A stretch of 64,000 nt of DNA from Antedon mediterranea. Its lineage: Eukaryota; Animalia; Echinodermata. The stretch covers positions 19,419,237 through 19,483,236 of the forward strand of contig NC_092672.1 in NCBI RefSeq assembly GCF_964355755.1, in the 5' to 3' direction. The notes under the pieces were generated by a model, which ran no database searches, was not told where the DNA came from, and was given only the letters and a program-made list of their open reading frames with translations. Positions 1 through 64,000 of this stretch are shown here, piece after piece; within the stretch, counting starts at the first letter, position 1; each line of letters opens with the position of its first letter. Position numbers and translations under genes: made by a program.

Positions 1-103
1 TGACGTAGTATAAACAAATACAGTATTCTCTACCAAGAAAGCATTTTTTCTTGTCATTTTTGACATTCGATATTTAATTTTATAATCAACATTTCTTTTA
101 TAG

Positions 104-3100
104 TTTCAATCCAAATCATGACATAACTGACGCTATAGCAACAACAACGGTGTGCACTCAAGATGATGTCGATGAAACAACATTGAAAGAAGAACTACCA
201 GACACATGTAAGTATTAAGATGCGTGAAATAATGGTTCATAGATGTTAAAAAAATTGTTTGTAGTACATATAATTCCAAGTATACTGTCAAAACCAACCA
301 ACATTTATTGACACAAGTATGCAAATATTTTTTTTGTGACAAACCCATATTTTTCTGGCTTCAGTAAACTCATTATTTATAAAATATAATAGAGAGCTTT
401 CGCTATCTCGGATCGGGAACGAGAACCAGCTCCTGTATCTCGGGCTACGAGCATTAGTTAATTAAAATTTCACATAAACTAATGACGTCATACACAAAAA
501 ACCCTTACTTTCTCGGCGGCTCGTTCCCGATCGAGATAGCGAAAGCTCTCTAATAACTAATTTTACAAGATTTAAAAAAATACATTAACCTTCATATATA
601 TGTCACAAATACAGAAAAGGGTAAGCAGGCCAGTGTATTGCATAATCAGTGATTATTCTATTATTTATGCTGTAATGGTAAACAAAAGGAAAATGTTAAT
701 AACCATAGATATAAAACAAGTAAAAACTACAAAAACTTTGATGAAACTAAATTTTAAACTAAATCTAAACTGCTTTTCTGTACACACATTTACAATTTAT
801 AGCTAAGGAAAAAATTACAAGAGTAGAAAAATACGAGAGTGCAGAAGGAGGCCAAAATAAGTTTGTAGACAAATCTATATATAAATTTACGTAAGGGCAA
901 AATTCGGTAAATCGCGCCTTACTTCTAGAATGTTTACTCGATGGTATATACAGTTGGTTCGTACTTTCGGTACTGATTTTAACCACCTGATGTAACCCTG
1001 TTTACTAATTAAATTAAGTTAGATAATTAGTTATTGACGATTAAAACGAATTTAGGTTCAAAGATTTGCCCCAAATAGGGGTGTTTTCCGATCGTGGTAT
1101 ACACTGTCTAATGGATGTCCATCTTGAAAAATACCCGCCACAAAAATGCGAGGAGGCTTCGCATTTTCCTATCTCCTCCTACGATAATTGTTTTTAATAG
1201 CTGAAAACCGGTTGAACAGCTAGAGTACACCATCATGATGTTGAAGACAGGCCGATTTTCTTTAAAAAATACTATTTTGATAGATTTAATATACGATTAT
1301 ACAAATGTATTGATTTGCGATGAATGGAACATCCCAATCTCTCAGTCTGCCAAAGTTTGGTTTAACACAAGTAGGTAAATTTATGAGCCCTTGGTTTAAC
1401 ACATACGGTAGGTAAATATATGGGCCCTTTGAGAATAAACTTGCAAAACTTTGACAATACTGTAAATACCTATTATAGATTAGATTAGATGTAATATAAA
1501 AATATATACAAATAAACTTTATTACTGACATTGTGGACAGGCTCTACAGTTAGATATATAAACACATTATTATATACAAATAAACTTTATACTGACTGTT
1601 CCTTCTCAACGTTTGTATTAATTAATAATTACCAATAATATAAACGTTGTAGTAGTGTATCGTGACATGTACTTTAATATTTCAATCGATTATGACAGTG
1701 ACAGTTTAACAAAGTATTAAATCGCAAATGTTTTACTGTATTTAGAGGTATATTATTTATAGAATATAGGCCTATACAACATGAAAAAAATATTTCGTTA
1801 CTGAGTGGATAAAGAATATATTGAAAAAATGTTCCTCTTTGTACCTATCCGCTTTCCCATCCCTCAACCCTAATGTTACATACAAAACACAAATTGGGTT
1901 TCTTTAAATGAGTCCAAATAAAAAATTTGGACTCATTTTGTGATAAGTTTCTCCTTCGGAAGTAATTCCCAGGGTGCTAATTTTAGTTGACTACATAAAT
2001 CATCGTGTCTATTTATTCGTTTCTGTAAACGACAATGTATTATAGTCCTGCGGTACGTACATTTGAAATCGCCAGTTATGTTACGCTGAAATTACTGTAT
2101 ATTCGAGAACCATCTGTGGGCACGACCTGATGGTACGCGAGCAAAGCGAGTGCTTCAAAGTAAATTTACGTAAGGGCAAAATTCGGTAAATCGCGCGTTA
2201 TTTCTAGAATGTTTTCTCAATGGTATATAAAGTTGGTTCGTACTTTTGGTACTGATTTTAACCACCTGATGTAACCCTGTTTACTAATTAAATTGAGTTC
2301 GATAATTAGTTATTGACGATTAAAACGAATTTAGGTTCAACGATTTGCTTCAAATAGGGGTGTTTTTTTTAATGGATGTCCGTCTTGAAAAATACCCGCA
2401 GACAATAATGCGAGGATGCTTCGCATTTTCCTATCTCCTCCTACAATAATTGTTTTTAATGTCTGAAAACCGGTGGAACAGCTCGAGTACAGCATCATAA
2501 TGTTGAAGACAGGCCGATTTTCTTTAAAAAATACTATTTTGATAGATTTAATATATATACGTTTATACAAATGTATTGATTTGCGATGAATGGAACATTC
2601 CAATCTCTGTTCCACCAGCGTCTATTCCCTCAGGCGTCGTAAAGGCAAGTACTGTATACTCATAACAGAAATTCGATCCATTTTTTTTTCAATCTGTGCT
2701 GCAGAGGTTGGATATAATTTTTTTTTAACGGATATTATGAGCTAGCGTTTTCACTCGCCGTATATTATGTACACATCTTTATTATTGCAGTTAAACCACC
2801 CACATCATCACCCTTCCCTCACTGGCATGAGTAGCGTTGTAAAACCAGTAGAGGATAGGCCTACGGTACATCACATGCCCTAAACGCAGAACAACTTTGG
2901 TGGGTAGGGTAGGAACCAACTTAAGTATGAATTGGCTCTAAGAAACAATTGAAAACCATTAGGCCTACTAATTAAGTTGAGTTAGATAATTAAATATTTA
3001 TTGACGATTAAATCGAATTTATGATTTTCCCCGAATAGAGGTGGTTTTCACAAATTGTTTTACATTATATAAACATATACACGTTGTAGTGATGTATCGT

Positions 3101-6100
3101 TACATGTACTGTACTATTTCAATCGACTATGACGGTGATAGTTTCAACAAAGTATTAAATCGCAATGTTTTACTGTGTGTAGTGGTATATTATTTGTAAA
3201 ACATGAAAACAATTAATATTTCGTTACTAAATGGATAAAGAATATATTTAAAAAGTGTTCCTCTTTGCACCCATCCTCTCCCCATCCCTCAACCCTAATG
3301 TTACATACAAAACACAAATTAAGTTTGTTTAAATTTGACTTAAACAATTGGTCTCATTTTGTGACAAGTTTCTCTTTCGGAAGTAATTCCCAGGGTGCTA
3401 ATTTTAGTTGAGTACATAAATCACAGTGTCTATTTTATTCGTTCCTGTAACCGACATGTATTATTGTCCTGCGGTACGTACATTTGAAATCGCCAGTTTT
3501 TTAACGCTGAAATTATTATGTATTCGAGAACCATCTGTGGGCACGACCTAGATGGTACGCGAGCGAAGCGAGCGTACCATCTAGTTTAAATAAATAAAAA
3601 TAAATTAATAAAATAAAACTGGATGACAATCATAGAACATAACATAGATAAGGCGCTTGAAAACTTTGAAAATTAGTTCATACAAGTGGCTAATATTCAA
3701 ATCAATCCACTGTGATTAAAAAGTAATTTTTTTTCTCTTTTATTGCTTTAAAAACCCCATGTTAAATCCTGTGTTGTTTTATGTATGATTCTTGTTTAAT
3801 ATTTATTTATTTAATCTGATTATGTAGTTGTATTGTCTTGTTTTATGGATGTTATTCATATAATTTGTTTTACATACAATTTCTTGATTACTACTTTAAT
3901 TCAAACAAATTTGAAATAAATTGATAACTTGCTTCTTTTTACCTAAATTATTTATTTATAACACAGAACTGGATTTATTCTGTAATATCATGGATATATT
4001 CATTATTCAAATGTGTGTGATGTATTTTTTGTTTTGAAAGCTTTGTACTATATTGCATTTGTTGGTTTGTTGTTAGGGAGCCGCACGTCCTTCAGGCGAC
4101 AGCGGGTTTCCTGCTTTTGCGACTCCTGAGCTGGCATGGCAAATGAATCAATTAAATGTGTGTTTCTTCCTTTTTAACATTTCAATAAATAATTAACATA
4201 TTCATAGTGTACAAGCACAACAACAATAATATACAAAAACAAATTACACTTTTTTTAAAGCTTCTGAAATGTATGAGAAAGCAATTGCTAGAGAAGTGGT
4301 GAAACAAGTGAAAGGAAAACAAAATGCAACAGCATCTACAAAACAGGCTTCTGGCAATTATGAAAATGCTCCCATGAAGCATGTGAAAGAAGACAGAATA
4401 GAAGAACAGTCAAAAGAAAATCCAGCACAATCAACTATAACAGAAGAAAGCAAAATGGACGAGGGTAATAAAAAATGATAATAGGAATTTCAAGTGCAGG
4501 GCGTATTATTATTACATTTCACACCATTTCACTGTCTGCTCTACCAAAACTAAGCACTGGATTTTACATGGGCTGACTTGTGGCCTGGGCTATTCGATTT
4601 ATTTTTATTACTTTTTTTCATTTATTCGATATTTGATTTATTGTCTCTTTTTCTTTATATGTTTACTTAGTTAACTATATTATTTTAGTTTTAAAAGGAT
4701 CTTATACGTGACAAGAATAATTTATTCTTCTAGTATAAATCCTTAATATGATTCTAGCTGCTTTATTGTCGATCATGTAAACTTTTTCTGTATTCATGTC
4801 ATAAATAAAAATAACCGATAAAATAAAAAGATGGAAGAGGTGGTTAAATTGAATAGAAGTTTACTTTAAAACAGTTAGTGTCTTCGAATGTTTGATCCAT
4901 AATTCAAAACAAATATACTTTGCCTCTTTCAATTTTTTGTTTTTTAAAACTATGGGCCTCTGCGTCTCGAAATAACTAGACCTACTATTTTCTGCTCATG
5001 TTTTAACCAGAAACTATATTTGTTATTATTCTCAAACAAACTCAATGAAAGAGGAACATCTTTAGAGGCATGTGCCAAATTCTCCTCTTAATAATTGACA
5101 AGGTTTTCTTTCAAGATATATGGCAATTGAAAAGTCACTATGACGAGTCTTCTTGTCAATCAGGAAACGAAAAGCCAAGTAGAATCATTAGAAAAGCAAA
5201 CTCAGGACCTGAAATCATCAGAAACGTTGATATTCTGTAGATCCTTCGTTATTTTCACTTTCATTTTTAAAAATTAAATTGTCTGACAATGTACTTTTCT
5301 ACAATAATTATTAATTTTAATTACCATTTATAAAATAATCAGAATCCTATAAAAAATTATCCTAAAAAAAGTCCTATAGAAATTACATACAGAAACATGA
5401 TATTGATATTTTATTTGTCAACTAATACAATATTTTACAATTTTTAATTTAGTTAAATTACAAACAACCAAAAATATAGAACAAGAAACATTTCAGAAAG
5501 ACGGAAGTGATGACGAGACAAAGATTCCTTCAAAAAGAGAAGAAGAATTAATAGAGATTGAGTTTCAGAAACAAGGAAGTAATGACAATGTGACTAGCGA
5601 CAAGTTTGTGATGAATATCTGGGATTTCGGAGGACAACCAATTTATCATGTGATGCAGCGGGTAAAGTAGTTACATTTCATTACATGAAGCCCTTTTCTC
5701 ACAGACATGGAAGCAAAATGCAGGGAATATATATATATTGAATATTTTACCCGATGCCTGCATTACCCACTCCGACAGAATGTCAGACCAGCATGGTATT
5801 AGTTTATATATATTCCCAACATATATTTCTGTGAGAAAAGGCCTAACAATTTAGTTCTGCCTGCACAGGTCTTCCTCCTCTAATATAAGACTAACAAAGT
5901 TAGGAAAGGCCAACACTAATATAGTAACAAAACAAACTTTAAATGTTATTCATAAGAATTCTAGTACTATGGTAAAATAGCTATGTTTAGACATGATATT
6001 TTAAATCTAAAAATTAAAACACTATGAAACAAAAACCCTATACAATTCTAAATTTAAATGTTATTGATAATCAAGCATTTTGATATATTTACCATTCATT

Positions 6101-9100
6101 GAATGTCACTGTTTTATTGATCTCATAGATCTTCATGGTATCTTTTGCTGTTGTATGCATAGTATTCAACCTTTGTGATGATCTTGATGCCCCAGCTAAA
6201 GTTTTGGATCCAACAACTGTAAGCTCACTTTTATTAGTTTTTAAACACTATTTTCAATTCCTATATTGTGATTACTTTATAGTGAAAAATGTATACCTCT
6301 GCTCTGAACACATCTTAAAGTTTTAAGACTTATCAATTAGCTTCTCACATCTTATCCATAGACAATTTAACACAAAACTACATTAATAAAGAAACATTCT
6401 TTTCCTGCATTACTCAATAAATGAATAACAATAGATTGAACAATTACATTTTTTTCAATTGTTGTATACAGTATTATACATGATCAAAGAAATTAAAATT
6501 GAGTGTTCTACAAACATTTTTTGTTATCATATGTACTTATAAAATTTAGGGTGAAAAGTATGACCACAGAATGACAAATCTGGAGTTCATTCTTTCTTGG
6601 ATTCGTTCCATATACACAAACAGTAGACCTGATGCAAAGATAAATGGTCAGCCTTGTCCTCCTGTATTATTGATAGGTACACATTTAAATGGTCTAAATA
6701 ATCAAAAGGTGAGTTGAAAGACTGTAGAGAAATGACTCTTTTGTAATAATCATTTTTTGATGGAATGGAAGATGGTGCCATGTTGTTGGATAATAATAGC
6801 TTTAAACAGTGATTAAGTGTCTCTTTTTTTCAGGTTAAAGAAATAAAATCTAAAATTTGGGAAGCCCTAAAAGACAAACCATATGAAACTATGGTGTGTT
6901 CAACTATTTTTACCATTGAAAACAGTGTACCATTTAAACAAAGCAATGCTTCTGCCATCATGAAACAAATACTGGATTTATCAAAGAAAATGATCCGCAC
7001 TTTGCCAATAAAATGGTTGCAAGTCCAGCAGGAAATCCAAATCTTGAAAAAGAAGCACATCTATTTACCAACTTTTGAGGTTAGGTGCAAGAATTAATAG
7101 AAAATAGCGTTCAATGTAAACAATTAATGAATTACCATATTAAAAATGTGGCAATTTCTTTTATAAAGAAAAATTCGCAAAAATAAGGTTTACAGTATTT
7201 GTTCTATTGTTCTATTAGTCAGATCTCAATTTTCAGTATACCACCATGTTATTTTCAGTTTACATTGTAATTGGTGTAAAATCCTAGTTAATACGGGTCT
7301 GAATAAAACAATTACTTGTAGTGAAGCTTTCAGTCAACTACCATTTTCACTAATAGATGTACTTTATATATAAAGTTAAATCTCTTTATAGTAGGTATTT
7401 ATTGTACTGTTACATTGTCATATTATTTGAAAATTTATGAAAGTATATTAATAAACTTTTCATTATAATTGTTTTACGTATGTTCATATCTATTTTTGAA
7501 CAGATCCAAGATGAAGTACTTAAAAAAATCTGTAAAGTAACAGACGGTCACAAAGAGTTGCTTGAGTATTTACATGACATTGGCGTGATCCTCTACTATC
7601 CAGATGACAAGGATCTAAGAGATATAATAGTTGTAGATTTGATGCGACTAGTTGACATGTTTAAAACAATCATCACTGTAATAGACCATGACGATATGGT
7701 TAGTAATTAACAAAAATGATGTTTTGCATACTGTGCAGCAACATAATATTACTGGCTTCTAAATTTAATTAAAAATAACTTTTGATAGAAAATAACTTCA
7801 CTAAACTTACAGGTACCCAATCATATGAACTCAAAGATCAATACTTTTTTTCAACTATAGGCCTACCAATGTTACTCTGAATTAATAAATTAAAATTTGA
7901 TTTTAATTGTATTCTATTTTTGTAAAATAATAGGTACCAGCTATGAGACCAGCTTGGAGGATGCTGGACCAAGGCATTTTAAAAGGTGGATTGCTAAAAC
8001 ATCTGTGGGAGAAGTTCTGTGATTCTGATGAGATATTATCATTCTTTGCGTCTCTCATGCAAAAGTTTGGATTAGTGTGTGAACAAATAAATTCAAAGGT
8101 ATTGATACTAATTTCATTAATATTTCAATTTTCTAGCCTATATATAGCCTACTGATCTACTTATTAAATTATTTTTTGTTTACACAGAATAATGAAAAAA
8201 TTTTCTACGTTCTGTCACGTTTGAAACCACATGCCTCACCACCACCTGGATTTGAAAAAAAGCGTGCAGTTTCTCTATTTCATGATTTTGGTAGCTATCT
8301 TCCAGATGATCTTTTCCAACGTGCTGCAACAAAGTTTATTGAGAAATTTCAAATGGAAGATAAAGAACCTGTTCTATCCTATGAGCATGTAGAATTGAAC
8401 ATTGATGCTGATCACCTAGTCATTCTATATGTTACTACCATTAAACAATGCCGTATGTTACAGGTAAATTTTACAATTAGTACCCTATTTTTAATGCAAT
8501 AATAAATTTACCCAAATTTACAATAAAATTACTTCGCAAACTAAAAATATTTTGCAGGAAATATGAATTTTGTGATTTAGTGTTGTGTAAATGCTGACAA
8601 TTTTGTGTAAAATTGCTACTATAATATGATGTTTAAAAAAAAAAATACATAAATACCAGATGTACTTTTGAAAGAAACATTTGTTGCGCAACGTAATCCT
8701 ACAGGAGCCAGTTTGGTTTTGAATTAAAAAAAAAATTGATGCTTCAGCTCATCCGATCATTGATGAAACACACTGTAGATTACGGAGGTTTGCCCATAAA
8801 AAAACCCATGCTGATGTCATTCTTTTGTTTGCATTAAATTTACCACTTGATCAGTCCAGAGAGACCATGTGACTTAATTGGTCCACACGAGTTCCACTGT
8901 GGGTATTTGCGTCCAACCATCAAATAGCCAGATTCCAAAAAAGCTCTGCCAATCACAGGAAAGCTCAGCTTTGATCGATGAAATCACACTACAAAACCAC
9001 CATTTTGTGGTGTGATTTCATCGATCAAAGCTGAGCTTTCCTGTGATTGGCAGAGCTTTTTTGGAATCTGGCTACCCACCCCTGAAAATTGTAATAAATA

Positions 9101-10595
9101 TTTTCAAAGGTAACTTTTAGGAATTGTTTTTGCATTTTAAAATTGTATCATGTTTTATACTATTGTATCAAGGGTCCCAAAGAAGATAGTATTTTTATTG
9201 TGAATGACTAAAAATAAATAAATTGTTTATTTTTTTAAATATTTCAGACAACAATAGTAAGAACAAAGAGCTTCAATGATAGTCCTTTAGAACAGCAGCT
9301 TACAGAAGATGAAATCAAGCCACTACCTGAAGCCTGTAAGAAGGTAGGCTAGTAGATATGAAAGTGACTAAACAACATCATATATATATACTTTATTTAC
9401 AAAGTTGGTATAGGTATTTTGATTGATTTTTTATATAGATTTTGTTCACTAAAGAAAAATATAGTACTATACTTAAAAATTTATTTTGATCATAATCAGT
9501 TTCCATTCTGAATATTGCATAAATGATTTTATTTCACGATGTTCTGGATTTGATTATTTCGCTTCAGCTGATACTCGGGACTGTTGATTCTACATGCAAT
9601 ACAATTTTTAAATTAATTTTAATATTCTATATATTATATACTATTAGGTACTTTGTTTCCTCCAAAAGGAATTGAAAGTGTTCAGTCAGAGTGGTGCACG
9701 GGGTCTTAAAGTAAGAATGTGCATCCCTTGTGAATGTAGTCCAAACTTTCAAAATACACAAGTTCGTAAAGTGAGGATGTGCATTCCTTGTGCATCTAGT
9801 CCAAACACCAATGCTCATATGCATGTGATTAGCAAGTTTGACAAAGATTATTTACCTTGTGATGACAGGAAAATGGATGTGAGACCTTACCGTAAATTGT
9901 TTGGTGATGAACTAACAAAAGGTAAACATATTTGTTGATTTTGTATTTATAAAATTATATTGGTGGGGTTTCAATTCCGAATAAAAGTTTTTCTACTCAT
10001 GAACGTTTTCATGTATTTTGTTTGTCACAGTTCTTTTAAATAGAATGTTTAATACACTTGTTGCTTCAAGATTTTTAATTATTTAAACAGGAAATAAATT
10101 TGACTTTACTTTGGCAACTATACAAATAAAATAAATTAACAACAGCAAAACAACAAAAATTAAGTGATTAAAATAGATAAAATACACATAGTTGTGTTGG
10201 TAGTCTATAAGTGCTAGCTTAAACCAACATAGGCCTTTTCCACTTCGATGGGGAGAACATAACTTGAAAAGTAGAACAAAATGTAAAAATTGAATTGAAT
10301 GCAGCAATCTTGTTAAGGATGTAGATGTATCAAAAGTCCATGATTTAAAAATGTAATGACAGTTTTTTATTGATTATGACTCATGGACACTATGAATACA
10401 AATGAGGAAAATAAATTTGAAAAACTCCCCAAATTGCTTGTATATATTTCAGTTTCGCTATTAAGTTTTTCTTGTTATCAACATTTTCTGTTTTGTACAC
10501 TGGACCAGAAAGATGAATGGTCAACAAATAAATAAATTAGAGTATTACTATATTTTGTAATTTTAGATGCGCCATCTACATCCTCAAATATTTAG
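104..10595 (+). CDS. ROCO-family protein paralog A (Roc GTPase-COR), multi-exon, 5'-partial (P-loop exon must lie upstream of the window)
   Basis: GT-AG exons joining in frame: 104-207 (FNPNHDITDAI, switch I/G2-like), 4261-4464, 5453-5661 (MNIWDFGGQPIYHVMQR, G3), 6129-6218, 6550-6708 (PPVLLIGTHLN, G4), 6834-7079 (FTIENS, LPIKWL), 7504-7698 (LEYLHDIGVILYY, COR), 7934-8098, 8188-8463, 9248-9343, 9648-9921; candidate last exon 10567-10595 (DAPSTSSNI-stop). The 3' end is uncertain: 9921 could instead splice to 14184. Confidence 0.88.
391..551. mobile_element. Small non-autonomous DNA transposon (MITE, Harbinger/ISL2EU-like)
   Basis: About 33-bp terminal inverted repeats AGAGAGCTTTCGCTATCTCG...CGAGATAGCGAAAGCTCTCT, with AAT on both flanks. 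Confidence 0.75.
874..3584 (+). mobile_element. Non-autonomous Helitron, head-to-tail dimer (units start at about 874 and 2161)
   Basis: 5' TC after A; 3' hairpin GATGGTACGC-gagcgaagcga-GCGTACCATC ending in CTAG then T; two similar units of about 1.3-1.4 kb. Confidence 0.8.
5689..5844. mobile_element. MITE (Harbinger-like)
   Basis: Inverted termini CCTTTTCTCACAGA / TCTGTGAGAAAAGG in an intron of paralog A. Confidence 0.6.
8925..9074. repeat. Near-perfect 150-bp foldback/MITE hairpin
   Basis: TAGCCAGATTCCAAAAAAGCTCTGCCAATCACAGG... is mirrored by ...CCTGTGATTGGCAGAGCTTTTTTGGAATCTGGCTA; a decayed half copy lies at about 11491-11583. Confidence 0.85.
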
Positions 10596-10852
10596 GAGTG
10601 GAGCTGTGGCTTGGTGGTTATGATGCTTGGCTACCAATCTAAGGGTCCTGGGTTCAAGTCCTGTCATATGTCAGGGTTTTTTTCTCATGACAATTTACAA
10701 CTCCACTCCCAAAGACTTAATAATAAGTCTTTGTTTATGTAGAGCATCTTGTGTATATGTTTGTCTTGTGAAATTATTAAATAGTTTATCCATCCTGTAA
10801 TTGGCGGGTTAATCGCTGTTGGATGAGTATGAAATAAAATAAAAATAAAAAT
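10596..10852 (+). mobile_element. tRNA-derived SINE
   Basis: A box TGGCTTGGTGG, B box GGTTCAAGTCC, A-rich (TAAAA)n tail at about 10832-10852. Confidence 0.7.
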
Positions 10853-11739
10853 ATACCACGACCACCGCCACAAGTGGATAGGACAGACTATGCACGTCCT
10901 TTAATATCAGGTACAGTAGGAGAGACTTAAATAATACTTATAAAATGCAAACATATACCGGTAATCGATCAATAATATGTGGTCTAAAATTATAAACTAT
11001 TTATTTTATGTTATTGTTACTATACCTAAAACCAAAAACCAGTCATTCTTAGTATAGCAATATAATATTTAACTAGCAGTTATAAATAAATTTAATAATA
11101 AAGTGCACTCTTCCCCACTTTAAAAAAAAATTAAATTATTGACACATTTACGTATACACGTACAGCACCTTAATAAAAATAACGAATAATTAACTTCAAA
11201 CGTGCTTCTATCATTCCATCAGATCAAATATTTCCATTGGGTCTACATCAAACCAATCATCATCTGGCGCATACATACAGCATAAAACGGCCGTGGTCCT
11301 CCTACGCCAGGATAATAGGCCTACAGTTCCAAGTGCCATATGTTTTTTATTGTCAGAGAAATACGCTAAAAAAATGTTTTTTTTTTCCATTGATATCAGG
11401 CCTTTATTATTCGAATCTTTAAGAGAAAAAGCAACATAAAGTCCATTTATCTTCATTTTGAACACATTTTGTAAACATTCTAGACTCGACTACAAAACCA
11501 CGCTTTGTGGTATGATGTCATCGTAAGCTGAGCTTTTCTGTGATTGGCCTGTGCTCATGGTTAAATGTTTTTGGATTCTGGCCATGGTTGGGGTGAAGCT
11601 AAGAACATTTTGAAAAATAGAGTTGCTAGGTCCTGGGGGGTTGGACATATTATATTTTGAAATATAAACAAAATATAAATGTCTCCAGAAAGTTTTATAG
11701 GCCTAAAAACATTTAGAAACAAAAATCAAGACTATTCCA

Positions 11740-12110
11740 TCATAGGTCATAGTTTTGCTTGTTTAACACGTTTAATATCCACACCAGTTAGCTGAAGGGG
11801 GTTGAGATTGTGTACGTTTGCAACTGATAAGCGTTTTCTTTTCATTAACGTTCACTGTTTATTTATGGAAGACCGGTTACAGTACATATGTCTTCATATA
11901 CAGACTTAATTGAACTTTTGCATTTGCTAGATAACTGTTCAGATACTGTAGTGTCGTCCATATATTTAACAATGGATTCACCCTTAAGTCATTGATAAAG
12001 ATGATAAAGAGAACAGCTCTAACCCATTTCCCCTGGGGACACCACCCTTCGGACACACCTTTCACGAAACAAATTAGTTTGTGAATCAATTAATCTGTCC
12101 ACTCAATACA
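11740..12110 (-). mobile_element. Decayed LINE reverse-transcriptase fragment
   Basis: Minus-strand remnants of PQG, LFIIFINDL and YMDDTTVSE in broken frames. Confidence 0.55.
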
Positions 12111-12392
12111 GGCAGTATATTTCTATGCAAATACCATTGATCATTATAACACAAACAGTAACCCACAGTGAATTAAAAGAAGGATGAAAAGCATGTTAAG
12201 AGCTCAGTGAAGTAGTAGGGTGATAGATAAATAAAAAAAAAGAAGAAAACCAAATCACGGCAAACTACACAACACGGTTTGACATCAATAAAAGGAATGA
12301 AACGAGAAATAACATATAATTATCATGCATACAATGTGGTAAACATGAAAAGAGATATACCAATAATGCGTGGTAGTACAGTAGTACCAAGA

Positions 12393-13630
12393 TACCATCC
12401 AACCACACATTTTAATTAATAAGTTGTTCGGCATGAATATCCCCAATTTACTAATTTCGTTCGTTTTTAACTTCCTCGTTGGACGTCTCCAGTTTGTTAG
12501 GCTAAATCAAAATGTCAGATCGGACATTATTCGGACAAATACGGGAGCACCACAAGGTACTGTACTTGCACCGTTTTTGTTCACATTGTATACGTCAGAT
12601 TTCCAACCTAGATTCCCGGACTGTCCAGTAATTAAATTTGCAGATGATTCTGCTATGATAGGTTTAATAAAAGAGGATGACGATACAAATTTCAAATCTG
12701 AAATAGTTAGGTTTACGAAATACTGTGATGAAAATTTCCTGGAACTTAATGTAGCAAAAACCAAAGAAATGCGAATAGATTTCCGCCGTAAAAAAAGAAG
12801 GGAAATTGAGCCTGTCCAGATTAAAGGACATGAGGTAGAAATCGTTAAAACATATAAGTATCTTGGGGTAACGTATGACAATAATTTATCATGGGGAGAG
12901 CATGTAGATCAACTAATTAAAAAATTAAATACTAGACTGTACTGTTTGAGGAAAATGAACGTTTTTAGGGTAAGGGAAGAGATACTTACTATGTTTTATT
13001 CATCTGTTATTTTTTTCAATCTGGGATTATTGCCTATTAGGCTGGGGTGGGAACATAAACAAAGGAGATAAGGGCCGCATATGTAAAGTGTTAGAAAGGG
13101 CATTAAGAGTGATTGGCTCGTCGGCGCTGACAGCGGACTCAGTCTACGATTGTCACTACGGAGAACGATTGAAAAATGGTTTACAGGCGGTCATGGAGGA
13201 GGAAAGCCACCCCCTTCATTCGGATCTTCTTCGCTGCCACATTGGTAGAAGTGGTAGACTGAGGCCGGTGTTGGCGCGGACGGGTCGATACTCAAATTCG
13301 TTTCTCCCAGCTGGGATTAAAAAATTTAACGATGACTTTAAGAGGTAACTACAATAATTTTGATAACAATAATAAATAATATAATATAATAATTAATAAT
13401 GAAATATAAGACACTTTTTAAACCGTTTTGTAATGATCTGTATTTTTAACTTAAATATTTTTGAGCTGTAATTTTATGATGTACTTTTTTAATCATTGTG
13501 TATTTTTTATATTGTTATTCTACATTTTATACTTTATTTTTATACGATATTTTTATACGATATTTTTAAGTGAGCAAATGCAATTTCCAGTTTATTTGGA
13601 CAATAAAAGTTATCTGTATCTGTATCTGTA
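12393..13630 (+). mobile_element. 5'-truncated non-LTR retrotransposon (Rex1/Babar-like LINE), C-terminal half of RT
   Basis: ORFs 12424-13071 and 13088-13348 carry GAPQGTVLAPFLFTLYTSD, KFADD, YKYLGV, HPLH and RTGRYSNSFLP; frameshift at a poly-T run near 13010; AT-rich 3' UTR with (TATCTG)n tail. Confidence 0.9.
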
Positions 13631-13784
13631 GATTAAATAGCATTTCACAAATAATACTTTTGGTGATTTTTGCACTGAGGTTAAAGATATTGGTCAGAGG
13701 TCGGATTCGATTGACTTGGGGATTGACTTTAGGAATAGTTACTATGTTTCAGCTTTCCATTCGCTATTATTTATATTACTATAG

Positions 13785-13849
13785 TTGCTACTACTGATGC
13801 TGATGTTACTCCAGCTACACCAAATGAACCAACCTCAATGCCAGTTTAG
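13785..13849 (+). CDS. Possible phase-1 Pro/Thr-rich linker exon (VATTDADVTPATPNEPTSMP), donor apparently dead or a terminal exon
   Basis: TAG acceptor at 13782-13784; open coding-like frame; ends ccag|tttagt, one change from a ccag|gttagt donor; read-through gives V then stop. Confidence 0.35.
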
Positions 13850-14183
13850 TTGATTTTGTATTTTGTTCAACTCATCCAATGTTTCTAGTTTCAGTTTGAA
13901 TTATTATCCGCCTTTTTCTTTTTAATTTTTATATTTGTTACTATATGTTGTATTCACTGAACCACTTCAATTTGAATTTAAAGTATATTTCAGTTTAAAG
14001 AAAGAACAAATAAATAAATGTCAAATATCAATCCTCAGCAAAAAAAATAAGGACATACTATATACATAACAAAAAAGAAATTAGAATATTAAATCAATAA
14101 ATCCACATATTATATGGTACAGTTTTGACTCTTTAACACATAATGATATTATTATTAATAACTTGTATTATTACTATTATCAG

Positions 14184-14738
14184 AATTGAATGATGACGAT
14201 TACAATGAACTGCTCACTGATGTATCTACTTGGTGGAAGAAACATGGAAACATTCACATGCTGAGAGTGTTACTTAGCGAGTTCACGTATCGTGATACAA
14301 CCATTACTTTGAAAAAAATAGAGAGTGAAAATACACCATATCATCTGCTTGGTCTACTTGAGGGTCCTGGACTTCTCAAACCGGCAGACATTGGTATCCT
14401 CGTTGAAGCTACTAATATATGCGGACTTCAGGGAGTTCAAGACGTGATTGCAAAAATTGTAAAATTACCAAACTTCAAATTCATTCCATTCAAACATTTT
14501 TCTGAGCATCGAAGAAAATTGATAGCATTTGGTCAGCACTTGAATACAGAGAACATGGTAACTATTGGCCGCCTTAAAGGCATTAAGGAGGTCAACGAAG
14601 ACACAGATTCGTTTTGGTTAATCTTGAAATTGGAAATGAAAGGCACACTTGCAGAAGGAAAGGAGATGGAAAAATTCATTAAACTGCTTACAGAAAGAAA
14701 GATGATGAAAGAAGTGGAGGCATTGACAACACTAAAAG
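14184..14738 (+). CDS. Exon encoding tandem death-effector-domain-like (DED-DED) module, phase 1-1
   Basis: CAG acceptor and GTAAAA donor; two six-helix-like units YNELLTDVS...LLGLLEGPGLLKPADIGILVE and FSEHRRKLIAFGQHL...LILKLEMKGTL resembling the caspase-8/cFLIP prodomain pattern (recognised by eye). Confidence 0.7.
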
Positions 14739-14899
14739 GTAAAACAAAGCAGTATAAGCTCATTCACAAATTCAGCAGAAATAACATGTGTTTGTAGTAT
14801 AATGGTTTTAGGGAAAACAATTATGATAAAAGGTTTTTATAATGTTATATTCATCAACATGGATATTGTAATTACTGTCCTGAAATACTTTCTTTATAG

Positions 14900-14944
14900 A
14901 TGAACAATCAAGAAGTGAAGCTGGACCATCAAGTAATACAGAAA
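14900..14944 (+). CDS. 45-nt phase 1-1 microexon (DEQSRSEAGPSSNTE)
   Basis: Polypyrimidine tract plus AG, GTATGT donor, in frame with the DED exon. Confidence 0.65.
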
Positions 14945-15462
14945 GTATGTTTTTTATTTTTTTTTCACTTTAACAAAAAGTGAAAATTGTGTTACAAATT
15001 CACTTTGAGTATTGTACTTATTTAATAGCTTTGTATACGTTTTTTCGATCTAATAAGGTCACAAACTGCATTTTATGTAAAAATAAATACTATATTGGCC
15101 TATATAATGTTTTCGTCTTTAAACGGTATAGATGAGAAAAATAAGTTGTTTCTAATAATGTAAGTGGCCTGCCATACATACCAGCATGCATCGCACGCAA
15201 ATTGATATTTTTTAACCTAATCTATGGTACTTTAGTGAAAGATTTTAATGCCATTTTGCAACTTTGATTACAGTTTGGTTCTATAAAGTTGCCAAAAAGT
15301 AACACAAAATATGAAAAATACAAAATAACAAGTTAAATCTCAATATTTTATGTTGTTGATTAATTCAGAATGTCTCTTGGAAGTTTAAATAAAATGTTAT
15401 ATAGTAATAGTATTCATCAACATGGATATTTTAGCTACTGTCTTAAAATACTTTTTTTATAG

Positions 15463-15507
15463 GTAAACGATCAAGAAGTGAAGCTGGACCATAAAGCAAT
15501 GCAGAAA
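15463..15507 (+). CDS. Duplicate of the 45-nt microexon with an in-frame TAA at 15492-15494 (terminal exon or pseudoexon)
   Basis: Shares exon, donor and about 55 bp of upstream intron with 14900-14944; TCA codon changed to TAA; AATAAA follows at about 15522. Confidence 0.6.
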
Positions 15508-16078
15508 GTATGTTTTATTTCAATAAAGTTGGGTCCTAAAATTCTACTTTTTTAGACTTTTAATGCAGAATTGTAATTCCTAGTTCACATTAATATTTAT
15601 TAATTGTGAGTTACAGTTGTTATTTGATAGTATTGAGGCATTTTCTAGACTGTTTACAGTATGGTATATATATATATCTAACTCATGGGCGAAAATATCA
15701 GGGGCGGATTGCAATAAAGGTCTTAAGCCTAGTCTTAGACTTAAGCCCAAGATGAAACCCTTGGCAACCATGGTTTTAAATTTAAGACCATTGCAATATG
15801 AGTATAAGCCTAAGACTATCAACGCAGTGGTCTTAGATTCTATGGCTCTTCCAGGCATGCCTAAGCTAGCGGCGTGATGCGATCGTACAGCCGCACAATG
15901 CGAGCGCACAAGTTTAAGTACCTAGGCCAGCAATAAATATCATAGCGAATTTAAAAATTGAATTATTGTTATGGTAATTTATTTTTTAAAAAAATTTCTA
16001 TTTCTTATATTTTTCAAATTTATCATAAATTTATATATAAAACCAAAAACATAGAAATTTGTATTTACTTTGTTGTAG

Positions 16079-16252
16079 AATTATCAGCCAGCAAAAACAA
16101 CAGTATCTGGATGGTGTGATGAACATTCCCAAAGAATTCTAAACAAGATGAAAATGGTAATCAGCGAGCTCATCATCAAGAGTAGGAGACAAGATGAATG
16201 AATCCATTAAGAAACTTGATGAAAAGAAAATGATTAATGAAGTTATGCATTG
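16079..16252 (+). pseudogene. Degenerate, internally deleted copy of the DED exon
   Basis: Acceptor tag|aa tta versus cag|aa ttg; VSGWCDEH versus VSTWWKKH; IKKLDEKKMINEV versus IKLLTERKMMKEV. Confidence 0.55.
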
Positions 16253-16350
16253 ATGATTTTAGATAATTGATATTTCCATTCCCTCAATGACCCAAGTTAG
16301 ACAACACAAACCAACAGTGGTGTTGGTAGTCCATGAGTGCAGCATACCTG

Positions 16351-16594
16351 CAGTGGCGTAACGCCTATGAACGCTCACTGGCTAAACCCAGGGGCCCCTT
16401 AGCAGTGCTTAGAGAGGAAAACGGGCATTCGAATATGCCGAAAAAAAAAGCTAAAAACGAGGCATACTGTGTTGGAACTTGGAGCTTGTGGGGGCCCCTT
16501 AGCAGTGCCCAGAGGAAATATGGGCTTCAAAATATGCCAAAAAAGGCTTAAAACATCCAAGACCTCCAGCGTTGGAACCTGGGTTATGCCACTG
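16351..16594. mobile_element. hAT-type MITE
   Basis: TIRs CAGTGGCGTAAC / GTTATGCCACTG; 8-bp target duplication catacctg / cttacctg. Confidence 0.8.
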
Positions 16595-17086
16595 CTTACC
16601 TGGATAGCCCCTCTCTCTCTCCGAAGAGAGGAAAATATTACAAGAAGAACTTCAACATAAAATAACTCCACCCGGTAATGGTATAGTTCATTCAACATTG
16701 CACTCTACTGAGACACACCTACCTCAGATTGTCATCATTTCTTTTAACACCGTTGTGTGTGTACATCAACAAGAAACGAACTGAAAAAGTGGAAAAAACA
16801 AAGATAACGAAGCTAAGTGCCGTACTCTGTTATCACGCTAGTGAAATATTTGAATTAGTACAGGCTTTGCTATCAGTGATTCGTTGAAAATCGATATGTT
16901 AGGGTGTTCCCTAAAATAGAAATTAAGAGATACGTTTCAAGCCGTTATTCTAGGCTAGAAAAAGACTAACTAGAATAGAAACCGATACGTTGAGATACGT
17001 TATCCTAATGTTACACTAGGATAGAAATAGGACTTTACTTCGTTAGGTATGTGTGTTAGGATCCGTAGGATGTTATAGTATCACCA

Positions 17087-17307
17087 AGTCTGAATGTGTT
17101 AAATGTAGGGGTCCCACCTCAGTGACCCAAGTTAGATCTTATCTTATGTTCTAGTACCCACCTAGTCTGAATGTGTTAATTGTAGGGGTCCCACCTCAGT
17201 GACCCAAGTTAGATCTTATCTTATGTTCTAGTACCCACCTAGTCTGAATATGTTAATTGTAGGGGTCCCACCTCAGTGACCCAAGTTAGATCTTATCTTA
17301 TGTTCTA
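17087..17307. repeat. 77-bp tandem repeat, about 2.9 copies
   Basis: Units start at 17087, 17164 and 17241. Confidence 0.9.
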
Positions 17308-19045
17308 ATCCTTCTGCAAGACATAAGTAATTTATTTTAGACTTTCTTGATTTACAATAATAATAATAGTAGGCATAACACTCGGAGGATTTTATAGGAT
17401 TTTGATAAACCATTCACATTGGATATTCCATAAATAGAAGTTAAATCTGCTCAACCATTGGAATAGGATAATTTTGGTGGTTTCGTGAATATGCTGTCAA
17501 CTTCAGTATTGAATTATCTTATGGCCGGATCTGTCCACTTATTTGTATAAAGTTATTTGCAAGGGAAGTTGGCTCAGGTTTTTTTTCATAAAGAGAGCCA
17601 GTTGAAATTTAATTCCCCACCATGGGGGCCGGGGGGTATTATTTTGGAGAATTGTTTCAACCATTGGTATGGGAGTATTTTGTTAGAAAACATCGCTGAA
17701 CCATTTACTATTGTTAAACAACTATTTGTTAAACAATAATCTAAAATATAATTAAATATATTTTAGATTATTGTTTAACAAATAATAAATGACGTCACAT
17801 GACTACTACTGCACATCCAGCTTTTTTTGTAGTTGAACCAACCTGTAGAGTGCGCCATCTGTTTTACTCAGCTGCCAAAATCTAAGTGCCACATTCTTAA
17901 ATAGCCTAGAGCCTTTTGACATTTGATTCAAGGTGGAAGTGACAGATAAAATACCTTTGGTTTTAAACATTTAAATAAAATGTTTGATTCATAATATAAA
18001 AACAAATACACTTTGGTTGCCTACTTAAGTTTCTATTTAAAACGATGGGTTGATCAGTGCTTCCAAATAGTAATAGCATTAGTGAATAGTACTTCTTTAG
18101 AGGTAAGTCTGCCCATAGTTTTAACCAGAAACTGTCAAGGCAAAGTATATTTGTTTACTATATCCTACACTCATATATTTTTTTTCGTGCAGATTTTTTT
18201 TGTATTTACAGTTTTGTAGGGCTACACATTTATATTGTATATTTATGCATCAAGATTTTAGAATTTCCCATCTTGTCAGTATATGTTTGTCTTGGATCAC
18301 ATGGGTCATATAGTTTGGAACCAAAGTACACTCAACTACATGTTACAATAGATATATTTGTATTTTACATATTTGATTTGATTATTATGTAACTCAAGTT
18401 ACTTTCCTCCTATTATCTCAAGTCTTATTTTTGTATTTACTTTTTTGTTTATTTCATGTTTTTTTTGTATATTTGTAAATTTGATTGCTATCAATAAATA
18501 AGGATAAAATACTTTATTTTTGTAAATTAAAGTGAAACAAATTATATATTGTGAATAGATTTTGTTTATGTTTTATCATGGTTTTGTATGACATAATTAT
18601 ATAACAAAAATACAATAAATTGTAAGAAGCAATGGAAACCAAGAAATTAATTGATAGTTTTACAGTTATAAAACAATGTTTAAAAAAAAATTGTAAAAAG
18701 TTGAAATATAAATTAATTTGCAATTTGTAAATGTTATAGGTATCCACCATTTACAAGATATATTATGCAAAAATTGAGGCCTGTTATCATTATGAAAACT
18801 CACAAATAATCACATCTGATAACTGACAATATTGACAATGATTGGTTGAAATAATGTATATTTACACACTTGTATTTTTACTTGTCATTAAGTCATTCAT
18901 TCATTTTTTTATATAAATAACTTAATCATCTTTTTTTTTAAACATTATGATTTACTGTATTATATCTCTAAAAAAAAAAATTTATATATCAAATATCAGA
19001 AATTATAATGTTTTACTCAAATATGAATGAAAGAAATAAATGTTT

Positions 19046-19080
19046 ATTTGATTTGATTTGATTTGATTTGATTTGATTTG
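19046..19080 (+). repeat. (ATTTG)n microsatellite, probably a LINE tail
   Basis: Seven ATTTG units after AATAAA and an AT-rich tract. Confidence 0.75.
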
Positions 19081-20711
19081 AGTCTTCTTTACCTCAATAT
19101 ATTTCATAATTAAACAGATATGCTTGAATTCTTTGTTTGCTTATCAACTTTTAGGTCTATTTATGGGATTTATGACATGTATTTATCTATGAATAGAAGG
19201 ATGTAAAATACAAATAAACAAACATTGAAAGGGAACACAACTAAAAGATACAACACAAAGTTACTGTATATTACAAATCATTGGTGGCGCTGTTGAAAAT
19301 AACTTTATAAAACACTTGATGGCATTATAGGCGTATAATATAGCCTTTGTTGCAATTAATCTAATAATCATTGATGAATTCACTCTCCTGACACTAAAGA
19401 GAAACTGTTACATACACACTCTTAAACAATTACACGTACTATGATAATTGTGCACACAGAAGCTTTGCTGTACACATACAGACAACTTGCACATTTAGAC
19501 ACATTGATCTAATTAACAAACAAAAAAAGGCAGAACTTTCACACCCTGGTCTATCAGTGCTAAAAAGTGTGTAAAATTGTAGGAATATGGACATCTAGAT
19601 GCCTGGAAATGGCACTCTAACACTAGAACGTTTTGTGTACAATGTTTTCTTTTTAAACCTACATCTCCATCCACCTCAGCCCCAATCATGGTTGGGGCCG
19701 GCTGACTGAACACAGATTGATGCTGTTTAAAAGAATTTTTATTACAATAATCATTTTTAATTTTGTAAGGCTGACCTCAATTCCTCCCACTATACTTTAC
19801 CCCTCTGTATTACTAAAGTTTTTTTTAATCTTAGTGGGATTAAGAACCCCATCTCGCCATCTATCAAAACCCCACCTCCCACCCCCAAAATCTTTCTGTT
19901 AGCTTTTTTATTCTTTTCTTTTTTTCATCCTTTAAAAAATAGGTAGAGGAAGCTGTATATTTTCTTAATCAGCTATTGGTGGTTTATTATGCTCAATTAT
20001 TTCCTTCCTTTATTTCCTCTCTGTAGAATAATGTCGCATACATCTCTTATAAAGAAACACAATATTACAAACCATAAAGTAAACATAAATCACCCAAAAT
20101 CGATTTAAACAATGTTTTGAACAATAAACATTATATCATTAAAAATTGTTAATAATTAAAGATGTATTGTCCCTTTGACTAATTCAAAAAAAATTTTTTT
20201 TTTTTAATTTTGAAAAAAGGGGGTCATTTTGAAGTATCATAATAGTTATTAACTTTCACCAAAAATTAGTCGGAAAAAAAAATATTTTAACCGAAATGCA
20301 GATGTTTTTTTGTTCCAAAAATAACTTTGACTTCCAGTCAAAATTTTCAATCAAAACATATCTCATAATGCAACGCGCTTGTTTGGCTACTCTGTATGCA
20401 TAATCATAAAACTTCCTCGCGATCTGTGTGAAAACACCTTCTCAACCGTGACGAGTTGTAAACAATCCTAATTAGCATCATGCATAACTCATGGTTTGAA
20501 ATCTTTGTTTACGTTCGCTTGCGACGATTTCCCAGACGAAATGTAATCTAATTAATTTACCTGTTAATGACGTAAACTTGTTGTTTTTGGCTCTAAATTT
20601 CGACTTAAAGTGAATAACTTTAATATTACTTTGATATGAAAGAATTTCATTTAGCTTCGATTTTGTATAGATGACAAATTTCGTTTTTGTAAAAGCACAA
20701 GTTAACGGAGT

Positions 20712-20760
20712 ACTTACTCGAACGTTTCGATCTCTATCAGAGATCCTTCTCAACTGACTG
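20712..20760 (-). ncRNA. Penelope-associated minimal hammerhead-ribozyme-like motif (variant core)
   Basis: Minus strand TTGAGAA-g-GATCTCT-gat-AGAGATC-GAAACGTT; stem I is not convincingly paired. Confidence 0.45.
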
Positions 20761-20917
20761 CGGAGTGTTAATGCAGCTTGGTCATTCTTGACGTCATCTG
20801 TTGATGATGTCGTACGCCTCCGGTTGAAGGTTGGAGGTTGTGCGGGGCTCGGCCAGGTGATGTGTCTATCAAATCATTGTACAAATGCGAGAGTTCGTGG
20901 GCTCCAGTGTCCCGGTT

Positions 20918-21820
20918 GCGATTTTTTTTTTCGTACATAAGTTGGGGACCCCCTCATGAAACGTCATAATATAAACATGAATAATTCATCAGTTAAATTT
21001 TCTTGTTCCGTGTGCACCCAAGCGTATAGCAACAAGAAGTGATTACACAAGTGCGGTACGATGTTTAGGCCTATCTCCGCTGTTGTTGCGGCGTGCGATT
21101 TCATAGAAAAATAGCGGCGTTTTGTGTGGATTTTTGAAATAATCAGCCTTTAGTTTATGGTGTTTTCAATATAATTTATTACTAAAGAATTACGTGTTAA
21201 AATTATAGTTTCAAATTCTATTAATACTATTAGGCCTAATTATTAGTCTCTAAACCCATGTCAATTCTAGTAGTAGCTGTGTGTGTGTGTGTGTGTGTTA
21301 GGTATGACACAATCCGAGTAAGTCAGCAAAATTAAAAAATAAACATTTTACACAAAAATACATTTTTTATTCTCGTGGGTTTAATCTTTCCATCTCATGT
21401 GTTCATATACGCGCATTTTTAAAGTTCCTTTGAGTACATGCATATTGTTTGATAATAAAATAGCAGAATTAAACAAATACAGTACACAAATTATACAAAT
21501 TCTTTATTCTTGTGGGTCTAAGCTTTATTTGGGCTATGTCCAATGAATTACTACTTAGTTTAATATGTCTTGCCTAGCTGTCGATTAGCCTCGACTCGAC
21601 ACATTTTGTGTGAAGAAGAGTGCGCGAAGGCAATCACGTGAATTGACTTAGAATCCTAGGCTACACTGTAGAAAGTATCGTATCGCAGTTGTGTAAATCA
21701 CTTCTTGTTGCTATACGCTTGGGTGCACACGGAACAACAAATTTAACTGATGAATTATTCATGTTTATTTTGTGACGTTCCATGAGGGGTCCCCAACTTA
21801 TGTACGAAAAAAAAAATCGC
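20918..21820. mobile_element. Non-autonomous Mutator-like (MULE) element
   Basis: About 145-bp TIRs starting GCGATTTTTTTTTT...CGTACATAAGTTGGGGACCCC; perfect 9-bp duplication GTCCCGGTT at 20909-20917 and 21821-21829. Confidence 0.88.
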
Positions 21821-23048
21821 GTCCCGGTTCATGGTCTTCTCCTTATTTCTCCTTATATGTAATGATTCTCTAATCTGTCTGTCTTTGCGTTTAGGCTCTT
21901 TGGTTAAGATGGTAGCCTCCCAGTTTGGTTTTTGTTTTATGACATGTTCTGTAATGGCAGATTTGTGTATGATCGAAGATGTGGATGTTCTGGAGGCCCT
22001 AGTCATTACTCCCCCCGTGTTTGTTGTAACATCTTTTTTGTGATCATTAATTCGTGTTTGTAATGCCAGGGAGATGTCTTTTGATTTGTGTAGGTCTGTT
22101 ACCATGTTTGTTTAAAACAATCAGGACTGACGATGGACAGCCAGGCCCATAAATAAAATAGGAAGAGGCTTAGGCCATCCCTAGACCTAACCGCAAAATA
22201 ATCAATTAAACTCCTAAAAATCAATCTAACACTAATAAACTGAACTTAAATAATCTTTTCTATATCAGTAAAATCGTGCGTAAACTAGTCAAAGCCCTAA
22301 AAACTGGGGCCTGTCGCGTTGGCCCGATCTTGGTAGCAGGCTACTTATCCATGTGTGGTATTGGTGTAACATAGTTGACATTTCGTTGGCGATTTTCAGG
22401 TTCACGCAATGTCAAATAAAACAGTGTAGTTTTGAAAAGAATTGATGTTAGTCTTATACTAGGCCTAATACTAAATTAATTAGATTATTTTACGGAAAAT
22501 ATATTTTTATTAAAATTATAATTTTAATCGCAGAAAATAAATTTTGGGGAGTTTAATATAATTAAAAAGCCTGATTGATAACAAAATAATTTCATCATCT
22601 TTTATTTTAACCTTGTGACATGCGATCGTGTTTTGAAACTAGGGTGGGTGTTTTCCAAAGTTATTTTAAGTGCGCATATATTGCTCACCACCGGCATCTG
22701 TGCTTATTTTTTTTTAAATACTTAATAATAGATAAAATACATTTTAATATATAATAATATAAAAATAAATATTATATAATATAATTTTTATTTATATGAA
22801 TTTTATTGCGTATTTATTTTAAAATACGCAAATATGCCTCTATTATTAGTCACAAAGGACAAGGAAGCCCGGGTCAAAAACACATTCACACGTCGTCCAC
22901 GATAAACACATTTTAAATTTAAAACAAAACGTAGTAATTATTGTAATTATTAATTGGTATAGGTCACATCTTTAAAATATAACTTTCCTATTAATTATCT
23001 TCTAATGAATTATTATTAAAATACAGTATACATGTCACATGTCGCCCT

Positions 23049-23271
23049 GCTAAACTAAACTTTATGAAAGGAGCTTTGCGCTGGCGTCTGTAAACTCTCC
23101 AGAGTCAGGAGAGTTAGCCTGCTAAACTTTACATTGGAAGAATAGGGATGGAGCTTTGCATCCGCAAACTCTCCAGAGTCACGAGAGAGTTAGCCTGCTA
23201 AACTTTACATTGGGAGAATAGGAAATGGAGCTTTGCGTCCGCAAACTCTCCGGAGTCACGAGAGAGAGTTA
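23049..23271. repeat. About 75-bp tandem repeat, 3 copies
   Basis: Recurring GCTAAACTTTAC...GGAGCTTTGC...AAACTCTCCAGAGTCA...GAGAGTTA. Confidence 0.8.
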
Positions 23272-25130
23272 AGCGCCATTTACACTAGATACGATAACGA
23301 CACGATAACGACACGAATGTCGTTGTCGTGTCGTCGTCGTAACAGGTCCGCGTTTACATTCGAACGATTTGGTAACGATTGTCGTGGAGGTGATGACGTT
23401 GACCGTGATACGCTTACTACGTTACTATGCAATGTTACAAATTGATAATTTGTAATTTATACAATAATGTTGCCAATTTTTTTTTAAAGATGGAGACTTA
23501 AACTTAAAATATTAGAATTTAGGTGCTCACATATTTATAAATTAGTTTTTGATTTTCGCAAATGTTAAGTTGCCACTTTATTTTGAATTTTAATTAAAAA
23601 TACTTGAGGTCACATAATCAATTAATTAATCAATCAATCAATAATGGCGGATAGTGATTCCAGTGACGATGAGATGCTTCTCCTATATGTTGCTTATCAA
23701 CAACATAAGAAAAGAAAAAGAGAATGGGTACACGACATTTACAAACATTGAAAAACGCACGGTTCATATCAAACTTTAAATATGTAATGAATTGGCGATA
23801 TTTGGCGACAAGTTTTACGAATATTTCCGAATGACAAAAGTCCAATTCGCCGAGCTATTAGCTTACATTGATTCGGACATCGGCAAAGAAAACACTCGTT
23901 TTCGTGAAAGCATATGTGCGAAAGAAAGACTTAGTATCTGTCTAAGGTAAGGAACGTATTCTAATCTCTAATAACTTTACTAATATATACGATTAACGTA
24001 GTTATATAGTTGTAGGCTTACAGTATTATATGCCCAATGTATGGGTAGTAGTAGGCCTACTATAGTAGTAATTAAAGTTATATATTAAAATAATTAGGAA
24101 TTAGGCCTATAATTGGATATTATAATAAGTTAATTTTGAATTATTAGGTTAAAGTTTTGTATTTTCTTGTTTTTTAATTTCTCGTCTTCACACGAGTGCC
24201 ACTGATATAAAAGTGCTGTTTCCAATAAAGATTATTATTATGATTATTACTATACAGTTATGGACTGCGAATACATTGTTTTTACATTCTTCTTACAGGT
24301 TTTTAGCAACTGGAGACTCATATGGCACATTAAGTTTTGAGTACCGTGTTTCAAAGGCCTCAATCTGCTATATAATCTCTGAGGTATGCGAATCCATTTG
24401 GAACAAGGCCAACAGCCATTAAGTCGCGTGCTACAATGCATAGTGATACCGGACCGACAGACAGACCGACAGACAGACCGACAGACCGACAGACAGACAG
24501 ACAGAGAGACCGACCGACCGACATAGTGAACTATACTGACCGAAATTACTGAACATGTTTAAAAATGTTGAAATGTTTAAAAACATTTATTTTTTTTAAA
24601 TTTACACGTGCGTAGCCTGTCACTTTCGACGTGCTCGTATAACGTAATTTCGAGTTGAAAAGTAAGTCAAGAAAACAGAAATCGGGCAAAAAGAGTGCGC
24701 AATAACATTTAACGCGCAGTGCGCGCGCAAAAATATGCGCACTCATGGCAATTTTGTAAACGCTTAAAATTGCCTGAAATGTACGTTGGAACGTCGGGTA
24801 CGTTGGAACTTTCCAAATGCAATCGGGGCCATAGACGGCAAACACGTTCAGATTCAAGCACCTGCGAACAGCGGTTCAATGTATTTTAACTATAAGGGAC
24901 ACTTTTCTCTTGTGCTTATGGCAATGATAGATGCCGAATATAACTTTATCTACGTAGATGTTGGTAACTACGGTTCCAATAGTGATGGAGGTATTTTCGC
25001 ACGAAGTACCCTATGTCAAGGACTTGACAAAGGACTCCTTGGCATTCCTCAACCAAGAGAACTTCCAGGTAGCCCCGACCTGGGGAGAATACCGCTGGTA
25101 GTTGTGGGGGATGAGGCTTTTCCTCTTATA
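23272..25130 (+). mobile_element. PIF/Harbinger transposon remnant with intron-containing DDE transposase (HARBI1-like), disrupted and 3'-truncated
   Basis: FYEYFRMTKVQF...ERLSICLR, intron 23947-24298, FLATGDSYGTLSFEYRVSK, then WNFPNAIGAIDGKHV, YFNYKG, SDGGIF and GDEAFPL. Confidence 0.9.
24402..24784 (-). mobile_element. Truncated Helentron/DINE-1-like element inside the Harbinger transposase
   Basis: Reverse complement of about 50060-50432, including the GTCY microsatellite and the terminus. Confidence 0.85.
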
Positions 25131-25943
25131 AATTTACTGAAAATAAAAGGTTTCTATTCAAAATAATTATACAAATTTAACTTTATTAAAACAGATCTCT
25201 ATGATTGATATAAAATCAAGTTTTAACTCTAGGATAGTTCTACAGTTGGCGTGTTTCTCAATCATTTTCTGGCATTTCATAAAAGTTTTCATAGTTTAGT
25301 TGAAAGGAAGAAAGGAACTTTAACTAGTTGAAAGAACACAATATCACCAACTATGCATGTCTCCTGTACCACAATACCAATTCTAAACAGTACTGTAATC
25401 AAACAGTATTAAACAAATATATGGTACAACAAGAGGAAAAAAGCTGAGTACAAGCGTGGAAGAAATATATATTTCCTCCATGGTACAAGAAAGCGTGTGC
25501 AAGGAATTTTGATTGGTGCTATTTCTAGTAGCCTACTAATAATTAAGAAAACTAGTCACTGACGTACATTTTAAAGTCCCAAACAAAGGCACTTGTTATA
25601 CATTTTACACAAAAGCCGATAAGTTTTTGAAAAACGTAAGAAAATTTGTAGAAAACTAAAAACCTCAATACCAAAAAAATTCACACACTGAAAAATGGCC
25701 ATTGTTTGGAAAAAACTCCCTGATTGATTAGTCAACCTAATTAAGTACCACTTAACAAAATACAAGTTCATTTTTATTGCACATTTGAGATGTGAGGAAG
25801 AATAAATAAAAATCTAAAACACACAATTAGTGCTATTTTCAAAACAACAATTCTGGGTGGCACAATTTTATTTTTCTAATACACCCTAAACTTGTACTAA
25901 AAAAATAATGTTCTATTTCAAACTTTATAGCCTATTAAATTAA

Positions 25944-26546
25944 AGACACCTTCCCTACAATTTGTGACGTTTTGTAAAAATAATACATATATATTACTTT
26001 AAAAACATTAAACCAGGTCATTCCTTGTCTTAAATGTACGTTTTATGGTAAATTATGATAAGAAGTGATAAACAATGTCACTATCTAAGTAGCTCGCCGC
26101 AACTAACCTCTCGTGGACGGTCATTAGGCCTAGTCTAGCTAGGCTTAGTTTTGTAGGCCTAGCTGGTAAACATCGGTAACGTACGAACATCGTACACTAG
26201 CTATATACCTAGCCTGCCGTTGTATAGTTGCTGCATTAATTGTCTTTCTATTTTTGCCAGACTCCGTTGATACAAATTGGGGAAAACCCGGTATTTTCGC
26301 TGCAAAGTTAGGAGTCGGTCAAAAAGTGGGTGAATTACAGAAGAAAAACAGAAATATCAATCCGCGCGCAATGCATTTTGGGATTTATAGCGGGCCGCTA
26401 TAATTATTAGAATCGACTTATTCTTCACATTTTTAACCATTTAAAGAGGAAAAAAGTTATCGCATTAGGACCATAATAGTATTATTATTACATTAAATAT
26501 AGTTTGTGATCTTAAAATAGATCTAAAAAACGGTGGGAAGGTGTCT
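25944..26546. mobile_element. Non-autonomous TTAA-target DNA transposon (Kolobok-like)
   Basis: TTAA|AGACACCTTCCC...GGGAAGGTGTCT|TTAA; close copy at 63012-63637. Confidence 0.85.
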
Positions 26547-27252
26547 TTAAAATTATCATTCAGCTTTTAATAATTCAGCTAGTTTGGGAAAATGTTGTAT
26601 GGATTGGTAGCAAAATTGATTTAAATTTGTTAAACAAGATTAATAAGGCATACTGATCATACCAAGGTTCATCAAGAACTAACAATAAATGAACAAATGA
26701 TAGCAAACTTTTGGGGAACATTTTATTACTCCTCATACAAAATACTTATTTTTAGTACACAGTTAACAGTGTGCTTGTAAATAAATTCTTTTTAATTCTT
26801 TGGCGTTTCATACCTGCTTATTTGTTCATATAACATTGCTAGAATCATTCTATTATTAACAATACAATTGATATCAATAGATAGAACGCATCATTCATAC
26901 GCATTGGCTGTACCTCGATACAATAACTGTTAATCTCTTAATTTAGAATGATAGCATAAAGCATACTGTTCATAGTATTGTACTGAGTTTATATGATCAA
27001 GAACTAAATCATAAATAAACAAATAATAGCAAACTTAAATTGGGTAACATTACTTTTACTCATGTCTGTGAAGTTGGTTACTAAGTTCCTAGGTACTTAT
27101 TCAAATTCAATTAAAGGGACAGTCACAAATGTTTTTAAAAACAGATTTTAATACGTAATAACTGTCTAATTGAGTTGTTTATTGCATCAACATGTTAGCT
27201 TTGACCTCCTCTACTTCTTCCGGTCAAAGTTCATTAACATTTTATTCATTTA

Positions 27253-27568
27253 CACCCTCTACGGCGAATAAGTAACTAGCTTTTACGAACGTTATAACAC
27301 TTGACCTACTTAATTTTTTCAAAATATTTTGGTATAAATCGATCACCCTTGACCTACTTTATCATTTGCCACCCCAGTTCCGCGAACTTTTGTGCATCTA
27401 CGCCCTCTACGGCGAATAAGTAACTGGCTTTACGAACGTTATAACACTTGACCTACTTAATTTTTTCAAAATGTTTTGGTATGGATCGATCACCCTTGAC
27501 CTACTTTACCATTTTCCACCCAGTTCCGCGAACTTTTTTGCATCTACGGCGAATAAGTAACTGGCTGT
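27253..27568. repeat. About 149-bp tandem duplication
   Basis: CTACGGCGAATAAGTAACT...CCCAGTTCCGCGAACTTTT occurs twice, plus the start of a third unit. Confidence 0.8.
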
Positions 27569-29353
27569 CTACAGTACATATACTCCCGAAAATAGCCAAT
27601 TGGACAGACTCCCTCACCCTTCCCATATGATCTCCCATCCCTATACACCTCTCCGCTGGCACCAACAATGTTGTAATATATTGTTATAACAGTACAAATG
27701 TAAATGAACTGATTTATTATTAGACACCGTAATCCTATGCATTAGACTGCGTTTTATATATTATAACAATAGGGATATATCTAGATACTTAAACATTTGT
27801 TTTTCGGCCATTTTCTAATTAACAGCACTTAAAATAATGTGTATATTGTAGTTCAGATCTTCGAAACTGTAAAGAAATATATAAACCATTGTAAAAACTG
27901 TTATAAAGTGGTAATTAGATCTATCATTTATGTTTTTTGTCTTTTTTTAGGCATTTTTCGCCATTGGCGGCCATTTTGTTTAAAAAAACCTATTTCCCCT
28001 ACCTGGATTTTTCTAGACTTTTAGTATGTTCATATTGGGACCTTATAGAAATGCATTGTGGTGAAATAAATTCTGTTGCATTTTTTTCAACCATATTTCA
28101 TAGTTTTCCTGTACTATAATTAATATGTTTTCAGGTAACAGTTGATATCATGAAATTTAAAAAATCCACATTAGTGCCTATTTCACCAAATTGTTTAGTT
28201 TGTGAGGTATAGACGGGTACTACAATATAGTTTTAAATATAAATATTACTGTATATTGTGTTTAAACGACTACTATCACTCAATGAATAGTGTGCGCTTT
28301 TTAATTGTTAATATTAACAGTAACAGTATTAATGAATAGGTTAATTTTGCTGTTATAAGGTAGTGTAAACTGTTTTTAAGTAACAGTTGCTGTAATGACA
28401 TTTGAAAAAAAAACATTAGTTCAGCTTTGTTTTTTTGTGCGCTTTTAGATGGGTACTGTAAGATGATGTCATTATAGGCCTATGTGGGTGATTTTAAATT
28501 CAGAGATTTGTTCAAACATTCTATGTCTATGTCACACAGCCGCAACTACGGCTCTTTCGGATATGTAATTCCTGGTAACTACCGGCAAACAACGATAAAT
28601 AGCCACAACTGTACACATAAAAATGTAAAAAGTAAATTTAATAATCTTTGACAAACAATTCTTTCTCTTATAATCCAAACCCCCCCCCCCCCCCAAAAAA
28701 AAAAAAACCACAAAAAAAACCAAGCAATTCCCAAACAATGATACAGTATCCCTATTCCCCACACAATTTATACCATTCCCCAAATTCCCAATCCTTCCAA
28801 ACAAAATATCAACCATCTTCTTAGTGTCAAATAAATCCCAGAAACACCCCTTTCACATCCAATACTATCCCAAGGTCAATAATTAAACAAATAATAAAGG
28901 TCCACAATTTCGTCACTTCTTGTCTTCTTCTATCTCAATGCTGACACAAAACAAATTAGAAAGATAAAAGTTAATTATTAAAGAAGCGGAAATTTTATGA
29001 TAATCATCAGTGTCTGCTAATGAACATATATTATCTTGCAAGTTACTTTGACAGTTAATACTAATATTTGTATATTGTATGACACTGCTGTGTAATCTAT
29101 TCAACTTGCAGTACAATGTGGTTAAATAAACTCATCACTAAACCATTGATTGGAAAAGATAAGGTTTAGAATACTTGAATATTGCATTGGAAATACTTTT
29201 TCTTTTAACAAAAAAAGTTATAGTTGGTAATGACCTGTCATTCTGCTCTATATACTCAGCCTGCCTCCATCTGTCTTTAAAATTAAAATTAAGATTATGG
29301 TTATGATATTGAATGAAACTGTTGAATTGTGTATTATTATTTTATCACAACAG

Positions 29354-32300
29354 AACCAGTCTCTGAAGAAAAACTTGAGAGACCAGAAATTCCTAAAGGG
29401 TTCAGGAACAAATTTGTAAGCAAACTTCGCTCTGCAAGAGAAGGTGGTGACTCTAAAATGGATAGCAACAAGTTTGTTATGAACATCTGGGACTTTGGTG
29501 GTCAACCAATTTACCATGTGATACAACGGGTACATTTTATTGGTGTATTTAATTTTTATTAATAGAGATTAGTTTGCCGTCAATATTTAATATACATGCC
29601 TCCATCTGAGGTTGTGAACATTTACTTTGTCTTTTGGCCTTGTTACAATATCAGCACTGAAATCAAAAAGCTTGCTCACTCACAAAGATAAAATACATTT
29701 GGAATATCAGAATTTCGGTATGCCAGCCAAAGGGTGTCCAGTTTTGAGAGACTTTAAGTAAAATAGTATTCATTGATGTCTACCATAATGTAATATTAGC
29801 CTAGATGGATAACAAAGAGGGAGAGAGAGAGAGGAAGAATGGAATAAAACATTCATTATATATTAAACCAATGATTAAGATTGTAAATGTTTCCAAGGTG
29901 AACATGCACTTTGTGAGGAAAATAAAAGTATCAAATAATCAGTTCGTTGTGCCAGTATCTGACACATGTGTATAAACAGTTTGTAATATTGACTATTATG
30001 ATTATGTTTACTAGATATTCATGGTATCTTATGCTGTTGTATGTGTGGTATTCAACCTGAATGAAGGTCTTAATGCCCCAGCTAAAGTTCGTGATCCAAC
30101 AACTGTAAGTAGATTTTACAAATTTCAAATGTTTATGTAATTGTACATAAATAAAATGTTTCCTTCAAGTTATTCTTTACCTTAACACAAACTGTGCCAA
30201 TAGCAGATGCCTGATATATGATTGTTGTTATTTCCACTTCTATGATAGTGTTGTTAATAGCAGATGCCTGATATATGATTGTTGTTATTTCCACTTCCAT
30301 GAAAGTGTTGTTAATAGCAGATGCCTGATATATGATTGTTGTTAATTCCACTTCCATGATAGTGTTGTTAATAGCAGATGCCTGATATATGATTGTTGTT
30401 AATTCCACTTCCATGATAGTGTTGTTAATAGCAGATGCCTGATATAATATGATTGTTGTTAATTCCACTTCCATGATAGTGTTGTTAATAGCAGATGCCT
30501 GATATATGATTGTTGTTAATTCCACTTCCATGATAGTGTTGTTAATAGCAGATGCCTGATATATTTATTTTAGGTAAAGGAAATAGAAAATATACTTTGG
30601 AAAGCTCTGGAAGGAAAACCATTTGAAGACATGGTGTATCAAGGAGAGCTCTTTACTATTGAAAACAGTGTCCCATTTGAAAAGAGCGGTGCTTCTAAAA
30701 TCATTCTCCAAATACAAAAATTAGTCCAGATGATGATTCTTACTTTTCCAATTAAATGGCTGCAAGTACTGCTGGATATACAACAGTTACGAAAAGCCAA
30801 ACTATATCTACCAACTTCTGAGGTTAGAATAAAAATATCTTTAACAAATCGATTGATGAATGTGTCTTTTAATGTTTAACATCCATTACATTTGAAGCAT
30901 TAAACCCTGTTTTCTGAGTATTGCGTTGCATTGAATGGTGTTAATTAAAGTGAAAAAAAAGCAAACTCTTTTCATTACATTTGAAATTGTGTGGGATACA
31001 AGTTTGTTATTGATAGTAATATAACAGTAATCCCTGCTTTTCTGTCTGTGTTAATTGACTGTTTATGTTGAATCTTCAACAAATGTTTATCAAACAGGAA
31101 CGGTGCAATTTTAGTAGAGTACCAAGTACCAAAACAAAAGGAACATTTTTTGTCCTCTAATAATTATTGAAGTAAGTGGTGAACCTTGAGTTTACTGTTG
31201 GTTGGGAAAATTTCAGAATTCAAATCTATCCTTGCATGATAAAGTATTATGTCCTATATAAACAACCTTTCAACAACGAAATAAATGATAACATCAACAG
31301 AAAACCAGTTTGTAATTAATCAACATTTTTTTTTTCATTATGATATTTATTTACCATTTTAGATTAATGACTTACTTGCTCGGTGTAAGATAACTGACAG
31401 AAAACTGTTTCTTGAGTACTTGCACGACATCGGCGAAATTCTGTTCTACCCAGATGACAAGATCTTCAAAGAAAAAATTGTTATAGATTTGATGGGAGTA
31501 GTTGACAAGTTTAAAACAATCATCACAGTTATAGATCCCAGCATTCAGGTTATCAAACTTCACTTCTTTGAGTGGTGTCAATCATTGGTGAATATCAGAC
31601 GTAAACATTGTGGTAATTTTTTTTTAGTGTGATGGATTTAGCTGTAAAAATGTAATATCTGCCACACAGAGAATGAAATTATACCTTATTAATTCTATTA
31701 TATTCTAATACTAAAATATGTATTTTTAAACATATTACTGTACCACTCCCATTAAGAGAAGACCCAACAAAGTGTCTCCTTAATAGAGGTTAGCTATGGT
31801 GTTAATCTGCCTCTCATTTATTTCACAAGTAAGTTTTAATAAGGTTTAAGGGAAGACCCAACAAAGTGTCCCCTTAATAGAGGTTAGCTATGGTGTTAAT
31901 CTGCCTCTCATTCATTTCACAAGTAAGTTTTAATAAGGTTTAAGGGAAGACCCACCAAAGTGTCCCCTTAATAGAGGTTAGCCATAGTGTTATCTGCCTC
32001 TCATTCATTTCCCAAGTAAGTTTTAATAAGGTTTAAGGGAAGACCCAACAAAGTGTCCCCTTAATAGAGGTTAGTCGTGGTATTAATCTGCCTCTCATTC
32101 ATTTCACAAGTAAGCTTCAATAAGCTTTTCCCAAAGGAGAGATTCTACTGAATCTACTTTTGTGCTTTTATGCTTTTTAGCCATCTCTGAAACAGCTTTG
32201 GAGAAATTTAAATCGGGGCAAACTAGATGAAAGACTGTTGCAGCATATTTGGAAGGATGAGTCAGATGAGATGATTATCTTCTTTGTGTCTCTCATGCAA

Positions 32301-35300
32301 ACCTTTGGGTTAATGTGTGAAAAAAGGAGTCAAGAGGTATTTACATTTTATTTAACATTTTAGTTTAATTATTTGTTCATATATTCTATCTAGGACTCGT
32401 GTTCCATTTTTGTTTCTACAGAATGTTGGACGAATGTTCTATGTTCTTTCACGCCTAAAGCCCCAACGTGATGATACAAAGGCTGCTGAATATGAAGAGA
32501 AGCATGCTATTTCTCTCTTTCATGACTTTGATGGCTACCTTCCAGATGATCTCTTCCAACGTGTTGCAACTAAATTTATTGAGGAATTTCAAATGGAAGA
32601 TGTTGAGCCTACATTGTCTTATGAGCATGTAGAACTGAATGTTGATGGCCATCATCTTGTGCTTCTAAATGTTGCTACTATTAACAACCGTCGTTTGTTC
32701 CAGGTAAAATAATAATAAATAGTTTTATTCAATTCTACTCAAAAGTCTATTATTTCGACCAAAAAACAATGAGGTAAAACAACAATAATGACAAATAATG
32801 GATGACGGCAGAATCCAATGAAGATGAAAATCTTGATAGACAAGTTAATTATATGGACTTTTAGATTAGAGTAAAAATGTTTAAAGGATTGATATGTTTT
32901 TTTTGTAATTGCAGACAACAATTGTCAGAACGACAATCATGAAAACAGAATCAGGAAGCAGCTCTCCTGAAGATGATGATCCACAACCTAGCATCTGTAA
33001 GAAGGTAAGCCAGTATCAAACATTCTACACTTTATTTAGAATAACCTCCAACTTGTTGCTTTTACATCTTTCACAAGCATAATTCTATTTACACAATTAG
33101 CCATTAGAAATACTGATATATGCCTCTTAATTTGTTCCTTTTTAATTGTTATTGCATTACTGTTACAACTTTATTTATTTTTCAGGTGCTTAGTTTCCTT
33201 CAAAAAGAATTAGACTTTTTGAGTGAGAAGAATGCACATGGTGTTAAAGTAAAGATGTACATCCCTTGTGTGTGTGCTTCAAAAGGTGAACCTACTCATA
33301 TGCATGTTGTACGCAAATTTGACAAAGATGTGTTGCCATGTGGAAGCAGAGGAATGGAAGTGAAACGTTACCATAATCTGTTTGGAGACAATGTCCTATC
33401 AAAGGGTAAATTATTATTATTATTATGAAGCCTAGGTAGGATGTTGACGAAAAATGAATAATATAATACAATCTTGCAATAATGCAATGTTATTTTTCTC
33501 TAGGGTAAAACTACAAAATCACTTTAACGGATTTGTATAAATTTAACACAAAAAATGAACACATACCAATATTTGTTCCTTTCCAAAATGTCAGATATAT
33601 GTGTATATATCAAGTAACTTATAGTATTATGCCCTAAATAATGCTGGTTTCAACTGATAGATGTATTTTTGGGCAAAGTTCATTTCTCTATTTGTTACTA
33701 TGCCTTGAGACCCTTGTTGTAAATGTATGTATCATTTGTGTCTGTACACATTAGAAGCTAGATAAAATTAAAAGATTTACAGTAGTACGCATTTTTTATG
33801 ATTTTCAATTCATAGTGAAAGCCTAAATATCTGTTATTATTTAACCTTCTTTTTTCCAGAGGAGTCCATTGAAGACAAGTATGTGAATAACATTGGTAAA
33901 TATGACTTTTACAGATACAGACGTATTTCGTATCATAATATATTGAATACACTTCTACTAGTAAGCAACTACTACATAGGCATTGGATAGAATATTAAAA
34001 ATCTATATGCAATTCTTATAGGATTTTTATATTTTTACATCTGTTATTGAAATAGAATTAATATCACTTTCATAGCATACACTGTTAGTACCTCTAGTTG
34101 ATGAGGAATATGATACCACTCAATGTAAATGGCATAATTGTTTCAAAATATTACTTCTTCTTTGTACATATGACAATATAGTATTGTTTACACATTAGTA
34201 CAGCAATTAGTACATTCTGGAAGACTTGATTGAACCTTATTTTTGTATTATTATATGTAGCCTTAATATTGCTTATTATGTTTTAAAAACATTGTTTGTT
34301 TGAACTTTTGAGACAGATCCATGTAAAAATAATAAAAAGAAAATTTAAAAATGTTTTTTTTTTAAATCATAGACTATGTGGATGACCTTACTATTGAAAG
34401 TGTGTCTACAGAGATGGATCTTTCCTGTAGACGATTTGGTGTTCGTTTGGGGCTTACATGGTCTACAGTGAATACTATATTTGATAATGAAAAGCAGACA
34501 GATAAAGCTACAGCAAACATGCTGAAACGTTGGAGAAGCAGCATTGGTAGTGACTTTAATCAGCAACAAGTATTGTGCACCGCACTAAGGCATCATGATC
34601 GTAATGATCTTGCTGATCTGCTGTTTCAGAAATACATTGACGATGAAATACCCAAGGTTATCAAACCTTCAGGTATATAGCATTATATTGTGATTCCTGC
34701 CATTAAATAGTATAAAAATAATGAATGTTTATAAGTACAATGGCACAAATAATTTATGAGGTGAAAATATATAAAATTTTCATCTTTCACCTAAGAAAAT
34801 ATTTTTACTATTTTTACCTTTAGTTTTAATGAAAGGAAAGGCCTAAATCATTCAAATGGTTGATCCAACGTGGTCATTCAACTACAACCTAGCCTCTTGT
34901 AACTTGTGGTTGCTCACTCACCGTGTAACAAAAACAAACATGCAAAAACTAAATTTCAGTGCTCTTGTGCACATATATCAACATTGCACTCTCAATGACG
35001 TCATTAAAAGAGCAATAGCACATTTTAATAAAAAATAACTCACAATTCTCCAAATGGATTAAGAATCTTCTTAGGTGTGTTATAAAGGTTGTGTCGGTTT
35101 ATTTAATTTATTCAGATATTGTTTGTATTAATATTTTTATTTAAATTTGTTAATTGACACAAAATTATGTTTATTTTCTATGGACAAATGATTCCAAAAT
35201 AAAAGATTGAATGGAATTGTGAGTTGAATTTTAATTGAAACAGAACTCATTATCTTAACGCCTTTATTATTTCACAGCTCGTTTTGATGATCAAGATCTA

Positions 35301-36136
35301 CTGTTCATCTGTGACAATTTAGGTCAACATTGGAGAAGATTAGCAGTGCGCCTTGGAATTAAATGGGATGTTATCAGTAATATCACAGGTAAAAACAGAC
35401 ATGATGAAGATGACATAATGGTAGTCCTGGTTAAGTGGAGAGGTAGACAAAGAGCAGCACATCAAATACCTACAATGATCAAGGCTTTAAAACAACAAGG
35501 ACGTGTTGATTTAGCTGATAGCCTGTGTACAAGACATGAATACAAAGATGACGTCAGTTCAGAAGTTCCAATGTTTACAGACCAATCAGGACAAGGTGGG
35601 TAACGCTTATTATTCTTAATATGTTATTGTAACTATATACCTGATTATATTTTTTTTATTTACTTTTTATAAGATTGTTGAGAGATGGACAAACATGATT
35701 AAATATTACATTTTGTTTTTCAAATGTTTTAACATTTGAAAAACAAAATGTAGCCTATAGGCATATTGGAGGATTTTTTTAATTCAAATATTAAAATTGT
35801 TGTTTTCATTATTAATAATTGTATATAACATACACGATCAAAATTGTTTTAATTAAATGTATTTTTACAGGATGCTTAACAGACTTGGACTTCCTGATAA
35901 TTTCTCTGAAAATGACAGAATGGAAGAGTTTTTGCAGGGGTCTTGGTATTGCTGATGTTGAACTATCACAAAATGAGAGAAAATATTTCATGCTTACTGT
36001 AGAAGCAACTATGGAATCACTGGTACAATGGCGATGTAAGCAAGGAAGAGATGTGAACCAACGAGAGGAAGTAATAAAAGCCTTAAGAGCAGTTGAGAGA
36101 ATGGATATTGTACAATTACTAGAAACAGTCTATTGA
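29354..36136 (+). CDS. ROCO-family paralog B: partial Roc - COR - three death domains; no G1, G2 or G4 exon found
   Basis: In-frame GT-AG exons 29354-29529 (MNIWDFGGQPIYHVIQR), 30015-30104, 30574-30822, 31363-31548 (LEYLHDIGEILFY), 32181-32336, 32422-32703, 32915-33004, 33186-33405, probable microexon 33860-33895, 34373-34672, 35278-35595, 35871-36136 (TGA); intron positions and phases match paralog A; AATAAA at about 36185 and 36238. Confidence 0.88.
30199..30563. repeat. 57-bp minisatellite, about 6.4 copies
   Basis: Unit AATAGCAGATGCCTGATATATGATTGTTGTTAATTCCACTTCCATGATAGTGTTGTT; ends about 10 bp before exon 30574. Confidence 0.95.
31758..32125. repeat. 94-bp tandem repeat, about 4 copies (probably MITE-derived)
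   Basis: GAAGACCCAACAAAGTGTCCCCTTAATAGAGGTTAG at about 31758, 31852, 31946 and 32039. Confidence 0.9.
34373..34672 (+). CDS. Death domain 1 exon of paralog B (phase 1-1)
   Basis: RRFGVRLGLTWSTV...NMLKRWR...LCTALRHHDRNDLAD death-domain pattern. Confidence 0.85.
35278..35595 (+). CDS. Death domain 2 exon of paralog B (phase 1-1)
   Basis: LGQHWRRLAVRLGIKWDVI...VLVKWR...MIKALKQQGRVDLAD. Confidence 0.88.
35871..36136 (+). CDS. Death domain 3, terminal exon of paralog B
   Basis: EWKSFCRGLGIADVEL...SLVQWR...VIKALRAVERMDIV followed by TGA. Confidence 0.88.
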
Positions 36137-38111
36137 GAACAGTAGACCATATGAACTGTAGTTGTATGGTAACTCAGTTCAACAAATAAACAATTTGTAT
36201 GAACAATAGGAGATACAGTACATAGTTTATAAAGGACAATAAAGAATTGAATTGAAACAATGTTTTTAGATCTTTAAGTATGTCTTAATAGACCAAAGGA
36301 ATACAAGTACTCTAATATAGGTCACGTACCTGACATGAGATTTCAAGTATGTGTTATATATGTGTGGGTATTTTTTAATCTGCTTAAATCTTAAATAAAA
36401 AATAATGCCTTTCAAAAAGGCAGTGCTCCAATTTTGGACGTGGAGTAGAACTAACAGACAGTGTAATACTACTGGTTGCTTGAACATGATCAGTCAACAG
36501 CCTAGACTCTTCTCAAGTGTGTGGTTACTCAATCTCTGTAACAAAAATAAATGCGCAAAACCGAATTGCAGTATTCAATTGTATATACTGATGCCACATA
36601 CAGTGCCGTACTGTAGTATATTTATTTAATGTCATATCACCCACAATGTGCATGTGATTTAAGTTGTGTACTCACAAAACCATACCACATACTGTTTGAT
36701 AACAAAACAATTATCAGCTGCTATCTATACTAGTGTGTGTGACTGATCAACAAGCCTCTGAAAATTTAAAACAGAATGGTTCCTTTCTCCCCATTCATCA
36801 CCAACATAAAAGATATTTTTACTAGCCATACAGATGCCTCCAATCAGTCAATCACATTCAATATTAGAATGTAACTTGACTCATTTATGCTATATTTTGA
36901 TGAAACTGCAATAAGTAATTGACTTTTTTGTTTGTTTTTTATATATATATATAGTCAGTCATGTCAATGATAGAGATACATTGTCCAAGATGAGTCTTAG
37001 CAATTTGTGCGGCTATGGTGGCTATGGTTAGTGTTAGCGCTTGTGGTGTACCCAAAGTTTTACATGAGAAATATGTGTAAATAATAACACACTGTATATT
37101 AATTAGCAATATACTTGAATGTTAACATTCATAATTGCGCTACATAAATTTAAAACCATTAAAAGTCAAAGATTTAAATGTCTCATGGCATAGCTTTTTT
37201 CAATCTTTTTTATTGAATTGACTAAAATTATAAAATTATCTGGTAAAGATAATGTACAATTTTGTGGTTTATGCGTTAATCACAATTAAATACATCGAAT
37301 ATATACATTTACTAAAGCCAAATTAGTTAATGCATAATATATTTCATATTCTATTTTAATAAATGATATACAATATATATTTTGTTTTGTATTGTATTTT
37401 TGTTTCTCTATTTTCTTTTAAATCTCAATGCGAGTCACAAGTAAATTCATATAATGTTAAGGTAAATTGGTTTCAATCTTGCAAACATAAATGATTATTA
37501 TTACATTATTTCTGAATTTAGTAAAGGATTGGACTATTGATTTGTATGCACTTAATTTAGGACAGACTAACTTTTTTCGACATCCTGCACAGAAGCCTTA
37601 CAAATTTGTAGTAATTTAGACTTACAAATGTTGATTGATGGCCATATCATCTTTTTTTGATAGTTGACAGACTTGCTAAACAGAACAAAAGGTGCGGAGA
37701 TGGGATAATTTACTGTATAACAGCAATTATTTTTTACCCCCGGTGTGTCATTTTTCAATAATGGTTGCCCAGGTATGGGACCTTTTTTTCTAAGTATCAC
37801 TATATCTATAAACATTAAATATTTTGCATGAGAACTTATGGCGAAATTACTTTTATTTTGTTTGTGGATATAATTTTTTTTTTTAATAATTTATATATAA
37901 CTCTGACCTATTTACCAAAAGAACATAGTTCATACTTTGATACACCACCTGATTATGCAAATTATGTACTGCATTCTCTTGATTGGCATAGATAAAGTCC
38001 TTGAAATACTATATTGCTATAATAACTGTTTTCCAAAGCTTGAGAATGTACTTAACGCTTTTATTTATTAAAACTCATCAGAAACATTAAATTGTATTTG
38101 ATGTTTTTGTA

Positions 38112-40061
38112 AACAAGCCCTATAGGACTAATATTGTATTGATTGGCATACAATAAAATTACACTATACTGCTGTCATAGTACTTGCCTAACAAGCCCTA
38201 TAGGACTAATATTGTATTGATTGACATACAATAAAATTACACTATACTGCTGTCATAGTACTTGGCTAACAAGCCCTATAGGACTAATATTGTCTTGATT
38301 GGCATACAATAAAATTACACTATACTGCTGTCATAGTACTTGGCAAACAAGCCCTATAGGACTAATATTGTATTGATTGGCATACAATAAAATTACACTA
38401 TACTGCTGCCATAGTACTTGGCTAACAAGCCCTATAGGACTAATATTGTCTTGATTGGCATACAATAAAATTACACTATACTGCTGTCATAGTACTTGGC
38501 TAACAAGCCCTATAGGACTAATATTGTATTGATTGACATACAATAAAATTACACTATACTGCTGTCATAGTACTTGGCTAACAAGCCCTATAGGACTAAT
38601 ATTGTATTGATTGACATACAATAAAATTACACTATACTGCTGTCATAGTACTTGGCTAACAAGCCCTATAGGACTAATATTGTATTGATTGACATACAAT
38701 AAAATTACACTATACTGCTGTCATAGTACTTGGCTAACAAGCCCTATAGGACTAATATTGTATTGATTGGCATACAATAAAATTACACTATACTGCTGTC
38801 ATAGTACTTGGCTAACAAGCCCTATAGGACTAATATTGTATTGATTGACATACAATAAAATTACACTATACTGATGTCATAGTACTTGGCTAACAAGCCC
38901 TATAGGACTAATATTGTATTGATTGACATACAATAAAATTACACTATACTGATGTCATAGTACTTGGCTAACAAGCCCTATAGGACTAATATTGTCTTGA
39001 TTGGCATACAATAAAATTACACTATACTGCTGTCATAGTACTTGGCTAACAAGCCCTATAGGACTAATATTGTATTGATTGGCATACAATAAAATTACAC
39101 TATACTGCTGTCATAGTACTTGGCTAACAAGCCCTATAGGACTAATATTGTCTTGATTGGCATACAATAAAATTACACTATACTGCTGTCATAGTACTTG
39201 GCTAACAAGCCCTATAAGACTAATATTGTCTTGATTAACATACAATAAAATTACACTATACTGCTTTCATAGTACTTGGCTAACAAGCCCTATAGGACTA
39301 ATATTGTATTGATTGACATACAATAAAATTACACTATACTGCTGTCATAGTACTTGGCTAACAAGCCCTATAGGACTAATATTGTATTGATTGACATACA
39401 ATAAAATTACACTATACTGCTGTCATAGTACTTGGCTAACAAGCCCTATAGGACTAATATTGTATTGATTGACATACAATAAAATTACACTATACTGCTG
39501 TCATAGTACTTGGCTAACAAGCCCTATAGGACTAATATTGTATTGATTGACATACAATAAAATTACACTATACTGCTGTCTGCCATAGTACTTGGCTAAC
39601 AAGCCCTATATGACTAATATTGTATTGATTGACATACAATAAAATTACACTATACTGCTGTCATAGTACTTGGCTAACAAGCCCTATAGGACTAATATTG
39701 TATTGATTGACATACAATGTAATTACACTATACTGCTGTCATAGTACTTGGCTAACAAGCCCTAGGACTAATATTGTATTGATTGACATACAATAAAATT
39801 ACACTATACTGCTGTCATAGTCCTTGGCTAACAAGCCCTATAGGACTAATATTGTATTAATTAGCATACAATAAAATTACACTATACTGCTGTCATAGTA
39901 CTTGGCTAACAAGCCCTATAGGACTAATATTGTATTGATTGGCATACAATAAAATTACACTATACTGCTGTCATAGTACTTGGCTAACAAGCCCTATAGG
40001 ACTAATATTGTATTGATTGGCATACAATAAAATTACACTATACTGCTGTCATAGTACTTGG
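38112..40061. repeat. 78-bp satellite array, about 25 near-identical copies
   Basis: Unit AACAAGCCCTATAGGACTAATATTGTATTGATTGGCATACAATAAAATTACACTATACTGCTGTCATAGTACTTGGCT. Confidence 0.97.
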
Positions 40062-40139
40062 ACCTATCTCGCTCTCTCCATTTTTGTTTGAATATTTCAT
40101 TTTTCAATGGATTCTCTAGAATAACAGTGACGGATAAGA

Positions 40140-40540
40140 GGCAATAGCTGCAAGCAGAGCTCGACAACTTTCCATCTTATCAGCGTCATTGACAAATCCT
40201 GAAGGGTTTTAAGAGAGATAGCTTTGATGCAAATATTTGTGTTCATCGTGTAGGTCACTCTGTATGTATCAATAGGTTAATTGAGCTTAGGATTTGGTCG
40301 TCAATGGCACATCATGAATACTCAATTTGCGGGAGTGGTCTCTGATACATACCAATTAACTGTGGAGTACCTCATGGTAGCCTACTTTAATAGCACCCAC
40401 CCTTTTCCTGGTGTTATTCAATGATGTACTCATTGTGTGTTGTGGAGGTTACAGTTACTTAAACAAGTGGTGCAATGTAACTGATAATATGACACTGAAA
40501 CTATCTAAATGTAAGGTGATGTCGTTACAACTATTAAGAT
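40140..40540 (+). mobile_element. Highly decayed LINE RT fragment
   Basis: GVPHGS and PTLFLVLFND remnants near 40364-40425, in broken frames. Confidence 0.4.
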
Positions 40541-42706
40541 GTTATTAAATTTGAAGTAAAAATAATTCAGTATTAAAGGTGTTGAAAATAATTATTCGAT
40601 ATTGTTATTCATAATAATTTAAAATGTGATACGAATACTGAGGAGATTGTTTCAAGAGATCTGTGTTTGAAAATGATATATTGATAGATCTATTTATTGA
40701 ACAAACAGTAGGCCTAATTAAAAAAAAAGATGTGTGGGAATAGTATGTAGTTGAAACCGAAACACGACATAAACGCCCTGGTACAATATTGTGTGTATGC
40801 ATTTGGCGGAGCGTTATTTGAGGGAAAATGCCCCGGGGCATTTATTATTTGAGGAGGTGGAAGTGTGGGCGTTTATTTCAAATGATGTTTAATGAAGGGG
40901 ACGCGGCGCGTCATTCAAAGCGGGGCGTTTATTCGAATAAATACGGTAGGTTATTAGTTTTAATAAGTCAATCACTTCCGTAAAAAAACGACAAATGACA
41001 AAATAAAATGGTTAAATTCTCTCAAAAACCCATTTACTTGTAGCAATTTGACTCTTTTTAAAATTACAGTTTTTCAGGTAAATTCAATTTTTGTCAAAGT
41101 GGATAACTATGAATGTGACATTAAAATGGCATCTGTAATTAACGTGGCCAAAATTACATTTCGATGATTATGTTGACACCTTAAATAATGAACAAAATAT
41201 ATATTGCGATATTATTTTGATTAAAAAATCAGGATTAGGATATGACATTAAACAAAATTTAAAAAAAACGTTATCACCACTTAATACGAAACGATCTGGG
41301 AAGACAACTTTAGCTTATGGTTATAAAAGATATCTCTGATTATTTGATGATAAATAGATGTATGAATTATTTGATCACAGTCATTCCAAATTACATCTCT
41401 CTTACGTCTTTTAGTTAATAGATTATAATGATTAAGACATGGTTTGTTCTTCGAGGCCTAAAAGGCTGTCGATTGCTTGATGATCGATTGATGAATAGGG
41501 TCACATCCCTACCATAGGCCTAGGTCTGCAATATTTATTACACAATAGTATATCCTGACTTGCAATGATCTCAACCATGATCCTGTTTTAGAATGATTTT
41601 TTGTTGTTGAAAGTAGATAAATTCGTATTATTAGGCCTACTTTTTAAATTTATTAACATCACGTCATTTCAGTAATTTCCCAGGGACGTCTTCTTAAAAG
41701 ATTCCAGGTCATCTCTTTAGACTTAGACCAAAGAATATATATCACTGGATGAGTATTCCGCGATTTTTGCATGAGAAATTTGTAACAGAGAGCTCCAGAG
41801 AGAGTGATGCCCGCCCTAATAAGTGCGGATGTATACATACTAAATAAGACTTGATTAATAGATATTATACATGTCACATTATATAGAATTATGATAATAT
41901 ATTTTGCAATTGTAAACTATTTTATAATACATATTTATTAACAAACTAGTGTACATTCACTTTTACAGACAATTATTTACTAACATGCTAAATTAGTTCA
42001 CAAAAAAGGCCTAACACAGCAATAGGTGGTGAAACCGTCACAAAAAGTTGTATACATCCCAGATACATCCTCACTCATGGCGGCGCCCTACCTACCTACA
42101 TGGACAAGGAAAATCGCGGATTACTCATTCTTGTGAGTCGTCGACAGAGGTCGCACACGTGTGTGTACTACCATGGAGTAAAGAATAGGGGTACTACATG
42201 TGGTGGCACAAAAAAGTTTTCAGGAATCATGACTGTTAGTGTTGACATATTTTGAACTTTAGTTCCCGGTAATATTTTACATATTTTATGGTAAAGTTAA
42301 GCTATCAGTGACTTTTGTAAAGGATAACAATAGGCCATTCCAACAATACAGGTGCCTAAGCCTACTAATAATAAGACAAGAATGATTTTAGCCTTAGGCT
42401 ACTATAGTAAGCTGTGTAGTAAGTACTGTATGTAGGCTAAAGTTAAGTTCCCGATCCGGCCTCACTATGGCCTAGCTAGCTGAGATTTAGGTACCTGTCT
42501 TTCTTACTGTAACAGCAGTCTATCACAGCTTTTCCGACTGGCGAGGTATGCAAGACTTGATAATTTTAAGATTGAATGCCTACAACTTAAAGCAATAAAT
42601 CTTGGTAGCAAAAATGATACTGTACATTAGTTACTATACAGTGAGTGCCGCAATTGTTTTGAAGTAATTAACCACTGATGGAAGGTATCCCATCCTAGTC
42701 CCATTG

Positions 42707-45467
42707 CAGGGCCGTAGCCAGGATCTGTCAAGGGGGGGTTCGAACACTAAATATTTTGGTCAACCCCGCCCCTCCCCCTGGGGGTGGGGCCTGATGCGAA
42801 GCGAATTTTGTTAAATGACACCCCTAGATGGCCGGAAAAGACACTCTCGTGCAGCATGCTACCAATGAGCAAAAAGATCGTACTTTCGGCCCTAAACCGT
42901 CTCGGCCAAAGTCAAGTCGGCCCCACGTCAAGTCGGCCCCAAGTCAAGTCGGCCTCAAGTCAAGTCGGCCTCAAGTCAATTCGGCCTCAAGTCAATTCGG
43001 CCTCACGTCAACTCGGCCTCAAGTCAACTCGGCCTAAAGTCAACTCGGCCAAAAACTAATCCGTCAACTCGGCCTTTAAAAAGTATGGAACGCAAAAAGT
43101 GCTAATATAGTAGTTCATTTATTACAATGGCAGGACGGTTAGGCCTACATAATAGACGAAATAAAACGGAAATTTCAATGTAAATTATAACACACTGGCT
43201 GATCGTTTTTCGTTTAATTGATAGGTAATTTTTATTTATATTGTTGGTTGGTTTGTCTCAGTAAGAACCCTCAGTAATGTGTTTGTTAGATCTATTTTGA
43301 GGATGTTCCCAGAAATAATCGCAAATATTCTTAGAAGGCCTATATATTATATAGATATTATTAGATTAATACAGTAAAATAAAAATGGTTTTTTTTTTGT
43401 ATATATTTTCTCTCAAATTATTAGCAATATGTCACGGTCAAAGTGAATAACTATATGTGACATTAAAATGGTATATTACAGCAACAAAATCTTTTCACAC
43501 ATTTATTGACGATGTCAATCAAACTACCGAAGAGATTATGGAAACAAATTCGGAATGTTCTGTCATGTTAAATTTCTATTGCAATTGTGCGCTATTCAAA
43601 TTGTTTTTATTACTTTTGTGATTTGATTATAATGAAGAATCCAATGAATACATTTATGGGAAATTAATCTAAAACACACTAAGAAATCATCATGAATAAA
43701 TGGTGTTTTTTTATTTTGTCAAGCATAAAAAATAATCTAAAACACACTGAAGAAATCATCATGAAAAAATGGCGTATTTTTATTTTGTCAAGCAAAAACT
43801 AAAACATATTGTTTGAGTCCAAAACAACGGAATTCCTAAACAACATAATATTGCCTTTGCATTCTCTTCTGTTTTTAAACACCCACCGCGCCCTGTATTG
43901 TTCAATAAAATTGATCACCTAAAGGGGCATTCCGCCGTTTTTTCAACGTGACGCGCGCCCGTTCACCGTTGCGTTTTAAACATTCACACCTGTTCCGTTT
44001 TGTGACGTGACGTTAAAATAGCAGCCGTTTCTGGATGATTATCGGATGATAGTGAGGAAGAAATTATTCTTTTTAGTTTAATTAAAGATGATATTACAAA
44101 ACGGGACAAGATTCCCGATGATAGTATAACAACACACACCATGACAAATTCCATGAATCCATAATTAAATACAATAAAATCACAATCACATCTCTATGGA
44201 CTGTTATGGAAGCAAATTTCTCTCTTCCCATGGTGTACTGTATTAATTATGAATAATTATGAAGTACTAAACGAAATGAAAATAAAATCATATATAATCA
44301 TTTATATTGAATTTTCCGTTGTATTTCGTCTATTATGGCATAACCGTACTATATCCTGCCATTATAATATTAACTACTATATTAGCACTTTTTGCGTTTC
44401 ATAGTTTTTAGAGGCCGAGTTGACGGATTAGTTTTTGGCCGAGTTGACTTGAGGCCGAGTTGACGTGGGGCCGAGTTGATGTGGGGCCGAGGTGACGTGG
44501 GGCCGAGTTGACGTGGGGCCGACTTGACTTTGGCCGAGACGGTTGAGGGCCGAGTTGGATCGAAACCTGTTTTTCCTCCTTCTCAAACACGTCGATAATT
44601 TAAAGGACGATAACTATTTGTTGCCGTATGTTAGATGCGCGTGCTCTGTGCGGAACCGCCGATTGTTTGATCATTTACTCCGTATTTTGTTTTGCGTTCA
44701 AGTTCAATGCGAACGTACATCTAGGAGCAGCCCCGAAAAAAGCACACTGGTTGAAGGCAAATGCTATTTGCTAGCTCTATCTATAATATTTATTTACAGC
44801 AATTTGTTGAGGAATATAAATATTTAAATAGGTGATATTGATACATTTTAGTACGTATCGGCTGGTGGTCTAGAAAAAAATAATCGGATGCCATAATGTG
44901 AACTACAGTACTTGATACCATAGATATTATAGTGTAAAATATTAATAGTCACTATCATCCTCTATGATACATTATACTTCATAGTCACACATAAATAATG
45001 ATGTAGGTCGGAAGGCTATATACTTTATGCATGCTGCCTGACTGCCAGTGATCTAAACAATTATAGGTACGCAGTTGTCTGGCGGTGTCCTTTGTACGAA
45101 TCGTTCGTGCCCCAGTTCGCTATGAGACGCGTCAATATCATGTTACATGCAGGGACCAAACATTTATTTTTCAGATTAAAATCGGCAATTCATTTGCAGC
45201 TTTTAGAAATTTAGGCCTACAGACACGTATCGCTAGTTGACCCTCATACAGAGAAGAAGGTTCACGAACAAGTTTACGAATTTTTCAATTTACAAACAAC
45301 TTTTTGTACTGTGGGGCACGTATTTGGAGGATTTTTGGAGATGAGGGTGAGGTATTGGGCATGTCGGGGATGGGGGTTCGCAGTCTGTAAAGGGGGGGGG
45401 GGGGGGGGGGTTCGCTGTAAAGGGGGGTTTGCCCGAACCATAAAAACCCCCCCTGGCTACGGGCCTG
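42707..45467. mobile_element. Non-autonomous hAT-like element with a 5-bp target duplication, carrying a nested insertion
   Basis: TIRs CAGGGCCGTAGCCAGG / CCTGGCTACGGGCCTG, with CATTG on both flanks; a related decayed copy lies on the minus strand at about 50530-51047. Confidence 0.75.
42887..44568. mobile_element. Foldback/MULE-like element with about 300-bp TIRs containing 16-bp subrepeats
   Basis: (TCAAGTCAACTCGGCC)n at 42900-43075 is mirrored at 44410-44560; further inverted similarity extends inward; left terminus is clipped. Confidence 0.85.
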
Positions 45468-45499
45468 CATTGCCTATGTTATTTTATGTTAAAAGTTTT

Positions 45500-45716
45500 A
45501 AAACATGAAACCAGGTCATTCCGTGTCTTAAATGTACGTTTTATGGTAATATGATAAAAAGAAAAAAAAACAATGCACTACTAAATTGATTAGAATCGAT
45601 TATTTTTCACATTTTTAACCATTTAAAGCCAAAACAAGTTATCGCAATAGGATAAGATGAATGTAATTTGTGACCTTCTTAAATTAAATCTAAAAAACGT
45701 AGGGAATGGGACTTTA
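45500..45716. mobile_element. Deleted copy of the Kolobok-like element
   Basis: Matches parts of 26003-26546 and 63070-63637. Confidence 0.75.
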
Positions 45717-46736
45717 GACAGACTTCCCCCATGATTGTATACTCCTTAAGTGGTGGTAAATATGCAACAGTATTCATAAAATGGTTTTGCAAAATGAGGA
45801 CCAGTGAAAATACCACTACACCATGACATTTATATTAACTAAAAAGATTACTAAAAGTATTACAGTTACCTCTGACTTAATTAAAGTCTTCAGTCCATGT
45901 TGATCAGATTTTTGTAGATTTTGTATTTAGGTATGACCCACTATACGACAAGATTACATGGTTTTGTAAATATTTTGTTCTCTAATTTTTTTAATTCCAC
46001 AATTTTTCCAGTCATCATCTTAATTTTGTAAAGCTCGGTTTAATACCTATAGCAGAGCATCATTTTTTACATTTTTTTCTTGAAGGTATTTTTATCATGA
46101 ACACATTCTCTACGTTACCAAACTGTTCCAAGCCAAACACACACCATTATTTTAACAAACGACTGACACATAAAGTCTATGAGCGTAGTCAGCCTAGACG
46201 AGTACTAAGTCTTACCATTTGCCTCTTTTTTCATTTAAGGTAAAGATTAATAAGATAATAAATTAGTAACTTCTATCATAATTAATTATGGAAAACTACA
46301 GGGATATTGTAAATTAGAAATGTGAAGTATGAATATATCCACTGTGATGTAACACATACACATCTATCAGACACACACTGCAGAATAAGAGTAATTTTCA
46401 GAATAACAATTAATTAATAGTTCTAGATAGTCTTTCTCCTTTTTTGCTGAAGTAGGGAAGGCCATTGCCCCTGTATCCCCCTCTTTTGATCCTGCATTTG
46501 CCCTCATGGTTTTTGAAGATTAAAAAAACCTTTAAAAACCTGTTGAAATACTGGCTGTTCTATTTAACTCAGTTCAACCTTGTTTTAACAATAGTCAATC
46601 TTTCAATTCATGATATTTTCTCACTACAACTCTAACATTCATTATTTGCATACAAATAAATTGCATTAGTGCCAAGCCATAATAACATCAATTTCCATAG
46701 ACAGCTGCCAATACTGTAAACTATTTTATTTTGCAG

Positions 46737-46862
46737 GTTCCTAACTGGGCAGCAGTGCCTCTTGTGGTTGTTACCTTGCCACAAAGGGCAGAAACAGGAA
46801 AGCATTGAAGAAGACTGCTCATAAAAGTGCGCCAAACAGGAAATGTCAGACAACATAGTATG
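46737..46862 (+). other. Possible 5'-UTR exon of gene C
   Basis: Strong ttttgcag acceptor and atg|gtatgt donor around a less AT-rich block; no transcript evidence. Confidence 0.35.
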
Positions 46863-47650
46863 GTATGTTTTTGCTATAGGCCTACAGTATAGCAATGATT
46901 TTCTATTGAAACTTGTTTAAATGGTACTTGTATGATTGATATTATGTCTATTAAGTTTCCATATACTACACTTAACAACAACTTGTGTTTTGTATTACAA
47001 TTCCAAAGGAAATCATGTATAGGAGTTTTGTAAATGAATTGTAAGAATTCTAAAGTGAAATTCAATAGAATACATGTGTATTGTGCTTCTATATTTAATA
47101 AGTGCACAGACCGTGGACACGTTTTTGTGATATCAAAGTTAGGTACTATTCATTGTGAATACTATAATATAAATATACTCTAAAGAGTAGACAGTTGGTG
47201 CTATGAATTGATTGATTTCAGACAACTAGAAAGTCAGTCCAGTTATTGTGAATTACCAGCTTATTCCAGTTTAGCCAATAATATGTAAGTTTGCAATGTA
47301 GATGTTATGTAAGTACAGTAAGAAATACAGTATATTGCTGGTTTTTTAGATCAATTTTATAAATTTGATAAATATTAGTTTATAATTTTGATTATTAAGA
47401 GTAAGAGTTTTAAGGAAGAAGGAAGCTGAAATAAGCTGGTTGAGAATTGAAATGTTTGGATACAAGAGAAGAAAATTAAATGGGTTGTTACAACAGGATA
47501 TGTCGTTTTTTTGTCACCAGTATGTAGATTTAGGAAGACACTTTAATATAGTCTAACTCTATTTCCTTTAACATAACATGTTTGATAGCCTGATAAGTTT
47601 AGTAGACTTGCAAAGAGTGGCCTACTGTATCTTTTAAGCTGCTTGGTCAG

Positions 47651-48110
47651 TTCTGTAGGTCTGTCAGTCTTTTAAACATGTAACAGGTTAGATCTGATAT
47701 ACCAATTGATTTCTGTAGGTCTGTCAGTCTTTTAAACATGTAACAGGTTAGAGCTGATATACCAATTGATTCCTGTAGGTCTGTCAGTTTTTTAAACATG
47801 TAACAGGTTAGATCTGATACCAATTGATTTCTGTAGGTCTGTCAGTCTTTTAAACATGTAACAGGTTATATCTGATATACCAATTGATTCCTGTAGGTCT
47901 GTCAGTCTTTTAAACATGTAACAGGTTAGATCTGATATACCAATTGATTTCTGTAGGTCCGTCAGTCTTTTTTTATTATGATAACAGGTTAGATCTGATA
48001 TACCAACAGATCTACAGAAATCAATTGGTATATTAGATCTAATGTGTTAAATGTTTAAAATACTAAAAGACCTACAGAAATCAATTAATGTACTAGATCT
48101 AATGTGTTAA
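47651..48110. repeat. 60-bp tandem repeat (about 6 copies) followed by inverted diverged copies
   Basis: Unit TTCTGTAGGTCTGTCAGTCTTTTAAACATGTAACAGGTTAGATCTGATATACCAATTGAT; reverse-complement units from about 48012. Confidence 0.9.
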
Positions 48111-49632
48111 GTGTTTTATTATTTTTTCTGTCTAAACTTGCAGTCCTCTAGTTACCATACTGAGAATTTTCCTCAAGTAGTAATTAAATTAAAATACTTG
48201 TTATTTTTTTGGCTAAAATAGCAATTATTTGCTAATAAAAACTGGGCTAAACTTGTTTCCCTTTAATACTTTTTAGGGGTTTTATAGAAATTTAATAACA
48301 GAATTCTAAAGGAAATTCCACAGAGTATTGTGAATTGTAAAAGTGCATAGACCATGCAAAAGTTGTTGTGATATCATAGCTAAAGTCAATAAGCATATTA
48401 TGTGAATGAACACTAAATATGAAAATAGACTGTAAGGAGTGGTAGGCAGTTGGTGCTACAAATTGGTTGAATTTTGAGTTATCAAGATTTCTAGTCCAAG
48501 TTGAGTCCATAATTTGTCAGTTTGCACTGTAGTTCATATTAAAGCAAGAAATACTACCCTAACTATTATCAGATTAATTTATTTACAAATCTGATTTGTA
48601 ATTTACAGTGTAGTATGGAAGGCTGCAATGAGTAGGTTTGAAAATAAACACTGAAATACTGGATTTGGATCAGAGTGCAAACCATTTTTGTAAATGTAAA
48701 TATTACACAATTGTGGGATGGTGTATGGGAGGGGCATGTGCTTTCACCCCTAATTAGGAATGTCAGAGCCTACAATCTGGGCAATCCCTAGGCTTTATTG
48801 TTTTTTTATCCAGTCATTATGCATACAGATTTACAAAGCCAATTAATTGGACAGAAAAATATGAGTCAAATGTAAAATTGTCATATTAAACATTTTTTTG
48901 AACGGCAACAGATTCTATGTAAAAGATGCCGAGATTGAATTCATTTTCTTAATTTATCTAATTTGTTTTTCTCTTTTGTTGGGGCAGCCCCCCTTTTATT
49001 GCACATATTATGATAAACAATATGATAAAAGTTATATCTATCTATCAATGGATATTTATGTTATACATTTTTTACTGCACTTTTAAATTTTGGCCTATAG
49101 GCCTATAACACACACAAATTCCTATTAGGGAGTGCATTAATTGTCTCTTTTATCATAATTAACCTTAAAATGCACATTTAATGTTTTTAAAGTTATATAT
49201 ATGCATTATTTTTACAAAACGTCAACAATTGCAGATCTAGTGTCTTTGACCAATATTAAAACCGATGTTGTAATTTAATGAATTAAGTCATAGATTGTAT
49301 ACCTTCCAAAACTCCTAAGTGTCAGAATCATTTTTTGTTAGGTCGTTTTCTGACTTAGTGTATTTATTATTATTATCAAGCAAAGTAAGAATGCAGTGGC
49401 ACACCCTCCGCATCTCATTCGTAACGATTCATACAAAGGACACCGCCATACAACCGCCCCTAGGCCTACCTATTGTTTAGCTGACAGTCAGTAAGCATAA
49501 ATAAAAGTGTATATACGTCAAAAATGGAACGCCTTGGTTACCTACAGATCATCATCATAGAGGATATGTTAATAATAATATAGTACACTAACTGTGGTAA
49601 CTGTGTACTGTAGTATACATTATAGCAACCTA

Positions 49633-50432
49633 TTTTTTTAGTCGCGTGGAAGCGACTCTATAGTTCACTAAGTCGGTCGGTCGGTCTGTCTGTCTGTCTG
49701 TCTGTCGGTCTGTCTGTCTGTCGGTCCGGTATCACTATGCGTTTTGTCGCTTTATGACCTTATCTTGATATCAGTTTAATCTAGCTAAGTCAATTTTTCA
49801 CAGAATATTCCTTATGGCCAGGAATCGATGTGGTTATGTTTTCACGGTGCGCAATAAAAAATTACGCGGTCTACGCACGATTTAACGAAATCACGTTTGT
49901 AATCATATCTTAACAACCATGAATCACAATTAAATAAAATTTGGTACTCATAAATTTCAGGGCATAAATCATCATATGGCAATACAATTACGTGCGTAGC
50001 GCATGTAACGCATGCGTACGCGCGCTTAAAATTTTCAAAATTTATTTTCGATGAAATAAGAGTACGTTTCAGGCAATTTTAAGCGTTTACAAAATTGCCA
50101 TGAGTGCGCAGATTTTTGCGCGCGCACTGCGCGTTAAATGTTATTGCGCACACTTTTTGCCCGATTTCTGTTTTCTTGACTTAATTTTCAACTCGAAATT
50201 ACGTTATACGAGCACGTCAAATGTGACAGGCTACGCACGTGTAAATTAAAAAAATATAAATGTTTTTAAACATTTCAACATTTTTAAACATGTTCAGTAA
50301 TTTCGGTCAGTATAGTTCACTATGTCGGTCGGTCCGTCTGTCTGTCGGTCTGTCTGTCTGTCAGTCTGTTTGTCTGTCGGTCCGGTATCACTATGCATTG
50401 TAGCACGCGACTTAATGGCTGTTGGCCTTGTT
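49633..50432 (+). mobile_element. Helentron-associated DINE-1/HINE-like non-autonomous element
   Basis: T-run start, subterminal inverted repeat AGTCGCGTG / CACGCGACT, internal partial inverted repeat AGTCGC..GCGACT, GTCY microsatellites. Confidence 0.8.
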
Positions 50433-51993
50433 TCTAGACCACCCACCCAACTGTCAATACCTATTTATATTTATATATTTAATTTCTTCAACAAATTTAT
50501 GTAAATAAAATTATTGAGCTATAATAAGCATTAAATTTTGCGCTTTTTTCGGGGCTTCCCCTAGATGTACGTTCGCAATAAACTTGAACGCAACGCAATA
50601 AAAACTAAATACTGAGTGAATGAAATCGGCAACAAAATGTTATATCGTCCTGCAATTAGTCCTGTGTGTTTATTGGAGGGAAAAGTATGATCGTTTTGCT
50701 CATTGGTAGCATGCTACTGTACATATGAGAGTGTCTTTTCCTGAAAATTAGAGGTGCCATTTATCATGAATTTTATGTGCGAGAGTACCATTTCCAGCCA
50801 TCTTGGGCGTCATTTAACAAAGTTCGTTTTGCCATAGGTCCTGTCGATGGCCTTGGACAAGCACCTTGAAGCGCCCTGTTGTGACGCTTTTACTTTTAAT
50901 TGCTTTTAATAGGCCTATGGGGAAAATGTCACCATTTAGTAGGCTAGTACCTCAACCCATCCTCAACCAAGGTTGGGCTGAGTTGATGTGAATCTTTACA
51001 GTTGCGCCCCCTTCCCCTCTTTCACAAAGTCCTGGATCCTCCCCCTGGAATGCATTAATTTATTTATTAATAGTAAAAGCCAAAGTTGTTTTTTGAAATG
51101 CTTATTGTCTGATTCAGCAGCCAGTTATCTAATGTATACGTTTTAGTTTTACTTAATTGTTTACAGGTATAATAACCATGTTGACATACTGTATATCATT
51201 TATTTGAATAGGTACATACAGCACAACTTTGTTATAGTGTGTTTGTATTAATAATTCTAATGATCATTAGCTTTGATTTTGCCTGTGAACATTCAGTTGG
51301 TTAGATTTTGTCTTGTCTCTGATCATTAACTACTAATGCCTTGATTAATAATGGATTTATTCAATACCTAATTACATAGAGTTAGAAAATTACTGTTATC
51401 TTTTTTTTATTTTATAATTGCATTATATTTGGTTTTATAGTGCAACCTCTTTCAAGAGCGTTATTCAACTAACTAACCCTTGATCCTCACAGTGCCTCTC
51501 TGTATTAAACTACAAAATGATAAAATATCATCTCAAACCAATCTATTGAAAATGTAAAAACAAATCTGATAAACTCAACTAATGTTAAACTGATGATGCA
51601 ATTTCTTGACTTAAGTTGTAGATTGTATACCTTCCAAGCCATGTACTGTATGACAATGACATGATTTTAATCAAACATCTTTATTTTATTAATACTTTGT
51701 ATGAACCTCATCTTATTCAGTGTTCAAGTATTTTTAATAATTCCAAGTAAAAATACATTGTATTTTTACAAGACCTTAATCAGTCATTATTAGGGTTTAC
51801 CTGAGGTACCTTGATACACCTTGTTTGCTTTACCTAAAATGGTAATTCATGTTGGTTTGTAGTTCTAATCAACTATATGATAAAACAAGGACAACCTATG
51901 GTGTAAATTTTACAGAATATATTGAATTGCCCTGGTTATCAGATAAAAGTGTTGGTCTTTTGTACAACAATTTGCATTCAAGTATTAATATAG

Positions 51994-53596
51994 AACTAGA
52001 ATTTAATTCGTCACTTTGACGAATTATAGGTGATCATTTTTATCATTTTAATGAAATTAACATTTTTGAAACATGCATGTACCTTAACATACGATCGTAA
52101 AAAGTTGATGTACGCCATCCTATGACATGATGCATACGATTATAGTGCTGAGTTGTGCCTATTATATGCCATATACAATATGTACAGTATATACTGTATA
52201 TCTATATACAGTGTAGCATATGTGAAATTATGGGACACACATCAAGTTCTAATTTTTTGGTATGATGGAATTATCAAAATAAACTCGAAGATGACAATTT
52301 CGAAAGATAATGAATTGAGCAAATAAATATAAGGATTGGAAGAGAATTTGACACGTAGAAGCGCAATACGCGCTCTTTGAAATTTGTATAACTTCGACTA
52401 AAGAAATTTAAAAACTACTTTTTAACTTCAACTGGCCATATGATAACATCACAACATCCGATAGGCTTAATTTTTATATGAATTCATATCTACATTTCAT
52501 CAGCTTTCATAATTAATTATAATCTTCAAGGTCACCTTTAATTCTGAGGAGCTATAAGATATTCAAATGTATGGTGTAGCTGAAATTACACGACCTAGGT
52601 TATTCAAGTTTTTACGCGTGATGACGTCATCAAATAAAAATGTTGACAACTTACGAGAAAGATAATTAATTGAGCAAGCACATACTAAAATGTGTGCGAA
52701 AATCGGGATCAAATAACGGAGATGCGCTCTATTGAATGTGATAACCCACACAAAAGATAATAATTACTAATTTTTAAATTCAAGTGGCCATTTGATGACG
52801 TCATACCATTTTGTACGTCTAATAGTAATATGTATATATATTTATATCTACAACTTATTGGCTTCCATAATAAGTTAAAAAAATTGGGGGTCACCTGCCA
52901 TTCTGAAGAGTTATATTCATTTTAAAAAGGCCTTATTTTTTTACCATTTTTAGCACTTTTGTACAATTAATGTGGGGATTTTGTCATTTTTAACGTGCTC
53001 GTATAGCGTTATTTTAAGTCGGAATGGACTCAAAGTCGGAGAATGTACTAAGGATTGTGAGTAGAATATGATGTATACATCAAATTTAATTTTTTACCCT
53101 TTTTAAAAATCGCGTGCGCAAAAATGTGTTTTTGCGCAGTAATTTTTTTAAACACGCAAATGGCCTATTTCATGCTCTAAATTGATAAAAACTAAATGTT
53201 GAGCTTTTTAAAATTTCAACGCGCGTTTTCACGCGCATGACCTTGAAACGCCCAAGTTTTTATTTGCTAATATTTTTTACCTTGACCTCAAGTTTACGTG
53301 TAGTGATTTTCATTAATATGTGATAATGAATTATGGAGATATGATTGATAATGTGATTTCACAAAATGGCGTATACGTGACGTCACGGATGAGTGATCAC
53401 GCTGAAAAGCTTATTAGGACTAAGTTAACGTATTTGAAAGACATTGTGAAATTTTGGTAATCATTAACATTAAACTTTTTGAGATATTTGTTACACAAAA
53501 TCTGTACAGAGAGAAATAAATAATAAGAAAAAGAAGAATAAAGATTTCATACAATAACAATAGGTGATCATTTTATTCTAAATGATCACCTAAAAA
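51994..53596 (-). mobile_element. Second Helentron-like non-autonomous family
   Basis: Minus-strand 5' TTTTTAGGTGATCATTT...AAATGATCACCTA; 3' GATCACCTA plus hairpin AATTCGTCA-aag-TGACGAATT then CTAGTT. Confidence 0.7.
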
Positions 53597-54097
53597 GCAT
53601 TATATATTTTAGATTTGTTTGTATTTCAGCATTACCTACTTGTAGAGCTAGAATTAATATATTATTAATTGATAGAGGAGGCATTGGTTGAGGAAAGTGT
53701 TGATAGATGAGACATTGGATTTACTCAACATCATGTTCAGTACCTTTAGTCCTAGTACTGTATTTATATTGATTACTGTCAAAATTAGAGGAAGGGATAG
53801 TATTTAGGTTGAGTTTAAAGCCACAATCCGCAGATGATCCCAATGATTGCTTCATTCTTTGCCATTGTGATGAGCTGTCACACAAGTTTCTTTTTATCAT
53901 TAAGTATCTACCACTAGTATTCAAATAACTCATAATATTATCATCATGTTTTATGTCTGTGAAAAGAAGCTGTGTATTTATTAATGCAGTTTACTTTAAT
54001 ATAAAATATTTTTATTTGAATTGAAAAATTGTTTTTTTTTATAACTTAAACAAGCATTATACATTGTTTTTGTATTTTCTTTCAGTTTAGCAATACA

Positions 54098-56525
54098 ATG
54101 GATCTCCATGGAAGGCTGGTTAACCTTTGTGCAAAAAATGGTCTTGAGGTAGGCAAGTTTACACTGTTTTAGGATAATAGCATTTATTTAGTATAATAGT
54201 ATTTATATTTAAGTGTGTATGTATTATTTTTCACTGTAAACTTGTTGCACATCTCATTGAGACTGTGCCTCTGATTTAAAAGAGATACAATAAAAGTTCA
54301 GTTCAGTTCAGCATTTAACCAGTAACAATTATAGCAACGCTATCACATTAACAACTTAATAAATTGTTCTATTAGCTTATGATATAGAATCAAAAGAGAA
54401 CTAAAACAAGTAACTAAATAAATTAAATAGTGACAACAAATTACAGTATTACAATGAACAAAATAATCACTGTAGTGCTTATATGCTGTTGGCTCATTTG
54501 ATGTGATTGTTTTGATTTATTTGACCAGCATAATACATCAACACATTAACATACAATACAACAAAGAGATGAAAAATGCTGGTCAGGGGCAGCTTAAGAA
54601 AAATACATTGCTGTAAATCAACAAGTCAGCTACCCCTCATATAAAATTAAATATTAAAAAAATAATTAAATACAAATTTTATTAAAATTGTTCTATAAAA
54701 ATATGTCTACAAAATTAATGTACAGTAAATACAAAATTTAAGACAAGAAGAAAAAAAACTTATTTATTTGGGCAATCTAATATTATTATAATGATAATAT
54801 TATAATATAATGGCTGTAATTTAATACAACATTGAATGTATGTTGTTGTCTATGTTTACTATAGTATATGTATTTTAATGAAAAATGTGATGAATGCATA
54901 TTGATTTGTATGTTTTATGTCATAGATTGCAAGAGAAAAAACTGCTGAAGAAATTTGCCATTTCATTGTTAGCAACAATGCTGTCAACATCAAAGATCAG
55001 GTATACATCAATTTGTTTTCCTTTGTAATGAATTTGATATACAACGTTAAATTACTTGACACTAATTAAAGTACATCAATACTAATTTGTTTTTAAGATC
55101 TTTTATAATTGTTCTCTGGTTGCATATTTGCAGTTAACATTCACACTGATTGTTAAAAGCATCATATTTTTTTTCCAACATAATTGTTTCACTTCTTTCT
55201 TCTTCAGTTTTTAGTTTTAAAATGTATATTGTGTGTTTATATCTTATCTTAGCTGTCTGTTAGATGGTTTGTCAATATAATTTAGTACATTAGTCTTTCA
55301 GTACAATTTGCTTAGACAATTTGATTGGCTAATACCGGATTTGAATAATGGCTTTGTAACTCAATCCCCTGTAATTGTAATTAATTTGAGAATCTGAATA
55401 ATGATATAATTATTCATCTGTTGGACAAACAACTAAACAAACTTTTATTAACATAGAGTAGTAGAAATATATACTTTTCATTTATTAAACTTTATCACTG
55501 AAAGAAAAATGCAAGGCACAAGGCAGCAAAAAAAAAGTGATGAACAGGTGGCAAGCATTACTATCCACATGAGACCCCTTATAAATAACAAAATATAAAA
55601 ACACAAACATTGGTTTCGATTAAATAAAATAAAAATAAAAATAATAAAAATAAAAATAGCTGAAATGATTCTATTTTCAGTTTCATATACATTGCTGATA
55701 TAGCATACACCTCAATCATCAAATTTTTTAAAGTTAAATGGTATTATAGTCAGTATGTTTTTATAAATTGATAACGTTCAATAGAATACTCATAACACAT
55801 TTCATAGCATAAACTTCTTTTGAATATTTAACTGTATTTTAGTATTAGGCAGTTTAGATAACAGCACTAACAATTGTTGATATAAGTTAAAAACAAAAAA
55901 AAATGTACATTTAAAAAAAATAAGTTGTGAATATGAATCACGTCTATCATCAACCTTCATGTTGATTCCTTTGCTCTTTATAATTTGATATTTCTAGATT
56001 AAAATAAATGATATATCTATGCTGAAATGAAGGGTTGTGAGGATTACCCGGTACTTTTGATAGAAGGGCTGAAATGAAAGGTTGTGAGGATTACCCGGTA
56101 CTTTTGATAGAAGGGCTGAAATGAAAGGTTGTAAGGATTACCCGGTACTTTTGATAGAAGGGCTGAAACCATAATAATATTATGACAAAATATGTAATTA
56201 CATATACACACACATTTTATACATATTGTTGGTGGTACTGTATATTAATTGCTCTGTATTTTTTTAAGATCCTAGGTTGTTTAAATTTAACCAATCAGCA
56301 TATCATAGTTAAAATTATTTGAGTTGCTCCTATAGCCTTGTGTTAAATGTTAGTTGAAACCATTGTTATAATTGGAAATCTTTTGGTTTAGGAACCAAAT
56401 CCAAGCCTATTAAATTATTAAATTAGTAAAAGGCCACATAACAAAACAAAACTTGTTTTTCGTCCCCTTCCCTCCTAGATTTTTGGCTTTTCTCTTGTGT
56501 ATTTTTTTTTTTTTGGTGTTATGAG

Positions 56526-56564
<39 letters not shown>

Positions 56565-59500
56565 TTTAATTGAAGCTTAACATTATTGTGATTATAATCA
56601 AGAAATTGCACTAACTTTTCCTATTTCTACATCCTAAACTACTTTTTTATTTTCTCCTTTATCTATTATACGATATCAACAGCATTACACACGTACATTG
56701 TAATGCGAGCATTTTCATTCTATACGCACGCACTTTTATCGAACATAATTTAAACCAAATCATACATACGATAAGACATTAACCGATTCCGTTTAAAACC
56801 AGTTTAAGGTCAACATTTTAAATTTAAATTAATTTATGTTTCTATCCACTCTACCATTTTCATATAAAGATATTGTGGAACCACGTCAGGTCAAGTTCAA
56901 TATTGAATATCGAAACGTGGCAGGCTGAAGGCGCTTGACCTTTGACAAGATCACCTAAAATTTATAAATTTAAACTTTAAAAATACATATAAAAATTAAA
57001 ATAATATTTAACGCATAACATACAGTCTAGGATAATTAATTGATATACAAAATCATTACACCCAACTACTATCTTCATCACCTTATGCGGAACATCATTT
57101 GTATAATAGAACAAATCACACATCTACACATAATCAAACATCGTATACTCTATCCCTACTCCACATCCCTACTCTATCAGACACTATTGCAACATGAAAA
57201 TAAGTATGATGGTTTATGTGAAATAGTACAACACACACTATTATTCAGCTCTATACTAAATTGATTTTAAATATAATATATAAAAAAGTCCTACATTATC
57301 ATTCATGCTTATATTAACAAATATTGCCTATTTTTCTCTCTTTCTTTTAAAAATAGATTACTTTTTAAAGGCACATAATTTAACTCATCAGCTTTTGTAT
57401 TTTTGTTATATGAAAGAACAGATTTCACACAGCAGTTTGAAACGGTGGGCCCATACAAACAATTCAATTGTCCACTTATAAAATGTACCATAACATTAAC
57501 AAATTGATAAAACCTAACCACTTTTAAATAAAACAGCCTAAAACATGGTAGAACACTGGAGGCCTTTTGCCACCCCTCCACCACCAGTTCCTGAGGCTGT
57601 TGTTCAAACTTTGTCACAAACCCCTTTTCCACCTCCCTATTTTTCAAGGCTGGATCCGCCTCTGGGATTTTTTAACAATTTTGTTGATATGATCATCCCA
57701 ACATAAGTCTGATGCTATTTTGACACCAAGTTTTTGTTTTCTCAAAGATACAACCATTCATCTGATCAAAATATGTGATGAAATGTTTAGAACGTGATAT
57801 GGAAATAATTTGAAAATTAATTTCCCATGTTACTCCATTGAATAAGAACATCTATGTCCATCTGAGGCAAATGACAGTCATCAATGGTAATGATTGACTT
57901 GTAACATTTTCCCTATTTAAAATATACGTCATGAACCAATCATGCAAATGAATTTAGACACAAACTACTTGTGGTAGTTATCAACATGTTGACCCTATCA
58001 GCTCAAGCTCTGTGTTGTATACACAAGGATGTCACCAGCATGTCATGAGTGGTGGTCAGCGACCCTCCCCCCCCCAAAAAAGGGCTTCACAATAAGGTCG
58101 AAAAAATGCATTTCGTAGACAACCCTACAATGTTTTTTGTGAGGTAACAAGTGTGCAAAATTAATGAGTCAATTTTAACTGACGGAGGACCAAGTTGTAA
58201 ATTACTCTGAAGCATTTATTATTTATCGTAATCGTTTTCTTCGGGGTGTTTTTTATCTACTCGACTGACGGCGAATTTATAAATAAATTGAAATTTCCCA
58301 CGGTAGATACATGATGGCACCACACGGTGAACCACAATGAACTAGTAGTAGTAAATAGGCTTAGGCCAACTTCTAAAAATAAAACGTCCAGTCGAACCAG
58401 AAACAATGCCGACAACAAAAGATCGTTAACATTCTAAATATAGTTATCGGAACGTTGATCGTGCACAAACCTAGAATTTTTGTTTTTCATATTACGGCAA
58501 GCCTGCAAAAACGCGACAAAGATCGTTTACCTAGATTTTGTGTCTCATAACAAGAGATGAAACGTGATACTCTCTCTCCAAATTAACAGTACCCATACGT
58601 ATAGCACATGTTTTTTTCACTCAAAATTAATTATGGTCGGGGTTAGCTACAGAATACTAGGGCCATTTTCTTTACACAGTGACATGTCGTAATAATTGGG
58701 CCTAGGCCTATGTTAAATCTTAACATGGAAATATAGATTTTGCATATATTTTTTTATGTTTTACGTCGGTGTATTTATAATTCGCTAAGCCAAGGTAGGA
58801 TTAAATAATTTAGCGTAAGCCTAGGCCGCCAAAACTAGACTCCACTCTGATGTCGATTCGGCGCACCATGTCGTCTTGTCCGGCTAAATTAGGCTAACCA
58901 CTAAAATGTGTCGTCTCCTACTAGGTCTAGCCTAGGTAGGATTTTTTAGTGAACAGTACATTGTTAATTTGCATTGTCTATGCGTTTTCTAAAAAGGCTT
59001 ATACAATTTAGTCAGGTTGCTTAGCACCTTTTTTGTACACTTTGTGACAAAAGCACCAAACTTGGCAGAAACCTTCTTTAGGACCTAACAATTCTAGAAG
59101 GGGTGCCCAAAAATTCGAACAATTTAATAACGTCATTTTGACCATGCCCTTTTTTAATATATTATGTAGCTATGTAAAAATATTTAAAAAATATAAATTA
59201 CATAAATATGTCAAGTTTGGTATCAAATCATAGCTTATGACATGTAAAATACCTCTAACATGAGGAAAATATAGTTTCACAATATGACGTCATAAAAGCC
59301 ACACCCAATATACTGTATACATAACTTCGTGAAAAAATTAAAGAAATAAATAAATATGGCAAGTTTAGTATCAAATTATAGCTTAATAGATGTACAATAC
59401 CACTTACATGAGGAAAATATAATTTCACAATATAATGACGTCATAAAAGCCACACCCATTATATACTACTTAACTTTGTGAAAAAATTAAAGAAATAAAT

Positions 59501-62128
59501 AAATATGGCATGTTTGGTATTAAATTATAGCTTATGGCATGTACAATACCACTAACTATGAGAAAAATATAATTTCACAATATAATGACGTTATCAAAGA
59601 CACAGCCATTATATATTACAAACTTCGTGGGAAAATTTAAGAAATCAAATTAATATGGCATGTTTGGTATTAAATTAAAGCTGACATGTACAAAACCACG
59701 GAACTATATAAAATATAATTTGAACAATATAATGATGCCATTACTAAAGCCACACCCATTATATAATATTACATAACTTTCAAAATTTTGAACTACTGTA
59801 GATCATTATAAAGCTCTGTCTACCACTATCAAACTGTATGCGAGAAATAAATGCGATGTGCACATGGTGATGATGATATTTGGGCATAGAGCACACTTTT
59901 TTTGTCAAACTTATGTAGTGATAGTGTAGACATAGCTTAAGATTGAGCAACATGACAGAAAGATAAACCGCAACAGGCACAGAACATGAGTTTTAAACTG
60001 CCCGGTGATATGCTGAAATTTGATTAATTAATTTGAAACAATAAAGATGAGGAAACATAAGAATATTTTAATTACAAATAAATTGATTGATATTTAGTCC
60101 TTATGACACTCAAATCTTAAAATATTAAACATTAATCCTCTCAACATTTTAAAAATTCTATAAAAATGATATTTAATATAATGTTGTTTTACTCTTACTT
60201 TGTTCTATATTTATTATTTGTACTGCATGTTTGTGTCTCTGTTGTGTTTGAAATTTAGTTTTGAAATAAATGAGAAACCCTTTCAGATTCTGAAATATTT
60301 AAAGTTATTGGTGAACTCTACACATCAGTAGGCACATTGTAAATAAACTATAGAAATTGATACCAAGAACTATGTTTATCCTCTTTCTTTTAGAGATTCA
60401 AGAGGGATTTTGTGGATTTTATTTATTTATTTTTATTTTATGTCTTTAGGCAATGTGGCCAAGGATTACCAATAGTGAATTAATCACTGTCCTATCAGAT
60501 AGGTGGTAATCCCCCTGATACAGGGGCTATTGTGTGAACCAGTTCACCGGGGTAACTCCCTACTCTTTTTCGAATAATGAACTGGGTTCTTTAAAGTACA
60601 CACAGGTTATAACTGTGTACACTGGACCTACGGTTTATAGTCCTTATCCGAGAAGACTTGTTCCACCACCAGAACTAGGAGCGAGTCGGCCTCGAACCCT
60701 TGCCGATGTTGTTGTTGGCTCTTTAGGTACGGTAAACGGCGTCCCTGCCTTAACCGCTCGGCCATATGATATGGATTCATTTATTTCAAGATGGATGTTC
60801 TCAATAATCAACCTTATGGTATAATTTTATAAATGTTTTAGCACTGTGAGTGTGAGAGTGATAATAAACAAACCTAGTTCACAAAAAAAAATGTGTATAA
60901 CTATAATAATCTTATTTAATTTTGAATGAAATAGATTAGGGTTATGACTGGTAGATGGTATACATTACAATTCATAATAATTGTGATAATATAATTAAGA
61001 CACACTAGTATCACTATATGCACTAATACATAGTAAACTGGTTCAACAAATTAAACTTGTATAAATGATGGCAAATAATCACAATAAACTAAGCTTAAAA
61101 AATGATTGCTCATTTAACTGGCACATAATTAGTATGTTATGTTCAGGCCTAATTTGTCTTAATTTATGATGATAACATACTGTCTTATCATTTCATAGAT
61201 TCTAAATGTATATCAAAGCAATGCTGAAAATTAGTATATACAATGTTTGTTATAAAGACATTAAGTTTTAATTGATTAATTTTATTGATTTAACAATTTT
61301 ATTAGATTTATATTTTTTACACGACAAAATAATATGAAAGAAAATATATACTAAATAATTCTGAATAAAAGGAGAGGTTATGATTACATTGTCAACAATT
61401 GTGATGTACAAAATAGAAATGCCTTACACACAAAACACAAACTAATACAGTAGGCCTAAATGATTATAAACAAGCTATTACAAGTTGGAGTGGTGTAATT
61501 GAATACACACACATAATGCCTACCACAAACACACACTAATAAACAGTAGGCCTAAATCATGGAGATATCTCCATGCCTAAATGATTATCAACAAGTATGC
61601 CTATTACAAGTTGGAGTGGTGCAATTGAATAGTGAAAACCTGTCTTATTAATAACAGCTACAACACAATTTGAAATTTAAAATAAATGTTATAGTTTTAT
61701 ACTATAATTACACTTAATAATCCTATAAAGAAAATTGTTTAAAACATGTAGGATAGCTTTTCTTTACACAATAGTTTGCATTCAATCCAACTATTTGAAA
61801 ATAAAATTTATCATATAGATGATATAGATAGTATAATAATAATACATTTTACAATGCTTTGTGGAAATAAAAATCATTTAAAGTTGATTGTTGTCAATAT
61901 TGAAAAAAATATTAACTTTTATTAAATTAAGGATATTTATAAGATTATTAGTCATTTTTTTTTGTTAGATATTAAGGAATATGATGTACATGTTTTGTAA
62001 CCTTATTTATTATTTAATATTTTCAATAGGATGGCGATACAGCATTAATGTGTGCTGCTCTAGCAGGTAATACAACCATCTGCCAACTGGTCTTAGATGG
62101 TGGAGCTGATGTCAATATGCAGAATAAT
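54098..62128 (+). CDS. Gene C, N-terminal ankyrin-repeat protein, 3'-partial
   Basis: Phase-0 exons 54098-54148 (MDLHGRLVNLCAKNGLE; acceptor at 54084-54085), 54926-55000 (IAREKTAEEICHFIVSNNAVNIKDQ) and 62030-62128 (DGDTALMCAALAGNTTICQLVLDGGADVNMQNN, a canonical 33-aa ankyrin repeat). Confidence 0.78.
56021..56168. repeat. 47-bp tandem repeat, 3 copies
   Basis: GCTGAAATGAAAGGTTGTGAGGATTACCCGGTACTTTTGATAGAAGG. Confidence 0.92.
59200..59780. repeat. About 149-bp diverged tandem repeat, 4 copies (probably internal to a DNA transposon)
   Basis: Recurring AAATATGGCAAGTTTGGTATCAAATTATAGCTTA...GACGTCATAAAAGCCACACCCA. Confidence 0.85.
60418..60766 (-). mobile_element. tRNA-headed SINE with a Deu/Nin-like conserved core
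   Basis: Minus strand A box TGGCCGAGCGGTTAAGG, B box GGTTCGAGGCC, core CGGATAAGGACTATAAACCGTAGGTCC...TAAAGAACCC...TTCGAAAAAGAGTAGGG..CCCCGGTG, (TAAA)n tail. Confidence 0.75.
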
Positions 62129-62720
62129 GTAAGTCATACACACAGTTTATAACATTAATTTAAACCTTCAGTGAAATAAATCAATAAATTGAAACTATTG
62201 TTTTTAGAATTTAGATGCTACCACCACTATAAGACTTTAGGAAAATCATATATAATATCTCTATGGGAAGATTAATTTAGTTGACAATACACTACTGTAG
62301 TATCCATGTTATTATACTATTGTAGTTATGTTATAATAATACCAATTCTCATAACAAACATATTTTAAATATATCTTGTACATTCTTAAAATGAATAGAA
62401 TAACACAATACTGGTGTGTATATATAGGTCAATAAAGAAATGATGAATATTATAAGTTATAAACACATGCGTAATAACTTATTTTCTTCTTTTTTTACAA
62501 ATTCTCATACTATTCTGTTTAAATTTGCAATCAAATTTTTTTATTAAGAACATGTATACTTCAAGTTACTTGTTTACACACTGTTATACCATAACATTAA
62601 TATGTGTATTCAATAATATACACATTTATTTTCCATAATTCATTGCCGAATGCTGCTTTAGAAATAAAGTGTGAAATGAATTTTACACCACAGTTTTTAA
62701 ATATTTTTGCTATTGATTAT

Positions 62721-62903
62721 TAATTCCCAGGGTGCTAATTTTAGTTGACTACATAAATCATCGTGTCTATTTATTCGTTTCTGTAAATGACAATGTATTG
62801 TAGTCCTGTGGTACGTACATTTGAAATCGCCAGTTTTGTTACGCTGAAATTACTGTGTATTCGAGAACCATCTGTGGGCACGATTCGCTCGCGTACCATC
62901 TAG
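62721..62903 (+). mobile_element. 3' fragment of the Helitron family at 874-3584
   Basis: Near-identical to 1963-2125; ends CTAG then T with a rearranged hairpin. Confidence 0.85.
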
Positions 62904-63011
62904 TAAAGTAAATTAAAATTGCATTTTCTCGAACTACTTGTCCAAAAAACTTCATTTTTGTACAAGAGTCAAGAGTTATTATTTGTGATTTAAAAACATA
63001 ATTAGATTTAA

Positions 63012-63637
63012 AGACCCCTTCCCTGCAATTTTGGACGTTTTTTGGAAAATAATACATATATATCACTTTAAAAACATTAAACCATGTCATTCCTTGTCTT
63101 AAATGTACGTTTTATGGTAAATTATGATAAAAAGTGAGAAACAATGCACTACCTAAGTAGCTCGCGGCGATCGACCTCTCGTGGACGGTCTCAGGCCTAG
63201 CCTAGCTAGGCTTAGTTTTGTAGGCCTAGCTGGTAAACATCGGTAACGTACGAACATCGTACGCTAGCTATATACCTAGCCTGACGTTGTATAGTTGCTG
63301 CATTAATTGTCTTTCTATTTTTGCCAGACTCCGTTGATACAAATTGGGGAACACCCGGTATTTTCGCTGAAAAGTTAGGAGTCTTCCATTTGTTTTGGCT
63401 TCACGATCGATCGAAAAGTGGGCGAATTACAGGTGAAAAACAAAAATATCAATCCGCGCGCAATGCATTTTGGGATTTATAGCGGGCCGCTATAATTATT
63501 AAAATCGATTTATTTTTCACATTTTTAACCGTTTAAAGACGAAAAAAGTTATCGCAATAGGACCATATAGTATTATTTTTACATTAAATATAGTTTGTGA
63601 TCTTAAATTAGATCTAAAAAACGTAGGGAATGGGGCT
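63012..63637. mobile_element. Kolobok-like non-autonomous element, second full copy
   Basis: TTAA flanks; highly similar to 25944-26546 along its whole length. Confidence 0.85.
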
Positions 63638-64000
63638 TTAATATACAGGTTTTTTGATGCGAGTAGTTGAAAAGGCTTATTTCTTTTCAAATTCACCCGT
63701 GTGTTTTTCGCGTTGCTGTTCTATTGTTAGTCAACTGAAGCTATTGTTAATTGAAAGGCGGGTTACATAACCTTTACACCAAACTCGCATACACATGCTT
63801 GTAGTGAAATTAGCCTAAATCACACACAGCATTATAAGACACACACTTTCCGGTGACTAAATCTGATGTAGAAGAATTTTACAGTAGGCGGAGGTATGCA
63901 CTCTCGGAGTGTCTTCCTAGTTGTTTATGTGCATACTGTAGTAGGCTACATAATAAGCAGCTCTTAGCACGATCAATTGATTGTCTACAAGATTCCAATT

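What the first reader, a model, noticed from the sequence alone, without database searches (positions are those of the whole stretch)
104..36136. Tandem Roc-COR (ROCO) cluster with exchangeable death-fold outputs: tandem DED after paralog A, triple death domain after paralog B
Seen: two Roc-COR paralogs with matching intron positions and phases. In both, the COR region ends at a phase-1 donor (9921, 33405) and is followed by self-contained phase-1 exons: a DED-DED-like exon (14184-14738) for A and three one-exon death domains for B. No kinase, LRR or WD40 exon was seen after COR. Established: Roc-COR is a nucleotide-regulated dimerisation module (LRRK2, DAPK1, MFHAS1); death domains and DEDs recruit FADD and caspase-8-type partners; symmetric exons shuffle easily. 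Inference: a lineage-expanded, NLR-like immune or cell-death switch family using a ROCO core with plug-in effectors. I do not know a characterised Roc-COR-DED-DED or Roc-COR-DD3 protein.
Basis: partly seen in the sequence, partly recalled or inferred. Interest (0 to 1): 0.85.

Follow-up and report, generated by a model that had tools for sequence, protein, structure and literature searches.

The report
Feather-star ROCO swapping death-signal plugs
A feather-star gene is predicted to join an LRRK2-type nucleotide switch to a caspase-8-like tandem death-effector module, with a decayed older module lying just downstream, so it likely swapped its output recently within a large family of probable immune or cell-death receptors, while the neighbouring copy lacks key exons of its switch.

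Summary
Mostly confirmed, with corrections. Gene A's exons (104-15494) equal residues 303-1184 of a public crinoid (Antedon) model, DED2-Roc-COR-DED2. The 14184 exon is a true tandem DED (pLDDT 95.5; Z 16.9 to caspase-8 tDED). Eight intron positions match between A and B. B, however, lacks its G1, G2 and G4 exons, so it is a truncated copy, not a working Roc. New: A's C-terminal DED2 is a recent copy of its own N-terminal one (157 of 184 identical), and a broken exon at 16079-16253 matches the terminal DED2 of A's sister gene, which suggests a swap caught in progress. Across 38 cores the post-COR module changes at least five times. Related DED2 modules sit on crinoid NLRs, RIG-I, TIR adaptors, Rel and caspase-8, which supports an immune or death role by association only. 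No RNA evidence for the 9921-14184 junction was obtained. The design is in print: bacterial Roc-COR with variable effectors, Trichoplax death/CARD ROCOs, and sponge and coral COR+DED/Death rows (Kaur 2021 supplement). This scan noted ankyrin-ROCO relatives elsewhere in this genome. Verdict: new variant of a known kind; interest 0.55.

The parts
104..207 (+). Gene A exon with switch I (G2, TDAI); phase 2-1. The G1 exon, N-terminal DED2 and ankyrin-cap segment lie upstream, outside the window
4261..4464 (+). Gene A exon, low-complexity insert inside Roc; phase 1-1; predicted disordered (residues 362-452 pLDDT < 50)
5453..5661 (+). Gene A exon with G3 (WDFGGQ); phase 1-0
6129..6218 (+). Gene A Roc exon; phase 0-0
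6550..6708 (+). Gene A exon with G4 (IGTHLN, Asn at the usual Asp position); phase 0-0; the matching exon is absent from B
6834..9921 (+). Gene A end of Roc and COR, six exons: 6834-7079, 7504-7698, 7934-8098, 8188-8463, 9248-9343, 9648-9921; last donor phase 1
12385..13345 (+). Reverse-transcriptase (LINE-type) remnant inside the intron between COR and the DED exon
   Evidence: RVT_1 E 3.6e-13 for 12385-13068
14184..14738 (+). Tandem DED (DED2) exon, phase 1-1; 157 of 184 residues identical to A's own N-terminal DED2
14900..14944 (+). 45-bp phase 1-1 tail exon of A
15463..15494 (+). Last coding exon of model A (diverged copy of the previous tail exon, with stop); AATAAA at 15522
16079..16253 (+). 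Relic DED2 exon (frameshifts, large internal deletion); its two ends match the C-terminal DED2 of P0005/P0038, A's sister core
29354..30104 (+). Copy B, first surviving exons: 29354-29529 (G3; phase 1-0) and 30015-30104; no G1 or G2 exon upstream
30105..30573 (+). 469-bp intron where the G4 exon is missing; mostly a 57-bp tandem repeat (30199-30564, 6.4 copies)
30574..33405 (+). Copy B end of Roc and COR, six exons: 30574-30822, 31363-31548, 32181-32336, 32422-32703, 32915-33004, 33186-33405; last donor phase 1
33860..33895 (+). 36-bp phase 1-1 linker exon of B
34373..34672 (+). Death domain 1 of B, one exon, phase 1-1
35278..35595 (+). Death domain 2 of B, one exon, phase 1-1
35871..36136 (+). 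Death domain 3 of B, terminal exon with stop; AATAAA at 36185

Best explanation
Gene A is predicted to encode a kinase-less ROCO protein with a tandem death-effector module on each side of its Roc-COR core, likely an NLR-like intracellular receptor of a crinoid family that swaps such one-exon modules, and copy B lacks its G1, G2 and G4 exons and is likely a dead or adaptor-only fragment. Mechanism. SHOWN: Roc-COR sequence and predicted fold, tandem-DED predicted fold, symmetric phase-1 exons, at least five DD/DED2 changes on the core tree, related DED2 modules on crinoid NLR, RIG-I, TIR, Rel and caspase-8-like proteins. INFERRED: (1) ankyrin repeats upstream, as in relatives, sense a ligand; (2) nucleotide cycling at Roc changes the COR-mediated dimer, by analogy with bacterial Roco and LRRK2; (3) the dimer clusters four tandem DEDs (or DDs in B-type genes), which nucleate homotypic assembly with a DED-bearing caspase-8-like protease, adaptor or Rel protein; (4) A's ancestor ended COR-DD-DED2 like its sister P0005, then lost the DD exon, gained a copy of its own N-terminal DED2 exon, and the old terminal exon decayed at 16079-16253. 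I put about 0.85 on repeated module exchange, 0.8 on the 9921-14184 splice, 0.75 on B being unable to bind nucleotide, and 0.6 on the immune or death-signalling role.
For: A's exons equal P0001 residues 303-1184 exactly. Whole-model Foldseek: LRRK1 E 9e-16, LRRK2 1e-13, C. tepidum Roc-COR 1.7e-13. DED exon: pLDDT 95.5, pTM 0.90; Z 16.9, rmsd 2.7 over 167 residues to caspase-8 tDED, the nine best rows all tandem DEDs. Core tree of 38 rows: first module after COR is DED2 in 17, DD in 18, none in 3; the DED2 label needs 5 changes in all 200 bootstrap trees. A's C-terminal DED2 groups with two pre-Roc modules, SH-aLRT 96. The relic scores 147 against P0005/P0038, 92 against the next of 154 modules, at most 71 in 200 shuffles; P0005 is A's sister core, 100/99. 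Of 75 DED2-module carriers scanned (of 102 found), 15 have NACHT, 12 Roc or COR, 5 TIR, and one each RIG-I helicase, Rel and caspase; 20 of 20 looked up are crinoid. Ankyrin repeats precede Roc in P0010, P0048, P0051 and P0158, and A's residues 18-61 match the post-ankyrin segment of P0051 (score 166 of 232). No ankyrin-cap or G1 exon flanks the 14184 exon, so it is not the start of an intact next gene.
Against: No transcript evidence: the three runs laid cover introns and show no listed splice joint. Reading through the 9921 donor gives a stop five codons later and AATAAA at 9980, so a COR-ended form is possible. All architectures come from computed gene models, several plainly fragmentary, and mis-joins would inflate the count of swaps. 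The closest relatives of the 14184 exon are N-terminal modules, which also fits a stranded piece of a tandem duplicate. G4 has Asp in only 1 of 34 motif instances and Asn in A, so GTP specificity is doubtful. No RxDL motif in the exon (motif recalled; also absent from four crinoid DED carriers checked). The A model shows no ankyrin repeats itself. No functional data on any member were found in the searches run.
Confidence: 0.6

Rival explanations
1. The 14184 exon is a stranded piece of a tandem duplicate's 5' end and is not spliced to A. A ends just after COR, and the public model joins the two by error.
For: Its nearest relatives are pre-Roc modules. Read-through stop and AATAAA follow 9921. 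A 4.3-kb intron with a LINE remnant separates the two. 3 of 38 cores have no module after COR. No RNA joint was seen.
Against: 555 bp open, both splice sites intact and in phase after 27 residue changes from its sister, while the neighbouring relic has decayed. No ankyrin-cap exon before it and no G1 exon after it. It is followed by two tail exons, a stop and AATAAA. An independent public model makes the same join. 17 of 38 cores carry DED2 at this position.
Confidence: 0.17
2. The swapping is mostly neutral churn in a duplication-prone cluster. Phase-1 exons move easily, many copies are fragments, and the choice of module has little functional meaning.
For: B is truncated, a relic exon and several mobile-element pieces lie in the window, and many family models are partial.
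Against: G1 is intact in 23 of 27 and a G3-type motif in 36 of 39 family rows. The family persists in two crinoid species. What follows COR is a death fold in 35 of 38 rows rather than an arbitrary exon, though some rows were found through their DED2, which favours that count.
Confidence: 0.12
3. The proteins are signalling scaffolds for development, autotomy or regeneration, or membrane traffic, as with DAPK1 or LRRK2, and are not invader sensors.
For: Characterised ROCOs act in traffic, cytoskeleton and cell death (passages). The model of A shows no sensor repeats.
Against: Lineage expansion, fast turnover and module sharing with NLR, RIG-I, TIR and Rel proteins match immune families. Ankyrin repeats precede Roc in relatives.
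Confidence: 0.1
4. A and B form one locus with two alternative 3' halves. A's G4 exon (donor 6708, phase 0) would splice to B's 30574 acceptor (phase 0), which supplies exactly the exons that B lacks and gives Roc-COR-DD3, so the output would be switched by splicing.
For: The phases are compatible, and B lacks only exons that A has at or upstream of that donor. B's 12 exons keep an open frame and canonical sites.
Against: All internal introns are phase 0, so compatibility is expected by descent. The jump is about 24 kb across A's stop and AATAAA. The cores are only 60% identical. Public models treat A and B as separate. B is 97% identical to a sister copy, so recent truncation explains its open frame.
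Confidence: 0.06

Closest known systems
Metazoan AP-GTPase (Roc)-COR proteins with death folds listed in Kaur et al. 2021 (PMC8195603, Figure 4 source data, 10 rows seen)
   Same: Kinase-less Roc-COR flanked by death folds: sponge APGTPase+COR+DED+TRADDN+CASPASE; sponge DED+TRADDN+Ankyrin+APGTPase+COR+Death; coral TRADDN+Death+APGTPase+COR+Death+Death
   Different: Those rows carry a TRADD-N domain and at most one DED; no tandem DED on both sides of the core, no crinoid row, no exon-level account. The stored file is cut and one supplement was not searched.
Bacterial LRR-AP-GTPase-COR counter-invader proteins (PMC8195603, section 15 read)
   Same: Constant Roc-COR switch, repeat sensor in front, variable C-terminal effector (at least 24 domains), several paralogs per genome
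   Different: Sensor here is ankyrin in relatives, effectors are animal DD or DED2, and exchange is by symmetric exons
Trichoplax ROCO expansion (Civiero et al. 2014, PMC4104024, passages)
   Same: At least 17 ROCO genes with CARD and death domains around Roc-COR
   Different: TPR or LRR repeats; no DED named in the text (0 occurrences)
Brown-algal LRR-ROCO candidate receptors (PMC11378527, passages; PMC3341825, search listing only)
   Same: Expanded kinase-less ROCO family diversified by exon shuffling, proposed immune role
   Different: [quoted passage not shown]
Human DAPK1, MFHAS1, LRRK1/2 and C. tepidum Roco
   Same: Roc-COR fold; DAPK1 has ankyrin-Roc-COR-death order (recalled; a DAPK1 cluster scores 0.89)
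   Different: No kinase, LRR or WD40; an unstructured insert of about 90 residues inside Roc; G4 without Asp
Caspase-8 and c-FLIP tandem DED
   Same: Same two-domain fold and arrangement in the model, Z 16.9
   Different: 13-18% identity, no RxDL motif, fused to a GTPase core, not to a protease
Invertebrate NLRs with exchangeable DD, DED or CARD connectors (amphioxus, PMC2575513, passages); Aplysia and anemone TIR- or Death-ROCO genes (PMC9334734; PMC5094078)
   Same: Connector domains shuffled among receptors in a lineage-specific way
   Different: NACHT core in NLRs; TIR outputs and few genes in the mollusc and anemone cases

Membership tests
ROCO (gene A) | Roc domain followed directly by COR | tested here: met
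   Pfam Roc E 8.7e-12 and COR-A E 9.9e-13, both above cut-off; Foldseek to LRRK1, LRRK2 and C. tepidum Roc-COR over 740-800 columns
ROCO (gene A) | G1 P-loop, G2 Thr, G3 DxxG | tested here: met
   GLEGVGKTS at 285 (exon outside the window, from P0001), TDAI at 308-313, WDFGGQ at 461
ROCO (gene A) | G4 with guanine-selecting Asp (consensus recalled) | tested here: inconclusive
   A has GTHLN; Asp in 1 of 34 crinoid or unnamed motif instances (7 more rows gave no motif); some bacterial ROCOs also lack it
ROCO (gene A) | GTP binding, hydrolysis and COR-mediated dimer cycle | not testable with these tools
   Described for C. tepidum and LRRK2 (PMC4721548 passages); needs biochemistry
ROCO (copy B) | Complete Roc domain | tested here: not met
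   G1, G2 and G4 exons absent from the window; COR and G3 present
Tandem DED (caspase-8/FLIP type) | Two death-fold helical bundles in the tDED arrangement | tested here: met
   pLDDT 95.5; Z 16.9, rmsd 2.7, 167 aligned; single DEDs 8.9 or less
Tandem DED (caspase-8/FLIP type) | Pfam DED score or RxDL motif | tested here: not met
   No PF01335 hit for the exon, no RxDL; close relatives P0003 and P0004 do hit PF01335
Tandem DED (caspase-8/FLIP type) | Homotypic binding or filament formation with DED partners | not tested
   No complex job was run; needs pull-down
Death domain (B, three exons) | PF00531 above the curated cut-off | tested here: met
   37.3, 42.9 and 29.8 bits against 22.6
NLR | NACHT or NB-ARC core with LRRs | tested here: not met
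   None in P0001 or relatives; NLR-like is a functional analogy only
DAPK1 / LRRK kinases | Protein kinase domain | tested here: not met
   0 of 37 crinoid clusters

The most novel reading that the evidence does not exclude
Crinoids have rewired innate signalling onto one interchangeable tandem-DED plug shared by NLRs, RIG-I, TIR adaptors, Rel and caspase-8. ROCO GTPases are a third intracellular receptor class on that bus, and gene A is caught mid-swap: it replaced its output with a copy of its own N-terminal plug, so the same module brackets the switch and could both hold it shut and, on dimerisation, nucleate a caspase-8 filament.
Probability: 0.3. Interest if true: 0.78.

Novelty: new variant of a known kind. 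Interest (0 to 1): 0.55.

Why it matters
How the Roc-COR switch drives an output is an open question that is hard to study in LRRK2, where kinase and repeats complicate it. A kinase-less Roc-COR bracketed by caspase-8-type tandem DEDs offers a simple read-out: nucleotide state against DED assembly and caspase activation. The locus also records an effector swap at exon level (new module, decayed old module, sister gene with the older layout). Related modules on NLR, RIG-I, TIR, Rel and caspase-8 proteins give a testable wiring diagram for a little-studied echinoderm class. Interest is capped because the design principle is in print, similar Roc-Death clusters exist in molluscs and sponges, B is a fragment, and no expression or function is shown.

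Tried and rejected
No whole genome is held for this window, so there is no genome-wide paralog count and the DNA upstream of position 1 was not read. Sequencing runs: no RNA holder listed; X1-X3 laid on 1-19900 cover introns and show no splice joint among the listed rows, which says nothing on expression. No read-level view of B was obtained, so a missing G4 exon through assembly collapse at the 57-bp repeat is not excluded. Rejected: the 14184 exon as the N-terminus of B (no G1 or G2 exon between them; B's sisters have a DD before Roc, P0051 and P0033). Rejected: a DD relic between 9921 and 14184 (none at E 0.05; best window scores for the P0005 DD are B's own DDs). A sequence profile of the DED2 module finds no DED in PDB (4 weak unrelated rows), and Foldseek gave no match at E 0.001 (best 9e-3, all listed rows DED assemblies); only the wide structural search was clear. 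The AU test rejecting one clade for the cores of A, P0007 and P0017 (p 9e-150) used a group picked after seeing the tree, so it is not independent. In the module tree two rows labelled postCOR (P0105, P0128) have weak or no COR evidence. P0143, one of the 102 hits, is a bacterial surface protein and is treated as chance. The tail exons of A have no clear match in other proteins. No complex prediction was run. Paper searches: roc-cor with death effector domain, 0 papers; roco, tandem DED, caspase-8, lineage-specific expansion, 3 of 4 terms, 0 papers; searches listed no crinoid ROCO study among the rows shown. Subscription papers, including the Marin reviews cited in PMC4104024, were not seen. 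PMC11507063 and PMC11463336 were read as passages and concern LRRK-type kinases and one ROC-caspase.
Full report
Source and scope. The window is AT-rich animal DNA. A search with the 14184 exon returned four proteins, all named Antedon mediterranea, a feather star. The best, P0001 (1184 aa), matches the window letter for letter over its exons. No whole genome is held, so family statements rest on public protein models.

Observation, gene A. Fourteen exons from 104 to 15494 have canonical splice sites and give an open frame of 882 aa, identical to P0001 residues 303-1184. P0001 has Pfam Roc and COR-A above cut-off. Its predicted structure (mean pLDDT 72) matches LRRK1, LRRK2 and C. tepidum Roc-COR with E 9e-16 to 2e-13. 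G1, G2 and G3 are intact; G1 lies upstream of the window and is known only from the model. G4 reads GTHLN; the usual Asp (recalled consensus) occurs in 1 of 34 motif instances in the family, so guanine specificity is open. COR ends at a phase-1 donor at 9921, and the next modelled exon, 14184-14738, is phase 1-1.

The DED exon. Pfam does not call it. Folded with a 48-sequence alignment it gives pLDDT 95.5 and aligns to the caspase-8 tandem DED at Z 16.9, rmsd 2.7 over 167 residues; the nine best rows are all tandem DEDs and single death folds fall to 8.9 or less. The language-model search agrees (0.93 and 0.91 to DED clusters; recognition score 2264, just under the tool's 2300 mark).

P0001 carries a second DED2 before Roc, 157 of 184 residues identical to the C-terminal one. 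Its residues 18-61 match the segment that follows the ankyrin repeats in P0051, where a death domain fills the same slot before Roc. So there are two plug-in slots. A-type is DED2-Roc-COR-DED2; B-type, pieced from the overlap of P0051 and P0033, is ankyrin-DD-Roc-COR-DD3 (inference from two models). Other models put a caspase (P0049) or TAZ+KIX (P0007) before Roc.

Observation, copy B. Twelve exons from 29354 to 36136 are open over 788 aa. Eight intron positions and phases match A, and the three death domains are one exon each. But B lacks what corresponds to residues 1-191 and 277-329 of its sister P0033, that is G1, G2 and G4, and six-frame searches find these exons nowhere in the window except A's own G2 and G4. 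The G4 gap is a 469-bp intron filled by a 57-bp repeat. The public model of B is only COR-B plus DD3 (P0034). B therefore cannot be a working Roc as assembled. Whether this is a real loss or a collapse was not checked with reads.

Is the output exchangeable? Two searches gave 24 of 29 and 32 of 39 hits from two crinoid species; none of the 37 crinoid clusters has a kinase, LRR or WD40 hit. I built a tree of 38 COR cores, leaving out 6 with short COR-B and 3 near-duplicates. The first module after COR is DED2 in 17, DD in 18 (1 to 12 copies) and none in 3. The DED2 label needs 5 changes in every one of 200 bootstrap trees; shuffles average 12.7, so the label is clustered but has no single origin. 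Inside the 13-row clade that holds A and B, DED2 stands directly after COR three times (A, P0007, P0017), and on a tree of 88 modules these three DED2s do not group together. Caveats: these are computed models, and some rows were found through their DED2.

A swap in progress. A's sister core is P0005 (100/99), which ends COR-DD-DED2. A has no DD exon. Its C-terminal DED2 groups with its own and P0002's pre-Roc modules (SH-aLRT 96), not with P0005's. At 16079-16253 lies a broken exon with a splice acceptor, frameshifts and a large internal deletion. Its two ends score 147 against the terminal DED2 of P0005/P0038, 92 against the next of 154 modules and at most 71 in 200 shuffles. The simplest reading (inference) is that the old terminal module decayed after a copy of the N-terminal exon took its place. 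The rival, that the 14184 exon is an unspliced stray, remains at about 0.17 because no RNA was available and a read-through stop with AATAAA follows 9921.

What the module connects to. A search of all 50%-cluster representatives found 102 relatives of the DED2. Of 75 scanned (21 short ones, 1 very long one and 5 seen earlier were not in these scans), 15 have NACHT, 12 Roc or COR, 5 TIR, 2 NHL, and one each RIG-I helicase, Rel, caspase, kinase, TPR-ATPase, ENTH, ubiquitin and HEPN. All 20 looked up are crinoid, among them proteins named DDX58 and caspase-8-like. This is guilt by association, but it names candidate partners.

Mechanism. Most likely (0.6) an upstream ankyrin sensor, a Roc-COR dimer cycle like that described for C. 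tepidum and LRRK2 (PMC4721548 passages), and clustering of DED2 or DD modules that recruit a caspase-8-like protease, adaptor or Rel. The folds, exon symmetry, repeated exchange and module sharing are shown here; sensing, nucleotide use, dimerisation and partner binding are inferred.

Comparison with what is known. Kaur et al. 2021 describe bacterial LRR-Roc-COR proteins with at least 24 C-terminal effectors (section 15). Their supplement lists sponge APGTPase+COR+DED+TRADDN+CASPASE and coral Death+APGTPase+COR+Death+Death (that file is cut and one supplement was not searched, so more may be listed). Civiero et al. 2014 give at least 17 Trichoplax ROCOs with CARD and death domains (passages). 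Brown-algal ROCOs shuffle LRR exons (passages). Atlas clusters with Roc+COR+Death or CARD are commonest in molluscs and sponges. I found no paper holding both roc-cor and death effector domain and none for roco with tandem DED. Earlier notes of this scan describe ankyrin-cassette ROCO genes, one with DED, elsewhere in this genome; they are unchecked AI notes, used as leads only.

Verdict. Real feature, observation partly confirmed, interpretation partly supported. A is a ROCO member with a tandem DED on both sides and a likely recent output swap; B is a truncated copy. New variant of a known kind; interest 0.55.

Noticed in passing
window 62030-62128 (+): A single 99-bp phase 0-0 ankyrin-repeat exon (Pfam Ank E 1.8e-8), closest to P0051 among stored proteins; possibly the start of the next ankyrin-ROCO gene. 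No second such exon was found in the window.
   Followed up: partly
P0118, P0125, P0071, P0133, P0059 (outside the window): Crinoid RIG-I-like helicase, Rel protein, TIR adaptors, caspase-8-like protein and NLRs all carry a relative of the DED2 module; in the RIG-I-like protein it sits where CARDs are usual (recalled)..
   Followed up: partly
P0049 (outside the window): Antedon model with a caspase domain (Pfam E 1e-49) directly before Roc; catalytic residues not checked.
   Followed up: no
P0016 (outside the window): Anneissia model with 12 death domains after COR.
   Followed up: no
family-wide, G4 motif: Asp at the G4 position in only 1 of 34 motif instances; Gly 13, Asn 10, Glu 7. May mean relaxed nucleotide specificity.
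   Followed up: partly
window 12385-13345 (+): LINE-type reverse-transcriptase remnant in the intron before the DED exon.
   Followed up: no
window 23290-25163 (+): Broken DDE_Tnp_4 transposase (24768-25163, E 3.8e-16) with a short palindrome at 23290-23341, between A and B.
   Followed up: no
window 38112-40061: 78-bp tandem repeat, 25 copies at 97% match, 2 kb after B.
   Followed up: no
window 9704-9806 (+): A short internal duplication in A's last COR exon repeats a KVRMCIPC motif; the stretch is low-confidence in the model.
   Followed up: no
window 14826-14953 and 15389-15516: A 128-bp block containing A's tail exon is duplicated (85% identity); the second copy carries the stop codon.
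   Followed up: partly
window 21758-22111 (-): ORF piece resembling a GIY-YIG-type mobile-element tail (resemblance recalled; no Pfam hit).
   Followed up: no

What the first reader, a model, noticed from the sequence alone, without database searches (positions are those of the whole stretch)
16300..33405. Paralog B is open and diverged but appears to lack the nucleotide-binding exons: pseudo-GTPase decoy or alternative 3' cassette of A
Seen: B starts at the G3 (WDFGGQ) exon with a phase-1 acceptor. I found no P-loop, switch-I or 4261-type exon in 16.3-29.3 kb, and the G4 exon is absent. All remaining exons are free of stops and frameshifts despite clear divergence from A. Because phases match, A exon 4464 to 29354, A's G4 exon 6708 to 30574, or microexon 14944 to 29354 would each be in frame. 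Inference: (i) one gene with a shared 5' half and mutually exclusive COR plus death-fold cassettes, (ii) a GTPase-dead COR-DD3 adaptor, or (iii) recent deletion or misassembly.
Basis: partly seen in the sequence, partly recalled or inferred. Interest (0 to 1): 0.72.

Follow-up and report, generated by a model that had tools for sequence, protein, structure and literature searches.

The report
Young truncated copy of Roco gene
This feather-star gene lacks the exons for its GTP-binding switch but is about 96% identical to sister genes that keep them, so it is likely a recent, partly deleted duplicate of the kind expected in fast-turnover gene clusters, not an established decoy protein.

Summary
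B (12 exons, 29354-36136) is an open 788-codon COR plus three-death-domain frame. No P-loop, switch-I, insert or ankyrin exon lies in 16.2-29.35 kb, and the G4 exon is missing.

The interpretation rests on the wrong comparator. By RefSeq matches the window is crinoid (Antedon mediterranea). B is 58% identical to A but 95.8-96.9% identical to three sisters that keep G4, one also the P-loop. Its intron pieces differ by about 2% from sister DNA. An open frame is therefore unsurprising (neutral P(no break) 0.12-0.38, or 0.02-0.14 on a looser count).

The G4 loss looks like a genomic deletion with a 3-base microhomology; no listed contig bridges the junction. Three of six G-domain strands are gone, so B is not a pseudoGTPase. 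Phase matches to A carry no information (81 of 156 arbitrary pairs match), and A has its own stop.

Best reading: a young truncated duplicate in a birth-and-death Roco cluster (0.65). An expressed GTPase-less COR-DD3 regulator is not excluded (0.18). The scan noted this family elsewhere in the genome and a 5'-less Roco relic in a shark, but not this locus.

The parts
29354..29529 (+). B exon 1: end of the Roc insert, beta3 and G3 (WDFGGQ); phase-1 acceptor; B-private ATG at 29458 (Val in sisters)
30015..30104 (+). B exon 2: Roc beta4 exon
30199..30564 (.). 57-bp tandem array (6.4 copies), also present in sister introns
30562..30573 (+). Inferred G4-exon deletion junction: an array unit joined to the last 12 nt of the next intron, with 3 bases shared (30562-30564)
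   Evidence: loose ends at 30252, 30543 and 30562 and record 7; sequence. No bridging contig among the listed pieces
30574..30822 (+). B exon 3: G5 region and start of COR
31363..31548 (+). B exon 4: COR-A
   Evidence: (PF16095, E 2e-4)
32181..32336 (+). B exon 5: COR-A
   Evidence: (PF16095, E 2e-4)
32422..32703 (+). B exon 6: C-terminal COR half; RefSeq XP_071944292.1 starts at Met 32434
32915..33004 (+). B exon 7: COR
33186..33405 (+). B exon 8: end of COR
33860..33895 (+). B exon 9: 36-nt linker exon
34373..34672 (+). B exon 10: death domain 1
   Evidence: PF00531, E 3e-9
35278..35595 (+). B exon 11: death domain 2
   Evidence: PF00531, E 5e-11
35871..36136 (+). B exon 12: death domain 3 and stop codon
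   Evidence: (PF00531, E 7e-7)
16200..29353 (.). Interval between A and B: repeats and transposon pieces, no Roco 5' exon; similarity to sister introns from at least about 29.0 kb
6550..6708 (+). Gene A G4 exon (the exon type B lacks)
4261..4464 (+). Gene A Roc-insert exon (phase-1 donor)
15463..15494 (+). Gene A last coding micro-exon with its own stop (TAA 15492-15494)
   Evidence: (spliced A tail identical to XP_071944699.1)

Best explanation
B is a Roco gene copy that lacks its P-loop, switch-I, insert and G4 exons and is about 96% identical to sisters that keep them, so it is likely a young duplicate truncated by genomic deletion or partial copying, predicted to be unable to fold a GTPase domain and likely still open only because too little time has passed. 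Shown: exon content, open frame, nearest relatives, near-identical introns. Inferred mechanism: ectopic recombination in a cluster of near-identical genes placed a copy without its 5' part (ankyrin, death domain, G1, G2) behind gene A, or removed that part afterwards. A separate microhomology-type deletion running from the 57-bp array to the end of the next intron removed the G4 exon. Any protein made would be COR plus three death domains with an unstructured Roc remnant. No evidence here shows that such a product is selected.
For: B is 96.9, 96.1 and 95.8% identical to P0002, P0028 and P0026, against 43% overall to A. P0026 has Pfam Roc, COR-A and three death domains, and its predicted model matches RocCOR structure 3DPU best (E 1e-13). 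In the tree of 33 of 55 rows (rows with under 250 aligned residues left out), B is a tip of 0.019 inside a 100/100 clade with stem 0.44, next to rows that carry G1, G3 and G4. Of 82 fetched proteins, 39 hold both G3 and G5, and none of the 39 lacks G4. Eight hand-picked X1 contig pieces over B introns differ at 36 of 1773 bases (2.0%). A sister model that reads through an intron matches B's intron translation at 30 of 31 residues. Sister contigs continue past the array into sequence B lacks and carry other sequence before 30562. Spliced contigs of run X8 (RNA is a guess) join exon-2-like sequence to a G4 exon, and a G4 exon to exon 3. Only 7 residues are private to B. Expected disabling changes under neutrality are 1.0-2.1, P(none) 0.12-0.38. 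Partial models are common: 7 of 33 B-type RefSeq models hold G1, G3, G4, G5 and the C-terminal COR motif. Ectocarpus ROCO loci show the same turnover, with at least half disrupted (PMC3341825, passages).
Against: Counting all 14 residues where B differs from its three closest sisters, P(no disabling change) falls to 0.02-0.14 (the indel rate is my assumption). In the three exons laid at high resolution, the four sites where same-sample contigs show mostly or only the other base are all synonymous. Against two private missense changes in those exons, this hints at constraint on B's branch (table shows 40 of 97 rows). That constraint could date from before the loss. RefSeq does annotate a 499-aa protein at B. 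B has gained a private ATG in a good start context in its first exon. A second Roc-less model exists on another chromosome (P0038/P0008). Partial RefSeq models may be annotation splits rather than real truncations, so the 7 of 33 count overstates decay. The 5' breakpoint was not located.
Confidence: 0.65

Rival explanations
1. B is transcribed from a new start and makes a GTPase-less COR-DD3 protein that pairs with full-length sisters through its C-terminal COR half, or offers its three death domains without nucleotide control, acting as a dominant-negative or constitutive adaptor.
For: Open 788-codon frame with GT-AG sites, and a RefSeq model of the last 499 aa. Private ATG at 29458. Synonymous excess in a partial table. 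The C-terminal COR half is the dimer interface in C. tepidum Roco (PMC6337361, passages). Other Roc-less or Roc-broken models exist: P0038/P0008, where the last ankyrin exon joins the G5 exon, and Anneissia P0053.
Against: Every Roc-less row is a short tip beside intact sisters, and no old Roc-less clade appears in the tree. The Roc remnant exons, which would be useless in a decoy, are about as intact as the COR and death-domain exons (52/58, 29/30 and 81/83 to the best sister), as recent loss predicts. Private changes hit positions invariant in all 15 aligned relatives (E156D, L206F). No promoter or 5' exon was identified.
Confidence: 0.18
2. The missing exons are an assembly error, so the real gene is whole.
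For: The region is a cluster of 96-99% identical copies with tandem arrays. No listed contig bridges the junction at 30562 (32 of 861 pieces shown). The 5' boundary lies among transposon pieces.
Against: The G4 junction joins an array unit to non-repeat intron sequence with only 3 shared bases, which repeat collapse would not give (inference). The array is only 366 bp. Two separate losses would have to be artefacts. B carries private residues along its whole length (positions 35 to 740), so it is a distinct copy.
Confidence: 0.1
3. A and B are one gene with a shared 5' half and alternative COR plus death-fold cassettes; for example, A's G4 donor (6708) splices to 30574 and gives a complete Roc with B's COR-DD3.
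For: The joins 4464-29354, 6708-30574 and 14944-29354 are in phase. B has no 5' exons of its own nearby.
Against: Phase agreement holds for 52% of arbitrary pairs and all homologous pairs. A's spliced tail and stop equal its RefSeq protein, whose cluster has one member. B belongs to a sub-family with its own ankyrin-death-domain-Roc 5' halves. The 6708-30574 splice would skip about 24 kb holding A's nine remaining coding exons and two B exons. The 4464-29354 product would still lack G4.
Confidence: 0.05

Closest known systems
Ectocarpus ROCO clusters with pseudogenes and deleted exons (PMC3341825, passages; PMC11378527, passages)
   Same: Clustered Roco genes with rapid birth and death. Loci missing conserved exons are classed there as pseudogenes, and at least half of the loci are disrupted.
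   Different: Those genes are LRR-Roc-COR. Here the sub-family is ankyrin-death domain-Roc-COR-(death domain)3, and B keeps an open frame with no stop or frameshift.
Roco proteins (C. tepidum RocCOR 3DPU; LRRK1/2; DAPK1) (PMC6337361, passages; fold search)
   Same: B's intact sister P0026 folds as a Roc-COR tandem; B keeps G3, G5 and the whole COR.
   Different: B lacks G1, G2 and G4 and three of the six core strands of Roc; it has no kinase or LRR.
Class i pseudoGTPases such as the AAGAB N-terminal domain (PMC12490416, passages)
   Same: Would be unable to bind or hydrolyse GTP.
   Different: PseudoGTPases keep the six-stranded GTPase fold with eroded motifs and are conserved. B has lost whole exons of the fold, and the loss is recent.
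Antedon mediterranea B-type Roco models XP_071945880.1, XP_071944704.1, XP_071945874.1 (P0026, P0002, P0028)
   Same: 95.8-96.9% amino-acid identity, the same COR-DD3 tail, near-identical introns.
   Different: All three keep the G4 exon; P0026 also keeps the P-loop and switch I.

Membership tests
Roco proteins (Roc-COR tandem) | Complete Roc GTPase domain (G1-G5) | tested here: not met
   G3 and G5 present; G1, G2 and G4 absent
Roco proteins (Roc-COR tandem) | COR domain following Roc | tested here: met
   Pfam COR-A hits on exons 4 and 5, below the curated cut-off as single exons; 96% identity to P0026, which passes the cut-off and matches 3DPU by fold
Roco proteins (Roc-COR tandem) | Descent from Roco genes | tested here: met
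   Nested among G1-G5-bearing rows, clade support 100/100
PseudoGTPases | Retains the G-domain fold (six-stranded sheet) without nucleotide binding | tested here: not met
   On the predicted model of sister P0026 (mean pLDDT 70.8), the missing exons cover residues 1-190 and 277-329, i.e. strands 54-61, 91-97 and 308-314 and helices 67-74 and 286-300. B itself was not folded; the strand names beta1, beta2, beta5 are my assignment
PseudoGTPases | Expressed and conserved as a catalytically dead protein | tested here: inconclusive
   No old Roc-less clade; no B-specific RNA evidence obtainable
Truncated duplicate / incipient pseudogene | Missing conserved exons relative to intact close paralogs | tested here: met
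Truncated duplicate / incipient pseudogene | Stops, frameshifts or broken splice sites | tested here: not met
   None in 12 exons; 1.0-2.1 expected under neutrality, or 1.9-4.2 on the looser count
Truncated duplicate / incipient pseudogene | Neutral evolution since the loss, or no transcription | not testable with these tools
   Sister DNA and B-specific RNA were not available; the partial difference table hints at constraint of unknown date
Mutually exclusive 3' cassette gene | Transcripts joining shared 5' exons to either cassette | tested here: inconclusive
   No such protein among 82 fetched; the joint table showed only 15 of 341 rows, none A-to-B

The most novel reading that the evidence does not exclude
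Crinoid Roco clusters repeatedly spawn expressed, switch-less COR-DD3 proteins (B here, P0038/P0008 on another chromosome). These dimerise with full-length sisters through COR and tune death-domain signalling, making them natural dominant-negative regulators of a Roco GTPase sensor family.
Probability: 0.15. Interest if true: 0.62.

Novelty: new member of a known kind. Interest (0 to 1): 0.2.

Why it matters
On the best reading this is ordinary turnover debris in an expanded Roco cluster. It shows how fast the family recombines (introns about 2% apart, a mosaic exon, many partial models), and it warns that an open frame must be judged against the nearest paralog, not the neighbouring gene. If the switch-less products were expressed and selected, they would be a natural test of whether COR dimerisation alone can regulate Roco proteins, a question that bears on LRRK2 and DAPK1. 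My five literature searches (20 of 38, 20 of 141, 10 of 25, 15 of 2,096 and 8 of 8 listings seen) showed no paper on crinoid Roco genes or on natural Roc-less COR-death-domain proteins. The library is limited to open-licence papers.

Tried and rejected
No whole genome is held for this window, so sister loci could not be read as DNA, and no B-versus-sister dN/dS or exact 5' breakpoint could be obtained.

Sequencing runs: no RNA holder listed. All six runs laid were contigs. The 20-kb lay was swamped by transposons and showed 15 of 341 joints, none A-to-B, so it is uninformative on option (i). The 1.9-kb lay listed four joints, none 30104-30574, and no listed piece bridging 30562. Neither absence is evidence about expression or assembly. 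Contig depth was not used as copy number.

A-versus-B dN/dS is 0.36 (dS 0.85). I rejected it as a test of B's status because it measures old branches shared with intact sisters. RefSeq's start of B at Met 32434 was not taken as evidence of a short transcript, since such models are often split: three sister models end by reading into the intron after exon 2.

Pfam found nothing in 12 ORFs, 11 of them between 15.6 and 28.9 kb. One weak tblastn hit at 28411-28500 (minus strand, E 0.014) came from a non-Roc N-terminal stretch of an Anneissia model and was not pursued. Supplements of papers were not read.
Full report
What was checked. I read the whole window, listed open frames, ran a self-comparison and motif scans and built exon models. 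Gene A occupies 104-15494 in the window. Its spliced translation equals the tail of RefSeq XP_071944699.1 of the feather star Antedon mediterranea (P0016), whose P-loop exon lies upstream of the window. Gene B has 12 GT-AG exons from 29354 to 36136 and gives 788 codons without a stop; the last 499 equal RefSeq XP_071944292.1. Pfam finds a Roc fragment on exon 1, COR-A on exons 4-5 and a death domain on each of exons 10-12.

The missing exons are really missing. No GxxxxGK[ST] occurs in any frame. I searched 16200-29353 and 30105-30573 on both strands with 11 pieces of A and of B's nearest relatives (ankyrin, N-terminal death domain, P-loop, switch I, insert, G4). None exceeded the best of 30 shuffles in the 13-kb interval, while the sister queries found A's much more diverged switch-I, insert and G4 exons. 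The interval holds repeats and a DDE_Tnp_4 transposase piece.

A is the wrong comparator. Three homology searches and three cluster look-ups returned 82 proteins, all but one named as Antedon mediterranea or Anneissia japonica. B is 57.6% identical to A over 460 shared codons, but 96.9, 96.1 and 95.8% identical to P0002, P0028 and P0026. All three keep the G4 exon, and P0026 keeps the P-loop and switch I. In a tree of the G5-COR region (33 of 55 rows long enough), B is a tip of 0.019 inside a 100/100 clade whose stem is 0.44. Of the 82 proteins, 39 hold both G3 and G5, and none of them lacks G4. The introns are young too. Eight hand-picked contig pieces from run X1 differ from B at 36 of 1773 bases, and a sister model that reads through an intron matches B's intron translation at 30 of 31 residues. 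B's first exon looks mosaic: residues 1-16 match P0054 (15/16) and residues 17-56 match P0004 (39/40), a sign of recombination between copies (inference).

The G4 loss looks like a genomic deletion. In B, a unit of the 57-bp array (30199-30564) runs straight into the last 12 bases of the intron before exon 3. Sister contigs instead leave the array into further sequence that B lacks (loose ends at 30252 and 30543) and carry different sequence before 30562, at least 328 bases in one contig. The two sides share three bases (30562-30564). That pattern fits a microhomology-type deletion better than a collapsed repeat (inference). No listed contig bridges the junction (32 of 861 pieces shown), so it is not confirmed from reads. 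Spliced contigs in run X8 (RNA is a guess) join an exon-2-like exon to a G4 exon and a G4 exon to exon 3, so sisters are spliced with G4.

Is the open frame surprising? Seven residues are private to B among all fetched relatives; 14 differ from the three closest. Under neutrality, seven missense changes imply about 10 substitutions and 1.0-2.1 disabling events, so P(none) is 0.12-0.38. With 14 it is 0.02-0.14. The indel rates of 0.05-0.2 per substitution are assumed. If the losses came late on B's branch the test is weaker still. Against my reading: four exonic sites where same-sample contigs show mostly or only the other base are all synonymous, against two private missense changes in the same exons (partial table, 40 of 97 rows). 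B has also gained an ATG at 29458 in a good start context. The Roc remnant exons are as intact as the COR and death-domain exons, which fits constraint that ended recently better than selection on a decoy. A-versus-B dN/dS (0.36) says nothing about B's present state.

Not a pseudoGTPase. An AlphaFold2 model of the intact sister P0026 (38-row alignment, mean pLDDT 70.8, pTM 0.49) matches RocCOR 3DPU best (E 1e-13). The exons B lacks map to residues 1-190 and 277-329, removing three of six core strands and two helices. PseudoGTPases keep the fold (PMC12490416, passages). A B product would be a COR-DD3 protein with a remnant. Because the C-terminal COR half is the dimer interface in C. tepidum Roco (PMC6337361, passages), such a product could in principle pair with sisters; this is untested.

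The cassette idea. The three joins are in phase, but so are 9 of 9 homologous and 81 of 156 arbitrary A-donor/B-acceptor pairs. A has its own stop at 15492-15494, its cluster has one member, and B-type genes carry their own ankyrin-death-domain 5' halves. The reads could not test the joins.

Family context. Of 33 B-type RefSeq models on two chromosomes, 7 hold G1, G3, G4, G5 and the C-terminal COR motif; many of the rest may be annotation splits. P0038/P0008 join the last ankyrin exon directly to the G5 exon, and Anneissia P0053 has an internal Roc-to-COR deletion. All Roc-less rows in the tree are short tips beside intact sisters. This matches the birth-and-death pattern described for Ectocarpus ROCO genes, where at least half of the loci are disrupted and loci missing conserved exons are classed as pseudogenes (PMC3341825, passages; PMC11378527, passages). 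PMC8195603 (passages) describes death-fold expansions in marine invertebrates but not these genes. An immune role for the family is an analogy, not tested here. Earlier scan notes on this genome's ankyrin-Roco genes gave the lead to PMC3341825; none covers this locus.

Verdict. Odds: young truncated duplicate 0.65, expressed switch-less adaptor 0.18, assembly error 0.10, alternative cassette of A 0.05. Novelty: new member of a known kind. Interest 0.2.

Noticed in passing
window 46737-46862, 54086-54148, 54927-55000, 62031-62128 (+): Candidate 5' exons of a third gene, the last an ankyrin repeat (PF00023, E 7e-8). It may be the start of another ankyrin-Roco gene; not shown.
   Followed up: partly
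window 14826-14953 and 15389-15516: Duplicated block (85% identical) giving gene A two 45-nt micro-exons; the second carries the stop in A's frame.
   Followed up: partly
window 14184-14738 and P0016 residues 62-250: Gene A's RefSeq protein carries a second copy (85% identical) of its C-terminal helical exon near its N-terminus. No Pfam hit for the exon.
   Followed up: no
window 9704-9806: Internal duplication of about 60 nt within A's last COR exon, in frame.
   Followed up: no
window 12385-13345 (+): Reverse-transcriptase retroelement fragment in an intron of A (RVT_1, E 4e-13).
   Followed up: no
window 23640-25163 (+): Broken DDE_Tnp_4 transposase, interrupted by an element (24402-24784) that has a 93% inverted copy at 50062-50432.
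   Followed up: no
window 38112-40061: 78-bp tandem array, 25 copies, 97% matches.
   Followed up: no
P0079 and P0001 (XP_071944756.1, XP_071944757.1): Models with consecutive accessions that end at the exon before G4 and start inside the exon after it; this sister locus may share B's G4 deletion. DNA not available.
   Followed up: partly
P0038/P0008 (XP_071950038.1, XP_071950039.1) and P0053 (Anneissia): Other Roc-less or Roc-broken COR-death-domain models: last ankyrin exon joined to the G5 exon, and an internal deletion from before G4 into COR.
   Followed up: partly
P0044 and P0052: Relatives with unusual N-termini: CBP-type KIX/TAZ Pfam domains on P0044 (already noted by the scan) and PF00656, recalled as the caspase domain, on P0052.
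   Followed up: no
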